DNA from: a virus
Taxonomy: Duplodnaviria; Caudoviricetes
Length of the DNA stretch: 64,000 nt
Strand: one strand, 5' to 3'
Virus record (IMG/VR): IMGVR_UViG_3300042013_000067
Location: 160,001 to 224,000 of that record
Part shown: positions 1 to 64,000 of the stretch, piece by piece
Layout of the letters: each line of letters starts with the position of its first letter
Numbering within the stretch: position 1 is the stretch's first letter
The notes under the pieces: model-generated
Seen by the model: only the letters and a program-made list of their open reading frames with translations
What the model was told of the DNA's origin: nothing
Databases searched by the model: none
Made by a program: the position numbers and the translations under genes

Positions 1-1590
1 GTAGTCCTTAACCGCTACGCCTTGCTTCTGAATCGCAATGACCGCATTGAGGATATCTTTGCGCATCAAGTTGTTGACGTAGGACTTGGTCGCATGTTTA
101 AGCTTCGACGACAGCATAGACTTGTCGATGATGGTCGACTTGTCTGGAAACTGTTTGTTCGGCGGGAGCTGCGTGTCCTCAGGTTTGATCTGCATCGCAT
201 CTTCGATGGTGCCGCCACTGCCGTATGGATCTGGCAGTGTCTTAAAGCTCATGGCGTCTTCGATAGAGCGATTCATCTTCGCTTGGGTGATAATCCCTGT
301 CTCGGACATCTCAAACGCCTTGAGGGCGATTGGAGCCACGTTAGGGTCACCTAACAACTGATCGGCGAAGGTCATGGGTGTTTCGTCGACTTCGTCATCG
401 GTGATATCAGCCATGGTCTGGCCGATAGGGTCATCGAGATCGTCATCGTCGGTAGGTAGGCTGTCCAGCACTTGAGCGGTCGCTACCGGAGCTACCGGCA
501 CCTCGAACGTATCGACATCAAGGTCAGAGAACAAGTCAAGGGAGCCAGCGGTATCCGGTGCTTTGGCTTCATCCACCAGTTCACTGGCTTCATCGTCATC
601 GCCCGATACATCTGCCTTGCCGGTGTCGTCAGTGACGGTCTTCTCTTTGATCGTGGTCTTGGCTGTGGGAGCCTTAGCTTCAGGCTCTTCCAGATTCAAG
701 AACAGACCTTCGGCGTCTTCGTTGAGTTCAGTGCCGTCGATAACAAACTGATGCAGGCCTTGCAGCAAACGCACAAACCGCAGTTGCATGTCCTTCGGTG
801 CCAGACCACTGTCGTTCTTGACCGACTCATCCTTACGCCAGCTATCCAGCACGCCGAGGTTCAGGGTGAAGAAGTGAGTGCGCATACGGAACAACAAGTT
901 GATCGATGCGTACGACTCCTTAGGGAGGCGATTCATCTTCGACAGTGCCCGGTCTTCACCCAGCCACAGGTACAGGTCATGTGCATTCAGGTGCGAAGCT
1001 GTAGGAAACAGTTCTAAGCTAGTTTGGTTAATACCGTTAGTGAGGTTATCCCACTTCGACCGCACCGGTATGGTCGCTGGCAACTCGAACTCGATGTACT
1101 GATTCCAGCGGAACCGTTCGTGTGCTTCGGCTACCTTGGCCCAGAAGGTCTGGGTGGTGTTGGTCCAACGGTAGAACGTCGCCTTATACGAGGCGATGTA
1201 CTTGTAGAGTGGATTGAGCATGTTGTAGTTCATCACCAACATGCTCTTATCGTTGATCAGCAGTGCCTCATCTTTACGCAGCGGACGAAACACCCGGTTA
1301 GCCCGTTTGAAGTCCGACTCCAGCGTGTTAGGGTTAACCACACTGCGACGAGGATTACCGAGGTTGCCTTCGAGTAGTTTAACGTGCTCGATAAACAGAC
1401 GACCGCCTTCAGTGTTGAAGATACGGTCCTGAGGCGATGGGCCAACGATAGCGCCGTTATCTCGGTTGTACTGGTAGATCGAACTGAGGGGCAAGATAAG
1501 CTTGCCCATCGGGGCCATACGGGGCTTGAGCAGCTGTGTATGCTGCCGCAGTCCGTAGAGCAAATAAAACTTCGGCTGTTTATAACGCAT
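1..1590 (-). CDS. Virion RNA polymerase beta subunit, N-terminal 530 aa (phiKZ gp178-like); continues past the window start
   Basis: Not in the ORF track. Manual translation from ATG at 1590 (MRYKQPKFYLLYGLRQHTQLLKP...) found no stop down to base 1, with an acidic low-complexity linker. It overlaps the stop of the beta' gene, matching phiKZ gp178-gp180-gp181-gp182 synteny. The subunit identity rests on synteny. Confidence 0.8.
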   Translation of the reverse strand, partial: MRYKQPKFYLLYGLRQHTQLLKPRMAPMGKLILPLSSIYQYNRDNGAIVGPSPQDRIFNTEGGRLFIEHVKLLEGNLGNPRRSVVNPNTLESDFKRANRVFRPLRKDEALLINDKSMLVMNYNMLNPLYKYIASYKATFYRWTNTTQTFWAKVAEAHERFRWNQYIEFELPATIPVRSKWDNLTNGINQTSLELFPTASHLNAHDLYLWLGEDRALSKMNRLPKESYASINLLFRMRTHFFTLNLGVLDSWRKDESVKNDSGLAPKDMQLRFVRLLQGLHQFVIDGTELNEDAEGLFLNLEEPEAKAPTAKTTIKEKTVTDDTGKADVSGDDDEASELVDEAKAPDTAGSLDLFSDLDVDTFEVPVAPVATAQVLDSLPTDDDDLDDPIGQTMADITDDEVDETPMTFADQLLGDPNVAPIALKAFEMSETGIITQAKMNRSIEDAMSFKTLPDPYGSGGTIEDAMQIKPEDTQLPPNKQFPDKSTIIDKSMLSSKLKHATKSYVNNLMRKDILNAVIAIQKQGVAVKDY

Positions 1591-3250
1591 GGGCCACCCG
1601 TGGCTTTGGTTTACCAGTGATGTACAGCAGGGTCAAGTTAACGGTGTGAATGTCAATACCAAAAGACATACCGCCACCGGCTTGGATATACGCACGTCGC
1701 TTGGTGAAGTACTTCTTCGCCTCAGCAATGGCTTCATCCGAGTAGGTAGCGTTATAGCTCATGGTGTCACCGTCGAAGTCGGCACCTTTAGCCGTCAATC
1801 GTGCTGGTGGAATACTGATCGAGTCGTGGTACTGTGGCATCCGGTCAGCCGGTAAGCGTGGGAACTCTTTAGCGACGACACTTTCATCTCGTTGCCATTG
1901 GTCATTGAGCCCATAACGCAGCTCACCAGGCACGGTAGTCTTCACGTATTGCATCACTGGCGAGGAGCTGTTGAAGTTCTCTACCGGGTAACGCGTAACG
2001 AAAGCTGCCGTGTTTTCCCACATATCCAGTCCGACTAGGTAGATCATCTCGACATAAGAGATCGGACGCACAAACTTGCGGTTGAAACCGTCAGGTAGGT
2101 CCTGGATATCACGGAACACTTTAAACGTGCCTTTGTCATCCACGTAGATCAAGGCTACATAGAAGCCTTCGATCTCCACCGGACGATGCCGCTTATCGAT
2201 CACCGAGAGTTCATCGACCACGCCTTCCAAACCCTCTTCCGTGGACCAGCGGTCCATGGTTTCGTTGGTGACGTTGACCCATTCCAACGCTAAGGTTTTC
2301 TTGTTGATCAACTGGACTGCGTTAGATGCCGTCGCAAAGATCGGTTCGAGGAGGTTGGTGCGCAAATGGTAGATGGTCTTCGGTAGCGAGGCCGAGGCTG
2401 CTTGATACAGACCGATGACCGAGTCGTTGAACTTCGGACGGTTCGGTGCATCGAGATCGACCGCGGTGACGTCCAGTGAAGAGATCACGTTACGTGTACC
2501 GTTGAAGACTTTACGCGATGCCCATTTCGCTTGGATCATCCCGCCTTTACCCTTGATCAGGGTTTCGAGGTGTTCATAAATGGCTACGACCGTTTGCTGG
2601 GTAGCGAAACGGGTGCGGTCATAAATCGACAAGTCATCACCACGACTGATCCGTTCAGGGAAGTTACGCCCTTGGATCAAACAGCGTTGGTACAGGTCAT
2701 TGATCTCAGACACTGTCACACGACCTACCGCGTCTACCTCCACGTCACGCAAACCCGCTGGCAATACCAACAGGTGGCTGTACATCGCGTTGTTGCGGTA
2801 ACGCTCGATTAGGTCGATCTGTACGTTACGGGTGGTGGAGTCGCCCTTCTCAAAGCGAAGATCCTGCCAGTGCGACATGAAGAAGGTAAAGCCTGTCCGG
2901 CCGTCGATTTCGTTAGCGCGTTCGAACGTGCCTTTGGCTTGACTGAAGATGGCGTATTCACGGCCCGCCATGACGTCAACGAAAAAGCTGCGCATTTTCG
3001 ACAGCACGCGAAAGATGATGGGGTGTAACACGGGTAGGCGCAAGTCGATATGACCAAAGGTCTTGTCACGCATCGGGTCACCGACACGACCAAAGATCGA
3101 GGTGGAGAACAAACCCTCCTCATCGAAACTACCGCCTGGACCATCCATGATCCCCAGACTCTTGACCTGCGGAACTAGCTTGAGCTGTTCGGCTGTGGGG
3201 ATCAAAAGACTGATGTTCAAGGGTAGCATTTTCTTTTTCACACGGAACAC
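1580..3250 (-). CDS. Virion RNA polymerase beta' subunit fragment carrying the catalytic site (phiKZ gp180-like)
   Basis: GADFDGD catalytic motif, FDEEGLFSTSIFG, LLVLPAGLRD, RKVFNGTRNVIS. The true start may be GTG ~3241 or ATG 3229. Confidence 0.93.
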   Translation of the reverse strand: MFRVKKKMLPLNISLLIPTAEQLKLVPQVKSLGIMDGPGGSFDEEGLFSTSIFGRVGDPMRDKTFGHIDLRLPVLHPIIFRVLSKMRSFFVDVMAGREYAIFSQAKGTFERANEIDGRTGFTFFMSHWQDLRFEKGDSTTRNVQIDLIERYRNNAMYSHLLVLPAGLRDVEVDAVGRVTVSEINDLYQRCLIQGRNFPERISRGDDLSIYDRTRFATQQTVVAIYEHLETLIKGKGGMIQAKWASRKVFNGTRNVISSLDVTAVDLDAPNRPKFNDSVIGLYQAASASLPKTIYHLRTNLLEPIFATASNAVQLINKKTLALEWVNVTNETMDRWSTEEGLEGVVDELSVIDKRHRPVEIEGFYVALIYVDDKGTFKVFRDIQDLPDGFNRKFVRPISYVEMIYLVGLDMWENTAAFVTRYPVENFNSSSPVMQYVKTTVPGELRYGLNDQWQRDESVVAKEFPRLPADRMPQYHDSISIPPARLTAKGADFDGDTMSYNATYSDEAIAEAKKYFTKRRAYIQAGGGMSFGIDIHTVNLTLLYITGKPKPRVAHAL

Positions 3251-3301
3251 CCCTCGGGCAAGACAACAATATGATTGATTTCACTGTACCGGAGACCTTA
3301 A

Positions 3302-6300
3302 ATGGCCGGCAAAAAGAAACTAGGTAACAAGGCTGGCTCGGGTCCAATGCTCTTAGGTGGGCTGGACCTTGATGACGTCGATAGTTTGCTCGACGACGGT
3401 GGTTCCTCGCAGTCCGGTAAACGAACCCCTACAGAGTCTATCCGTAAACTAGCGACCACCGCCTCAAGATCGATGCGTGATCGGGTTAACACCAAGACCG
3501 TTCTCGCTTCCTTTATTCGTACAGCACTGCCTGACGGCTATACACGTTTGCTCGGTCTCTATGACGAAACCAAACAAGGTATCGAATCGGTAGTCGACGG
3601 TGTTGAGGAAACTGAATTCGCTAGCTTAGAGAAACTGGCTGAGCGATTCGAGAATCAACTGCCTAAACTCAAAGGCAAGGTGTCGGATGCGGTTTATGAA
3701 CGCATCAAAGCCAAGATTGAAGACCGCAAGGAAGACTACAAACTACGTCGTCAAATCGACCAAGCACAAACAGCACGTACTCGTGGTGATTACGACGAGA
3801 AAAGTGAGAACCTTTCTGTCGATCAGATGTTCGACGAACTGCAGATGGCTGAGGATCAAAACGAGCTCAGCAAGGCTGCATCCGATGTCGAACACAATAA
3901 ATTAGATTACGATGTCAAGCGTGATGGCATCCGGGCGCGTTTGGACAAAACCCGCTTTGATGTGATGAACCGTCATCTCGGCATGATTGCCGATTCGACT
4001 CAGCGTAGCTCTGCTTACAACGACAGCGTAACCTACCAGTTCCAGAAGAAGTCTTTGGAACTGCAAATGCGTAGCTACTTGGCCATGCGGTCGATGGTTA
4101 AGCTGTCGAGTGAATCGCTGTTGTTGCAAAAGCAGGCTTATACCGCCCTCGTGCATAACACCGGTTTGCCGGAGTTCATGAAGGCTACTGAGGCTGAACG
4201 CACCAAGTGGTTTTTCGCAGAACAAGCGCGTAATCCATTCAGGCAGTTAGTCACTAGAACAGCGAGTGACGCGGTCAGCAACTTCTTACCTGGTCTGTTT
4301 AATAACGTTGGCAAGAAAGCCGCGGGTCTAGTACGCGGTGCGAGTCAGGTCGGTGAGGGTGGTATGGGCATGTTGCTCGCCCGACTGCTACGGGACCCTG
4401 CCGAGAACGGCGGTGCGATGCTGGGTGACGGGTTGGCTTCTCTGCTTCACTCAACTTTTATACCCATGGCTGCACGTAAAGCACGCCCGACTATCAAACG
4501 GGTGTCTGATAAGCTGACAGGTGGCGGCGACAGTCGTATCGCCTATGCCCTCGACAACATGGCCTCAATCTCACAGAACTTCGCAAACGACGCCAGTAAG
4601 TCTACCGGTGTGATGGGTAGACTGCAGGGTCTGGTGAAACTGTTTGCCCCGCAGTTCAGGCAAGATGACCTGATCAAAGACGGCACTTATCAAACCATTA
4701 ACCAGTCTGCCTCGTTCAACCAGATGACGCAGCGTTCTATCGTGGAGATCATTCCGGGTTATCTGTCCCGTATCCTCCAGGAAACCCGCATGATCCGTAC
4801 GGGTGACGACACCATCGGTCGTGAAGTTTACGACATCACCCGTGGACAATTCACTCAAGATAAGAAAGCCCAAGATAACTTGGGTAAACGAATCGTGGGT
4901 GTGGGTGCTCGACGCAGTATCACATGGTCGCTCAACAACACGGTTGAGGAGTTCGGTGCCGGTGATGGACAACTCTCGCCTGAAGCCAAACATGCCTTGG
5001 AAGAACGCTTACTGCGTGACGCCATGGAGGGTAAACACTTCGACCCTGTGGCCTACGTTAAAGCCAGTGGTTATGCACCGGGTACTGATCCTGCGGTACT
5101 GAATGAGCTTGAGAAGTTCTTTAAAAGACAGTTCAAGTTCGGCGAAGACGGTAAGCTGGGTAAGTCGGCTGCGAACTACGCCAAACGTCAGGAGTACTCA
5201 ACCCGCTTCAACGAACTACGTGACACAGTCCGTAGTCCGATCGCTGAGATCGAGCGTCTGTTGTCGTCGGGTAACCATACTGCGTTACGTGACTTGGGTA
5301 TCATCAAAACGGTTGAAGGTGAAGACCGGATCGATTACGGTGTACTGCGAGACATGTACCGTGACTTGGGTGACCCTAACGCTTCGGGTCCACTACCCAC
5401 CCCACCTAGCCCAACCAGTCCGTTGCTGACTAAGCTGCGTCAGCGGTTGCGCGAGGCTAGGGAAAGCGGTCGTAGCGGTATGCGTGCGGCTGGTGAAGGT
5501 GGTCGCACGCGTCTGCGTGAGGCTGGGGATAGGGTACGGGAAGGTGGTCGCCGCGGTATGCGTGGTGCTAGACGCATGCGTGATGCCGGACAGAATCTGG
5601 TTGATTCGGTTGATCTGCCGGACAGCGCTGTGGTACGGGCCGCGGTGAGTGCACAGGCTGATGCAGCCCGTGCCCATGTTGCTGCGGCTAAGGACCGTGT
5701 CCAAGACCTGATGATAGCCGGTCGTGACGGTGTAGTTATTAAAGCCGATGAAATCCTCAATGGTGGGTTGATCGATGCGACTACGCAGAAGGTCATCACT
5801 AAAGTAGAAGACATCAAAGGTGAAGTCATTGACCTCACCGGTCGAGTGCGGTTGACTCGGGCTGATGTAACTCAAGGTCTGGTGATGGCTAACGGCGTCC
5901 GACTGGATCTGCTCAAACACCTACCGACTAAGATCCCACCGAATGTACTCGCGATGCTGAATCAGCAACGCCTGTCGATCGGTAATCTCATCCGTAAAGA
6001 AGATGGGGTCGTGTCGCGGGTTAAAGACCTGTATCTGGAAGGGGCTAACGATCCGGTCATTAAGGCCGCTGGCATTCGTGCTGGTGAATACATCGACATG
6101 GCCAGTCAGAAGGTCATCGAGACGATCGATGACATCAGCGGTGCGGTCGCTCGGGTAGATCGTCCGGATGAGATCTTGTTCACGGCGCAGGAAGCAGCTA
6201 CTAAACTGATCGACAACACCGGCAAACGGTTCAAGTCGTCTAAGTTGCTACGCGGGTTGGCGGCAGCTACCGGTCATGGGTTTGGCGTCGCCGCAGGTCG

Positions 6301-9300
6301 GTTCAAGATCGGTATGGCGCTAATCCGTAAAGGTGGGATGCTCGTCAGTAAGCTGCTGAAAGAGGGCTTGGACGCTTACCTGCCGGGTAATTTGCAGCCG
6401 ATTCTACAGACGATCAAACTCAAACGTGGCGAGTATTACCACAGTGATGGTTCGGTTATCCAATCCTTCGACGACTTACGTGACGGTGTATACGCCGCCG
6501 ACGGGAATCTACTGGTTGACCCGGAAGACATCCCGCACCTGATCAACCGTGACGGCACCCAACACACAACCGCTAAACGCCGTGGCTTTATTCGTAAGCT
6601 GGGTAAGAAGCTGTTGATTGGCGCTCCTACTGCTATGCTCAAGGGCATTGGTAAGGTTTGGTGGAAAGGCACCAAAGCCTACTATAAAGGCATGGGTAAC
6701 ATGTTTGCCAAGAAGTTTGGCAGCACTGTGAAGAAGGCCGATGACTACAACAAAGCCGGGATGACTCCAACCGACGGTATCTTGGGTCAAATCTTGGGGG
6801 TGATCGATCGTCGTATGCCTAAGGAAGAGGCAAAGGACGGTAGCTGGCAGCAGAAGATGCAGGAGGCGGAAGCCAACGCGAAAGCCAAGCGGGAAGGCAA
6901 ACGCGGTAAGCCCCAAGATAAGTCGATGGCTGGTGGTGGTCTACTGGCAGGTCTGTCTAAACTGTTCGGGAAGAAAGGCGAGGAGGACGAGGAGTCCGGT
7001 GGTGACACCAACATCGATTTTGGTGGGGGTGAAGGAGGAGAGGATAAGAAGGGTAAGCGGGTTCGTAAGAAACCACGTGGTCGACTAGGTCGCGGTTGGG
7101 ACCGATTAGCTAAGACCAAGGTTGGACGTGGTGTAGGCCGCATGGGTGGTTCTGCGTTGATGCGTGCAGGTGCCGGTATGGGCGCACGGGTCGGTGGTTC
7201 TGCACTACTCAGCGGTGCTGCGTCCATGTTTGGTGGTTCTGCGTTGAGTGGTCTGGCCACAGGTGCCGCTTCGGTGGCAGGCAGTGGTCTTGCGATGGCG
7301 GGTACTGCGGCAGCCGCTGCGGGTACCGCGATTCTGAGTGTGTTGGCTTCGCCTGTCGTGCTCGGGGCTTTGGCCGTGGGCGGTGTAGCTGCAGGTGGTT
7401 ACTGGTTGTGGAACCGGTCAGGCAAAGTAAGCGGTGATTTCCGTGAGCTGCGTTTGATGCAGTACGGTATCGACTCCACTGGTGACAAACTCAAGATCCT
7501 CGAACTCGAAGCTTATCTGGAACAGTTCTCTGTAAAGGGCACTGAACCTAAACTCAACATCAACGGTACCGATCCGAGGAAAGTCTTCGAGATCCTCGAC
7601 ATCGACCCTAGTGACGCCGATGAAGTTATTCGGATGGCCACGTGGATCGACAAGCGCTTTAAGCCAGTGTTCTTTGCTTGGTTGAAGGCGATGCATCAGC
7701 TCACCCCTCACGGGACGCTGATCAACGAGCTCGACGACAAACTGCCAGATGCGGCGAAGTATGATTTCTTTACTATCGTCAAAACTGTACCGGTTGAAGT
7801 GTACCAGCAACTGGTGCACCCACTGGACTCCGATCCAATCGAAGTAACCCCAGCGGAAATCAATGCCAAAGTCACTGAGCTGATCGACGAATGGCGTGAT
7901 AAGGCTCCAGCTAAAGACGAACGCAAGACCGGTGATACCACTGGCGCGGTTCCTATCAAGACTCGTGGTGGCGAAGAGACTAAGGCGGCTGATGGTTCTA
8001 AACCTGAGGACAAGTCTGGTTTCTACAACGCACTGAAGACAGGTGCCATGGCACTCGTCCCAGGGCTGGCAGCTGGCTCTGCTATTGGTGGTTTGATTGC
8101 CAAGGCGAAAGAGGGTTGGGCTGGCGGTATCCTCAGTACACTGGGCAATGCCGCTAAGTTGGTGGCTACACCTGCGTTGCTGGGTGGTCTGGTGCTGAAG
8201 AGCGCTGTGTCGATGGCGGGTGTGTTTAAGGCTGGCAAGCTGACGACGCTTCAAGCGGTGCGTGTGCGAGCCTATGGCCGCATGCAGCTCGATGAGCGGA
8301 CGATCGCAGGTCTCTTTGATTCAGAAGCCAAAGTCTACGAACAAGTACGGTTCAGTTCCGACGGTCAAGCGTACTACAATGGTAACTTGGATACACTCAT
8401 TGCACAAATGGGTGAGATCTTTGCCGTAGACGTCACCGATCCGAGCAGCCGTAAGGCTCAAGAGTTCACCGCGTGGATTCTGCAACGGTTCATTCCAACT
8501 GCTCTGGCTTACTTTGCTGCGGTTAAGCAACAAGGCCAGTCGATTACTCCAAGTCGTGTAGAAACGGCGCTGAAGGACGACGTCAAGTTGTCTGTAGCGA
8601 ACGCCATCATGACAGCTACCTACGAACTGAATGGAGAGAACGTTTCGATTTGGAAGGCTAACACCTTCTTTAATAACGGAACGGCTGATCTGGGGGCACT
8701 GAAGGCTACGGCTGAACGTGAGATCCTAGTCCTCAAGGCAGCGGCCGATAAAGCTAAACTGTCTTCTCCGGGTACTTCGGTTAAGGAGCAGGAGAATCAA
8801 GAGAAATCCAAAGCCCGTACCACTGCTGAAAAGATTATGGACGGGGCATCGAAACTAGGTGCTTCCCTGAAAGAGTCGTTCTCGAACTTCGCTAGCGGAG
8901 TGAAGGATACGGTCGGTGGGGCTGTCACTAAGGTTAAGGACTTCTTTGGCTTTGGTGGGGGTGACTCTAAGAGCAGCACGGCAGCGCCTGCCAACACGGC
9001 ATACAGTGCGGCATATACTCCAGGTGGTACGCTGGAGCAGAAGGGTAGTACTTACTCGGCGTTTGCGGAAGGGAATGGTGGGGCTTGGAACAGCATCCCA
9101 CTGCCGAAGGCGAACAAGAGTCGTGATGCAGCGATGGAAACACTGCGTGCCATTCAGGCAATGACTGGGGTGGACGCAGAACTGCTGGCGACGTTCGCAT
9201 CGATGGAATCGAATTTCGACTACACCGTCAAAGCTCGCACTTCCTCGGCAACGGGTTGGTTCCAGTTCATCAACTCGACATGGGACGGCATGCTCAAGGC

Positions 9301-10252
9301 TCACGCTGCGAAGTATGGTATCCCACCGGACAATGGCGATCGTTATCTGCGTAAGGACCCTCGGATCAACGGCCTTATGGGTGCGGAGTTCCTTAAAGGT
9401 AACTACCAGATTCTGGCTAAAGCTTTGGGTCGTGCTCCAACAGACACTGATCTGTACTTTGCTCACTTCTTGGGCCCTGTTACAGCAGCTGGTTTCTTGA
9501 TGCGCGACCGTAACGCTATCGCAGCAAGCTTCTACCCAGCCCAAGCGGCAGCCAACCGTTCGATCTTCTACAAAACCACAGGGCAACCTCGTACGATCGG
9601 TGAGGTCTACGAGATCTTTGATGGTAAGGTTCGGTCACACCGTAAAGGCGGTGGTGGCAGTGATGTCGGTAAGTCTCCAATAGGTCAACCTACTGCTCAG
9701 GCGCAAGCCGATGAGAAGGCACAGGCCAGCGCGGTAACTGCTGACATGAAACCACCAGCGGACGCGATCAATGGTGAGGTGGGTACTCCAACCCCTCAAG
9801 GTAACCCCAATGATTCGCTGACGATGACGGCCGACAAAACAGCCGCTCCAATGCGGATGGGTGATCCATCGCAATCGACCAGCACTCCAGCAGCACCGGG
9901 TGGTGGTAGTTCAACGGTCGTAGGTTCCGGTCAGAATACCCCTGAACGGCAGGCTGCTTTGAATGATGCGATGCAGAAAGCCGCAGCGAGTGACAAGGCT
10001 GCTACAGAACAGAACCAACAGAAGCAGGCTCTGGCCTCTTCGTCGGTTAACTATCTGGAACAGCAGTTGAATACTCAGATTGAGATGCGGGATTTGCTGA
10101 AGACCATCGCAGTTCGACTCGGTACGCCAGTCGCTGCTGCGCCTGCCCCACAGGCGGCTCCAGCTCAAACCGGTAATGATATGGGTAAACAACAACCGTC
10201 AACTGAGCGACGTGCAGGCAACGCTCCAACGCCACTCTCGTTCAAGCGATAG
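3302..10252 (+). CDS. Giant tail-associated lytic transglycosylase / tape-measure-like protein (phiKZ gp181-like)
   Basis: 2316 aa; C-terminal SLT motifs (FASMESNF, SATGWFQFINSTW, YFAHFLGP), an Ala/Gly-rich hydrophobic segment and internal repeats; divergent from the RNAP genes as in phiKZ. Confidence 0.9.
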   Translation: MAGKKKLGNKAGSGPMLLGGLDLDDVDSLLDDGGSSQSGKRTPTESIRKLATTASRSMRDRVNTKTVLASFIRTALPDGYTRLLGLYDETKQGIESVVDGVEETEFASLEKLAERFENQLPKLKGKVSDAVYERIKAKIEDRKEDYKLRRQIDQAQTARTRGDYDEKSENLSVDQMFDELQMAEDQNELSKAASDVEHNKLDYDVKRDGIRARLDKTRFDVMNRHLGMIADSTQRSSAYNDSVTYQFQKKSLELQMRSYLAMRSMVKLSSESLLLQKQAYTALVHNTGLPEFMKATEAERTKWFFAEQARNPFRQLVTRTASDAVSNFLPGLFNNVGKKAAGLVRGASQVGEGGMGMLLARLLRDPAENGGAMLGDGLASLLHSTFIPMAARKARPTIKRVSDKLTGGGDSRIAYALDNMASISQNFANDASKSTGVMGRLQGLVKLFAPQFRQDDLIKDGTYQTINQSASFNQMTQRSIVEIIPGYLSRILQETRMIRTGDDTIGREVYDITRGQFTQDKKAQDNLGKRIVGVGARRSITWSLNNTVEEFGAGDGQLSPEAKHALEERLLRDAMEGKHFDPVAYVKASGYAPGTDPAVLNELEKFFKRQFKFGEDGKLGKSAANYAKRQEYSTRFNELRDTVRSPIAEIERLLSSGNHTALRDLGIIKTVEGEDRIDYGVLRDMYRDLGDPNASGPLPTPPSPTSPLLTKLRQRLREARESGRSGMRAAGEGGRTRLREAGDRVREGGRRGMRGARRMRDAGQNLVDSVDLPDSAVVRAAVSAQADAARAHVAAAKDRVQDLMIAGRDGVVIKADEILNGGLIDATTQKVITKVEDIKGEVIDLTGRVRLTRADVTQGLVMANGVRLDLLKHLPTKIPPNVLAMLNQQRLSIGNLIRKEDGVVSRVKDLYLEGANDPVIKAAGIRAGEYIDMASQKVIETIDDISGAVARVDRPDEILFTAQEAATKLIDNTGKRFKSSKLLRGLAAATGHGFGVAAGRFKIGMALIRKGGMLVSKLLKEGLDAYLPGNLQPILQTIKLKRGEYYHSDGSVIQSFDDLRDGVYAADGNLLVDPEDIPHLINRDGTQHTTAKRRGFIRKLGKKLLIGAPTAMLKGIGKVWWKGTKAYYKGMGNMFAKKFGSTVKKADDYNKAGMTPTDGILGQILGVIDRRMPKEEAKDGSWQQKMQEAEANAKAKREGKRGKPQDKSMAGGGLLAGLSKLFGKKGEEDEESGGDTNIDFGGGEGGEDKKGKRVRKKPRGRLGRGWDRLAKTKVGRGVGRMGGSALMRAGAGMGARVGGSALLSGAASMFGGSALSGLATGAASVAGSGLAMAGTAAAAAGTAILSVLASPVVLGALAVGGVAAGGYWLWNRSGKVSGDFRELRLMQYGIDSTGDKLKILELEAYLEQFSVKGTEPKLNINGTDPRKVFEILDIDPSDADEVIRMATWIDKRFKPVFFAWLKAMHQLTPHGTLINELDDKLPDAAKYDFFTIVKTVPVEVYQQLVHPLDSDPIEVTPAEINAKVTELIDEWRDKAPAKDERKTGDTTGAVPIKTRGGEETKAADGSKPEDKSGFYNALKTGAMALVPGLAAGSAIGGLIAKAKEGWAGGILSTLGNAAKLVATPALLGGLVLKSAVSMAGVFKAGKLTTLQAVRVRAYGRMQLDERTIAGLFDSEAKVYEQVRFSSDGQAYYNGNLDTLIAQMGEIFAVDVTDPSSRKAQEFTAWILQRFIPTALAYFAAVKQQGQSITPSRVETALKDDVKLSVANAIMTATYELNGENVSIWKANTFFNNGTADLGALKATAEREILVLKAAADKAKLSSPGTSVKEQENQEKSKARTTAEKIMDGASKLGASLKESFSNFASGVKDTVGGAVTKVKDFFGFGGGDSKSSTAAPANTAYSAAYTPGGTLEQKGSTYSAFAEGNGGAWNSIPLPKANKSRDAAMETLRAIQAMTGVDAELLATFASMESNFDYTVKARTSSATGWFQFINSTWDGMLKAHAAKYGIPPDNGDRYLRKDPRINGLMGAEFLKGNYQILAKALGRAPTDTDLYFAHFLGPVTAAGFLMRDRNAIAASFYPAQAAANRSIFYKTTGQPRTIGEVYEIFDGKVRSHRKGGGGSDVGKSPIGQPTAQAQADEKAQASAVTADMKPPADAINGEVGTPTPQGNPNDSLTMTADKTAAPMRMGDPSQSTSTPAAPGGGSSTVVGSGQNTPERQAALNDAMQKAAASDKAATEQNQQKQALASSSVNYLEQQLNTQIEMRDLLKTIAVRLGTPVAAAPAPQAAPAQTGNDMGKQQPSTERRAGNAPTPLSFKR

Positions 10253-10255
10253 TAT

Positions 10256-10289
10256 AAAGCCCTCCTCCAGTCGGAGGAGGGTTCTTTTT
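10256..10289 (+). terminator. Intrinsic terminator
   Basis: GCCCTCCTCC-AGTC-GGAGGAGGGT followed by TCTTTTT. Confidence 0.8.
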
Positions 10290-10305
10290 CGTCCAGAGGT
10301 TTACT

Positions 10306-18579: not shown

Positions 18580-19839
18580 ATGCAACGCAAGACTTATGAA
18601 TTACTGGGTGGTGATACTCAAGCTGGATTCAAGCCAATTAAAGGCTGGACCATGGGTGTGCCAGTAGAGCCCGATGCCGTTAAACAGCTTAAGAATATAG
18701 CCTCGCTGCCCTTCATCCACTCGCATGTGGCGGTAATGCCTGACGTTCACGTCGGTAAAGGTGCGACCATAGGTACGGTCATCGCCACGCTGGGTGCAAT
18801 CATTCCAGCAGCGGTGGGTGTGGATATCGGTTGTGGCATGGCTGCACAACGTACCTCGCTAACCGCTAATGACCTGCCAGATAACCTGTCTGAGCTGCGG
18901 TCCTTCCTTGAGCAGTTGATCCCGCACGGGCGTACTGACAATGGTGGTGCGAACGATCGTGGTGCTTGGGGTTCTCAGGTAGCTCTGGATCACCAGATAG
19001 ACACAGTTCGTCTGGAAGCATCGCGTCTGCAGTTTGCACTGAATATGCTGGTGGCCAAGCATCCGAAGTTACAACGCGCTGCAGGCCGTGCATGGAATCA
19101 TTGCGGTACACTCGGCACGGGTAACCACTTCGTCGAGATCTGTCTGGATGAAGAAGACCGTGTATGGATCGTGCTGCACTCCGGTTCACGGGGCATCGGT
19201 AACGCCATTGGTACTTACTTCATCGATAAGGCCCAAGGTGAAATGCGGACACATCAGATCAACTTGCCTGATCGTGATCTGGCGTATTTGAAAGAAGGTT
19301 CGGTGTTGTATGCGGATTACCTCGATGCGATCAGCTGGGCACAGCGCTTTGCAGCATTGAACCGTACGGTGATGATGCATGCTGCTATTCAGGCACTGCA
19401 CATGTTCATGCAGCGGCCGATTGATTGTGATCTCGAAGCGGTCAACTGCCATCACAACTACGTGTCCCAAGAATACCACTTTGGTAACGATGTGCTGGTG
19501 ACGCGTAAGGGTGCGGTAAATGCACATGAAGGTTCGCTGGGTATTATCCCTGGTTCCATGGGGGCGAAGACCTTTATCGTCCGTGGTAAGGGTAATACCG
19601 AGTCCTTCTGTTCTTGCTCGCATGGTGCTGGTCGTGTGATGTCCCGTAAGGCGGCAGAGCGTACCTTCACCCTCGAAGACCACATTCGTGATACGGCTGG
19701 GATTGAATGCCGTAAAGATGAAGGTGTGCTCGATGAAACACCGAAAGCGTACAAGAACATCGATGACGTAATGTCCGCACAGGCAGAACTGGTCGATATC
19801 GTTCACACACTACGCCAAGTAGTTTGCGTTAAGGGTTAA
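18580..19839 (+). CDS. rtcB: RtcB RNA-splicing/repair ligase
   Basis: MPDVHVGKGATIG, VGVDIGCGM, LGTGNHFVE, LHSGSRG, HHNY, RKGA, IPGSMG, SCSHGAGR, DETPKAYK. Confidence 0.98.
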   Translation: MQRKTYELLGGDTQAGFKPIKGWTMGVPVEPDAVKQLKNIASLPFIHSHVAVMPDVHVGKGATIGTVIATLGAIIPAAVGVDIGCGMAAQRTSLTANDLPDNLSELRSFLEQLIPHGRTDNGGANDRGAWGSQVALDHQIDTVRLEASRLQFALNMLVAKHPKLQRAAGRAWNHCGTLGTGNHFVEICLDEEDRVWIVLHSGSRGIGNAIGTYFIDKAQGEMRTHQINLPDRDLAYLKEGSVLYADYLDAISWAQRFAALNRTVMMHAAIQALHMFMQRPIDCDLEAVNCHHNYVSQEYHFGNDVLVTRKGAVNAHEGSLGIIPGSMGAKTFIVRGKGNTESFCSCSHGAGRVMSRKAAERTFTLEDHIRDTAGIECRKDEGVLDETPKAYKNIDDVMSAQAELVDIVHTLRQVVCVKG

Positions 19840-19841
19840 AC

Positions 19842-19890
19842 GCCTACTTCTCGGAGTAGGCATAGTGCCGGGGGCAACCCCGGCTCTTAT
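19842..19890 (+). repeat. Double-hairpin direct repeat, right flank of rtcB
   Basis: GCCTACT-TCTCGG-AGTAGGC then ATAGTGCCGGGG-GCAA-CCCCGGCTCTTAT. Confidence 0.85.
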
Positions 19891-19931
19891 TCCATCTGGA
19901 GTAAAATATGTTAGCGAGTAAGGGATGTAAC

Positions 19932-20234
19932 ATGAACGACAATCCATTTAAAACATACTCTTGCCGGTTTGAGTTTACCCATGACTTTACGGCTTTTATT
20001 ATCGCTGCCGATAAACAAGGGGTGTTGATCAACACCAGTGAACTGCATCACCTTAAGAACGAGGGTGATAAGTACCCTGCTCCTGATGTCTACGTAGAGT
20101 TCAAGGCTGAAGCACCATTGGACATACTGCAAACTATTTTGAGACAGGGCTCTGATCTGCACGTGGGTCTTCAGACGCTTCGGCCAGTGGCCCTCAAAGA
20201 CAATCCTTTGGACCGTGATTACAACCTCATTTGA
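19932..20234 (+). CDS. Hypothetical protein
   Basis: AAGGGA RBS before ATG 19932. Confidence 0.7.
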   Translation: MNDNPFKTYSCRFEFTHDFTAFIIAADKQGVLINTSELHHLKNEGDKYPAPDVYVEFKAEAPLDILQTILRQGSDLHVGLQTLRPVALKDNPLDRDYNLI

Positions 20235-20252
20235 GAAAACTAAGGAATCGCC

Positions 20253-20753
20253 ATGTCACGATTAGCTACGATCCATGCGTCGATGGACGCTACGATGCAA
20301 GCGTTTCTGGAAGTCAGTGAAATCCAGAAGCACCTTATCAACCACTACGGGAAAGCGAGCTGGTTGCGGGATTTCCGCACCATGGGTTTCTACGTACCCC
20401 GGCAGAACGGGGCTACGGCATGGATGCTAAAACAGATCCTCCAAGAACCTGACTCGTTGTTGTTCTCCAAGTACCGGGACCATCTCATACAGAACTTCGA
20501 TGGTGCTGGGGTATGTGACGTAATGAAGCCCAAGACGTCCATGTTGTCTGCTGAAGTACAGGCTCGGATGCATGAGCCGTTTGAGTTGTCCCAGTGGATC
20601 AAGCACCAGAACTACCGTATTAAACCACTTAAGCTACTCGTGATCGAACAGTCCTGCGTGGTGTTCAACAACATCCGTATCAACAAGTTCTACGATTGGT
20701 TGGAGCAATCACCCGGCGTAACCAGTGAAACATTAATACTGCGCATCAACTAG
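20253..20753 (+). CDS. Hypothetical protein
   Basis: AAGGA RBS; 166 aa. Confidence 0.75.
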   Translation: MSRLATIHASMDATMQAFLEVSEIQKHLINHYGKASWLRDFRTMGFYVPRQNGATAWMLKQILQEPDSLLFSKYRDHLIQNFDGAGVCDVMKPKTSMLSAEVQARMHEPFELSQWIKHQNYRIKPLKLLVIEQSCVVFNNIRINKFYDWLEQSPGVTSETLILRIN

Positions 20754-20832
20754 ATATGTGTTCTTAGCACAATCACCATTCACGTTTTAAACCAGTCAGC
20801 AAGTGCCCGCTACGTCGAATGAGTCGACTTTT

Positions 20833-20906
20833 TGGCATGTAGCTCAGTTGGGTAGAGCAATCGGCTTTTAACCGATGGGTCGCAGGTTCAATCCCTGCCA
20901 TGCCAC
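20833..20906 (+). tRNA. tRNA-Lys(TTT), CCA not encoded
   Basis: Acceptor TGGCATG/CATGCCA, anticodon ATCGG-CTTTTAA-CCGAT, T arm GCAGG-TTCAATC-CCTGC. Confidence 0.93.
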
Positions 20907-20927
20907 TACTACTGACAGGTGAAATGA

Positions 20928-21455
20928 ATGTTGAATGAAATCGCTGTACGTACCCTTCCTGCTGCAAATCGTGTGATCCGTTCGATCGAACTGAAAGAGG
21001 TTACCATTAACTCTGAAGGTGAATCGTGGCGGTCTAAGGAACAGCGAGAAGGGTTGGTGATTGTGCTGGAATCCGGATGGTCTTTGGTGCTTGTGGATAT
21101 TTGCGGGCAGTCTTGCTGTGAACATCGTTACATGAGCACCCCGGACGATCTGGAATCTTTGGTGGGTGAAACGCTGGTGGGTATCCGTCACGGCGGTGTA
21201 ACCGATGGGGTCCATCACTATTGCGACAAAGAGGATGGTGCTGTGATCTTGGCGGGGGATGAGGAAGAACAGTGTTACTGCACTGATTCTCAGGAGGCAG
21301 AGTTCGTCCATATCCAAACCGATCGGGACTCTATCTGTATCGGGACTTACAACGAGCACAACGGTTACTACGGTGGCCTGAATCTTGCTGTGACTGTTCT
21401 TGATCCAGAAGGGCATGCGGTTGTCTATCAGAAAAGCTTCACCGAGGAGGATTAA
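20928..21455 (+). CDS. Hypothetical protein (acidic, QSCCEHRY and YNEHNGYYGG motifs)
   Basis: 175-aa plus-strand ORF; the overlapping minus-strand ORF is its shadow. Confidence 0.75.
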   Translation: MLNEIAVRTLPAANRVIRSIELKEVTINSEGESWRSKEQREGLVIVLESGWSLVLVDICGQSCCEHRYMSTPDDLESLVGETLVGIRHGGVTDGVHHYCDKEDGAVILAGDEEEQCYCTDSQEAEFVHIQTDRDSICIGTYNEHNGYYGGLNLAVTVLDPEGHAVVYQKSFTEED

Positions 21456-21456
21456 G

Positions 21457-21489
21457 TTGGGGGTCTTCGGACCCCCGGCTATTCCGTCT
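21457..21489 (+). terminator. Hairpin with TATTCCGTC tail
   Basis: GGGGGTC-TTCG-GACCCCC followed by GGCTATTCCGTC. Confidence 0.7.
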
Positions 21490-21515
21490 ATCAATTTTAC
21501 AGACAAGGGTACGAC

Positions 21516-22079
21516 ATGAGCACTGTTGATCGTTTCAAAGAGAAACAAATTAAAGACGCTGCTACCAAGGAGCAGTTGGATCACGTCGAGTCCATCAAGA
21601 AGATGATCTCGATCCAACCAGACAACCCAGTCTGGGCTCTGGCGTTGCCAATCCAAGAAGTCTTTGCCCAAGCCGAGTACCGCGATCAACATGGCGCTTA
21701 TGCCGTTACTTTCGCTAAAGGTGAAGATGGTTCGAATGCTGTAGTCTGGAACAGTAAGGTACGTGGTGTTCAGGAACCCTTCCTGTCTGTACAAGCTACG
21801 CCACGTGTTGCACCACGAGCTGCGCAGATAGCACCACCGGATGTCCTCGATGAATTCCTGTACATGATCGAAGACATCAACCAGAACGATAAGGGCGCCA
21901 GTGCTGCATTGATCCGGGCTGCGGTATTGTCATTCAAAGCGCTATTGGTTACCGTGCTGGATGGTGATCCTGCAACGAACCACTATTTCATTCAAGCCTA
22001 TACTCAAGATCGCAAGTACCTGATGGACATTCAGGTCTACTACGACGTAATCCAAGACGACATCGAGCACCAGGGGTAA
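21516..22079 (+). CDS. Hypothetical protein
   Basis: 187 aa, RBS, operon context. Confidence 0.75.
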   Translation: MSTVDRFKEKQIKDAATKEQLDHVESIKKMISIQPDNPVWALALPIQEVFAQAEYRDQHGAYAVTFAKGEDGSNAVVWNSKVRGVQEPFLSVQATPRVAPRAAQIAPPDVLDEFLYMIEDINQNDKGASAALIRAAVLSFKALLVTVLDGDPATNHYFIQAYTQDRKYLMDIQVYYDVIQDDIEHQG

Positions 22080-22082
22080 AGC

Positions 22083-22403
22083 ATGACCACGATTCGTGTA
22101 TCTGCGATTCATCTGATCCGGACCAAGAAACTCAAGTCGGGTGTCGTAATCGTCCGGCATCGCAAGACAATCACCGATGCCAAGACCACGACCGTTAAGG
22201 TAGGTGATCAACTCAAACTTACTGCGGTGTTCGATAATAAGTGGGCGGTTGGAAGCATGTCCGGGACGCTCGACATTACGACTGGTAACTTTAGCGCCAC
22301 GGTCGACAGTTGTGAGTTACGGGGTTACCTGCGGGGACGAGGGTTCAAACCATTGGGTTACGGTCTGTCGGCCAACAACACCAATATTCGTCGTCGAGGG
22401 TGA
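22083..22403 (+). CDS. Hypothetical protein
   Basis: 3 nt after the previous stop. Confidence 0.65.
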   Translation: MTTIRVSAIHLIRTKKLKSGVVIVRHRKTITDAKTTTVKVGDQLKLTAVFDNKWAVGSMSGTLDITTGNFSATVDSCELRGYLRGRGFKPLGYGLSANNTNIRRRG

Positions 22404-22407
22404 GCTC

Positions 22408-22602
22408 ATGTTCGAAGACCTACTTCGTAAAATCCGTGACGAGATGACCCCAGAGGAAAAGCTACGGGAACTATGTGGCCCTCAGTGGGGTGGTGCTTAT
22501 AAAGGTGAGATGAAGAACGATCACGGCGAGCGAACCAATCGTAAGCTGAAGGACCAGCCCTTCTATCATCGTAGCGGCAACAAGAAGATGCGCCGTTTCT
22601 AA
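22408..22602 (+). CDS. Small hypothetical protein (64 aa)
   Basis: GAGG RBS; start reassigned to ATG 22408. Confidence 0.6.
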   Translation: MFEDLLRKIRDEMTPEEKLRELCGPQWGGAYKGEMKNDHGERTNRKLKDQPFYHRSGNKKMRRF

Positions 22603-22618
22603 TTAGACTGGAGGATAC

Positions 22619-23302
22619 ATGGAAGGACTTAACGTTTATAATGAACCACGGGCTCTGGAGGCGGAACGTGAGCTCTGTGAGTTCATTGGTGACTTGTCTG
22701 AAGGGGTGTTGAGCTGTAGCTTCAATGATGACGAGATCTTAGGTCTTGTGCTCAAAGATGGTTTGAACGAACAAGTCGAGTGGGTCTGTAAGCAGGAACG
22801 TGACCGATGCATGGGTGAGATTGGTCGTCACACACCACCTGACGGTGATTGGGATGCTGAGTTAATCCGACGCCTTACGGCTCTACGTGGCTGGCCTGAG
22901 GGGTGGTACGCACCTTTAACCTTGTTGAGTGATCTGCCTGAACACTACCAGCGACTCTTCCGTGGTACTATGCACGAACACCTACTGACTCCGGAGGTGG
23001 GTGATACCATCCACTTGACCGCGTACCGGATCGAGTTCCCGACGATGGCCGATGCTCTGACCTCGGGTCAAAGTGTGTGTTGCCAGCTCGATGAACCCTA
23101 CCTGTTACGTCGCGATGGTAAAGGGCATATGGCCGTGCATTTTACAGTGGACATCGACAACATTCAGTGTGATGTCGTAATCACCCACATGGGCAACGGA
23201 ACCACGTACTCTAGCTGCGTAGTGACGCACGACGTTACCAAGGTGCAGTATCACGCGCGTGTGTTCCCACAACTTAACGTCACGACTCCTGTAGTGGTGT
23301 AA
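22619..23302 (+). CDS. Hypothetical protein
   Basis: GGAGG RBS; 227 aa. Confidence 0.75.
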   Translation: MEGLNVYNEPRALEAERELCEFIGDLSEGVLSCSFNDDEILGLVLKDGLNEQVEWVCKQERDRCMGEIGRHTPPDGDWDAELIRRLTALRGWPEGWYAPLTLLSDLPEHYQRLFRGTMHEHLLTPEVGDTIHLTAYRIEFPTMADALTSGQSVCCQLDEPYLLRRDGKGHMAVHFTVDIDNIQCDVVITHMGNGTTYSSCVVTHDVTKVQYHARVFPQLNVTTPVVV

Positions 23303-23311
23303 GGAGGCTAC

Positions 23312-24136
23312 ATGCAGCATGCCGATCTATTGCTAGAGATCTGCCGTGAGATCATGGCTAAAGACCCTAGGCTGGCTACCATGGATGCGGGTCCTAGTTC
23401 TGATACTTACGGGGTGGCCACGAAGATTCACGTGCCTGAAGGTAACTGGGCTTTCTTTCAATTGAAGGGGCAGGAAGATCGCAAGACCTTTGTCTATCGT
23501 GTCCCTGAAGACATCCCCTATCTGTATCACCGCATTGTGGGTAAATGTCCACCCGGCTATGTACTGGTGGAGATGGATGCTGAAACGCGGTGTATTTACG
23601 CGCAACTCACCGAGGGTCAGACATTCTACTGTCCGGAGACCACGTGGATGGTGCATGACTGGGCCACCAAGCGGGATATCCGTCAAATGACCCATTGGTA
23701 TCGGTGGAGTGAAGCAGAGAAGCACGCCTTTCTTGATAAACGCTATCCCAAAGGAGCTAAGTACATGCCGGTTCATGAAGCCATCCAAGTACACAACCTC
23801 AAAGATGCCGAGGCCCATCGGACACTGCTGAAAGATCTGGAACAGTTGGGTTATACCGACTTTAATCAGGTCATGACCCTGCTCAAGGACAAACGTTCTG
23901 AGGTGCTCCAAGAGCGTGATTTCCAGATCTGGGCAGAAGGATACCAAGCAACGGGTGAGCATGCTCCTGCACGCCTTGTAGGCACGCAGACGGCCTATTC
24001 ATTCCATGATGCCTGTGTCAAGCAGTACGAGGCAGCTGAACACCACTCGAAGACGTATTGGAACTCCGATCGCACTGCTATCTGGGGTTGCCGTCTGTTC
24101 GACAACGAAGCCGATGCACGTAAGTCATTTGGTTAA
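23312..24136 (+). CDS. Hypothetical protein
   Basis: AAGGAGG RBS; 274 aa; ends IWGCRLFDNEADARKSFG. Confidence 0.8.
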   Translation: MQHADLLLEICREIMAKDPRLATMDAGPSSDTYGVATKIHVPEGNWAFFQLKGQEDRKTFVYRVPEDIPYLYHRIVGKCPPGYVLVEMDAETRCIYAQLTEGQTFYCPETTWMVHDWATKRDIRQMTHWYRWSEAEKHAFLDKRYPKGAKYMPVHEAIQVHNLKDAEAHRTLLKDLEQLGYTDFNQVMTLLKDKRSEVLQERDFQIWAEGYQATGEHAPARLVGTQTAYSFHDACVKQYEAAEHHSKTYWNSDRTAIWGCRLFDNEADARKSFG

Positions 24137-24162
24137 ATAGAACACATCTACCGCGGTTCTGA

Positions 24163-24177
24163 AAAGAACTACAGCTC
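24163..24177 (+). promoter_or_regulatory. Repeated intergenic motif AAAGAAYTACAGCTC (possible second promoter class)
   Basis: 14/15 identical to 59593-59607; the core AGAATTAC also occurs near 17905 and at 18033. Confidence 0.4.
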
Positions 24178-24259
24178 AGTTCCTACTATGCGGGTATAGC
24201 TTTCACCAGTATATCCGCACATTAACGGAATAAAGGACACCGGCCTCATCGCCGGGCTT

Positions 24260-24484
24260 ATGTCCACCAAGGAGGTTTTGATGTCAGCACACAATATCGA
24301 CGACGACGATCAAGTGATTCAAGATCAGTTTAACCGCATACGCAGGCATACCTCGATAGCCTGCATCCTCTGGGTGCCTCCCGAACGGATCACACCAGAG
24401 CGACGATCCAGCGGTATACTGGTTTTGCAACCCCATGTCGTCGACTATCCCAACCTGCTCGAAACACCACTTCGATCTTACTGA
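24260..24484 (+). CDS. Small hypothetical protein
   Basis: AAGGAGG RBS precedes the internal ATG (MSAHNIDDDD...), the likely true start. Confidence 0.6.
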   Translation: MSTKEVLMSAHNIDDDDQVIQDQFNRIRRHTSIACILWVPPERITPERRSSGILVLQPHVVDYPNLLETPLRSY

Positions 24485-24647
24485 GAAACGACCATGTCAA
24501 CCATACCCCGAAGCCACGTGATGCCTAAGAAGCAACGTGAAGTGAGTGCCAATAACCCACTGCTGTTCAAATGCCGTTGGCAGCTAGTGAAATTGGTTTT
24601 CCCCACTAAAAAGGAGAAGACTATACAGTAACTCCTGGCTAAGGGGG

Positions 24648-24685
24648 AGACATAGCGAATCTGACCCGGTTCGCTATGTCTTTTG
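24648..24685. terminator. 12-bp perfect inverted repeat in an AT-rich intergenic region
   Basis: AGACATAGCGAA-N10-TTCGCTATGTCT followed by TTT. Confidence 0.65.
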
Positions 24686-24762
24686 ATTCCATTTTGCTTA
24701 AGAACTATATTGTCTTTGTGAATTAGGAGCAATAAGCTCATCATCCTTTTAAGGAAGAAACA

Positions 24763-25224
24763 ATGTTTAACACCAAAGGCAATCAGTGGGTTATTCCTGA
24801 ACTCGGTCTGTTGGATATCCCAGACCACTTAGTCCGCATGCGGGATGCTTGGGCTATCGAAACAGATGTTGATACTTGGTGGGTATGGCGTGATGTAGAT
24901 CACGGCTGGAACTACATGGAGTCACTGCGTGAAGCGGCGGTATTCGCTATCACCATCGGTAGTCTAGAGACTGAAGAAGCACGTATGTGCAACGACCTGT
25001 ATCGCAAAGATCGTCTGACGGCGACTGGCGTGATCGGCGTGTTCTTTCGCTCTGGTTTAAAGCAAGCGTACCATGTGATTCTAGATGGTGTGGTGACCAT
25101 CTTCCCTTATAACGAAGGGAAGGGCTTCTGTAAGGCCGTAGCGGCTTCTGAGAAGCTAATGAGTGCAACCACCAAGAACTTCATCAAACGCGTCGGAGCC
25201 GACGCTAGGCTACATCTGCCGTAA
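24763..25224 (+). CDS. Hypothetical protein
   Basis: AAGGA RBS; 153 aa. Confidence 0.75.
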   Translation: MFNTKGNQWVIPELGLLDIPDHLVRMRDAWAIETDVDTWWVWRDVDHGWNYMESLREAAVFAITIGSLETEEARMCNDLYRKDRLTATGVIGVFFRSGLKQAYHVILDGVVTIFPYNEGKGFCKAVAASEKLMSATTKNFIKRVGADARLHLP

Positions 25225-25286
25225 TCAAACACTAGCCCTCCCAATTGGGAGGGCTATATTCCGACTTGGATAGGGAGTGGTAAAAG

Positions 25287-25442
25287 ATGCGGGTAATTGT
25301 AAACCTGTTTGAATTGTTGGGTGTACTGGCGGTACTGGGTATCTTTGGATGGATGTGGGTCACGCGTAAGTTAGCGGCACGACGTGAACGCAAACTGACT
25401 GAGCGTCTACAGAAAGCTGCGGTCGATATTGCTAAGCAATAA
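25287..25442 (+). CDS. Small membrane protein (51 aa)
   Basis: GGGAG RBS; N-terminal hydrophobic helix followed by a basic tail. Confidence 0.65.
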   Translation: MRVIVNLFELLGVLAVLGIFGWMWVTRKLAARRERKLTERLQKAAVDIAKQ

Positions 25443-25482
25443 GCATGGGGACCTTCGGGTCCCTTATGCCGTCTTTTATTTT
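25443..25482 (+). terminator. Boundary hairpin element
   Basis: GCAT-GGGACC-TTCG-GGTCCC-TTATGCCGTC followed by a T-run. Confidence 0.75.
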
Positions 25483-25532
25483 TTACTGGATTCCCTAAGC
25501 TATGTATGTAAACACTTACTCAGGGAACCCAC

Positions 25533-25964
25533 ATGAATTGCTTTATCGATTGCGAGTTCAACGGTGGTCATGGCGAACTGATCTCCATGGCTATTGTTAG
25601 CGAGGATGGTCAACGCGTGTTCTACGAAGTTATCGAACACAAGCAGCCTACGGTCGAGTGGGTTGCTGAGCATGTTATTCCGATACTCGACAAGCCTGCT
25701 TTACCACCAGCTATCTTTAAAGAACGTCTGAAGAAGTTCTTGGATGCTTTGCCGAAGCTGACTTTGATCGCTGACCACGCGGCAGACCTCTTCTACTTCA
25801 CTCAGCAAATCATCGGTGCTGAAGGCTGGATGATGATCGAATACCAACTGGATATGCGTGTAGATCCAGCGGTCTCTGCGAAAAAATCCACACGCAAACA
25901 CAATGCTTTAGAAGACGCTAAAGCAGTGCGCCTCTCCTGGCTCCAAATCAACGGCTACATCTGA
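25533..25964 (+). CDS. DEDDh 3'-5' exoribonuclease (Rv2179c-like)
   Basis: FIDCEFNG...LISMAIV...FYEV...WVAEHVIP...HNALEDA. Confidence 0.85.
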   Translation: MNCFIDCEFNGGHGELISMAIVSEDGQRVFYEVIEHKQPTVEWVAEHVIPILDKPALPPAIFKERLKKFLDALPKLTLIADHAADLFYFTQQIIGAEGWMMIEYQLDMRVDPAVSAKKSTRKHNALEDAKAVRLSWLQINGYI

Positions 25965-25992
25965 CCAACAAACTAAAAGGAATTGTTTCCTC

Positions 25993-26703
25993 ATGGCCCA
26001 AGCTACTAAGAAAAAACCACAGACCGGTAAGAACAAAGCCGCCGCCGTCATCATCAGCGACAACCCAACCCGTCGTTCTCGCGCTGAACGGGCTATGGTA
26101 CAACTGACGACTACCAGCTTCCCTCATTACCTGATCGGCAACATCGTTCATGCCATGTCCGAAGGTAACGAGGCTCAGTCCAAACAAGCACTGGACGTTG
26201 AGAACAAGTTCGGTCTGCTGGACTTCGTGCGCAGCCTGACTATCTCGGCTAACGAAACCGGCATGGAATTCACCGTGGGTTGGTTGACTATCGATGGCGT
26301 CAGTACGCGCATCGACAGCCAGTTGGCTCAAGAGCTGACCTTGGCGAACTTCGCTGGCGATAAAGCGGCCCAAGCCAATCTGGCTAAGGACACGGTGTTG
26401 GCCACTCGTTTGGTTGATGTGTTCCACCGCAGTCAAGTGCGCGGCATGACTCGCGTGCATGATATCAAGACCGGTAACTGGCGTCTGGTAGAGAAGCGTC
26501 TGACTGCAGGCAATGGCATCGGCTTGGCAGCCTTGGGCCGTAGCGAAACTGTTTTCGATCTCTCCAGTACTGATGCGGTCAACCTGGTGGTCGATGCATT
26601 GAGTCAAGAGAAGTTCTCCTTGGCGCTGTCCTCGGAAACTATCACGATCGTTCATGGTGACGTCACCAAAGTGATCACCTACGAAGTACCACCGCGCGCT
26701 TAA
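25993..26703 (+). CDS. Hypothetical protein (236 aa)
   Basis: AAGGA RBS; codon usage resembling highly expressed genes. Confidence 0.8.
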   Translation: MAQATKKKPQTGKNKAAAVIISDNPTRRSRAERAMVQLTTTSFPHYLIGNIVHAMSEGNEAQSKQALDVENKFGLLDFVRSLTISANETGMEFTVGWLTIDGVSTRIDSQLAQELTLANFAGDKAAQANLAKDTVLATRLVDVFHRSQVRGMTRVHDIKTGNWRLVEKRLTAGNGIGLAALGRSETVFDLSSTDAVNLVVDALSQEKFSLALSSETITIVHGDVTKVITYEVPPRA

Positions 26704-26750
26704 TGGCGGACATAGGCCCCTCCCACGATGGGAGGGGCTTTATGCCGTCA
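26704..26750. terminator. Bidirectional boundary hairpin between convergent genes
   Basis: GCGGACATAG-GCCCCTCCC-ACGAT-GGGAGGGGC-TTTATGCCGTCA. Confidence 0.8.
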
Positions 26751-29192
26751 CAGTAGACTTATGGTACCGTTGGTATTCAGCTGGTAACGCTTATTACCTT
26801 CGATAGCATTGACGATCCGAGGAGCACCAAAGATGTCGTGGAGTGTAGGCCCGGTTACCGGCGCCCATGCCCCATTGAAGTAGCGGTAAATCCGGTTGTT
26901 CAATACATCCAAAATCACATCACGTCGATATCCGTCACTGAACGCAATGTCTTTGAATGTAGCCCCTGCCTGGGATAACGCACCAAACCCAATAGGGTGC
27001 GCTCCTTTGAACAACGCTAATTCTGGGTAGTCGTTGAGGTTGATAGACATGCTGTATGCCGCGTTATAAACGAGGCTGTTCCACGGGGTTGCTTGGATGG
27101 TGATTAGATCACCACGGCGCATGACCTTTACTCGTTTGTATGCACCGGACCATCCCGCGGTGTCTTCACCAACAACCGCTTTATATTCCTTATAACGTCC
27201 TGTTTGGGCGGCCCAAGTATTCTTAAACTGAAAGTCCGTAGTGATGAGCTGGTTAGGCCATGTCGTGCGCGTGTCATATCCCTTAGCACAACGACAGATA
27301 GCTAGGTCCAGACTATGGTTCTGACCGGTGTCAGGGTCACGAACAAACCCTAGCACCACCGATATCCAATCATCATCACCGGCGGTTGAGGTCAGCGTGA
27401 CTTCAAGGTCATAGTCGAGTACGTTGTAGTCAGAGATGAACCCCACGTAGTTAGGCGTGTTGTTAGGCTGTACAGCAGTGCCTAGGGCTTCGTCCCAGTA
27501 CCAAGCCGCTGCATCACCGGCTGGGGTTACCCCATTAGGGTACCAGTTATCGGCTTCGAAGCGACCCCATTCGTTGAAGATCTGTTGTGGTGTGGGTGGT
27601 ACTAAACGCGATATCGCATCTAGCACGGCCGCACTGGTGTCGTAGGCATAGGCATTCATATCACTGTGGGGAATCAACCCTTTCGTGTAATTACGTACCT
27701 GATACACGTTCTGAGCATGCGACGTCCCGTACACCATCGGATGGAATACCCCAATATCGGATACTACCTTCTCAATGACGCGGTTACGCAACACACCGCT
27801 AGTATAGGGAAAAACGTTACGCACAATCTTAGCCAAGGCATAGAGATCGTAAATGTCGGCTGGGGTGTTACGGGTGATTGAAATCGTTCGACTGTAGGTG
27901 AAGGGCGACGTGATGTCGACCCGCAGTGTGTCACCGGTAATGACCCGCACTGGTTCACCCGCGTACCAGAACGCTTTCGTGCCACCGGCTTCATCGAAGT
28001 AGACTTCACCGACCTTGGTGGTATTGTGGTAGATAGCTCCAGTCAGTGTACCCATACCAGCGGCCACCAACTCTACCGTGGGTTTAGCACGGTAGTTCCA
28101 ACCACAGGCTACGACAGAGACACTGGTCCCACCACTGTCCTTAAACAAGATCGTCTCACCTGTGGCGATATTGTAGACAAAGGTGTAGGTCTCGACCGAC
28201 TCATCCGCTAGCTTGACCAAGAACCGTACTTGGTTAGTCCCTGGGTTGAGTGTGGTGGTGGGCATGGCCCCTGGTGCTATCAACGTAGCTGACTGCACCA
28301 CGACCTTAGACTCGGAAGCGCCTGCCACTATGGACTCAGCATTATCCATGCCATTGTAGAGTGGGTGGTCACCATACGTGGAACGGATGAATCCTACGTT
28401 TACCGGGGACCTGTTGTAGTTCCCGGTAAAGAACGCACCGAAGTTCACGATGATGCGGTTAGCCGTAGCATAGAAACCTTCACCGGCCACGGTGGTAACT
28501 AGGCCGATGTTAGTTTGTACGTTAGTGCCATGGTCGGTGATGAATATAAGACCGTTACCTTGGGCACGGTAGGTGGTGAAATCCGTTACCGAGGCGGGGG
28601 TGATCAGTACATCGTTACCTACGTCATACTGCGTAGACATAAACACCACACCGCAGTACAAGTCAAGTTCTGACAATGCAATGGTGATCTGTGCTCCGTA
28701 GTCGGCGATGTCTTTGAACGTAGGTACGAAACCTGCAATGGTGCAGATGTTAGTTAGACTGGTGAAGAAGCCTTCGGGGTTGGTGTTCTTAACACAATAG
28801 TTCCCTACTGGATCGCTCTTGTCACCAATCACCAATATCTTGTTATTGCCACCGGCCACCTTGGTCGGGTTCGCAATAAACTTCAGGGCGTTGTATAGGT
28901 ACTTAAAGCTACCGGATAGTTCGGCAAAAGTCGCATCGATGGCGGGTGCTTGACTGTTATAGAACTTGGGAAAGCCACCATCATAAACCACACGCCCAGC
29001 CCCATCTTGCGTTATCGCAATGAAAGGGTTGGGTGGGTCGAGCTGATCGTAGGCGATATATTCGGACAGGGCCGGTGGTAACCCATTCACTGTGTAAGCG
29101 ACTTCAACCACAGTAGGGTCAAACGACCAACTGATCGTTTGAGCGCTGGGGTATGCCCCCGGCGCTACGCTTGGAGTGACTTTGTTAACCAT
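26748..29192 (-). CDS. Virion/tail-fibre-like protein with a C-terminal lectin-like beta-sandwich
   Basis: 814 aa, rich in Thr/Gly/Asn/Tyr; YDLEVTLTSTAGDDDWISVVLGF resembles the thrombospondin C-terminal DDDYAGFxFG signature. Confidence 0.6.
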   Translation of the reverse strand: MVNKVTPSVAPGAYPSAQTISWSFDPTVVEVAYTVNGLPPALSEYIAYDQLDPPNPFIAITQDGAGRVVYDGGFPKFYNSQAPAIDATFAELSGSFKYLYNALKFIANPTKVAGGNNKILVIGDKSDPVGNYCVKNTNPEGFFTSLTNICTIAGFVPTFKDIADYGAQITIALSELDLYCGVVFMSTQYDVGNDVLITPASVTDFTTYRAQGNGLIFITDHGTNVQTNIGLVTTVAGEGFYATANRIIVNFGAFFTGNYNRSPVNVGFIRSTYGDHPLYNGMDNAESIVAGASESKVVVQSATLIAPGAMPTTTLNPGTNQVRFLVKLADESVETYTFVYNIATGETILFKDSGGTSVSVVACGWNYRAKPTVELVAAGMGTLTGAIYHNTTKVGEVYFDEAGGTKAFWYAGEPVRVITGDTLRVDITSPFTYSRTISITRNTPADIYDLYALAKIVRNVFPYTSGVLRNRVIEKVVSDIGVFHPMVYGTSHAQNVYQVRNYTKGLIPHSDMNAYAYDTSAAVLDAISRLVPPTPQQIFNEWGRFEADNWYPNGVTPAGDAAAWYWDEALGTAVQPNNTPNYVGFISDYNVLDYDLEVTLTSTAGDDDWISVVLGFVRDPDTGQNHSLDLAICRCAKGYDTRTTWPNQLITTDFQFKNTWAAQTGRYKEYKAVVGEDTAGWSGAYKRVKVMRRGDLITIQATPWNSLVYNAAYSMSINLNDYPELALFKGAHPIGFGALSQAGATFKDIAFSDGYRRDVILDVLNNRIYRYFNGAWAPVTGPTLHDIFGAPRIVNAIEGNKRYQLNTNGTISLL

Positions 29193-29201
29193 GACTCACC
29201 T

Positions 29202-29570
29202 TTAAGGGAGTTTCTTGAATGGGCGATCGATGCGGACCAATACCGTAGCCGGGGTAGCCCGATACAAACGAACACGGACAGCACCGTTGTCTTTAATGCC
29301 GCTGGTCACGGTCGATTCAGGATCGATGAAATAACTATTGGTATCGGAACCCGCTTGGTCATCCAACAGTTTGCATGTAACACGGGCCGACGTCAGATCG
29401 TACAAGGCATGATCCGTCATCAGGGTCGTCAGGTTGTAATCCTTGGTACTGTTGGGACCGATGGTGACTTGTTCGAATACGAGTGGTTTACCACCGGCCT
29501 TAGCGAAGTGCAACAGCTTCTGGACCATGGTGGTGAACTTAGAGACGAACAGTGCGGATTTAGTAGTCAT
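29202..29570 (-). CDS. Putative virion structural protein (122 aa)
   Basis: Co-transcribed 9 nt upstream of the fibre-like gene. Confidence 0.6.
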   Translation of the reverse strand: MTTKSALFVSKFTTMVQKLLHFAKAGGKPLVFEQVTIGPNSTKDYNLTTLMTDHALYDLTSARVTCKLLDDQAGSDTNSYFIDPESTVTSGIKDNGAVRVRLYRATPATVLVRIDRPFKKLP

Positions 29571-29610
29571 TGCTTAACCTCAAAAAGAAAGGGGCCAGTA
29601 GGCCCCGATG

Positions 29611-31797
29611 TTACCAGCCCATGAAGCTGGCGGATTGTACTGGTTCGGTGGGTAGATCACCCTTCATACCGATGTCGAATTTCTTGAAGTGTGAGGATAT
29701 GGCCATGTTAAAGGCCAACACATCGTCGTACTCACCTTGTTGGGCGATCTCCACTTCAAAGTCTTCTACAGACTCAGTGACTGCGAACGGGGACTTGATC
29801 CCCATTATAGCCTCCACTTGCTCCATCGACCAAGCCAAGATCTCCGAAGAACGCGTGGAGATGTTAGGCTTGTCTCCCGTGTCTAAGAACGCTTGGTATA
29901 CAGTGGTCTGGGTGTCAGCACCAATCCGGTGGATCCGGCTGATCGCCTGTTCTTGGATGTAAGCACGGAACGGGGCGTTGATCATGATCATGGTATCAGC
30001 CATAACCAGAGGCACTGCCGTAGACAGCGAGTTGTAGGTCGCGATCAATGGGTTGAGTTTCTCATCCTTCTCGAACTTACCCACAATAGAAGCGAGTTCA
30101 TTGTTGGTCTTACCGTAAACCACGAGAGGACTCATGCCAGCGCTGGTGCATTGTGCCGCGGCAGCGGTCAGTGCTTCAACGAAGCTGGTGAATACCAGAG
30201 TCTTCTTATCGGTGGTGTCGGCAATAGTCTTGAAGTCAAGGTACTTAACCATCTCGACGTGACATTCAATGCGCTTACGACCCAGCACACGACCCAAGCA
30301 CTCACCCTGAATCTTCAGTTTGGTGTACTTGATGATCGACTTGACGTCACGGAAGTCTTTGATCATTTCCTTAGGCAGCGACGGTTCGAAGTAGCGCTTC
30401 TCGTACATGTTGGTGTACGCGATCTCCTCGCCAATGTAACGCGGGTCAGCGGTGGCGATTACCGTCTTCAGGATTTGACGATACTTCTTGTATTCCATCT
30501 TCTGCGCAGCAGCACGCAGTGTGTCTTCATGGAGTACGAGGCAACGTTCCCAAATACGTTCATCATCCTTACGGTGCTTCTTGTAGAACTCGACGCGTTC
30601 CTGAATGAACCCTTCCATCACCTTACGGATAGCATCCAGTGTGTAGAGGTCGCCCGTAGGCATCTTGATCGGTAACCGCTTCATGATCGGCTTGTCGAGC
30701 TTCAGGGCTGACTTCTCGATCTTGTGGGAAATCATCCCCATGCGGTTCTTCAGGATATCAAGACCTTTGTTACCGTCCTTACCGAAGATCTTCTTGAAAC
30801 GTTCTTGTACGCTGTCAGTGAACAACGGATCGAGTACGGTAAGCAGAGGGATGAGCTCAGCACCCATGGCCTTCACGGGCGTACCCGAGGCAGGGATAAT
30901 GTTCTTGCACTGTGTCTTCTTACACAGGTCAATAAACAGCTGGGTCCGTTGGGACTTGATCTCGTTGAGGTTGTGGGATTCATCCAGTACGATGATCATG
31001 TTCTGGCCACTGATGGCATGGCTGTTAACCATGGACATTAGCTTTTCCAGGTACTCGTAATGGCAGATCACGATCCGTTCTTTGTTGTACGGCTTACCGG
31101 ACTCAGAAGTCCAGTAGGTCTGTTCTTTCTTGTACTCTTCCACCACCGTCTTTTGCCAAACGCGTTGTACGGCGTTCTTCGGACAGATGATCAGAATCAA
31201 GTCAGCATCGATACCTTCAGCGACATACAGCGACGCCATGGTCTTACCAGAACCCGCCGCACCGGCTAGCAGATAACCATTGAGACCGTATTGATCGACC
31301 TTAAGGTTATAGTTCTGGAGGAAACCGATTTGGTGTTCCAGTGGTTGTTTGTTGAACCGCTTAAAGTTCTCAAACTTCAAACGACCGACCTGATCGTCGT
31401 TTTCAATGGTGTTCTTCAACCACGTCCGTTCGTACATCATCATGCGGATATTGTTGAGTACCCGCACTGAAACCGCAGCACGTGTCTGAACGAGTTGCTC
31501 TAACATGTAGATAATGTCGAGAGCGAAGAACTTGTCAAAGCTGAAACCATTACGGCCAAACGTATTAAACATGTGCATGGCGATCTTGGATGTCTTCCAC
31601 ACCCGAGCCATGTCACGCTGCATGACATCGGCAGGGATGCCTTCGACCACGATCTCAGTAGCGGTTTCTTTTACGTTGATAGCACCGAAGGCGCGGCGGA
31701 ATCCAGCGAACATTTCGACACTGGGTTGTTCGATTAGGAATGCCGGGTTGAAGTGTAGCTCCCGACCTAGCTGTGGTTCTGAATACGCTGCGTACAT
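29611..31797 (-). CDS. SF2 (SNF2/DExH-like) helicase
   Basis: GAAGSGKT Walker A, DESH Walker B, SGTP motif III, QAISRIHRIG motif VI. Confidence 0.92.
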   Translation of the reverse strand: MYAAYSEPQLGRELHFNPAFLIEQPSVEMFAGFRRAFGAINVKETATEIVVEGIPADVMQRDMARVWKTSKIAMHMFNTFGRNGFSFDKFFALDIIYMLEQLVQTRAAVSVRVLNNIRMMMYERTWLKNTIENDDQVGRLKFENFKRFNKQPLEHQIGFLQNYNLKVDQYGLNGYLLAGAAGSGKTMASLYVAEGIDADLILIICPKNAVQRVWQKTVVEEYKKEQTYWTSESGKPYNKERIVICHYEYLEKLMSMVNSHAISGQNMIIVLDESHNLNEIKSQRTQLFIDLCKKTQCKNIIPASGTPVKAMGAELIPLLTVLDPLFTDSVQERFKKIFGKDGNKGLDILKNRMGMISHKIEKSALKLDKPIMKRLPIKMPTGDLYTLDAIRKVMEGFIQERVEFYKKHRKDDERIWERCLVLHEDTLRAAAQKMEYKKYRQILKTVIATADPRYIGEEIAYTNMYEKRYFEPSLPKEMIKDFRDVKSIIKYTKLKIQGECLGRVLGRKRIECHVEMVKYLDFKTIADTTDKKTLVFTSFVEALTAAAAQCTSAGMSPLVVYGKTNNELASIVGKFEKDEKLNPLIATYNSLSTAVPLVMADTMIMINAPFRAYIQEQAISRIHRIGADTQTTVYQAFLDTGDKPNISTRSSEILAWSMEQVEAIMGIKSPFAVTESVEDFEVEIAQQGEYDDVLAFNMAISSHFKKFDIGMKGDLPTEPVQSASFMGW

Positions 31798-32046
31798 GGC
31801 GCGCCCTATGTTCTAATGTAGTTAGACTATAAAATTAGCTTCTTTTGCCGTGCATGTATTCTATGTACGAGGTTACGACAGTAGCCAGGCAGGAGGTGAT
31901 CCAGATCTCGCGGTTGTTTCCGACCCCCGAGCCGCTAATGACAACGCTGCGAAGCCATCGTCGGGCGGCTCATAGGTTCCTTGTACGCCCCAATAGGGTC
32001 CTCTCCGAAAGGGGAGGGCCTTATTCCGTCTACGGCTTTTAAAGCC

Positions 32047-32054
32047 TATATTAC
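32047..32054 (+). promoter_or_regulatory. Early promoter core TATATTAC
   Basis: Exact phiKZ early consensus at the head of the plus-strand operon. Confidence 0.7.
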
Positions 32055-32118
32055 CTAAGGGAACATCTACTGGTCACACTAAGTCTATATGGGGGTTTGT
32101 TTGCATTGCGGAGGTTTT

Positions 32119-32535
32119 ATGCTTACCACGAACATTATGAACATGCTGCGCTACGAACGTAAGCTCAAGACACCGCCTAGTCCAGCTGGGATGTTTTCTA
32201 TAGGTGCGATCGATCTGGCTAAAGCGGTAGCGTCGGATAAGCCAGTTATCCTCTGGCACACGTCGACTGGTAGCGAGTACATCGGTTACGAGTTGCTGGC
32301 CACAGACACCTTCGGCAGCAACATCGCCATGGGTGTGCCTGGGATGCACCATGACCCGGAACGCAAGATTCACAGCATCTCTGAATTCTTCTTTATCGAG
32401 TACGATGGGTTTATTGTGTCTGCGCCTTCGGTGTGGCCAATGAATGGACTGTATTGGTTGGGTAACGATGTTATCGACCGTTACTTAGTGCATGTGCAAT
32501 TGACCAAGAAGAAGGTACCTAAATGTGCGGAATAG
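32119..32535 (+). CDS. Hypothetical protein
   Basis: GGAGG RBS before ATG 32119. Confidence 0.7.
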   Translation: MLTTNIMNMLRYERKLKTPPSPAGMFSIGAIDLAKAVASDKPVILWHTSTGSEYIGYELLATDTFGSNIAMGVPGMHHDPERKIHSISEFFFIEYDGFIVSAPSVWPMNGLYWLGNDVIDRYLVHVQLTKKKVPKCAE

Positions 32536-33191
32536 ACTTCTTTAATATTGAGGGGCCGTGGGCAGGCATTGGGAGCCGTGAGGCACCGATGTCTGTTCAG
32601 CTCCTTATGGCCCGTTACGCCCGTACAGCGTATGACCTAAAACTGGGTCGGTTGCACAGCGGTGATGCCATCGCTTCAGACTTTGCATTCTGGGTAGGGG
32701 CACGACTGTCCAAGAACTTCTTCGAACTAGGGGCAAAGATCTTCTTGTCGAAGAACGGTTACCAAGGGCGCTGGCATGATGATCAGCTTGGCTTTATCAA
32801 TGCCAAGAGTCTCGACCCCATCAAGTATGAAATCGCGGGTAAGCTGGCTTATGAAGCACGTAAGGGCTTCTACGGACTCGGCACTGGCGGTAAAGAATTA
32901 GTAACACGTAACGCATTCCAGTTGTTAGATGAAGACCTCGAACACGCAGTGTCCAAATGTTTATACTGGGGTATTCCTCAAGGTAAAACCGAGAAAGTTC
33001 GCGGTGGTACCAACGTAGGGTTACAACTAGCAATCCTTTTCGATATTCCTCGGATGAACCTTTTCCATGAAGAGAACCAAAGGCTCCTCGAAGAGTGGCT
33101 GGCGCAAAAAGAAACAACCGAAGCCTACCCTAAACACCTCGACCGAATTATCGATTCCCGTCGTCAAGATCACCCGTGGCCAGGCTTCTGA
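32523..33191 (+). CDS. DprA/SMF-like SLOG-fold protein
   Basis: WAGIGSREAP...LHSGDAIASD...LVTRNAFQLL...VRGGTNVG. Confidence 0.7.
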   Translation: MCGIDFFNIEGPWAGIGSREAPMSVQLLMARYARTAYDLKLGRLHSGDAIASDFAFWVGARLSKNFFELGAKIFLSKNGYQGRWHDDQLGFINAKSLDPIKYEIAGKLAYEARKGFYGLGTGGKELVTRNAFQLLDEDLEHAVSKCLYWGIPQGKTEKVRGGTNVGLQLAILFDIPRMNLFHEENQRLLEEWLAQKETTEAYPKHLDRIIDSRRQDHPWPGF

Positions 33192-33393
33192 AGAAACCGC
33201 CCTGGACATGCTGTTTGTGCGGGACAACCTCGTGATGTCGATCGACACCGAGAAGACATACAGCGCCAATGAAGTCATCGACTACGTGGATCAAGGCATC
33301 GAAGGGGTTCTTCGAGTCGTAGAGAAAGGAGCGGAACCATGGAGCCTAACAATCGACATCTGTCAAGCCTACTTCGACAAAATAAACTCATAA
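33067..33393 (+). CDS. FDxIN-family module (start uncertain: 33067 or 33208)
   Basis: ...LFVRDNL...IEGVLRVVEK...ICQAYFDKINS*. Confidence 0.6.
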   Translation: MKRTKGSSKSGWRKKKQPKPTLNTSTELSIPVVKITRGQASEETALDMLFVRDNLVMSIDTEKTYSANEVIDYVDQGIEGVLRVVEKGAEPWSLTIDICQAYFDKINS

Positions 33394-33839
33394 CCGAGTC
33401 TGTCGTAACACCATTGTGGATTCGTCGAACCGTAGAGGAACGACTGAAGAAAGCATGGCCACAGATCCCGGTCTATGGACTGGAAGAGCTAGCCCACAAG
33501 GCAACCACGCCTCGCTTTGCGGAAGCCGTGCCTGTGGCAGATCGGGCTACGTTATTAGTGTTGATCTTGGGTGGTGAGGTCAACTTCCTAAATGCCTACC
33601 TAGAACGTCTCAGTACACTACACGGCATAAAAGAACTCCACCCTGATAATGGTGACCTGGTTGCCGCGGCCGACATCGCCGGTCGTCTTAGCGACTACAG
33701 TGGTTATAAGGTGCGCATCGTTGGGCTCACCAACTTCGTCCACCTCAATGAAATCGTCGATAGCCACATGCATGCCGGGCGTCTGGTGGGTATAACAGTC
33801 GACATACTTGAGTCTACAACTAACGGGGTATCAACATGA
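33339..33839 (+). CDS. Hypothetical protein, paralog of the next gene
   Basis: AAGGAG RBS; GYKVRIV...GRLVGITVDILE. Confidence 0.7.
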   Translation: MEPNNRHLSSLLRQNKLITESVVTPLWIRRTVEERLKKAWPQIPVYGLEELAHKATTPRFAEAVPVADRATLLVLILGGEVNFLNAYLERLSTLHGIKELHPDNGDLVAAADIAGRLSDYSGYKVRIVGLTNFVHLNEIVDSHMHAGRLVGITVDILESTTNGVST

Positions 33840-34336
33840 ATGATGTTATCCAGCAGCGGATTAAGAAACGTCGGGAAGAACTGGTTAATGAAGTGGCGTC
33901 ATTTCGTGAAGGGTTGGTAATGCCACTGGAGGCTCTGGTGCGTAAAGCAACCAGTGGTTTCCATGTGTTCCAGTACCCGAACCGGACCCGCCCGGCCCTG
34001 ATCTATTTCACGGTAGGTGAAGGGGTACAGGACGCTCTTCGACGGGTATGCGCCGTTATGGTCTCAGCATACAAAATGCAAGGTTTTGTACTGGATACTG
34101 AGGAAGGGTTACGACACGCTACCGTAGCCCTTACGGAGATGGTAAAGCGTATCGGCTATGACCTGCGCATTATCCATCTGCTGGATGCACGTGAGCTGAT
34201 TCGTACCGCGATCGAGTTACATGAAGTCGATGGTGGTCGGGTGGTAGGCATTGCTATTGACGAACTAGAGGACAAACACCATGACGGTAGTAGCAATGCA
34301 GCACACACTGCTGGAAACGATAGCAACGCCAACTGA
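33836..34336 (+). CDS. Hypothetical protein, paralog of the previous gene
   Basis: ATGA overlap; GYDLRII...GRVVGIAIDELE. Confidence 0.7.
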   Translation: MNDVIQQRIKKRREELVNEVASFREGLVMPLEALVRKATSGFHVFQYPNRTRPALIYFTVGEGVQDALRRVCAVMVSAYKMQGFVLDTEEGLRHATVALTEMVKRIGYDLRIIHLLDARELIRTAIELHEVDGGRVVGIAIDELEDKHHDGSSNAAHTAGNDSNAN

Positions 34337-34985
34337 CCTGATGAAAGCAATGCAGGCGGCGAAGCATCCGTACTATCAATCGAGCGATACCAGCGACAGC
34401 TTCAAGGACATCGGTGCGTTTCTCGAAAGCTGGAAAGACTATGATATTGACCTGAACCGGGTGATCCGTTGGGACATCCGTAATGTCGCCGACGATTTCC
34501 CCGATGCAGTAGACATGGAATCTTCGGACATCGACTACTACGGTCCGTGGGGTACACAGTACATCGATATTCATTACGTAGCTCCACGTAAAGGCCATAC
34601 GTTCAGCAATCGTATCCTCAACCTAAAACCAGGTGATATGCCGCGCCTCTACGCGTGGTTGAAGAAGCATTGGGAATACACACAGCTGATGTGGGATCCC
34701 ATCCCTACAACTGTCTACGTACCACCTGAGTCTCCCCGCAGTCGGTTCCTCGACAAGATTAAGTCGATTGTTGACTACCAGACTGTTGCACCAAGTGGTG
34801 ATGTCGGGCATGTCCATGATAAGCTCAGCGCCAAGATCCACACTGTGGCCCACAACATCCTTGAGGTACTCGACCAAGATTACATTTTGCTGGAGAAAGC
34901 GGATGATGATGGACAACCGTTGGATGTCTCTCTGAACATTGCCGGTGAACTGGCCAAGACTTACTTTGACGAGATCAACACATGA
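34281..34985 (+). CDS. Two-domain protein with a C-terminal FDxIN-family module
   Basis: ...AHNILEVLDQDYILL...NIAGELAKTYFDEINT*. Confidence 0.75.
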   Translation: MTVVAMQHTLLETIATPTDLMKAMQAAKHPYYQSSDTSDSFKDIGAFLESWKDYDIDLNRVIRWDIRNVADDFPDAVDMESSDIDYYGPWGTQYIDIHYVAPRKGHTFSNRILNLKPGDMPRLYAWLKKHWEYTQLMWDPIPTTVYVPPESPRSRFLDKIKSIVDYQTVAPSGDVGHVHDKLSAKIHTVAHNILEVLDQDYILLEKADDDGQPLDVSLNIAGELAKTYFDEINT

Positions 34986-35722
34986 GCGAAGCAGGGAAAC
35001 CACGTCGCCGGCTACGACTGCCTAGCCGGCTTGACTATAGTAGACTGGGTGAGATGCTGAAGCGGGAGCATGTTAGCGATGACCTGAAGGGGTTGGCAGC
35101 AACAGCATCGCCCGAAGCTGTGATCATGGTCATCCAGGAACTACACCGTTATGCCACCTACGTGCTGGCCCCACTTCGTCAGCATGACGAGCGGGCGACG
35201 TTCGATGGTTTCGACATGGTAGTGATCTATGTCCGCGCTGTGATTCGGGAACAGTTCGGTGGGGTATTCACACCATCGTTGGAACATGCAAAGTTGCTGG
35301 ACGACATCCAAAGTGATCCGCTGCATTCAACTATCAGCGAGATCTATAGTCTGCGTAACGTCCCGCACCATGACACCACTCGGATCCTGATCATGGTGAC
35401 TCAGATCCTCAAGCATTTAATGGAAACGCGCTCGGCTCTCCATGGGTTGCAGCCCGACTTTCTTCGTTGGATGCAGCACGACGCCATGTTACACACGTAT
35501 GTCGCTGTATGGTTGAATCGAGGCTTTGCTCGACGTGGGCTGACTCAACCCCGCTCTTTGGGTGAGAATGACGAGTGGCTATGGGAGCGACTGCGTGACG
35601 CACAGCGTGACGCTGGTGCTAGCAAGCGTGACTTCTTTAACCATTGGACAGCACCAAGGGAAAACCATCCAATTCCCCACAGCGATCTGTGTCCTGAAAT
35701 CCCTTACAAGGAAAAGCCTTAA
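34982..35722 (+). CDS. Hypothetical protein
   Basis: ATGA overlap; 246 aa. Confidence 0.7.
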   Translation: MSEAGKPRRRLRLPSRLDYSRLGEMLKREHVSDDLKGLAATASPEAVIMVIQELHRYATYVLAPLRQHDERATFDGFDMVVIYVRAVIREQFGGVFTPSLEHAKLLDDIQSDPLHSTISEIYSLRNVPHHDTTRILIMVTQILKHLMETRSALHGLQPDFLRWMQHDAMLHTYVAVWLNRGFARRGLTQPRSLGENDEWLWERLRDAQRDAGASKRDFFNHWTAPRENHPIPHSDLCPEIPYKEKP

Positions 35723-36460
35723 ATGTCAATTATGAACGACGTGTGGATCATCAAACAATCCACACCACCGACCCACATCCGTTTCCACGACGGCCAGCAA
35801 TTAGAGCCATGTTGGGCTGGTTTGAGCCACACCACTGAACAACTGGACGACTGGTGTCGTCGCTTCCACGCCACGGCGGTTACTGACAAGGTCCTCACCG
35901 AGGAACTTGAATGGCGCCCGATGATCGAGCCGTTCGTGCGTGAGTGTGTACGTAAAGTCGAAGACACCAAGGTGATCTCCTACGGTGTATCGAGCTTCGG
36001 TTACGACGTGCGTTTGGCTGCCGAGTTCAAGATCTTCACCAACGCCAATGGTGGTGTGATCGATCCGAAACGTCTGGACGAATCAGCCGTACTGATCGAT
36101 GGTATCGTGCGTATAGACGAATGGGGTGACCGCTATGTGATCCTGCCACCGAACAGCTACCTGCTGGGTCGTACCATGGAATACTTCATTATTCCACGGG
36201 ACATCATGGTGGTGTGTCTGGGCAAGTCGACCTACGCCCGCTCTGGTGCCATCGTTAACGTGACGCCGATCGAAGCTGAGTTCGAAGGTAACGTTGTAAT
36301 TGAAGTGAGTAACAGCACGACTCTCCCCATGAAGGTTTATGTAGGTGAGGGTATTTCGCAATTCCTCTTCTTTAAAGGTAACGAACCCTGCATGGTCTCC
36401 TACAAAGACCGTGGTGGCAAGTACCAAGGGCAAACCGGTATCACTAACGCCAAGGTGTGA
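35723..36460 (+). CDS. dcd: dCTP deaminase with a ~50-aa N-terminal insertion
   Basis: MIEPF...[14 protein letters not shown]...GKSTYARSG...[11 protein letters not shown]...[16 protein letters not shown]. Confidence 0.95.
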
Positions 36461-36461
36461 T

Positions 36462-36800
36462 ATGCCAAAACCGCTTGTGATGCGAGATCTTAATGAGATT
36501 GCTGACTACCTACTTGCTAATCACCACAAGTGTGCTCGCAGTCTGTTCGCTGTAATACGGCAGCGTATTGGGCAGGTTGAAGCACAGGTGGGTATAGGCT
36601 CTAAGTTTCAGTTCTTGCTTTCGGATGTGCAGCCTGGTTGTTTAGATCTGGACATAACCGACGATGTTCTATTCTTCCAAGCGTTCACGCTAGACCCGAC
36701 CAACGATCAGGTTATCGTTAAGACCAACACCCTGTATACACTCCATCGTGTCACAGGGCAACTGGTTGATTACACTGACAAACTAATGACTCTACATTAA
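36462..36800 (+). CDS. Hypothetical protein
   Basis: AAGGTG RBS; ATG 1 nt after the dcd stop. Confidence 0.65.
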   Translation: MPKPLVMRDLNEIADYLLANHHKCARSLFAVIRQRIGQVEAQVGIGSKFQFLLSDVQPGCLDLDITDDVLFFQAFTLDPTNDQVIVKTNTLYTLHRVTGQLVDYTDKLMTLH

Positions 36801-36808
36801 GGACGCCC

Positions 36809-37795
36809 ATGTCTCGATTTACAGTGTTGTACCACCGCGGTTGCAACGATGGCTTAGCGGCCGCTTGGGCAGCACGCGAGGTTTTGAAGGACCAAGCTAT
36901 CTACCTGCCATATCAATACGGTGATGAGATTCCAGTCGTGTGCTTGGGTACGCATCTGATCCTAGTGGATCTGTCGTTGACCCAAGACCAGATCAGTGAG
37001 ATCTATGATCAGGTCGTGATGTCGATCATGGTTGTGGACCACCATGCCAGTGCTGAGCGGGAGTTGATGGGTCTGGTTACGATGCCGACGTTTGACGCTT
37101 ACCGTGCTGCGATCAACTCACCGACTGGCTACAAAGTCTTCAAACTGTTCGATCAAGAACACTCCGGCGCCGTACTGAGCTGGGCGTTCTTTAATAACGT
37201 CAATACGCTTCGGTCGTACAACGAAGAATGGGTACATCGCATACCCAAGGCTTTGCTGTATATCGAAGACTACGACTTGTGGCGTCATGTCTATCCAGAG
37301 AGCAAAGCAGTTAATGCTTGGCTGATCAACGGCGGCGCCTCAATGGATCGCGTTAGTGACATGATCGACTATAAAGGCGACATTCACGAGAAGGTGCTTG
37401 AACTCGGCAACGCCATGATCAAGTACGACGAGAAGATTGCTCGCAGTGTGATCCGTGACTATGCTGAGGAGTACACATACGGCGACGGCACCATGGTCGT
37501 GATCAATGCACCGCACCACCTGCGAAACATGATCGGTGATCTACTGTCCTCGAAGTATTTGTTCGTGGTCTGTTACACCCGTCGTAAAGACCGGACCATA
37601 TTCAGCCTGCGCTCTCAACACTTTGATGTGAGTCCGATCGCTGAGCAGCATGGTGGCGGTGGGCATCGCAATGCCGCTGCATTCTCGGTACCGAATGCGC
37701 CTAACTACAACCTGCTCGCTCTCATGAGTAAGCCGTCGTTCATGTCTCGCCTGCGCATGGCGTTAACGGTTCTTTTCCCACGGAGATCCAAATGA
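36809..37795 (+). CDS. DHH/DHHA1-family phosphoesterase
   Basis: YHRGCNDG, VDLS, VDHH, SGAVLSW, IEDYDLW, FSLRS, GGGGHRNAAAF. Confidence 0.9.
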   Translation: MSRFTVLYHRGCNDGLAAAWAAREVLKDQAIYLPYQYGDEIPVVCLGTHLILVDLSLTQDQISEIYDQVVMSIMVVDHHASAERELMGLVTMPTFDAYRAAINSPTGYKVFKLFDQEHSGAVLSWAFFNNVNTLRSYNEEWVHRIPKALLYIEDYDLWRHVYPESKAVNAWLINGGASMDRVSDMIDYKGDIHEKVLELGNAMIKYDEKIARSVIRDYAEEYTYGDGTMVVINAPHHLRNMIGDLLSSKYLFVVCYTRRKDRTIFSLRSQHFDVSPIAEQHGGGGHRNAAAFSVPNAPNYNLLALMSKPSFMSRLRMALTVLFPRRSK

Positions 37796-37992
37796 AACAA
37801 GCCCCAAATCAGTTTAATGCGACCCAGTTGTTCCGTGACGGTTGGCCCATCCACACTGAAGTGGTGGTGAACGATGTGAAAGTCATCGTACCCGCTCGGC
37901 CGCTCGGTCTAGATACCATCCCTAACCGCTTCAAGCAAGCGTGGGCTGTGTTTACCGGTAAAGCTGACGCTCTGTACTGGACCGGTCAGTAA
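37792..37992 (+). CDS. Small hypothetical protein (PARPLG...AWAVFTGKADALYW)
   Basis: ATGA overlap; followed by a boundary element. Confidence 0.7.
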   Translation: MKQAPNQFNATQLFRDGWPIHTEVVVNDVKVIVPARPLGLDTIPNRFKQAWAVFTGKADALYWTGQ

Positions 37993-38032
37993 ACGGCATA
38001 GAGGAGCCCACCGAGGCTCCTCGTGTTATTCC
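37990..38032 (+). terminator. Boundary hairpin element
   Basis: TAA-A-CGGCATA-GAGGAGCC-CACCGA-GGCTCCTC-GTGTTATTCC. Confidence 0.7.
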
Positions 38033-38048
38033 CAGTTGTATAGAGGAC

Positions 38049-38056
38049 TATATCAC
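38049..38056 (+). promoter_or_regulatory. Early promoter core TATATCAC
   Basis: Intergenic, directly after a terminator. Confidence 0.65.
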
Positions 38057-38135
38057 CAGAGTGTATTAACTGAAACACCGAACCCCTGAAATGTGGCGTA
38101 GTCACAAACCTCATCAACTATTAAAGGATACACCG

Positions 38136-38531
38136 ATGGCCCGTTACGAAAACGACAGCGTTTACTTCAGTCTGCACACCGCCGACGACATTCGTCTGGA
38201 TCACGTCAAGCGCGATCAGCAAGTAGACATCGACATGATTATCACCGCGGTGGTGCTCACCAACACCGAGGACGACACCAGCGACATGGAGTACGGCTAC
38301 TTCCGTGCCAACCAACTCCAACCTGATGGTACTTGGAAAGAAATGCATGGTGACGACTTCACCTATGCTTTCCAACGGGCACTGCAGCCCCTGATCGAAG
38401 AATCCGGTCGCGCTACATCTGGCCCAATGCCCTGCATGATGCACAGTGAGTTCAAGTACACACACATCCCACTGCACCAAGCACGCAACTACCGCGCCAA
38501 GCTGGCCAGCGCAATCAAAAACAATATCTGA
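38136..38531 (+). CDS. Hypothetical protein
   Basis: AAGGA RBS before ATG 38136. Confidence 0.75.
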   Translation: MARYENDSVYFSLHTADDIRLDHVKRDQQVDIDMIITAVVLTNTEDDTSDMEYGYFRANQLQPDGTWKEMHGDDFTYAFQRALQPLIEESGRATSGPMPCMMHSEFKYTHIPLHQARNYRAKLASAIKNNI

Positions 38532-38576
38532 ATAAAGGGTGTGGGGTTCGTCCCCACACCTACCTAAGGAGTTGGT

Positions 38577-39353
38577 ATGTCATTGTTTAGCTGGTTGGGT
38601 CGTAGTGGATTACCTGTTATTTCTTTTCAAGACCAATGTCGCAATATCCTGAAGAAGGGTGGTCTGCCTTGTTTTTCTTTACGGTGGGTCAGTAATCAGG
38701 AAGACGATTACTTTATTGTTCAGTGTGTCAATGCCGATGGTTCTTATGGTGGTGTTTCCACGAAGGAACTCAGGTCGCCATCGGTAGGTCAACGTGTACT
38801 GCGTGATGAATTCGTAGAGCGCCTAACACTGGTAGACATCGATTCGGTCCTACCGAACAACGGTACTGACGTCCCACGCCTGTATGAACGTGTACACCAG
38901 TTATCCCAACATTTGCCGTACGACGTCAAGGCCTGTGTGCTTACGTTATCAGGTGGTGAGCCAGTATGGGTTAAGGGTGCGTTTAATTTCAATGAGGCCG
39001 GCTTTAGTGCTGAGCGTGCTTACCACGACCCTAACCGCGCTAACGCCATACAGGCTGTGTTCATTCCATGGAGTCTGGTTCCTTACTACAGTGGGACGTT
39101 CTGGTATGAATACGTGCAGGAAAAGGTTGAGGACTATGTCTACTATCCTTGGATGGGTGATCGCATCAGTGATGAGGCCAAGGAACAGCGGGTACAAGAA
39201 CTAACCGACACCATTCGTCGCAACTTGGGTGACGAAACACGTAAGCCTCCGCTGCAACAGCGTTTGGAAAGAAACCTCGAACAACGTAAGCTTCTTGATA
39301 AAGAACTTGCTGAAATTATCCAACTGATGAAGAAACCACATGTACACGAATAA
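38577..39353 (+). CDS. Hypothetical protein
   Basis: AAGGAG RBS; 258 aa. Confidence 0.75.
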   Translation: MSLFSWLGRSGLPVISFQDQCRNILKKGGLPCFSLRWVSNQEDDYFIVQCVNADGSYGGVSTKELRSPSVGQRVLRDEFVERLTLVDIDSVLPNNGTDVPRLYERVHQLSQHLPYDVKACVLTLSGGEPVWVKGAFNFNEAGFSAERAYHDPNRANAIQAVFIPWSLVPYYSGTFWYEYVQEKVEDYVYYPWMGDRISDEAKEQRVQELTDTIRRNLGDETRKPPLQQRLERNLEQRKLLDKELAEIIQLMKKPHVHE

Positions 39354-39822
39354 CCTCGATGTCTGGATTGGTTTACTCTTAGTAGCCAATAGCCCTAACC
39401 GTGTTGTGAAGAAGACCGTGTTAGCATTGATGAAGAACGCACATCCGTACACCGTGCGTGGTATCCTCACTCGTATCTTGAACGCCCGGATGATGGGTAA
39501 AGAAATCGTTAAGGCGGCTCAGGGTCTGGAAGAAACCGATGAAGAGATTCGTAGCTTTGTCCATGACGGCTACGATGGCTTCGTTCAGATCGTCTATGGG
39601 GGTAAGCCTGAGTTCTTCCCATTCCGTATTACCGTTAGTAGTGCTGATGATGAGAAATGGGCGCTGGCTAACGAGAACACGATCCGTCTTACCATCGCTG
39701 ACATTGTGATGCGTAAGATCGGGGTTAAACAACTGACGGCACGGGTATTCCTGTTCAGTGAAGGCGGGTGGTCTGGGCTGCATGAAGATGTTACCGTAAT
39801 CGACGAACATAAGCCGAAGTAG
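39340..39822 (+). CDS. Hypothetical protein
   Basis: Overlaps the previous stop; 160 aa. Confidence 0.7.
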   Translation: MYTNNLDVWIGLLLVANSPNRVVKKTVLALMKNAHPYTVRGILTRILNARMMGKEIVKAAQGLEETDEEIRSFVHDGYDGFVQIVYGGKPEFFPFRITVSSADDEKWALANENTIRLTIADIVMRKIGVKQLTARVFLFSEGGWSGLHEDVTVIDEHKPK

Positions 39823-39877
39823 AGATTTACGGGGTTTGGGTATTATTTGTTGTAATCCCAACCAAAAGGACGACCCC

Positions 39878-40603
39878 ATGTCTCACCGTGAACACATCTT
39901 GGCTTTTATCGGCTCTGAACTTGCTGTAATCCGCACTAATGGCGAAAACACCCCGGAAGCCTTCCGGCACAATGCTTTCACCCCACGCACGGATTACATC
40001 GATAACGTACTGTTCAACAACATGCAGTACGCGACTGAGATTACTTGGCGTGATACCGCTGAGCTCTGGCCGGAAGATGCTGACCCGCTGTTGGTAGCAC
40101 CATGCCGTCACCGTCAAATCCTGCCATATGCACCACTGACCCAGATCGCCGAAGGCATCAAGCGTTATGCGGTCTACCAGCGTGTGAAAGGCATCGGCGA
40201 ATCGCGTCTGTTGCGCGGTCACTCGATCGGTTTCGGTGGCCATCTGACTGGCAAATATGTCCAGTACGACGACCATGGTGGTATCATGGTCAAGCCGTCT
40301 ATCCATGCTGGCCTCAAGGCTGAAATGGGTGAAGAGTGTCACGTCGATATCGATGCACCAGGTGTGCAGGTGATCCCGTGGGGCTACATCAATTCGGTTA
40401 TGTCGCCGGTTGATGCGCTGCACTTCTCCTACGTGGTTGAAGTTCAAGTGCCTGCTGACTACCCCGTACTGGTCAACGAGCAGGGCCTGAGCTTCAAGGG
40501 CTTCTTCACCAAAGAAGAAATCATTCAGATGCACGAAGAGCTGCCGAAAGAAGTTGGTTTCGAAAGCTGGTCGCGTATGCTGATCGAACACGGTCTGCAA
40601 TAA
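39878..40603 (+). CDS. NUDIX-family phosphoesterase (COG4112/YmaB-like)
   Basis: RQILPY...YQRVKGIGESRL...SIGFGGH...LKAEMGEE...GYINSVMSPVDALHF. Confidence 0.75.
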   Translation: MSHREHILAFIGSELAVIRTNGENTPEAFRHNAFTPRTDYIDNVLFNNMQYATEITWRDTAELWPEDADPLLVAPCRHRQILPYAPLTQIAEGIKRYAVYQRVKGIGESRLLRGHSIGFGGHLTGKYVQYDDHGGIMVKPSIHAGLKAEMGEECHVDIDAPGVQVIPWGYINSVMSPVDALHFSYVVEVQVPADYPVLVNEQGLSFKGFFTKEEIIQMHEELPKEVGFESWSRMLIEHGLQ

Positions 40604-40613
40604 TACTACTGAC

Positions 40614-40644
40614 TAGAGCTGGGGCAACCCGGCTCTATTCCGTT
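40614..40644 (+). terminator. GCAA-loop hairpin related to the rtcB-flanking repeats
   Basis: TAGAGCTGGG-GCAA-CCCGGCTCTA-TTCCGTT. Confidence 0.7.
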
Positions 40645-40665
40645 ATTTAGAATGGTGAATTACCC

Positions 40666-41055
40666 ATGGATTATAAGAAGGTCCGTTTCAACAGTGCTAA
40701 GCTGGAGTTCAGGGAAGAGCAACGTGGCTCTCTTACGATCCTCACCGCACGGAATCCAGAACTTAAAGCCGTCGTCAGGACACCGACGTTTGAAAGCCGC
40801 GGCTTTCTCTGTGAGTTCGTCGGTACCAAACACACATATGTCTACCAGGTAGAACCAGTGGGTGATACCGGGATCAATGCGCTGATTGCATTGGCTCAAT
40901 GTTTCTTTGTATCCAAACACTTCGACCATGTCGGTGATTTGGTGCAGCTCTGTTATACCCACTTGGGTGAGATCTATCGACACACGTTCGAGCGTGACCC
41001 TAAGTACGATCAACCTATCCTCATCTACCTCGATCAACTAAATGCTAAGGAATGA
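40666..41055 (+). CDS. Hypothetical protein
   Basis: 129 aa, operon context. Confidence 0.7.
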   Translation: MDYKKVRFNSAKLEFREEQRGSLTILTARNPELKAVVRTPTFESRGFLCEFVGTKHTYVYQVEPVGDTGINALIALAQCFFVSKHFDHVGDLVQLCYTHLGEIYRHTFERDPKYDQPILIYLDQLNAKE

Positions 41056-41507
41056 ACATCATGGATCAAAAGGCCTATAACCGCAAGGTTGTTGAACATC
41101 TCTTCGACCTGCTGGAGACCGCATGCGCCGATCGGTGGCACATGGTGTTCGACATGGTGTTCATCGAGGAGAAGCAACAGCTGGAACAGTTCGCTCAGGA
41201 TAATGTCCTGATCTTGAACTTCCACCCCTTGGCGTGTCGTAACATGCACATCGGTGATGAGTACATCACGGTCAATATGAAGTTGCAGGGCATGCCTATG
41301 CATCTGGTATTGCCATTCACCGCTATCCGCGGGATCCATTTGGAACTGGCCGAAGGTAACATCACTTTCGTGCCAGCTCAAGTGATGGTGATGATCGCCA
41401 TCGATGCACCGACACCCACAGGGGCGCACGATGAACCTAAACCACTGCCAGAGAACGTCATTCAGATGTTCGGCAAGAATCCTAAACCCACCACTAAAGA
41501 GAGCTAA
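41052..41507 (+). CDS. sspB: SspB-like (ClpXP adaptor fold) protein
   Basis: LILNFHPLACRNMHIGDEYITVNMKLQGMPMHLVLPFTAIRGI...EGNITF parallels SspB IVLNIAPRAVGNLELANDEVRFNARFGGIPRQVSVPLAAVLAIYARENGAGTMF; Pro-rich linker and short C-terminal tail. Confidence 0.7.
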   Translation: MNIMDQKAYNRKVVEHLFDLLETACADRWHMVFDMVFIEEKQQLEQFAQDNVLILNFHPLACRNMHIGDEYITVNMKLQGMPMHLVLPFTAIRGIHLELAEGNITFVPAQVMVMIAIDAPTPTGAHDEPKPLPENVIQMFGKNPKPTTKES

Positions 41508-41509
41508 GA

Positions 41510-42934
41510 ATGCGTCAGCTACTTGACCTCATGCAAGATATCCTCGACAACGGGGAACACAAAGACGACCGTACTCAGACTGGCACACTGTCGGTCTTTG
41601 GCCGAATGATGCGTTTCGATATTTCCGGCTTCAAGATACCTTGGGTTACTACCAAGTACGGTCATCCGGAAAGCATCATCCGTGAGCTGAAACTGTTCGT
41701 GAGTGGCACCGGTGAGATTGACTATCTCGCTCAGCACAACATCACCATCTGGGACGAGTGGGTTAAACAAAAATCTCGCGTCTACGCCACATTGACGGTG
41801 GCTGAGCGCTTGGCCAAGGTCAAGAAGAAAGATCGTGAAGCCGTTAACGCCGCTTTCGATCTGTTCCGTGAATCCCTCTACTCGGAAGACGAGGTTGCTG
41901 GTTGGGAACTCATGCCGTTGACTGGCAAGTACCGTGCGCCTGACATCAACGAGCATCTGCACAAGTGGATCGACGAGAACACCGAAGTGTCCCGTCAGAA
42001 GCTGGTCAAGGGTACGCTCGGTGGTGTGTATGGTGTGCAGTGGCGTAACTGGCCGGTCTCGAAAGAAACCCGTTCGTTGTCGCGCCGTAGTGCAGGTCGT
42101 GCGGTGGAAGCGATTGGTCAGTTCGACGAGATCAAGTCGCGCTTTGCTGATCCAACCGACTTCGATCTGTGGCTGCTCAAGGCCACTGGTTCTGAAGTCA
42201 TTACCCCAGAGACTGACGTCGATGACGGCGTGATCGCGGGTTGGTTGGTTGAACACGGTTATGCCCTGACTGAAGACATCACGGTCAGTTCCATCGATCA
42301 GATCGCCAAGGCTATCTACAAGCTGAAGAACGATCCGAACAGCCGTAGCATTATCGTTTCGGCTTGGAACCCGGCTGAACTGGCAGACATGGCTCTGGAG
42401 CCATGCCATACGTTGTTCCAGTTCTACAGTAACAATCTGAACAAGCGTCAGTTGGTGGATGTGATCTGGCGTTCGCCGCTGTTGCGTGTGGCGCTGATGC
42501 AGCTGTTGCCTCCAAACGAAACCGAGCGTGACTATGCGAAAGACGATCTGATCGCTCTGGACATGTCCGTACTGCGTGATTGGGCTGCTGATAAAGGCCT
42601 GCCTACCCGTGGTCTGAGCTGCTCGCTCTATCAAAGATCGGCGGATGTGTTCCTCGGCGTTCCGTTTAACATCTCCAGCTATTCGCTGCTGACCAAGATG
42701 TTTGCTCAGGTCGTGAACATGGAGCCGCTGGAGTTCATCTGGACCGGTGGTGACGTCCACATCTACAACAACCACATGGACCAGGTCAAGCTGCAACTGT
42801 CGCGTGAACCGAAGGAAGGTCCTTCGATTCTGCTAAACGCAGAAGTGACTGAGATCGATCAGTTCGAGTACAAAGACTTCGAGTTGGTCAACTACACCTA
42901 TCACCCGTCTATTCCCGCTCCAAAGGCGGTATAA
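41510..42934 (+). CDS. thyA: Thymidylate synthase ThyA with three large insertions
   Basis: DRTQTGT, IWDEW, YGVQWR, SRSIIVSAWN, MALEPCH, YQRSADVFLGVPFN, GDVHIY. Confidence 0.96.
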   Translation: MRQLLDLMQDILDNGEHKDDRTQTGTLSVFGRMMRFDISGFKIPWVTTKYGHPESIIRELKLFVSGTGEIDYLAQHNITIWDEWVKQKSRVYATLTVAERLAKVKKKDREAVNAAFDLFRESLYSEDEVAGWELMPLTGKYRAPDINEHLHKWIDENTEVSRQKLVKGTLGGVYGVQWRNWPVSKETRSLSRRSAGRAVEAIGQFDEIKSRFADPTDFDLWLLKATGSEVITPETDVDDGVIAGWLVEHGYALTEDITVSSIDQIAKAIYKLKNDPNSRSIIVSAWNPAELADMALEPCHTLFQFYSNNLNKRQLVDVIWRSPLLRVALMQLLPPNETERDYAKDDLIALDMSVLRDWAADKGLPTRGLSCSLYQRSADVFLGVPFNISSYSLLTKMFAQVVNMEPLEFIWTGGDVHIYNNHMDQVKLQLSREPKEGPSILLNAEVTEIDQFEYKDFELVNYTYHPSIPAPKAV

Positions 42935-42939
42935 CCGGT

Positions 42940-42978
42940 AAGGCGTCAGGGGTTCGCCCCTGACGTTTTTCTTTTATT
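42940..42978 (+). terminator. Intrinsic terminator
   Basis: GGCGTCAGGGG-TTCG-CCCCTGACGTT followed by a T-run. Confidence 0.8.
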
Positions 42979-42997
42979 TCGTCTATGAGGTTACAAC

Positions 42998-43318
42998 ATG
43001 GAAATTTCCATTAAGTTACCCGACCCACTCCAGATCGTCAGAGAAGGACTGCTCGAAGAATTAATCAATACAGCTCGTTTCAGTTCCGACTGGGTAATGA
43101 GCAATAAGGAACTCCCCGATGACGTCCGTGAGTTGGTACACTACACGGCTGTTACTGCGGTCAGTAACGTGCTAGACGTTCTAGATGGCAACACGGATCA
43201 GGGACGGTATATACTACTGCCCATGAGTGTGGTCACGGATTTTACCAATGATGTCCCGACTATGACCGGTAACTTGTCGGAAGCCTTCTATGATCTCTAC
43301 GAGCGTATCAACAACTGA
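42998..43318 (+). CDS. FDxIN-family protein, tandem copy 1
   Basis: IKLPDPL...VSNVLDVLDG...YILLP...MTGNLSEAFYDLYERINN*. Confidence 0.8.
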   Translation: MEISIKLPDPLQIVREGLLEELINTARFSSDWVMSNKELPDDVRELVHYTAVTAVSNVLDVLDGNTDQGRYILLPMSVVTDFTNDVPTMTGNLSEAFYDLYERINN

Positions 43319-43326
43319 GGTGTGTC

Positions 43327-43668
43327 ATGCAGGTATACATCGATATCCCTGATCCACTGGACCGATACCGCAAGAAGTTGGTATCACAGATCGCCGATGC
43401 CACTGAAACAGTGGTTGAACGATTGGCACCACTGCCTGAGTCACACGAGCGTGAACTGGTACGTAATGCGGTAACCCACGCTACCAACGCAGTACTGCAA
43501 GTGTTGGACGGTGGGCAAGAGCTCCTTAGTCCGAGTTATGCACCGGGCTATGTGGTACTACCTGTGTCCATGGTTAAGTGTGAAGGTGAACGTCCTAACC
43601 TCGCCGGTGGATTATCCGAGGTATACATGGACCTCTTCGAATACGTCAACGATGGTGATGACGAATGA
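43327..43668 (+). CDS. FDxIN-family protein, tandem copy 2
   Basis: IDIPDPL...TNAVLQVLDG...YVVLP...NLAGGLSEVYMDLFEYVNDGDDE*. Confidence 0.8.
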   Translation: MQVYIDIPDPLDRYRKKLVSQIADATETVVERLAPLPESHERELVRNAVTHATNAVLQVLDGGQELLSPSYAPGYVVLPVSMVKCEGERPNLAGGLSEVYMDLFEYVNDGDDE

Positions 43669-43985
43669 ACCTACGGATTAACTTCCCTGATCCGCTACAC
43701 CAAGCACGGATGCATTTCATCGACGAGGTCTTGGACATTCGTGATGGTGCCATCCAACTGGCCGCAGCGGGTGGTATGGATGGTGAGTACCTAGGCCATG
43801 CTACTTTACTGCTCAACCACACCATCGAAAACATCCTGACTGTAATCGACGGCAACCCAAAGCAGGGTAGCGGTTACTTGATGGTTCCTAACTTCATGAT
43901 CGAGGAGGGTCAGACTTTCCACAACATGGCTGGCGACTTGGCGCAGTGTTTTAATTCACTGTTCGATGTGATCAATTTGAGGTGA
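43665..43985 (+). CDS. FDxIN-family protein, tandem copy 3
   Basis: INFPDPL...IENILTVIDG...YLMVP...NMAGDLAQCFNSLFDVINLR*. Confidence 0.8.
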   Translation: MNLRINFPDPLHQARMHFIDEVLDIRDGAIQLAAAGGMDGEYLGHATLLLNHTIENILTVIDGNPKQGSGYLMVPNFMIEEGQTFHNMAGDLAQCFNSLFDVINLR

Positions 43986-43988
43986 TGT

Positions 43989-44318
43989 ATGGAAAAAGAA
44001 TCCCCACTGGGTATGGCTATTAACAAGGCGGCTGAACGAGCCACCGGTGAGCCAGACCAGATGCATGATCGGCGGGTGGATTTGATTGCCGCTGCTCTCG
44101 ATGTACGGGATGATGTCTACGAAGACGTCATGTTGCAATTCCCACCCGAGCTGCACGAGCCTGTTTGGAAAGCAATCACCGCGGGTGTCGGTGGCACCTT
44201 AGGTATTCTCGACAAGGACTATCTGGTCCTACCGAAGGAGTACCGCGAAGGTGATGTGAATATGGCGGGTGATCTCAAGCAGATCTTCTCCACGATTTAT
44301 GACGACATCAATACCTGA
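43989..44318 (+). CDS. FDxIN-family protein, tandem copy 4
   Basis: VGGTLGILDKDYLVLP...NMAGDLKQIFSTIYDDINT*. Confidence 0.8.
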   Translation: MEKESPLGMAINKAAERATGEPDQMHDRRVDLIAAALDVRDDVYEDVMLQFPPELHEPVWKAITAGVGGTLGILDKDYLVLPKEYREGDVNMAGDLKQIFSTIYDDINT

Positions 44319-44363
44319 CGGCATAAGCCTGCCCTATGGGGCAGGCGTTATGTTCTTTTCTTT
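44316..44363 (+). terminator. Boundary hairpin element
   Basis: TGA-CGGCATAA-GCCTGCCC-TATG-GGGCAGGC-G-TTATGTTC followed by a T-run. Confidence 0.8.
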
Positions 44364-44383
44364 TATGCAGTTTGTTTAACATT

Positions 44384-44391
44384 TATATCAT
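44384..44391 (+). promoter_or_regulatory. Early promoter-like TATATCAT
   Basis: Variant core followed by CCCCGTGTAT (compare CAGAGTGTAT after the 38049 core). Confidence 0.5.
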
Positions 44392-44420
44392 CCCCGTGTA
44401 TCTAACCAAGGAGTTACTCC

Positions 44421-45023
44421 ATGACTATTGCAGAGTTGCGTGATCGTCTCATCAGCAAGATGGGTGCGGTATACCGCTGTAATGATGGTGCACATCAGAT
44501 TCAGCATTTTAATGCAGTTGAGGTGTGTGGTAATGAAATCAACAATCGCTTGAAGTTGGGGTTTGATCCGAAGCTGATAATGTTGGTTGCGTATCTGCAT
44601 GACATGTTTGCGTGGTCGCGGGTCAATCACCACTTGCTGAGCTCGGAGTTTGTACGCACTACGGATTTTGAGCTGTTGGCAGATCTGACTGATGTACAGC
44701 GTTCGATGGTAGCGGCGGGTTGTAAAGAACATCGTGCTTCTTTTACGGGTGAGTTCAGCTGGGCATTCAGTGAGCTGATGAATGCGGCTGATCGTGAACT
44801 GCCTGGGAATGTATCTGCCATGTTGGAGCGTGCGATTCAGTATCGCGTCGATAACCTAGGTTGGACTGATTCGGAAGAATCACGTGCTGCGGTATATGAC
44901 GATGCAGTAGCCCATATCAAAGAGAAGTTTGGTGACGGTGGGTATGCTCGCTATCCAAAAATGTATCTGGAATGCTTTGCTCCTGAATTGGAACAACAGC
45001 GCATCGATATCGCTAACTTGTAA
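44421..45023 (+). CDS. HD-domain phosphohydrolase
   Basis: AHQIQH...VAYLHDMF...NHH...KEHRAS...AADR. Confidence 0.85.
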   Translation: MTIAELRDRLISKMGAVYRCNDGAHQIQHFNAVEVCGNEINNRLKLGFDPKLIMLVAYLHDMFAWSRVNHHLLSSEFVRTTDFELLADLTDVQRSMVAAGCKEHRASFTGEFSWAFSELMNAADRELPGNVSAMLERAIQYRVDNLGWTDSEESRAAVYDDAVAHIKEKFGDGGYARYPKMYLECFAPELEQQRIDIANL

Positions 45024-45039
45024 GGAGGTATATGTAACC

Positions 45040-45387
45040 ATGCGCCCAGTATCTTACGAAGTAAACCAGAAACATGTTGACGAACCTATACCGGGTGATT
45101 ACTGGGACGAGATGTTGGTGCTCTACCACGTGGTGCTTAAGGTACTGCCTAACGGCAATCGGGTTATCGCCGAGCGGGATCGTACTGTGACTGACGGTCA
45201 GCGTCCTGATCTATCCCAAGCTTTCGAGATCACTAAAGCAGACCATCGTAAGAAGGTTACTTACAGCGTCGATAAGCTCGGTTTCGTGGCTTGTGTCACC
45301 ACAGGCAACAAAATAGCGCTAGGTTGGATTACCGAATGGGCTACTGAGTTCGGTGGCCGTTATAAAGAGCTGGCTACTTCAGAATAA
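45040..45387 (+). CDS. Hypothetical protein
   Basis: AAGGAGG upstream; start reassigned to ATG 45040. Confidence 0.7.
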   Translation: MRPVSYEVNQKHVDEPIPGDYWDEMLVLYHVVLKVLPNGNRVIAERDRTVTDGQRPDLSQAFEITKADHRKKVTYSVDKLGFVACVTTGNKIALGWITEWATEFGGRYKELATSE

Positions 45388-45467
45388 CCCTACTTGAGTG
45401 TCACATCTGTGTGGCTACCTATTTGGGGTAGCCGCTTTGTACCACCACTAGCTGAGGCTAATTGTAA

Positions 45468-46292
45468 ATGCAATCCATGGTCGAGAATCCGGTCTACATC
45501 CGCATGAAAGCGGCAATCGTACAACTCACCGAATACAAGCAGGCCACCGGTTATCTACTGGTGCCTATGATGGAACTCCCAATTCAGCTGGAACACCCAG
45601 ACCCTATCCGTGGTTGGCGTAACCGTGAAGCGGGTATGGTCAGTATCCGTAACTCCCACAGCTGGTTTGGTGAGGTCTCAGTTATCCAGCACGACAACGT
45701 GCCCCGGATAATGATCGAGGATTGGACTAAACTACCACGCCCTGGGGTAGATGCCACCTTTGAAGAGCGCGACTTCCGAGTTAAGTTCCTCAAGCCATAC
45801 CGGACACATGGCACCACTGGTTCTGAAGTGGCCATGCGCATAATGCGGCATATCGGTAAGGGGTTGGAAGCAGATGGTTATCTACTGCACCACCGCTATA
45901 TCGACAACGGTCCTGCACGCTCACCCGATCGCCGGATCACACTGGCATTAATCAACATGGAAACCAACCATTTGGTCTACGTCACGGCGAACATCATCGA
46001 CCCGGACTGGCAGGATCCAAACCTAGCCCCCTTCCGTGTTAAGGGCATGCGTTACAAGTCCATCGAAAATCAACAGTTCCCACCGGTGACTGCAGATCAA
46101 CTGGATCTGTTCTTGAACGAGCAACTGGGTGCTGCAGCGTATCGTTCGGACGATGCCTTCCGTAGTAAGTTGTCGGAGCTCCAAGCCGAAGGTTGGACTA
46201 TCCATGCCTTAGGTCGTGATGACCGACACCACAAAATGGTTTTAGTTGACCCCGATAGGCAAAAAGCGAAGATTCTGTTCCACCGCATATAA
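45468..46292 (+). CDS. Hypothetical protein
   Basis: 274 aa; GAGG RBS. Confidence 0.75.
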   Translation: MQSMVENPVYIRMKAAIVQLTEYKQATGYLLVPMMELPIQLEHPDPIRGWRNREAGMVSIRNSHSWFGEVSVIQHDNVPRIMIEDWTKLPRPGVDATFEERDFRVKFLKPYRTHGTTGSEVAMRIMRHIGKGLEADGYLLHHRYIDNGPARSPDRRITLALINMETNHLVYVTANIIDPDWQDPNLAPFRVKGMRYKSIENQQFPPVTADQLDLFLNEQLGAAAYRSDDAFRSKLSELQAEGWTIHALGRDDRHHKMVLVDPDRQKAKILFHRI

Positions 46293-46339
46293 CGGCATAG
46301 ACAGGGAGCTACGGCTCCCTGCTCTTATTTCTTTTTTGT
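46290..46339 (+). terminator. Boundary hairpin element
   Basis: TAA-CGGCATAG-ACAGGGAGC-TACG-GCTCCCTG-CTCTTATTTC followed by a T-run. Confidence 0.8.
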
Positions 46340-46342
46340 TAG

Positions 46343-46885
46343 TTGAGTTTGTTTATGAATTTCGATGACGCCTGCAAGAAATGTCCACCGGGTTACTCTA
46401 TCAAATCCCGTAACTGTGGCTGGAACGAGCATTACTGTCAATACGGTCGTGACCAGAAAGGTAACCTGTATTGGACAGCGGGTGGTACGGTCGGTGGCCA
46501 CCTTACTCCAAAAGATACCGTATCGGCACGGAATGGCGGTACTGATTACGAGATTTATAACTGGGGTCAGCGCGAACCTGCAACCAACTTACCTACTTTT
46601 GAGGAAGCATCTGAGCAGATTCGACTCAACTCAGTGGAGACCCATCGTAATACGCTGATTAATAAGATCCATGAAACAGTCACTACTAGGATGCAAGACA
46701 GTATTACCGCTGGTGTAGATCCGACAGTAGCCCAAAGTTTAGTCTACGGCACTACACGGGACATCCTTGGTCTGCTCGACACTAAAGTCCGGTTCGAACC
46801 AGTCTATACGGTATCCAGAAACAAGTATGCTGCGCCAAATTTGGCGGGTGGTTTGCTGGACCTGTTTGACAAGATCAATGGTTGA
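46343..46885 (+). CDS. Two-domain protein: Cys/Trp/Gly-rich N-terminus plus FDxIN-family module
   Basis: ...TRDILGLLD...NLAGGLLDLFDKING*; start may be ATG 46355. Confidence 0.7.
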   Translation: MSLFMNFDDACKKCPPGYSIKSRNCGWNEHYCQYGRDQKGNLYWTAGGTVGGHLTPKDTVSARNGGTDYEIYNWGQREPATNLPTFEEASEQIRLNSVETHRNTLINKIHETVTTRMQDSITAGVDPTVAQSLVYGTTRDILGLLDTKVRFEPVYTVSRNKYAAPNLAGGLLDLFDKING

Positions 46886-46904
46886 TTCCAGTGTTCCGAA
46901 AACC

Positions 46905-46912
46905 TATATAAC
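46905..46912 (+). promoter_or_regulatory. Early promoter-like TATATAAC
   Basis: Variant core followed by N4-ATGATGTA (compare N4-CTGATGTA after 58527). Confidence 0.45.
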
Positions 46913-46978
46913 GGGCATGATGTACCCCTGCGGTCAGAGGCCTTTAAGGCATCCATAAACAGAAGAAAAGGAATAGTC

Positions 46979-48187
46979 ATGTCCGAAAACATCATTCGCT
47001 CCGAGATGATCGGCGGTTACCAGATGACTCCGAAAGCGGCACCCACTGGTGGTGGTCGAATCAACCCAATGCGCAGCTATGGCGAATCTGAGACACGTGG
47101 GTCCCTCTTTAGCCCCATGGGTAAACTCAACTCAGAGATGGGTATCAATAGCGAAGACACCCTCAATCCGACCGGTATGCAACCACAAGGCTACCACTCT
47201 GTCTTTAACGCCGATCAGTTCATTGAACGGCATGGCTTGGACGCCTCTAAGTGGGCTGCTCCCAATGGTCATGAAGTGGGTGTAAATTCGTTCGGTGAAA
47301 TAGAAGCTCGTGTCAATGCGAATGGGTATTATGCTTTCGATCCCGAGACGGTGTCGGCTGCACGTGCGGTCATTGAACAGAGAGGTAGTCTGCATGAGGC
47401 TGAATACTTCAACCGAAAGCTGGCGCTATCCGGATATAACGCCGATTTTGACGGTAACGCACTAAGCGGTCCAGTAGAAGAACCAGAGCGTCGTATTCCA
47501 CGTTTCATCTTTGAACCGGATACGATACTCTACCAAGAGATCGATAAGGTTACAGTCAAGCTACGGTTGCCTTATCCACAGTGTGTCTTCATTCAACAAC
47601 CTGCGTTAGTCGGTTATGACGTAGCAGCCATGAATGACATCACGGACGAGATCAAGGCTATTGAACTGTCAGCTACCAAGATCCTGTTCAGCTGTATCTA
47701 CAAGGGTCGTGACTTTCTGGTTCAGGTCAATCAGTTCCGTAATAAGGACGATGACGACAAAGTCTTCTACAAAACGTTCTTGGCTCAGGGACCTGATAAG
47801 CTGTTGGATCGTGATGCATCTGAGTGGCAGTACAAGGACCAGATCTTTGCATTCATTGCTCCGATCTACGCATTCCTCGAAGGCTTAGCGGTTGGCGTGT
47901 ATTCCCTCAAGCGTGAGGGTGCACGGGATATCTCGGATAAGACCCCACCGAAGGCTAAAGAGGGGATTACGTTTAAAGTACTGCGGATGATCCCAGACCA
48001 ACCATCGCAAGAGTATATCCCTAAAGGTGGCACACATGCTTCTCCACGGGAGCATGAGCGTCGGGCTTATACCCGAATCGGATCTAACGGTAAAGTCCAA
48101 CACATTCCAGCCACTACGGTGAACAAAGGTAAAACACCCGGTGGTTTGGTTATCAAAGATTACAACATCAAGGATCCAAAGAAATGA
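46979..48187 (+). CDS. Hypothetical protein with a C-terminal HASPREHERR..R motif
   Basis: 402 aa; AAGGA RBS. Confidence 0.8.
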   Translation: MSENIIRSEMIGGYQMTPKAAPTGGGRINPMRSYGESETRGSLFSPMGKLNSEMGINSEDTLNPTGMQPQGYHSVFNADQFIERHGLDASKWAAPNGHEVGVNSFGEIEARVNANGYYAFDPETVSAARAVIEQRGSLHEAEYFNRKLALSGYNADFDGNALSGPVEEPERRIPRFIFEPDTILYQEIDKVTVKLRLPYPQCVFIQQPALVGYDVAAMNDITDEIKAIELSATKILFSCIYKGRDFLVQVNQFRNKDDDDKVFYKTFLAQGPDKLLDRDASEWQYKDQIFAFIAPIYAFLEGLAVGVYSLKREGARDISDKTPPKAKEGITFKVLRMIPDQPSQEYIPKGGTHASPREHERRAYTRIGSNGKVQHIPATTVNKGKTPGGLVIKDYNIKDPKK

Positions 48188-48972
48188 GTGTTCATGTAGC
48201 CCCCAAACCCGGTACTCGGGCGTTCATCGATTTTGAATTCAACGGTCGCAATGGCGCGATTATCTCCGCTGCTATCGTTACCGATACTGGGCAGGAATGG
48301 TACGAGGTAATGGAATACGACACTGCTACCCTCGTGCCATGGGTTGCTGAGCACGTCATCCCTGTGTTGAACAAGGAACCAATTGCACCACTGGCTTTCT
48401 ATGCCTCGTTTGCCGAGTTCTTGCGGTCGTACGGCTACGTGGAGTTCTACTTCAACGCGCACGCTGATCAACGCTATCTGAGTGAGCTGCTGGCTACGGT
48501 TGAAGATGCCCCACTACACCGTTGCATCCGTGATGGCCACATGTTTGCGGGTCATTCGTTAACCCCGCACAACGCACTGGCCGATGCTCGGGCTATCGTG
48601 GAATACATCTGCGGTAGCGCTGAGCCAAACGTAGCTATCCCAGAAGGCCCTACTTCACGGGATCTGTTCGTGGCGTTGTGGAAACAAGGTCATCGTTTCG
48701 ATGCTCGGGACGTGGTGGTGTCGCTGGAGTCTGTTACTTCTTACGAAGATCAGCCATACAGCCATATGCAACTGGCTAAACTCGAAGCATACAGAGCAGG
48801 TATGAGCATCATGGAGTTCATGCACGGTAAGGGCGCCAAGAGTGGTGACCGTGTATTTTGCGAAGGGCGGATTCGTGTACTACCTCGTCGCACGAAGAGC
48901 AACGCCCAGATCGTACCCCTCCAGGGTCAGTTATTGGTCCCGTTCTACTTCTATCGTCAAAAAGGAATCTAA
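48184..48972 (+). CDS. DEDDh 3'-5' exoribonuclease (Rv2179c-like) with a C-terminal extra domain
   Basis: FIDFEFNG...IISAAIV...WYEV...WVAEHVIP...HNALADA; paralog of 25533..25964. Confidence 0.82.
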   Translation: MSVHVAPKPGTRAFIDFEFNGRNGAIISAAIVTDTGQEWYEVMEYDTATLVPWVAEHVIPVLNKEPIAPLAFYASFAEFLRSYGYVEFYFNAHADQRYLSELLATVEDAPLHRCIRDGHMFAGHSLTPHNALADARAIVEYICGSAEPNVAIPEGPTSRDLFVALWKQGHRFDARDVVVSLESVTSYEDQPYSHMQLAKLEAYRAGMSIMEFMHGKGAKSGDRVFCEGRIRVLPRRTKSNAQIVPLQGQLLVPFYFYRQKGI

Positions 48973-48975
48973 GGA

Positions 48976-49629
48976 ATGATCTTCTCTCGTGCTGTCCCAG
49001 TTGGTCGTGTTGAGTTCCCTGAGTTCACCGGTATGCAGCTCCATATGCGTAGCATCAACACCTCATGGTCACGCGATCGTGGTCACTATGTCGAAGGCGT
49101 ACCTGAACAGTATCACGACATGGTCGCACTGATGCTCACCCAAGCAACGGCGGACTATAGGCTCACCAACAATAAAGTGCCTTATGGTGAACTGTATCTG
49201 ACCATCGATGAGCGCGATATCCCGGCTGGTGAAACGCATCGTCGTGGTGGCGTACACTACGACGGGGCATATTTTGTTATCCAGCATAAGGACTCCCGGT
49301 GGAACACCATTAACCGCAGTGAAGTAACGCAGGGCGCGGGTATGATCATTGCCGCTAGCCATCAGGCCAGTCATGGCTGGCGCGGTGAGTTGCCGGGTGT
49401 GGCCGGTCCAGGTGGCGATTGCGATCATCTGCGTGCTCAACTATCGGACTTGGAACGTTTCTATCTAGAAGCGAATACTGTCTATCACGGTAATGCTACG
49501 TTCCTCCATGAATCACTGCCCGTGGCTGAACCTACCCGTCGTCAACTGGTGCGTATTACATATTCGAATCCTTTCCTAGGGTTAAACCCACGCGTCGCCG
49601 ATTGGTGTGCATCGGCGCCATTGAAGTAA
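48976..49629 (+). CDS. Putative 2OG-Fe(II) dioxygenase
   Basis: YLTIDE...HRRGGVHYDG (HxD)...FLHESLP...RQLVRI (distal His and Arg). Confidence 0.65.
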   Translation: MIFSRAVPVGRVEFPEFTGMQLHMRSINTSWSRDRGHYVEGVPEQYHDMVALMLTQATADYRLTNNKVPYGELYLTIDERDIPAGETHRRGGVHYDGAYFVIQHKDSRWNTINRSEVTQGAGMIIAASHQASHGWRGELPGVAGPGGDCDHLRAQLSDLERFYLEANTVYHGNATFLHESLPVAEPTRRQLVRITYSNPFLGLNPRVADWCASAPLK

Positions 49630-49686
49630 ACGCAACTAGGGCTTCTACGGAAGCCCTTTTCTATTCGGTCTTGAGGAACAAATAAA

Positions 49687-50109
49687 ATGACTCTGGACGA
49701 GCTGATCCAGCGCGGCGTGCATACTCGCAATGACGGTAATTTCCTACGTAGTGGTGGAATGACTGTGGGGGAAGATACCTTCGACATCCTCCGCGCATTC
49801 GTCGAAGCATCAGCTGCGCACCGTGTGGTGTGGTTTGCTGGGGCTCGGGTACGACAACGTTTTCTGAATCGTGAATACCTTGGGAGTCCTCGCGAATTCA
49901 AGCGGGCTGCTGGGGATGGCGATGACACCATCATTGGTCAATTGCGTTATGGCGATGTCTATGGTTTTACGGATGAGATCAAGTGGCATCCTGAGACGCT
50001 GATCGCTGTGGCCCTCGACCGTAACAACAATGTTCGGGCTTATACTGGAGTCCGGATCAACATAGACTTGGAAGAACATCCATGCACCCACATGAAGTCG
50101 GTGAAGTAA
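49687..50109 (+). CDS. Hypothetical protein
   Basis: GAGGA RBS. Confidence 0.7.
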   Translation: MTLDELIQRGVHTRNDGNFLRSGGMTVGEDTFDILRAFVEASAAHRVVWFAGARVRQRFLNREYLGSPREFKRAAGDGDDTIIGQLRYGDVYGFTDEIKWHPETLIAVALDRNNNVRAYTGVRINIDLEEHPCTHMKSVK

Positions 50110-50477
50110 ATCGCGCGGTAATAACCCATTACGTAGACGGTGTGGATATCCCCTCTCGTTTCGACATCCTCGAACGTTTTGCTGTGATCATGTCCACTGA
50201 CGTTCGAGAGATCGATGCCAGTCGTGCGGATGGTTACTTTACTTTGATGGAGAACAACCTGCAGGTCGGTGTGTGGTTTTTCACTATTATTGACGGTCTG
50301 TTGGGTTCGCAGCGATCCCATCTGGCTAACTGGGAAGCGATGTTTCGTGACCTACATGCACAACTGCAACCTTACATGCATACCGATGTCCAGTTAGGTC
50401 GGTGTGTGATTCGTACGGGTTGTGCACCGCATCTGGTCAAGCCTGAAGACAAGATGGGCGCCATTACTTTATTCTGA
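50082..50477 (+). CDS. Hypothetical protein
   Basis: Overlaps the previous gene; 131 aa. Confidence 0.65.
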   Translation: MHPHEVGEVNRAVITHYVDGVDIPSRFDILERFAVIMSTDVREIDASRADGYFTLMENNLQVGVWFFTIIDGLLGSQRSHLANWEAMFRDLHAQLQPYMHTDVQLGRCVIRTGCAPHLVKPEDKMGAITLF

Positions 50478-50485
50478 GGTGTTGC

Positions 50486-50833
50486 ATGAGTTCACGTCTA
50501 CTTGATTATTTCGGCACCATCGGTCACTCGCGTTACACTGGCGATGAGCTTCCTGATGCCGAACGTCGGGATATGATTCGTAAAGCTGAAGCTGCTCCAG
50601 TGAAGCATCACACTGTAGGTGTCTATAAGAACCAGTCGTATAAGCAGAACTGTGTACCGGACTTCGAGCTGGAGCAACACGTCAAGTACAACACCGAGTA
50701 TCGTTGGGGACGTGGTTTGTTCGTAGACGGTAAGTGCGTACATCAAGGCTACCTCTCTGATGCCGAGGTGGCCACTTGGGAGGCCAAGCTTAAAGATTGG
50801 CCAATGCCGAAGATCACATACCCACGCCATTAA
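50486..50833 (+). CDS. Hypothetical protein
   Basis: GAGGT RBS; YRWGRGLFVDGKCVHQG. Confidence 0.7.
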   Translation: MSSRLLDYFGTIGHSRYTGDELPDAERRDMIRKAEAAPVKHHTVGVYKNQSYKQNCVPDFELEQHVKYNTEYRWGRGLFVDGKCVHQGYLSDAEVATWEAKLKDWPMPKITYPRH

Positions 50834-50846
50834 GGGAAACATCGAT

Positions 50847-51359
50847 ATGTGTTTTTCAATGTACTACAACGTGGACCACGTCGAACAACCTGACATCATA
50901 CAGAGCTTCGATGTATTCAGGGTTCCGCAAGTAACAGTGTCCGAGTCCGAAGCACGGAATTCTATCGATGTCGCCATCCGGCTCTTCATGGAAAACGAGA
51001 TCGTTAAGGCCGTCGAGGCAGAAGCGGCTAAGTTCGATAAGAACGAAACCTTGGTCTATGGGAATCCGCTTTCGGAGATCCCAGATCGGTCAGTGGTGTT
51101 TACCACACCACTTGGTAAATTTTATCTCGATGAGGAAGTAGCGCATCCCGAGCTAACATTTGTCACGCACCACACGCGCCTGAACAACAAGATCATCGTC
51201 TTGCAGTTAAAGGACTTTGGTTTCGTCGCTATGTACAGCGTTAATTACACCAACACTGCTGCAGCATACGTACATGCCGATGTTCGAATCAAGTTCGGCA
51301 TTGCCGCTGAAAGCGCCACGGTTTATAACTGTGAAGCCAAGGCGTTGACTGACGCCTAA
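50847..51359 (+). CDS. Hypothetical protein
   Basis: AAGGGA RBS; start reassigned. Confidence 0.7.
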   Translation: MCFSMYYNVDHVEQPDIIQSFDVFRVPQVTVSESEARNSIDVAIRLFMENEIVKAVEAEAAKFDKNETLVYGNPLSEIPDRSVVFTTPLGKFYLDEEVAHPELTFVTHHTRLNNKIIVLQLKDFGFVAMYSVNYTNTAAAYVHADVRIKFGIAAESATVYNCEAKALTDA

Positions 51360-51383
51360 AGCACACCACTGGAGTCTACTAAC

Positions 51384-52073
51384 ATGTCCAGCGAACTAAA
51401 AGCAACTCCAGCGCAACTAGCTGAAGTAAAGCTTCTGATGCCTCAGATCGATAAGCGCATCAATGAATTTCAACTTGATGTCATCGCCAGCAGTCTCGAT
51501 CATGTCCTGTTCAGGAACGTAACCGTTCGTGAATACCTGCCGTTCATGACTAAAGTAGCCCGAGCCACTACAGACGACCTCGTAAACCTAGTGCGTACAA
51601 TCAACTTCGCAAAACTAGGTCCAGCAATCCAACAGCAGATCGATACCGCAATCGATTTAGTGGGTTACGCGGTGCAGCCGGTATTCGCCTCTAAAGAAGG
51701 TGATCCGTCTTATGCTTACACCATCGGTCTGAACCTACGTGTTGGGTTTGAGTTGATTATAGTGGCGGGGTTCGATGTTGAGCTGTTGCAGACTGTTATC
51801 AACAAGTACGCAGCCTTAGCGCTTAACCACGAGCACATCGAGCTTGAGCGTAACGACTTGTTGCATATGCGCCGCAACGAGAAGTACGGGGTTCGCACCA
51901 AGTGTATTCCAGTAGAGCCCATGGTGGTTAAGCAGAGCCACATGCGCGCTATCCGCGGTGAGGTGAAACGGGTCTACCAGATCCTGATCGCCGATAAGAA
52001 CAACATCTTCCCCAACGAATCTGGCTACGATCAAGAATGGCGGCAGCCGTATTTCCCACGTCCACTTTACTGA
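51384..52073 (+). CDS. DUF4262-like protein
   Basis: PSYAYTIGL...ELIIVAG...YQILIADKNNIFPNESGY. Confidence 0.6.
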   Translation: MSSELKATPAQLAEVKLLMPQIDKRINEFQLDVIASSLDHVLFRNVTVREYLPFMTKVARATTDDLVNLVRTINFAKLGPAIQQQIDTAIDLVGYAVQPVFASKEGDPSYAYTIGLNLRVGFELIIVAGFDVELLQTVINKYAALALNHEHIELERNDLLHMRRNEKYGVRTKCIPVEPMVVKQSHMRAIRGEVKRVYQILIADKNNIFPNESGYDQEWRQPYFPRPLY

Positions 52074-52081
52074 GGTGACCA

Positions 52082-52597
52082 ATGTCTTTTATTCAAATGG
52101 TGCGTGACAACATGCATGGCGGTACACTGGATACCATGCATGCCTTGTATTTTCGTGGTCCATTAGAATCGGGTGACTTACCCAGTAAAGGTGGTTTTGC
52201 CGATCTAGTCCTGAAGGGTTGGGCTGAGACCATCTGGGACGAGGCTAAACCACATCGGTTGAATGCACTCGGGCGGGCTACGGCTAAAACGTATTACGAG
52301 TCTATGGCGGCCAGCGCCGCAGCACTGACTAACCGATCGGAATTCACAGTAGCCGAACTTAAGGCCAAGTTGGCCGAGGGTGCAGTACGCTGGATGGCCA
52401 GCGATGGACCTAGCGTTCGCGATACTTTTCCAGATGACGCTGTGTTTACATTAGACGGTGTCCTCGAACTTAATCCAGCGGGTGAACGACGGTCATACCT
52501 GATCACCCACCCCGTGAGTGGTTTGCGCGGGTATCTTATCTTTACCATCGGTGATCGCGGTACTGACTGCGATTCCAAGCTTTTAAATGAGGAGTGA
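52082..52597 (+). CDS. Hypothetical protein
   Basis: GAGGTG RBS. Confidence 0.7.
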   Translation: MSFIQMVRDNMHGGTLDTMHALYFRGPLESGDLPSKGGFADLVLKGWAETIWDEAKPHRLNALGRATAKTYYESMAASAAALTNRSEFTVAELKAKLAEGAVRWMASDGPSVRDTFPDDAVFTLDGVLELNPAGERRSYLITHPVSGLRGYLIFTIGDRGTDCDSKLLNEE

Positions 52598-53025
52598 ACA
52601 TCATGGCTGTTGAAGACGAAGTAAAAGAACCAGTTACTGTCGCTCAAGAGAAAGTACTGATCTGGCATGATGCTAGTCGCATGATCAACGCGTGGCAGAT
52701 CTGCAAGCTTGATGCCAATAACAACCCGATCGATGAAACCAATCGTGAAGTAGTCGAAGCCGATATCGTGAAGTACCTCGGCTTCCGGCCGGACGGTGGT
52801 GAGAAGCAGTACGAGCGTATCCCAGCGCAAGTGCGTGTTTCTATCCCAGGTCGCAGTGCAGGTAATCCGAATCACCCGTTTTTGATCATCGATACCCACG
52901 TGCAAGTCAATATGTCTGCTACCAGCATCAGCGCAATGGCTGAGCTGTCGGGTGACTTCCCTTACGGTATCGTAAAGGTCGAGGGGTTCATCGTCAATGA
53001 GCCGGTAGTAGTGTCTGTCGAATGA
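52594..53025 (+). CDS. Hypothetical protein
   Basis: GAGGAG RBS; GTGA overlap. Confidence 0.7.
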   Translation: MNIMAVEDEVKEPVTVAQEKVLIWHDASRMINAWQICKLDANNNPIDETNREVVEADIVKYLGFRPDGGEKQYERIPAQVRVSIPGRSAGNPNHPFLIIDTHVQVNMSATSISAMAELSGDFPYGIVKVEGFIVNEPVVVSVE

Positions 53026-53228
53026 TCTACGAGGTCGAAGTCAACAAAGAGTATTTGTCACCCTCCGGCCTACGCTTCAAAGTCCTGTATTGTGCCAAGC
53101 ACGCGCAGGACTGTTCTTTCCCTATGGTTGTATTCACCAACCTTGAACCCACGCATGATCGCCCGGCTAATGAAATCTGGGTGTTATGCGAAAGCCTCTT
53201 TCTGAGACAGTTCCGAGACGCGCCGTAA
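53022..53228 (+). CDS. DUF1653-like small protein
   Basis: Y.SPSG.RFKV...AKH...MVVF..L...IWV...LF. Confidence 0.5.
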   Translation: MIYEVEVNKEYLSPSGLRFKVLYCAKHAQDCSFPMVVFTNLEPTHDRPANEIWVLCESLFLRQFRDAP

Positions 53229-53519
53229 ATGAAATCGCTTTTTGTATTTATTACTGTTGCTGTAATGTCAGTTGCTGTGCAGGCTGCTGATGAATTGGTA
53301 GGTGCCATCGAGGCTGACGTAATCACCGCCAAGTGTGTCAAGAAGAAGACCATGGGATTCATGGCTGTGGTCAGCGGTAAAGCCGAGTACGATTGCAAAC
53401 TGTGGGTAGAAAGTGAATACGGTCAACAACACATTTCTATCGTCACGGACCATGAAGTCAAGCGCGGTGAGAAATACATGCTCGTGCAGTCCGATGACGG
53501 TAAACATTCCTTGATGTGA
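53229..53519 (+). CDS. Secreted/periplasmic protein
   Basis: Signal peptide MKSLFVFITVAVMSVAVQA. Confidence 0.7.
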   Translation: MKSLFVFITVAVMSVAVQAADELVGAIEADVITAKCVKKKTMGFMAVVSGKAEYDCKLWVESEYGQQHISIVTDHEVKRGEKYMLVQSDDGKHSLM

Positions 53520-53529
53520 GGCTACATCC

Positions 53530-53997
53530 ATGGCTATACATCTTACTATCGTAGGCTTCGGTAAGGAACCCGACCTTAGCCTTGAAAGTTTACTGCAGTA
53601 TTGCGGTACCGATCCTGAAGTAGCGGGTAAGACCGTAAATGGTAGTACGTATTACTACAAGGTTAAGACCAAACACGCCGGGGTAGAGATCTTTCACGTA
53701 GCCATTCGTGATACGGTGATTGATTCACCTAACCTCTCGTTGATATTCACCGATGCGTTCCCAACAGGTACCGATGAGACCGATCCACTCGTGCGTACCC
53801 GTGCTGAACTGATTGGTAATGTCTTGGGCGAAACCGCGATACGCTGCGGTGGTGCTTTGGTCATGCGTGAAGTCGAGGGTATGTTCGAAGACGGTAAAGG
53901 TAACATGAGTTACTTGTTTAAGAATGTACACTCAGTTATCGAAGCCGACCTCGCTCAAGGTGAACGCGCCGAGATCTATCAACGAAACAAAAACTAA
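53530..53997 (+). CDS. Hypothetical protein
   Basis: GAGG RBS. Confidence 0.7.
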   Translation: MAIHLTIVGFGKEPDLSLESLLQYCGTDPEVAGKTVNGSTYYYKVKTKHAGVEIFHVAIRDTVIDSPNLSLIFTDAFPTGTDETDPLVRTRAELIGNVLGETAIRCGGALVMREVEGMFEDGKGNMSYLFKNVHSVIEADLAQGERAEIYQRNKN

Positions 53998-54038
53998 CTG
54001 GTGAGGGCTTCGGCCCTCCCTATGCCCTTGGAGGCAGT

Positions 54039-54266
54039 ATGAAGTTTATTCTACTGGTGTCAACCATACTCACAGGCAGTAACGGTAACACGGCAGCTGA
54101 AACCAGCGCTGTGTTCGACAGTAAAGACACCTGTGTTCAGGCCGTTGAAATTCGCACTGGTCAAAGCATGACTCCGGTTAAGGGTGGTATGAAACTGACC
54201 GTGAACCTAGATCCTGGGCGTACTGTGTTTGTTTGTAGCCCCTACGGGAGCGCTTCTAATGAGTGA
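54039..54266 (+). CDS. Small secreted-like protein
   Basis: GGAGG RBS; hydrophobic N-terminus; two Cys. Confidence 0.65.
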   Translation: MKFILLVSTILTGSNGNTAAETSAVFDSKDTCVQAVEIRTGQSMTPVKGGMKLTVNLDPGRTVFVCSPYGSASNE

Positions 54267-54534
54267 CTGCCCGGAGTCGTTTGGTCCACTGTCACCCACT
54301 GAAGGCGAAGAGCTAAACGCCAATGTCTTCAAGGATGATTCCATCTACGAGCTGGAGAAGTCGCAACAGTGGTATCAGCGCGTAACCAAAGCGTTGGTGG
54401 AAGGCGATCCTACTAAACCCCGCCTCACAGCCGAGTTGAAACAGATAACTCGCTGTCTCGATCTTAAGCGCCGTAAAGACGAGTGGGGTATTGCCAGTGT
54501 GGTTACCCTTACTGAAACGTTCCCCAAGGAGTAA
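54259..54534 (+). CDS. Hypothetical protein
   Basis: GGGAG RBS; overlaps the previous stop. Confidence 0.65.
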   Translation: MSDCPESFGPLSPTEGEELNANVFKDDSIYELEKSQQWYQRVTKALVEGDPTKPRLTAELKQITRCLDLKRRKDEWGIASVVTLTETFPKE

Positions 54535-54537
54535 GAC

Positions 54538-55227
54538 ATGCTTGAACAACTGCGTATTGAGATTGACACGTACAACGAATCCCAGAACATCAACACTCTG
54601 GCGTCATACCACAACAACGAACACATGTCTGTGGCCTACGACATTGCTAAACAGCTTTGGGCGATCGAGAAACGCGATCCTAACTTTGTTATGTCGGCTC
54701 CTGAGGCTGTAATGGACGTCATCCTGATGCTCGGGGTGCTGTTCCATGACGTTAACCACAGCGGTGGTCGCCTAACCGATCGGGAGAACATCCTGTGGGC
54801 TATCCGCGAACTCAAGCAGTTCGTGCTGATCCACTCGAAAGTAATGAACGGGGTATTTAAGAAGCAGTACCCTGACTGGGTGGCTCCAGCCTTGTGGGCA
54901 GCGGTAGGTATTATCGACTGCACTGAGTTCCCGTTTGTGAAACTCCCACACACCAAACTCGAATGCATCATGCGTGATGCTGACGTGTTGTACACCGCGT
55001 ACGTAGGTAACCCTAAGTTGGTGATGGAAGACCTGCGTACAGAGATCGGTACGGCTCGTAACAAGGAAGTCACGTATCATGAGATGATCGCTGGACAAAC
55101 AGCCTTTGTGTCCAACATCGTCATGTACACCAAAGCCGGCCAAGCCATGTGGGATAAACTTGCCGATCCCTATATGGCTAAGCTTACTGAATACGCCTCA
55201 GCACACGCTGAACCTATCCTCGCCTAA
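54538..55227 (+). CDS. HD-domain phosphohydrolase (YHNxxH...HD subtype)
   Basis: YHNNEH...VLFHDVNHSGG...DRENI...CTEFP...IMRDADV. Confidence 0.85.
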   Translation: MLEQLRIEIDTYNESQNINTLASYHNNEHMSVAYDIAKQLWAIEKRDPNFVMSAPEAVMDVILMLGVLFHDVNHSGGRLTDRENILWAIRELKQFVLIHSKVMNGVFKKQYPDWVAPALWAAVGIIDCTEFPFVKLPHTKLECIMRDADVLYTAYVGNPKLVMEDLRTEIGTARNKEVTYHEMIAGQTAFVSNIVMYTKAGQAMWDKLADPYMAKLTEYASAHAEPILA

Positions 55228-55237
55228 CGGAGTTACC

Positions 55238-55909
55238 ATGTCCAACGTCATTTCACTGGATAAGTTCCTGGCTGACCGGAGCGATAAGAACTGCGGTGAG
55301 TTCCGGGCATGGCTTCAGAAGTTCGCGGTTAGTATGGCCAATGCTGCACGTGAGCCTTACTGTCGTTATCCGTTGGCGTTCCAAGCGATCTGTGCCGGTT
55401 GGCACATGTTCAGCAACATGGATGACCTGACGGATTGGTGGTTGCCGGCTTGTGTCCCGACGTTCGCTACAGAACCTGAACTCTGTATCACGTTCTTGAA
55501 CGGACGTTCGCCTATGGTCGGTAAGGAGTATGCCACACTGGGCACGATCACCTTCGGCCCACGTCAAGGCCTGGTTAGTGATGTCAACTATCGGGTGGTG
55601 TTTGAAGATGCCATCCGGGAACACAAGCCCGGTACTATGAACCTGTACTTGCCCTTTGCATTCATCATCGCTTTTGCTCATCGAGACATGGGTTTTCAAT
55701 ACACGTCACATGAGGTCGTGGATGACGTAGCCACGCTGGTAATCCAGAACCTCACTGAACGCATGACCATTACTTTCCACATCGAACAAACACGTCTGGC
55801 ACTGGCTGAACTCAAAGCCGTGGTGGAACGTGCTGAACGGGTCAAGGGTGTCCCCTCTGAACACGACTGGACCGTATTCGAAGATCAACGACTTCCTCCT
55901 AAGGAGTGA
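55238..55909 (+). CDS. Hypothetical protein
   Basis: GGAG RBS; start reassigned to 55238. Confidence 0.75.
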   Translation: MSNVISLDKFLADRSDKNCGEFRAWLQKFAVSMANAAREPYCRYPLAFQAICAGWHMFSNMDDLTDWWLPACVPTFATEPELCITFLNGRSPMVGKEYATLGTITFGPRQGLVSDVNYRVVFEDAIREHKPGTMNLYLPFAFIIAFAHRDMGFQYTSHEVVDDVATLVIQNLTERMTITFHIEQTRLALAELKAVVERAERVKGVPSEHDWTVFEDQRLPPKE

Positions 55910-55976
55910 GGTCTAACGCCGAAAGGCACAGCGTCACCAACCATCGGCGGTGACATTAAAGTAAGGAGCCCACACT

Positions 55977-56606
55977 GTGGCTGATCAATACCTGCACCAC
56001 GCACCACAAATTCTGGCCATCCTGACACGTCAGGCTTGTGCCAAACAACCAATCACCTATGGCGACATTGCTGAGGAGATTGGTATTGCCCGTAAGGGTA
56101 ACCACATGGTCAACGTAATGAACTCGGCGTTGTCGCGTTTGTTCTTCTGGTGTGCGCACAATAACCTGCCACACCTGACCTCACTGGCGGTCCGTACGAC
56201 TGAACGTGTTCCCGGTGTAGGGTTCTGGGACTTACTCGGACAACGTGGTTTGTCGTTGACTGACCAACGGGCATTCCTGCAGGTGATCCATCAGGAGGTC
56301 TATCGCTATTATGAGCCAGTGTCGCAGATCGGGCCAGCGGCTATTCTGCCGTTTGTCGACTCGGTTAACTACGAGTTCGGTAAGGCCCATGGTGTTAACT
56401 TCTGCGAATGTCGTGTGGCATTCCCAGGTGGTAGCGCTGCACGGCGTCTGGTCTACGTTACGGGAGATCGTAATAAGGCTATGGTCGATGCCTTGGAAGA
56501 AACCATGGAGTTTGTGGTTAAGTCGATTAGCCACAGTACAGCTACTACGCTGGAAGCAGCTAGTTTCAACACACTACGTACTCTGGTAATGGGAGAGGCG
56601 GCATGA
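55977..56606 (+). CDS. Protein with an N-terminal winged-HTH-like domain
   Basis: PITYGDIAEEIG...ALSRL...CAHNNLPHLTSLAVR...VPGVGFW; AAGGAG RBS, GTG start. Confidence 0.6.
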   Translation: MADQYLHHAPQILAILTRQACAKQPITYGDIAEEIGIARKGNHMVNVMNSALSRLFFWCAHNNLPHLTSLAVRTTERVPGVGFWDLLGQRGLSLTDQRAFLQVIHQEVYRYYEPVSQIGPAAILPFVDSVNYEFGKAHGVNFCECRVAFPGGSAARRLVYVTGDRNKAMVDALEETMEFVVKSISHSTATTLEAASFNTLRTLVMGEAA

Positions 56607-57253
56607 ACGATCAATACTACGTTTACCAGCTTGTCTGTACCAGTAAGTCCTACATAGACTCCATTACGCCCCGGTCTGTTTTGGTGAGTGGGTTCGCTGG
56701 TTTTGATAATACCGATGTTCATTTCATGGCTAGTGGCTTCTACAGCCTGTCTAAAGATCCAGTTCATGTTCTGGAAGATGCGATCCAGCATCTCATCGAA
56801 CGGCGGCGTGAGTTCCAACTCGATATGCTTGAGCTCGATGATCTCGGTATGGGTGCTGGTGAAGGCATGGAGAGTGTGGAGTACGTCATGCCGGATGGCG
56901 TGGTGCAGGAAGAAGCAGCCAACCTCACTCAGGTTAGCATGCTACTGCAAGACGCTGCACACAATCACCTCGAAATGGTACAGGGTATTCATCTAACCGT
57001 CACTGAAGCCGTGAGCTTTAAAGACAGTCTAAGCATCGACAAAGCGAAGCGCTTCCTCAATGCCCCTGATGAGTTCATTGGTATTTTTAGCATTCCTGAC
57101 ACTCATGCACTCGCCATGCAAACCCGGCAGCAACTGCGCGATCTGAAGGAATTCGTCAAGTATCGTCTACTTGGCCGTGTGGAATTTCAGGAACAGCTGG
57201 ATAAGCTGGTGTACGATCTCGAACAACGTTTCCCTGCTGAAACTTATATTTAA
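56603..57253 (+). CDS. Hypothetical protein
   Basis: ATGA overlap; 216 aa. Confidence 0.75.
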   Translation: MNDQYYVYQLVCTSKSYIDSITPRSVLVSGFAGFDNTDVHFMASGFYSLSKDPVHVLEDAIQHLIERRREFQLDMLELDDLGMGAGEGMESVEYVMPDGVVQEEAANLTQVSMLLQDAAHNHLEMVQGIHLTVTEAVSFKDSLSIDKAKRFLNAPDEFIGIFSIPDTHALAMQTRQQLRDLKEFVKYRLLGRVEFQEQLDKLVYDLEQRFPAETYI

Positions 57254-57292
57254 CGGCATATGGTCCACGGGGTTTCCCGTGGACCTTTATGG
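57251..57292 (+). terminator. Boundary hairpin element
   Basis: TAA-CGGCATA-TGGTCCACGGG-GTTT-CCCGTGGACC-TTTATGG. Confidence 0.75.
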
Positions 57293-57302
57293 AGATATTG
57301 AC

Positions 57303-57845
57303 ATGTCCGCATCACGTGAGTTTCAACACGATCTGGGTATGTGGGATCGCTGGCTTGGGTGGTTGAGAAAGCACCCGTTGTATGACCCTGACCTGACGGC
57401 TAAGGCCATAGCGCTTTATGCCTACTACTACTGTGACCATGCCGGGCATACGACGTTATCGGCGGATGACTATGCCGCAGCCATCGAAGCGATCATACCC
57501 AATTCCTCGGTGAACTTTAATGCATTACTCAACCAAGGTGAATGGGAACGTTGGGTAGCGACATGGGCTGGTCTGCACATCAAGCACGCCATCGATAGAC
57601 CGCGTGGATGCAATCGGCTACTGGCACTGATTGAGCATCGGTACATCGAACCGATCACTCCTAAGGAACTGGTTAAGGCCCTGATGGGTGGTTGTGCTGT
57701 TTATGATGAGTTGGTTGATACCAGCTCGACTATCGAATTGTCCCAGGACATGAGCGACGCGACTATGCGTGGCATTATAGTTGACCATCCACAAGCAGAT
57801 ATGTCATGGGAGGAATTGTACGATGCGGCAAAGACTGGAAATTGA
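57303..57845 (+). CDS. Hypothetical protein
   Basis: GGAG RBS; start reassigned. Confidence 0.7.
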   Translation: MSASREFQHDLGMWDRWLGWLRKHPLYDPDLTAKAIALYAYYYCDHAGHTTLSADDYAAAIEAIIPNSSVNFNALLNQGEWERWVATWAGLHIKHAIDRPRGCNRLLALIEHRYIEPITPKELVKALMGGCAVYDELVDTSSTIELSQDMSDATMRGIIVDHPQADMSWEELYDAAKTGN

Positions 57846-58470
57846 TCTATTGTTAGGGTTGGATACGCTGAAGCAAAATCCGGGTATTTCGGTATTCTTC
57901 CAAGTGGCACAAGAGTTTGGCCGCAAAGTCGAGCTTTTGGAAGGTTATCTTCAGGAGTTTATATACCGGGCTCCTGATGCACTGATTAGCCCTGGTAACA
58001 ATTATGGCCATATGTCCGGTGGTCTGGACTTGGCTGTGCAGGACATGTCCGGCGGTTGGGCTGAAGCTGCGATCCAACGCGAGATCGGTCGTAAGTACCT
58101 GAATGAACTCAGCGTTGGTCAAGCCCTGCTCGTTAGCAACCCGGTCGGTCGGGTTAAACATGTGATCTATGCTCCGACCATGCGCGCACCAAAGAAACTT
58201 GAATGGGGAAACGATGTCCCGTACCGAGCGACACTGGCCGCATTGCAACAAATTCACCAGTACAACACAGCTAACCCGGCGTCACCGATCATCCGAGTGG
58301 TGACGCCGATGATGGGTGTGGGTACGGGTGAGATCCCAGCTGTCACTGCATTAACGCAACAAGCGCTGGCTCTGCATCGCTACAGCTATGAAGAGCCAGT
58401 GGATCATCTGTTTCGTGATGGCGCCGCTAATGACGAACTCATTAGCAACACGTGGCCGAAACGGTTCTAA
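57823..58470 (+). CDS. Macrodomain (ADP-ribose hydrolase / Appr-1''-p processing)
   Basis: DALISPGNNYGHMSGGLDLAV...VGQALLV...VIYAPTMRAP...VVTPMMGVGTG. Confidence 0.9.
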   Translation: MRQRLEIDLLLGLDTLKQNPGISVFFQVAQEFGRKVELLEGYLQEFIYRAPDALISPGNNYGHMSGGLDLAVQDMSGGWAEAAIQREIGRKYLNELSVGQALLVSNPVGRVKHVIYAPTMRAPKKLEWGNDVPYRATLAALQQIHQYNTANPASPIIRVVTPMMGVGTGEIPAVTALTQQALALHRYSYEEPVDHLFRDGAANDELISNTWPKRF

Positions 58471-58501
58471 CCGACATAAGGCAGGGGCTAACCCCTGCCT
58501 G
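58468..58501 (+). terminator. Boundary hairpin element
   Basis: TAA-CCGACATAA-GGCAGGGG-CTAA-CCCCTGCC. Confidence 0.7.
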
Positions 58502-58526
58502 TACTTAATCGAAGTAACTAGAGGTC

Positions 58527-58534
58527 TATATTAC
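58527..58534 (+). promoter_or_regulatory. Early promoter core TATATTAC
   Basis: Exact phiKZ consensus, intergenic. Confidence 0.7.
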
Positions 58535-58575
58535 CCACCTGATGTAAACCGCTGTAACCTAACCAGGAGTTAATC

Positions 58576-59259
58576 ATGAACCGCATAAAAGCTTTGCTAT
58601 GCATCGCGGGTACGTTGTTTGGTGTTTCGGCTTTTGCTGATGTTGCCTTCTACGAGCGACCGCCTTTCATGGCGGAGTCTATGCCGCGTAAGATCGATTG
58701 TGTATTGCAGTCTAGCCACTATGGCCAGTGTCTGGGTGGTTATACTGCGCCGTCCAGCATGCATGTAAAAATAGCTAACCCTGATGGTAGCGACGTTCAC
58801 GTCACGACGATCAACCCGTTAGTTACAGTGGATTGCCAGCAAGGGATCTGCAGCGAAACCACCAGCCATCGGCCTGTGGGTGATTTGAAGATGGTGCATC
58901 TGCCACCTGAATACATCATCCGTTGGACTATGGTCGATGGTTACTACTTGTATCACGACGACAGTGGTGTCGCGGCTTATAAGCGCGGCTTTGGCCCATT
59001 GGCTGATAAATACCCACCGTATCAAATCATCACTGAGCCTGTACAGCGGATGCAAACGCTGACCGATACAACAGGCACTTATGATGTTGTATGCTTACCT
59101 GCTTCTGATACCTGTACGTATAAAGGTAAGGTTGTAGATCGGGCTGCACTAAGCCAGTTAATTCCCAAGAAGCGGAGTGACTGGTGTGACCAAGAGTTCT
59201 GCTACGCCAATAAATTCGGGGAAGGCGTAGTGGGTCTAAACCCAGACGGGTTATTGTAA
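58576..59259 (+). CDS. Secreted Cys-rich protein
   Basis: AGGAG RBS; signal peptide ...FGVSAFA; multiple Cys pairs. Confidence 0.8.
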   Translation: MNRIKALLCIAGTLFGVSAFADVAFYERPPFMAESMPRKIDCVLQSSHYGQCLGGYTAPSSMHVKIANPDGSDVHVTTINPLVTVDCQQGICSETTSHRPVGDLKMVHLPPEYIIRWTMVDGYYLYHDDSGVAAYKRGFGPLADKYPPYQIITEPVQRMQTLTDTTGTYDVVCLPASDTCTYKGKVVDRAALSQLIPKKRSDWCDQEFCYANKFGEGVVGLNPDGLL

Positions 59260-59297
59260 TCGACTTGAGGGCGATCCCTCTACCTTTTGAGGTACAA

Positions 59298-59594
59298 ATG
59301 GAAGCACTCGGCATTTTACTCTGCATCTACTTTTACTACCGTTGCTATAAGGTAGCTTCTCATCTACTTGGGCCATTAGGCGATTCTAATATTCAAATGT
59401 TGCACAATCGCTTTTTTACAGCAAAGAATGCCGCGACCACGATTGTGGTGGACGGTTTGTTGCGTGGACTAGCGATTAGTGCATCCCCAATCTTCGGGGT
59501 TCCTGAACTTACTGTGGTCTTGATCTTTCATACGTGCATCACCGCAGCCGGTATAACCACGGCTGTACAGCGTAGTATCCAAGGGCGTCTGTAA
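59298..59594 (+). CDS. Small membrane protein
   Basis: GAGGT RBS; 2-3 hydrophobic segments. Confidence 0.6.
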   Translation: MEALGILLCIYFYYRCYKVASHLLGPLGDSNIQMLHNRFFTAKNAATTIVVDGLLRGLAISASPIFGVPELTVVLIFHTCITAAGITTAVQRSIQGRL

Positions 59595-59959
59595 AGAATT
59601 ACAGCTCCTGTAGATGGTTTGCGTTGATGGCATGTCGCTCTCACCGTAGACAAGGATGCTACCGATGCTTAGCTCGATGCTTTTGCTTCTTGCTTTGTCG
59701 GTGCAGCACTCCAATGAACAACCCCGGTACTATAGCAAGACACACCTGCATACGGACGATTCGCACTGGGTGGTACCCCGTGCCTATCCATCTACGCCGC
59801 CGCGCTCCTATCGCCCGCCTCATCAACGGGCGCGACCTTGGCCGCGTTTGTCCGTGATTGCCTGTACTTGCACCGGCTTCCTTCGCCCATCTGGGTTACT
59901 GGCACACGGCAAGGGTCCGTGTAAGCTAGAACTCCCTGATCGGCATACGAGGAGGCACT

Positions 59960-60163
59960 ATGTACTCCATTGGGTATCTGTTGCATTGGGCGCTGTCCGA
60001 TAGCTGCTTTACTGCTCTCCGGCTAGCTATGCGGTTGAGCCGTAGTTTAATCTTGACGAGACCGCTGTTCCATCGCGCTGCAAACCCCGTCGCAGGGAAA
60101 GATAATCTTAATGTATCCCAGGTAACCCATAAACCTCTATCCGTGCACTTGGCTAAGGTCTAG
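59960..60163 (+). CDS. Small hypothetical protein
   Basis: GAGGAGG RBS. Confidence 0.45.
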   Translation: MYSIGYLLHWALSDSCFTALRLAMRLSRSLILTRPLFHRAANPVAGKDNLNVSQVTHKPLSVHLAKV

Positions 60164-60212
60164 GTCAGCACCCATAGAGACGACTGGGAAAGTTAAGCTT
60201 TCCATTGCGACT

Positions 60213-60258
60213 GTAAAGAGCCCCGCGCTGGGGCTCTTTATGCCCCTTTTATGCCGTC
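60213..60258 (+). terminator. Boundary hairpin with a duplicated TTTATGCC tail
   Basis: TAAAGAGCCCC-GCGCT-GGGGCTCTTTA-TGCC-CCTTTTATGCCGTC. Confidence 0.7.
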
Positions 60259-60281
60259 TCGCTTATTAGGAGTGAGCTTTT

Positions 60282-61148
60282 ATGCCACCTCGTCTTAAAG
60301 AAATGTACACTCGCTTTACGAGCTTCTTTGAACAGGAGCTGCTTAATCGCGTACGCAATAATCCACTTCAAACACCGTCCACCGATCTGGGTAATGATAC
60401 CGTGCAGCCTGCCGACCTTTTGCTCAGCCACACCCAAGCTCATTTCCCGGCATACGAACCTACGCCGGAAGATGAACACATCCTCAGCCAACTGGCTGAT
60501 AACCAATCGAATGACCCTATCCATGTGTTAGCGCGCAAGATTGACTCGTTCGACAAGTACTACACCTACTCCGATACCGCCAGTACACTCGCAGACGGCG
60601 ATCGGTTGTCCAAGGAACTCACCGAGGGCATCGCCGCAGTTGAAGATGCACGCGTGCGTGGGATTCTGGGTCGGTCGATGTGGGCCGATGTGCGCAGTGA
60701 GTTGTTAGTCGAGTTCCCATGGTTGGAAACACGCTTTCGCAGTACCGCGTACACCCGACTGATTGCTGAAGGCGTTCCTCCAGAGAATGCCAAAGTATGG
60801 GTCGGTACAATCAATGGACTACGCGACCTGATGGCCCGCGTCTATATCGCCGCTAACGCTACTGGTCAGCTGTTGGTGTGGGCCAATGATTACGAACGGG
60901 CACGCTACTATGACCGTTTCCGTAAGAACGATCTGTTCTGCGGTGTAGCTCTACCGCCAGCGCTGTATGTGGAGGTCGACGCATTGGCTGATATGATCGA
61001 CAGCCGTGGCTTCCGCCAAGCACTGGCTTTGGGTAAATCTGAATACAGTGTCGTTCGCCAAGTTTTGGAGAATGGCGACTGGATGTACACCGTACATCGA
61101 TTCGATAACCCGATGCTGAGTTTCTTCTTCGCAGCTAAGCCGGCTTAA
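60282..61148 (+). CDS. Hypothetical protein
   Basis: AGGAG RBS; 288 aa. Confidence 0.8.
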   Translation: MPPRLKEMYTRFTSFFEQELLNRVRNNPLQTPSTDLGNDTVQPADLLLSHTQAHFPAYEPTPEDEHILSQLADNQSNDPIHVLARKIDSFDKYYTYSDTASTLADGDRLSKELTEGIAAVEDARVRGILGRSMWADVRSELLVEFPWLETRFRSTAYTRLIAEGVPPENAKVWVGTINGLRDLMARVYIAANATGQLLVWANDYERARYYDRFRKNDLFCGVALPPALYVEVDALADMIDSRGFRQALALGKSEYSVVRQVLENGDWMYTVHRFDNPMLSFFFAAKPA

Positions 61149-61199
61149 ACCCGGCCTTACCTATCCTCAACGCACTACCCAACCAAAGGAAACTTCACT

Positions 61200-61766
61200 A
61201 TGTCAGATTCTAACGAAACCTTCGGCGCCAATGCTACAGCAGTACCATGCAATCCACTCGGCGCGTACAAGCTGGGTGACCATGAAGGCGATAGGGCGCA
61301 AAAGGACATCGTACCGTTCCAACTGACTATCATCGACCTGCATGAGTTGGTCACCGGTAGTATCGCTGATAAACGTCGCTTGGCTATCGCACCAGAACGC
61401 ATGGGTCGTGCTCTGATGGCATATAACCGTGCGATCGGTGAAGCGATTCTGGAAACCAAGACTTACACCGTGCTGATGATGACGGTTACGTTGGATCAGG
61501 CCAAAGAGGTCGAAAATCTGGTCTTCCAACAACCGACACTGGGTATGTCTATGGGTATGCCCCCAGGGCGTGCCGGTGGTTACATTGGTGCACAGCAATT
61601 GCAGTTCGCCGTGTTCTCTGACCTGACCCAACCTGGTGTTCATATCAGCCTGCATCCGTACGTGTGTCAAGGTTTGGGTGGTGTGGGTGAAGGCGCAATG
61701 ATTAACATCGCCCTAGGTCTGCTGTTAGGTGAAGACCAGAACATCGGTCTTGGCTTCGGTAAGTAA
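61200..61766 (+). CDS. Hypothetical protein
   Basis: AAGGA RBS; 188 aa. Confidence 0.8.
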   Translation: MSDSNETFGANATAVPCNPLGAYKLGDHEGDRAQKDIVPFQLTIIDLHELVTGSIADKRRLAIAPERMGRALMAYNRAIGEAILETKTYTVLMMTVTLDQAKEVENLVFQQPTLGMSMGMPPGRAGGYIGAQQLQFAVFSDLTQPGVHISLHPYVCQGLGGVGEGAMINIALGLLLGEDQNIGLGFGK

Positions 61767-62002
61767 TCATTAAGGTGCGGGGTAGCTTCGGCTGCCCTGC
61801 ATCTTTTCTTTTTTGCCGTCTGCAAGGTTCTACTGGGGTGCCCCTTATACAGACAGAAAGCAGTAGCTTCGCATACACCCAAGTACCTTACCGGTACCTG
61901 TCTATGCCCTCTCAGTTACTGCCTATGGACTCTTACACCTCGGGTACGCCCAATGTACCCTTTAGCTACTAATGGCGCCCTAGCGCCTTATAGGAGGCTT
62001 CA

Positions 62003-62302
62003 ATGAACAGTAAACTACCATTGACTTCTGTTGAAGAACTAGAAGAAGTAATGGAGCTGATTGGAGACACGTTCTATACCTGCCTTTCCTTTAATCGGGA
62101 TAAGGCTGTCAGTACTGCCACTCAAGAAGGGATGTCTGAAGAACGAGCTCGGTTGATCAAGGATTCAGTTAACGCGGGTGTGCGTGCCACACTGTCTACC
62201 ATTGAAGAACTCAATGGAGAGATTCGGTTTAAGACCCGTGGTGTCACCGCTATCTTAGCGGGTGATCTTGTCCGTGGTATGTTCGATGAAATCAATAATT
62301 GA
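62003..62302 (+). CDS. FDxIN-family protein (standalone)
   Basis: AGGAGG RBS; VNAGVRATLSTIE...ILAGDLVRGMFDEINN*. Confidence 0.75.
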   Translation: MNSKLPLTSVEELEEVMELIGDTFYTCLSFNRDKAVSTATQEGMSEERARLIKDSVNAGVRATLSTIEELNGEIRFKTRGVTAILAGDLVRGMFDEINN

Positions 62303-62640
62303 AAATAAATACATTCTCGTTTTATAAAGAGGGGGAACCTAGCCTTTAGGCGACGGAGGGGGTGTTATATGACGTGTGAAGGATTTGCTAAAATCCTGAA
62401 CATGCTTTGCCTTTATGCTTTAAGGTGAGGAGGGGTTGGGGACCCTCCTCACACACCGTGCAAATAGAAAAGGCTGAAAGCCTTTTTGTTAAACAAAGGG
62501 ATTGGGTAGGGCACCCAATCCCATCCTTTCTGCTTTTATAGCAATGGCTAAAAACCATGGACGGCAGAAGAGAGACCCCTAAGGTCTCTCCGTATATGCT
62601 GCTTTTTAGTCGTCTCCAGTAGATTACAGAACTACATCAT
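62303..62640. other. Intergenic hairpin cluster
   Basis: Five perfect 7-10 bp stems within ~210 nt. Confidence 0.6.
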
Positions 62641-62669
62641 GCGATTGATCTAACCCAACCTTTAAGGAT

Positions 62670-63554
62670 ATGAAAATGCAAAAAGTACTGGTCACTTCTG
62701 AAGATCTTCGTTTTGCACTCCAACAAGTCCGGGATCGCGATGTCACATTCGCTGCGGTACTGGCTGGCATGCTGAATAACTGGTTGCAACATAGTCCAAT
62801 ACAGCTGGAACATCGTAGTCGTCATAACGACCTAGGGTATACCTACAACATCGCGCGATTTGATATCGCCGAAGAAAAACTGGATGAGTTCACACGTCGA
62901 GCAGCACATATCCAGTTGGTTCCTGTGATCGATGAACCCACGCTGCATTTCGAAACCCATCCGGTCGGGCCGCGCTATGTCACTGGCCAATACGGCATAG
63001 CCATGACCCTTACCAACTTGGGTTATAAAGCACCCCCTCCTGCTGAACCGAAAGCAGGCGAAGGGCAGACTCGACCGGCAGGTGGGTTGGGTTACGGCGC
63101 GTGGGAAGATATCCGCTTCGGTGATGCTGACTTCGCTGTGCTGGTGCAGCATCAGATTACCCTGATGGAAGCTTGGGGTGCTGTTTTCAAAGGGGCCATC
63201 AAAACGACCAAGCACATCAGCCCCGGTCAGTTGGTGGTATGGGGCGAAGAAACACAATCGCAGCGCTTTCCCAATATCCCAATGTTCCAAGTGGTGGCTC
63301 AAGTACAGCCCTTTATCCACAACGATAGTCTGGTGGATACGATCATTCAACCACAGGGTACTGGTCGGGGGTTTGGTCCATCCAAGGAAGTCTATGCGCA
63401 TAGTACTGACTTGCTGTCCTTGGAAGAATACCAGGTACTACTACTGCGCGGGCCTAATCGACACAGTAGTTTCGGTGGGGATGGTATTAAACCTTCGGAC
63501 TTCATCGTCGAGGCACTGAATGGTATCCCTGAGGCACTGCTCAAACGTTGCTAA
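62670..63554 (+). CDS. Hypothetical protein
   Basis: AAGGA RBS; 294 aa. Confidence 0.8.
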   Translation: MKMQKVLVTSEDLRFALQQVRDRDVTFAAVLAGMLNNWLQHSPIQLEHRSRHNDLGYTYNIARFDIAEEKLDEFTRRAAHIQLVPVIDEPTLHFETHPVGPRYVTGQYGIAMTLTNLGYKAPPPAEPKAGEGQTRPAGGLGYGAWEDIRFGDADFAVLVQHQITLMEAWGAVFKGAIKTTKHISPGQLVVWGEETQSQRFPNIPMFQVVAQVQPFIHNDSLVDTIIQPQGTGRGFGPSKEVYAHSTDLLSLEEYQVLLLRGPNRHSSFGGDGIKPSDFIVEALNGIPEALLKRC

Positions 63555-63564
63555 GGAGTGTGTT

Positions 63565-63885
63565 ATGCCAGTTATGACTAAAGCCGACTATGATGTTGCA
63601 AAGGTAGTCGACGTAGATCGGTTGGAGTATGTTTGGCTTTTAGTCAATCATCACCTCCAGAAGGCCATCCAAAGACTCACCAAACCCGCAGTACCTGGGT
63701 GTTTTGCGATCTTCGTTAAGGGCGAGTTCAGTCGTGAAGAAAGGGAGCTGATCTGCGAACAGCTTAAAGAAGCGGGTTGGTCTAATCCCCAAGCGGAGCA
63801 GCTCAACCCGTATGAGCTGCGGATCGACTTCGAGGTCGAGAAGAACATAATGACCTTCTTTGACAAACAAAAACCAGGGAGTTGA
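63565..63885 (+). CDS. Hypothetical protein
   Basis: AAGGAG RBS; start reassigned to 63565. Confidence 0.7.
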   Translation: MPVMTKADYDVAKVVDVDRLEYVWLLVNHHLQKAIQRLTKPAVPGCFAIFVKGEFSREERELICEQLKEAGWSNPQAEQLNPYELRIDFEVEKNIMTFFDKQKPGS

Positions 63886-64000
63886 CAACACACCTGTACC
63901 GTGTACACGACTGGCACCCGTGAGTGCCCCAAACTACAAACTGATGCCACGCATCTAAGGCTAACCTCCGCTATCACACAGAGAGCGTCCCATGCCACAT

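Follow-up and report, generated by a model that had tools for sequence, protein, structure and literature searches.

A C-Terminal Heptad Common to Two Protein Families of Pseudomonas Nucleus-Forming Jumbo Phages, and Its Possible Role as a Recognition Peptide

The Phage and the Locus

The DNA analyzed here, referred to as the window, is a stretch of 64,000 nucleotides from a 283.6-kb phage genome, which belongs to a chimallin-encoding relative of Pseudomonas phage Noxifer. The chimallin homolog (genome 25476-27347; 623 aa) shares 37% identity over 595 residues with gp105 of phage 201phi2-1 (E 2e-122), and the placement in Chimalliviridae guessed by the initial annotation is thus right. A megablast search against a phage collection gave no match; that collection may leave out records of this genome or near it. 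Located among nucleotide-metabolism genes, eight open reading frames (ORFs) on the + strand encode small proteins that carry, or consist of, a common helical module with a conserved tail. All eight are present where the initial annotation had placed them, and they align with the motifs claimed for them, namely ILxVLD, YxLxP, NLAGDL, and [FY][DE]x[IV]N.

The most divergent member (33067-33393, 108 aa, ending FDKINS) begins with a Lys/Arg-rich N-terminus of 21 aa, is devoid of YxLxP and NLAGDL, and is 73% identical to its Noxifer ortholog. Two members are fusion proteins, and the claim that the module sits behind different N-terminal domains holds for both. In the first (34281-34985, 234 aa, ending FDEINT), an N-terminal domain of about aa 1-140, belonging to phrog_7880 (E 3e-47), is followed by the module at aa 136-234, and aa 19-141 correspond to a stand-alone protein in KVP40-like Vibrio phages. 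The second, which uses a TTG start (46343-46885, 180 aa, ending FDKING), starts with some 90 residues rich in Cys ahead of the module at aa 92-180, and is 65% identical to its Noxifer ortholog.

Four further members form a tandem array on the + strand. Copy 1 (42998-43318, 106 aa, phrog_18616 with E 2e-27, ending YERINN) lies directly 3' of thymidylate synthase. It is followed by copy 2 (43327-43668, 113 aa), in which the tail FEYVN is extended by DGDDE, four acidic residues plus Gly, and whose best Noxifer match is only 32% identical. Copy 3 (43665-43985, 106 aa) ends FDVINLR, and copy 4 (43989-44318, 109 aa) ends YDDINT. The last member in the window (62003-62302, + strand, 99 aa, ending FDEINN) stands alone and is without the YxLxP segment. 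Genome-wide, the family counts 10 members, two of them just beyond the end of the window, and these ten paralogs lie on the + strand, in operon-like runs that follow CTATATNAC promoter-like motifs.

One Family Restricted to Pseudomonas Jumbo Phages

Leave-one-out HMMs were searched over the genome's full set of 1,457 ORFs. The omitted member was the top non-member for 6 of the 8 (E 9e-14 to 1e-3, the latter for 46343); the stand-alone member at 62003 came second (E 3e-3), and 33067 was weak, in third rank (E 0.78), so that seven of eight were recovered at E <= 3e-3. An external profile, built from homologs of other genomes only and with the orthologs of each member included, recovered all eight (E 8.5e-26 to 3e-8), among them 46343 at 2e-18 and 62003 at 1e-11, together with a ninth member, and profile iteration brought in the tenth. 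The claim of a single family therefore stands, with its weakest member, 33067, joined at E 3e-8 by the external and 3e-12 by the iterated profile, in both cases with orthologs in the profile. From their sequences, the eight ORFs constitute a real family of small proteins.

Scans of this genome and of other chimalliviruses, as had been proposed, recovered the family at 2-11 copies per phage. With an iterated HMM on six whole genomes, Noxifer holds 11 members and five other Pseudomonas chimalliviruses 2-6 each. Among 1.84 billion database proteins, only 35 cluster representatives match the module, and as judged from these matches the family appears so far restricted to Pseudomonas-infecting nucleus-forming jumbo phages. 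The orthologs include Noxifer gp293-gp297, 201phi2-1 gp369/gp376/gp377, and PhiPA3 gp306/gp313, with phiKZ gp258 as a further ortholog according to a note in the PhiPA3 record; all are annotated as hypothetical and occupy equivalent genome neighbourhoods.

The initial annotation had recognized no named family, and the family, profile, and fold searches gave no named match either. None of the eight proteins has a Pfam family above threshold, including DUF7941 (PF25613), whose virion proteins carry a different motif; the 201phi2-1 orthologs of the module family are not flagged as virion proteins in the 201phi2-1 record. The matching PHROG clusters, phrog_18616 for the stand-alone module, phrog_7880 for the 34281-type fusion, and, weakly, phrog_11061 (E 3e-18 to 2e-27), are without function. 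Neither these clusters nor the orthologs record the heptad, the fusions, or the link to gp186 described below, and no description of the module family or of a tail tag was found in the literature searched.

The family could also be read as a diversifying set of binders for anti-defence, as had been suggested, or for host takeover; the variable helical surface would then be active and the tail would serve for folding only. Array turnover fits this view, as four tandem copies here compare with five in Noxifer, three of the four share only 32-47% identity with Noxifer where the genome median is 62%, and the number of copies per phage varies from 2 to 11. However, the dispersed copies show ordinary conservation (56-85% identity to Noxifer), conservation in each copy is highest in the tail rather than on a variable surface, and the Pfam and PHROG searches gave no defence-related family. 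Diversification thus applies at most to the tandem array, and we regard such binders as a very doubtful account of the family.

A Three-Helix Domain with a Fixed C-Terminal Heptad

AlphaFold2 models tandem copy 3 with a pLDDT of 90.3 and a pTM of 0.78, placing helices at residues 10-35, 40-62, and 92-105. On the basis of this model the module is, with confidence, predicted to be a self-contained three-helix domain without known fold. A profile search of PDB and Foldseek PDB and ESM Atlas searches with the module returned no usable match, and a BFVD structure search returned paralogs only. The VIA wide search reached a best Z of 6.4 with generic helices, and in the AlphaFold DB clusters all matches, one weak 'pyrophosphatase' row among them, had E values of at least 0.04.

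Read toward the stop codon, the tail consists of a hydrophobic residue, an aromatic one, D/E, x, I/V, N/S, and x. In all 35 database representatives the module is C-terminal; the profile ends where the protein ends in nearly all of them, as it does in the six genomes, and the penultimate residue is N (or D) in 33. The regular expression [FY][DE].[IV]N occurs 16 times in the 195,905 ORF residues of this genome, with 9 of these occurrences falling within the last 12 residues of an ORF, and ORF ends of the form [FYW]xx[IV][NS]x-stop number 62 across six genomes against 14.8 expected. The proposal that the tail is constrained to the C-terminus in homologs is borne out by these counts. The related proposal of a free C-terminus holds insofar as the motif is terminal in 33 of 35, and is slightly weakened by 2-4 extra residues after the motif in three lineages (DGDDE, LR, EDD). 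Since such extensions are tolerated, the motif does not need a free carboxylate immediately behind N-x.

The selection is at the protein level, because Ser is encoded by different codons (TCT, TCG, AGC) and there is synonymous variation all along the tail. A nucleotide-level element under the tail codons, such as a promoter or ribosome-binding site, was ruled out by this synonymous variation and by the variable sequence downstream. That the tail mimics the C-terminus of chimallin was likewise ruled out, given that chimallin ends ...GTMTY or ...SSFY in six phages. An orphan of 201phi2-1 (230892-231290), which ends FFSEVSN, is a further carrier, whereas a second candidate in that phage (126645-127037) was dropped, the tail being absent from its homologs.

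A Second Carrier: The gp186-Like Protein

The heptad is also found on an otherwise different protein encoded at 13139-13915 (+ strand), a locus outside the coordinates of the initial annotation. The product (258 aa as the longest ORF, ending MFDDINS) is a homolog of phiKZ gp186, 201phi2-1 gp283, and PhiPA3 gp222 (phrog_16459, E 2e-29). Its gene is single copy per genome and lies upstream of thymidylate kinase in relatives, and the tail [LM]F[EDA]D[VI][NS][SN]-stop is present in 42 of 43 homologs. In phiKZ, gp186 is reported to be an early transcript, and its antisense knockdown to have strongly cut plaque counts (bioRxiv 10.1101/2024.07.31.605949). Neither gp186 nor the module family is mentioned in the import papers or in the TnSeq paper.

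The two families share an identical C-terminal heptad with matching lineage variants, but nothing is alignable beyond it: in profile-profile comparison (hhalign) only the last 7 residues align. The single-copy gp186-like protein is modelled as alpha+beta (pLDDT 89.6), a predicted fold that differs from the three-helix module. The gp186-like domain has no usable Pfam, PHROG-function, or Foldseek PDB match, and in the AlphaFold DB clusters it matches one uncharacterised protein only.

The variants of the heptad also go together between the families, when the gp186-like residue is compared with the majority residue class of the helical family in the same phage. Position -6 is aromatic in both families, but aliphatic in Psa21; position -3 is I or V, matching per phage; and position -2 is N, but S in 201phi2-1 and PhiPA3. 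All 21 of 21 comparisons at these positions match, in a sample of seven phages of which two are sister taxa and the others are unresolved by the chimallin tree, and in which several Psa21, PhiPA3, and 201phi2-1 members fall below HMM significance and were accepted by array position or by a BLAST link to a member. That tree leaves a sister relationship of 201phi2-1 and PhiPA3 uncertain, so that the N-to-S change may stand for one event or for more than one.

Structural Readings of the Tail

Asn and Ser are common helix-capping residues, and the heptad may be a mere structural helix end, consisting of core residues with an Asn/Ser C-cap, in which the gp186-like copy arose by convergence or chance and no partner is involved. 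In fact, the models of both the module and the gp186-like protein place the tail in the last turns of an amphipathic terminal helix, L, F, and I fall at i, i+1, and i+4, which suits a core-facing stripe, and extensions past the motif are tolerated. Judged by helical periodicity in the models, the L, F, and I side chains of the heptad probably point into the domain core, and structure may thus account for some of the tail conservation. However, the terminal peptide is 7/8 identical on two otherwise unalignable folds and is kept in 42/43 gp186-like homologs, and the 21/21 between-family matches are not predicted by independent structural constraints in different folds. We therefore leave the helix end a real but minor chance of being the whole explanation.

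The tails could also contact each other, with the terminal helices of the family members and of the gp186-like protein forming homo- or hetero-oligomeric bundles. Paired buried Asn layers are known in coiled coils, and a polar N/S layer of this kind must switch in all subunits, which fits the coordinated N-to-S and aromatic-to-aliphatic changes; ten paralogs are also co-encoded in the operon-like runs. Against such bundles, the monomer model is confident alone (pTM 0.78), and we consider them quite unlikely.

A Portable Recognition Peptide and Its Candidate Partners

Our preferred reading, to which we give a probability of about 0.5, is that the heptad acts as a portable C-terminal recognition peptide for one common partner. 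The observations behind it are membership in one family, a tail fixed at the C-terminus and shared with a different predicted fold, the fusions, the co-variation, and the protein-level selection. Given the heptad on the unrelated gp186-like family, all carriers in one phage would dock to one partner. The helical domain would present the heptad, the N-terminal domains fused ahead of the module would be cargo, and the common partner would have co-evolved with the tag. That the tail binds something, and what it binds, we infer from sequence and models; candidates for the partner would be an SspB-like ClpX adaptor, a factor of the phage-nucleus shell or of import, or else other carriers, through their tails. 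The docking or sorting signal suggested initially has thus gained indirect support, from the heptad on a different predicted fold and from co-variation in seven phages, while no partner was found. Counting against a tag, known nuclear cargo in chimalliviruses is, according to a review, not selected by a terminal signal (PMC12908238).

Several known systems offer a likeness. C-terminal hub-docking peptides include the acidic tip of bacterial SSB (DDDIPF) and phage clamp-binding tails, which resemble the heptad in that a conserved acidic/hydrophobic peptide lies at the extreme C-terminus and several proteins are involved. However, the SSB tip has an obligatory terminal Phe, whereas in the heptad N/S and a small polar residue (S/T/N/G) come last, and the heptad carriers are neither SSB nor polymerases. 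Neither ...IPF of SSB nor a QL[SD]LF-type clamp consensus is present in the tails. A clamp-type hub (the Rhc RNase H-clamp) was rejected, there being no terminal-motif evidence for it; chimalliviruses are without a canonical ring clamp (PMC13648698).

The ssrA/SspB/ClpXP system is comparable in two respects, a short C-terminal peptide on unrelated proteins and a phage-encoded SspB-like protein. The latter, a putative ClpX adaptor (41052-41507, + strand, 151 aa), scores 32.5 bits against Pfam SspB (PF04386; cut-off 27, E 1e-7), and its gene lies shortly before thymidylate synthase, some 1.5 kb ahead of the tandem array. In RAY, an Erwinia chimallivirus, an SspB-like ClpXP adaptor is cytoplasmic (PMC10299810). 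Homologs of the adaptor encoded here are present in 7 of the 7 phages compared, PHIKZ232 included, and in four of them (PA7, PS119XW, PhiPA3, Psa21) the protein ends L-T-[VL]-I-[KQ]-G-G-K-K, which we take to resemble the ClpX-binding end of bacterial SspB. As bacterial SspB reads a C-terminal tag, this adaptor (the phiKZ gp232 family) might read the tail and pass the carriers on to the host's ClpXP, to be removed or remodelled at a set time. The heptad differs from the ssrA tag AANDENYALAA in sequence, is predicted to be helical, is part of the gene instead of being added, and has no residues behind it that would be left for ClpX. Except in this phage and Noxifer, the adaptor lies 10-25 kb from the arrays. 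SspB-like genes occur also in RAY, and within the curated phage collection the gp186-like family is found only in Pseudomonas phages, RAY not being among the genomes searched for tail carriers. On balance, we consider an SspB-like reader of the tail unlikely.

A bolder form of the recognition peptide, to which we accord a small yet appreciable chance, is a phage-private address label on a cohort of proteins from promoter-headed + strand operons, read by one co-evolving phage-encoded receptor. The cohort would comprise the knockdown-sensitive gp186, which is reported as early, along with as many as eleven small adaptor-like proteins, some with cargo domains. The label might be read by the SspB-like ClpX adaptor, which would serve programmed clearance, or by a factor of the nucleus shell or of import.

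Significance for Nucleus-Forming Phages

Most jumbo-phage genes have no known function. The conserved, portable, and seemingly co-evolving heptad described here, a putative tag, ties the knockdown-sensitive gp186 to an expanded paralog family, and it could expose a new hub for phage-host takeover, protein turnover, or compartment targeting. It would give a role to 2-11 hypothetical genes per phiKZ-like genome, in phages that serve as models and as therapy candidates. If the address label is true, no terminal code for sorting or turnover would have been described in nucleus-forming phages before it.

Phage Genome and Gene Setting

The phage genome is 283,622 bp long with direct terminal repeats, and the window spans its positions 160001-224000 (coordinates are those of the window unless marked as genome). 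The closest named relative is the Pseudomonas phage Noxifer, with about 57% protein identity over the genes tested. A chimallin homolog is encoded (623 aa, 37% identical to 201phi2-1 gp105), which marks the phage as a nucleus-forming chimallivirus.

The initial annotation described eight ORFs, starting at 33067, 34281, 42998, 43327, 43665, 43989, 46343 and 62003, as one family. All eight are present on the + strand, and the four between 42998 and 44318 form a tandem array. Their neighbours are nucleotide-metabolism and replication genes, including a dCTP-deaminase-like gene, a DHH/DHHA1 phosphoesterase, thymidylate synthase and, by synteny with Noxifer, a putative RNase H. The thymidylate synthase (41510-42934, +, 474 aa) matches its Pfam domain in two stretches and so carries a large insertion compared with the 266-position profile; the Noxifer enzyme has 522 aa. 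The sequence CTATATNAC occurs six times, always on the + strand (13043, 15318, 32046, 38048, 46904 and 58526), against 1.5 copies expected. All six stand at the start of a series of + strand genes and are therefore promoter-like; one lies ahead of a gene for a homolog of phiKZ gp186, and others head runs holding family members.

A Lineage-Restricted Module Family

The motifs ILxVLD, YxLxP, NLAGDL and terminal [FY][DE]x[IV]N align across the eight ORFs, as had been claimed, within a C-terminal module of about 100 residues. The genome's complete set of 1,457 ORFs was searched with leave-one-out HMMs. The omitted member ranked top among non-members in six of eight cases (E 9e-14 to 1e-3), ORF 62003 ranked second (E 3e-3), and ORF 33067 was weak (E 0.78). 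An external profile, made of homologs from other genomes only and taking in orthologs of each member, recovers all eight (E 8.5e-26 to 3e-8). With seven of eight found by leave-one-out at E <= 3e-3 and eight of eight by the external profile, the single-family proposal holds. The external profile adds a ninth member at genome 225479-225886, 1.5 kb past the window end (135 aa, ending MFNDVNN). Another, at genome 230743-231012, 6.7 kb past the end (89 aa, ending LFGSVNS), is the best-conserved copy, being 85% identical to its Noxifer ortholog.

Iterated to convergence, a search of six complete chimallivirus genomes yields 33 members: 10 in this genome, 11 in Noxifer, 5 in PS119XW, 2 in the phiKZ-like PA7, 3 in 201phi2-1 and 2 in PhiPA3. 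The same tandem arrays hold more copies below the HMM threshold. Syntenic arrays of 4-6 small genes ending W/F-x-x-[IV]-[NS]-x lie at 264-268 kb in both 201phi2-1 and PhiPA3, at 256-261 kb in PS119XW and at 259-264 kb in Psa21; several of these copies have diverged beyond the reach of the HMM, and the aromatic residue is mostly Trp in 201phi2-1 and PhiPA3. Among 1.84 billion cluster representatives, only 35 proteins match the profile at E <= 1e-3, and the named sources are, without exception, Pseudomonas jumbo phages or metagenomes. Our search of a literature library returned no mention of the family, of its terminal heptad, or of a gp186 function beyond the knockdown phenotype. We conclude that this is a genuine family, uncharacterised and confined to one lineage.

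Identity to the Noxifer counterparts is 56-85% for the dispersed members, against a genome median of 62%. It drops to just 32-47% for three of the four tandem copies, and array copy number differs, so rapid turnover characterises the tandem array and not the family as a whole.

Module Structure and Fusions

The AlphaFold2 model of the module (39-sequence alignment, pLDDT 90.3, pTM 0.78) predicts that residues 10-35 and 40-62 pair as a long helical hairpin; YxLxP lies in a short extended segment, and a C-terminal helix (92-105) starts at NLAGDL and ends in the tail, the last seven residues of the protein. Foldseek against the PDB gave nothing meaningful (E > 0.6), nor did VIA wide, with generic helical pieces at Z <= 6.4. 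No meaningful match was found in AlphaFold DB clusters, the PDB by profile or the Atlas, and BFVD returned only Noxifer paralogs and one Psa21 protein.

The module is indeed fused to other N-termini, as first annotated. In ORF 34281 it follows a domain (residues 19-141, phrog_7880) that KVP40-like Vibrio phages encode as a protein on its own, and in ORF 46343 it follows a Cys-rich stretch some 90 residues long. ORF 33067 begins with 21 Lys/Arg-rich, strongly basic residues (33067-33130, +) absent from the other copies, which may form a nucleic-acid- or membrane-binding extension. Metagenomic relatives carry other N-terminal extensions of 50-140 residues, without recognisable family.

A Tail Shared by Unrelated Proteins

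The module stands at the protein end in all 35 representatives, and N (or D) is penultimate in 33. In this genome, 9 of 16 occurrences of [FY][DE].[IV]N fall within the last 12 residues of an ORF, and across the six genomes [FYW]xx[IV][NS]x closes 62 ORFs against 14.8 expected. The earlier idea that the free carboxylate matters is weakened, because three lineages carry short, mostly acidic extensions past the motif.

The gp186-like ORF (13139-13915), a homolog of phiKZ gp186, 201phi2-1 gp283 and PhiPA3 gp222 (phrog_16459), ends MFDDINS. It is modelled (pLDDT 89.6) as an alpha+beta fold that comprises a three-stranded sheet plus a terminal helix, and in profile-profile comparison with the module the last seven residues alone align. 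The tail [LM]-F-[EDA]-D-[VI]-[NS]-[SN]-stop closes 42 of 43 full-length homologs and is conserved over the genus-level diversity of these phages. In phiKZ, gp186 has been described as early-transcribed, and its antisense knockdown as strongly lowering plaque counts (bioRxiv 10.1101/2024.07.31.605949). A 201phi2-1 orphan (230892-231290 of that phage, +, 132 aa) has a Cys-containing N-terminal part and ends DFFSEVSN, the 201phi2-1 tail variant, without detectable homology to either family.

Tail variants are lineage-specific, and the two families agree inside each phage. Counting from the stop, position -2 is N in both families in this phage, Noxifer, PS119XW, PA7 and Psa21, and S in 201phi2-1 (three of five family members) and PhiPA3 (five of five). 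At position -3, by majority, I accompanies I and V accompanies V in all seven phages without exception, while position -6 is aromatic in both, or aliphatic in Psa21. Agreement extends to 21 of 21 phage-by-position comparisons, in a sample that includes two sister phages (this one and Noxifer) and four others whose order the chimallin tree leaves unsettled, and in which some array members fall below HMM significance. The tail serines are encoded by different codons (TCT, TCG, AGC), and codon third positions vary along the whole tail. Selection thus operates at the peptide level, and one copied DNA stretch is ruled out as the source of the changes.

Reading the Tail

We favour the tail as a portable C-terminal recognition peptide, with a probability of about 50%. 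If the tail were purely a structural helix end, one would not expect the heptad to recur on an unrelated fold, nor proteins without any relationship to change in concert. Both are expected if one common binding partner reads the tail on its carriers, and also if the carriers contact each other directly, tail to tail. The same two observations lend indirect support to the docking or sorting role proposed initially. PhiPA3 and phiKZ-type phages share a host species yet differ in variant (ISN vs VNS), which argues weakly for a phage-encoded rather than host-encoded reader.

Two near concepts, hub-docking C-terminal peptides (SSB tip, clamp-binding tails) and the plug at the terminus of DUF7941 virion proteins, have sequence features that the tail does not match. 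According to a review (PMC12908238), no terminal signal selects the known nuclear cargo.

The ssrA/SspB system is another near concept. In bacteria, the adaptor SspB recognises the ssrA tag at a protein's C-terminus and hands substrates to ClpXP. An SspB-like ORF (41052-41507, +; Pfam SspB 32.5 bits, cut-off 27) directly precedes thymidylate synthase and the tandem array, and a homolog is present in each of the seven Pseudomonas chimalliviruses compared, PHIKZ232 (phiKZ gp232) among them. The longer homologs (PA7, PS119XW, PhiPA3, Psa21) end L-T-[VL]-I-[KQ]-G-G-K-K, which we take to resemble the ClpX-binding end of bacterial SspB; this genome and Noxifer encode a short form, ending NVIQMFGK... 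and NVVSLFPKH. Erwinia phage RAY has an SspB-like ClpXP adaptor that is cytoplasmic (PMC10299810). That the candidate adaptor reads the tail and delivers its carriers to ClpXP is conceivable, if improbable, and RAY shows that such adaptors extend to a non-Pseudomonas chimallivirus.

The initial observation holds and has been extended. What is new in these phages, and testable, is a tail that both families share and that co-varies between them; from it we infer the recognition mechanism.
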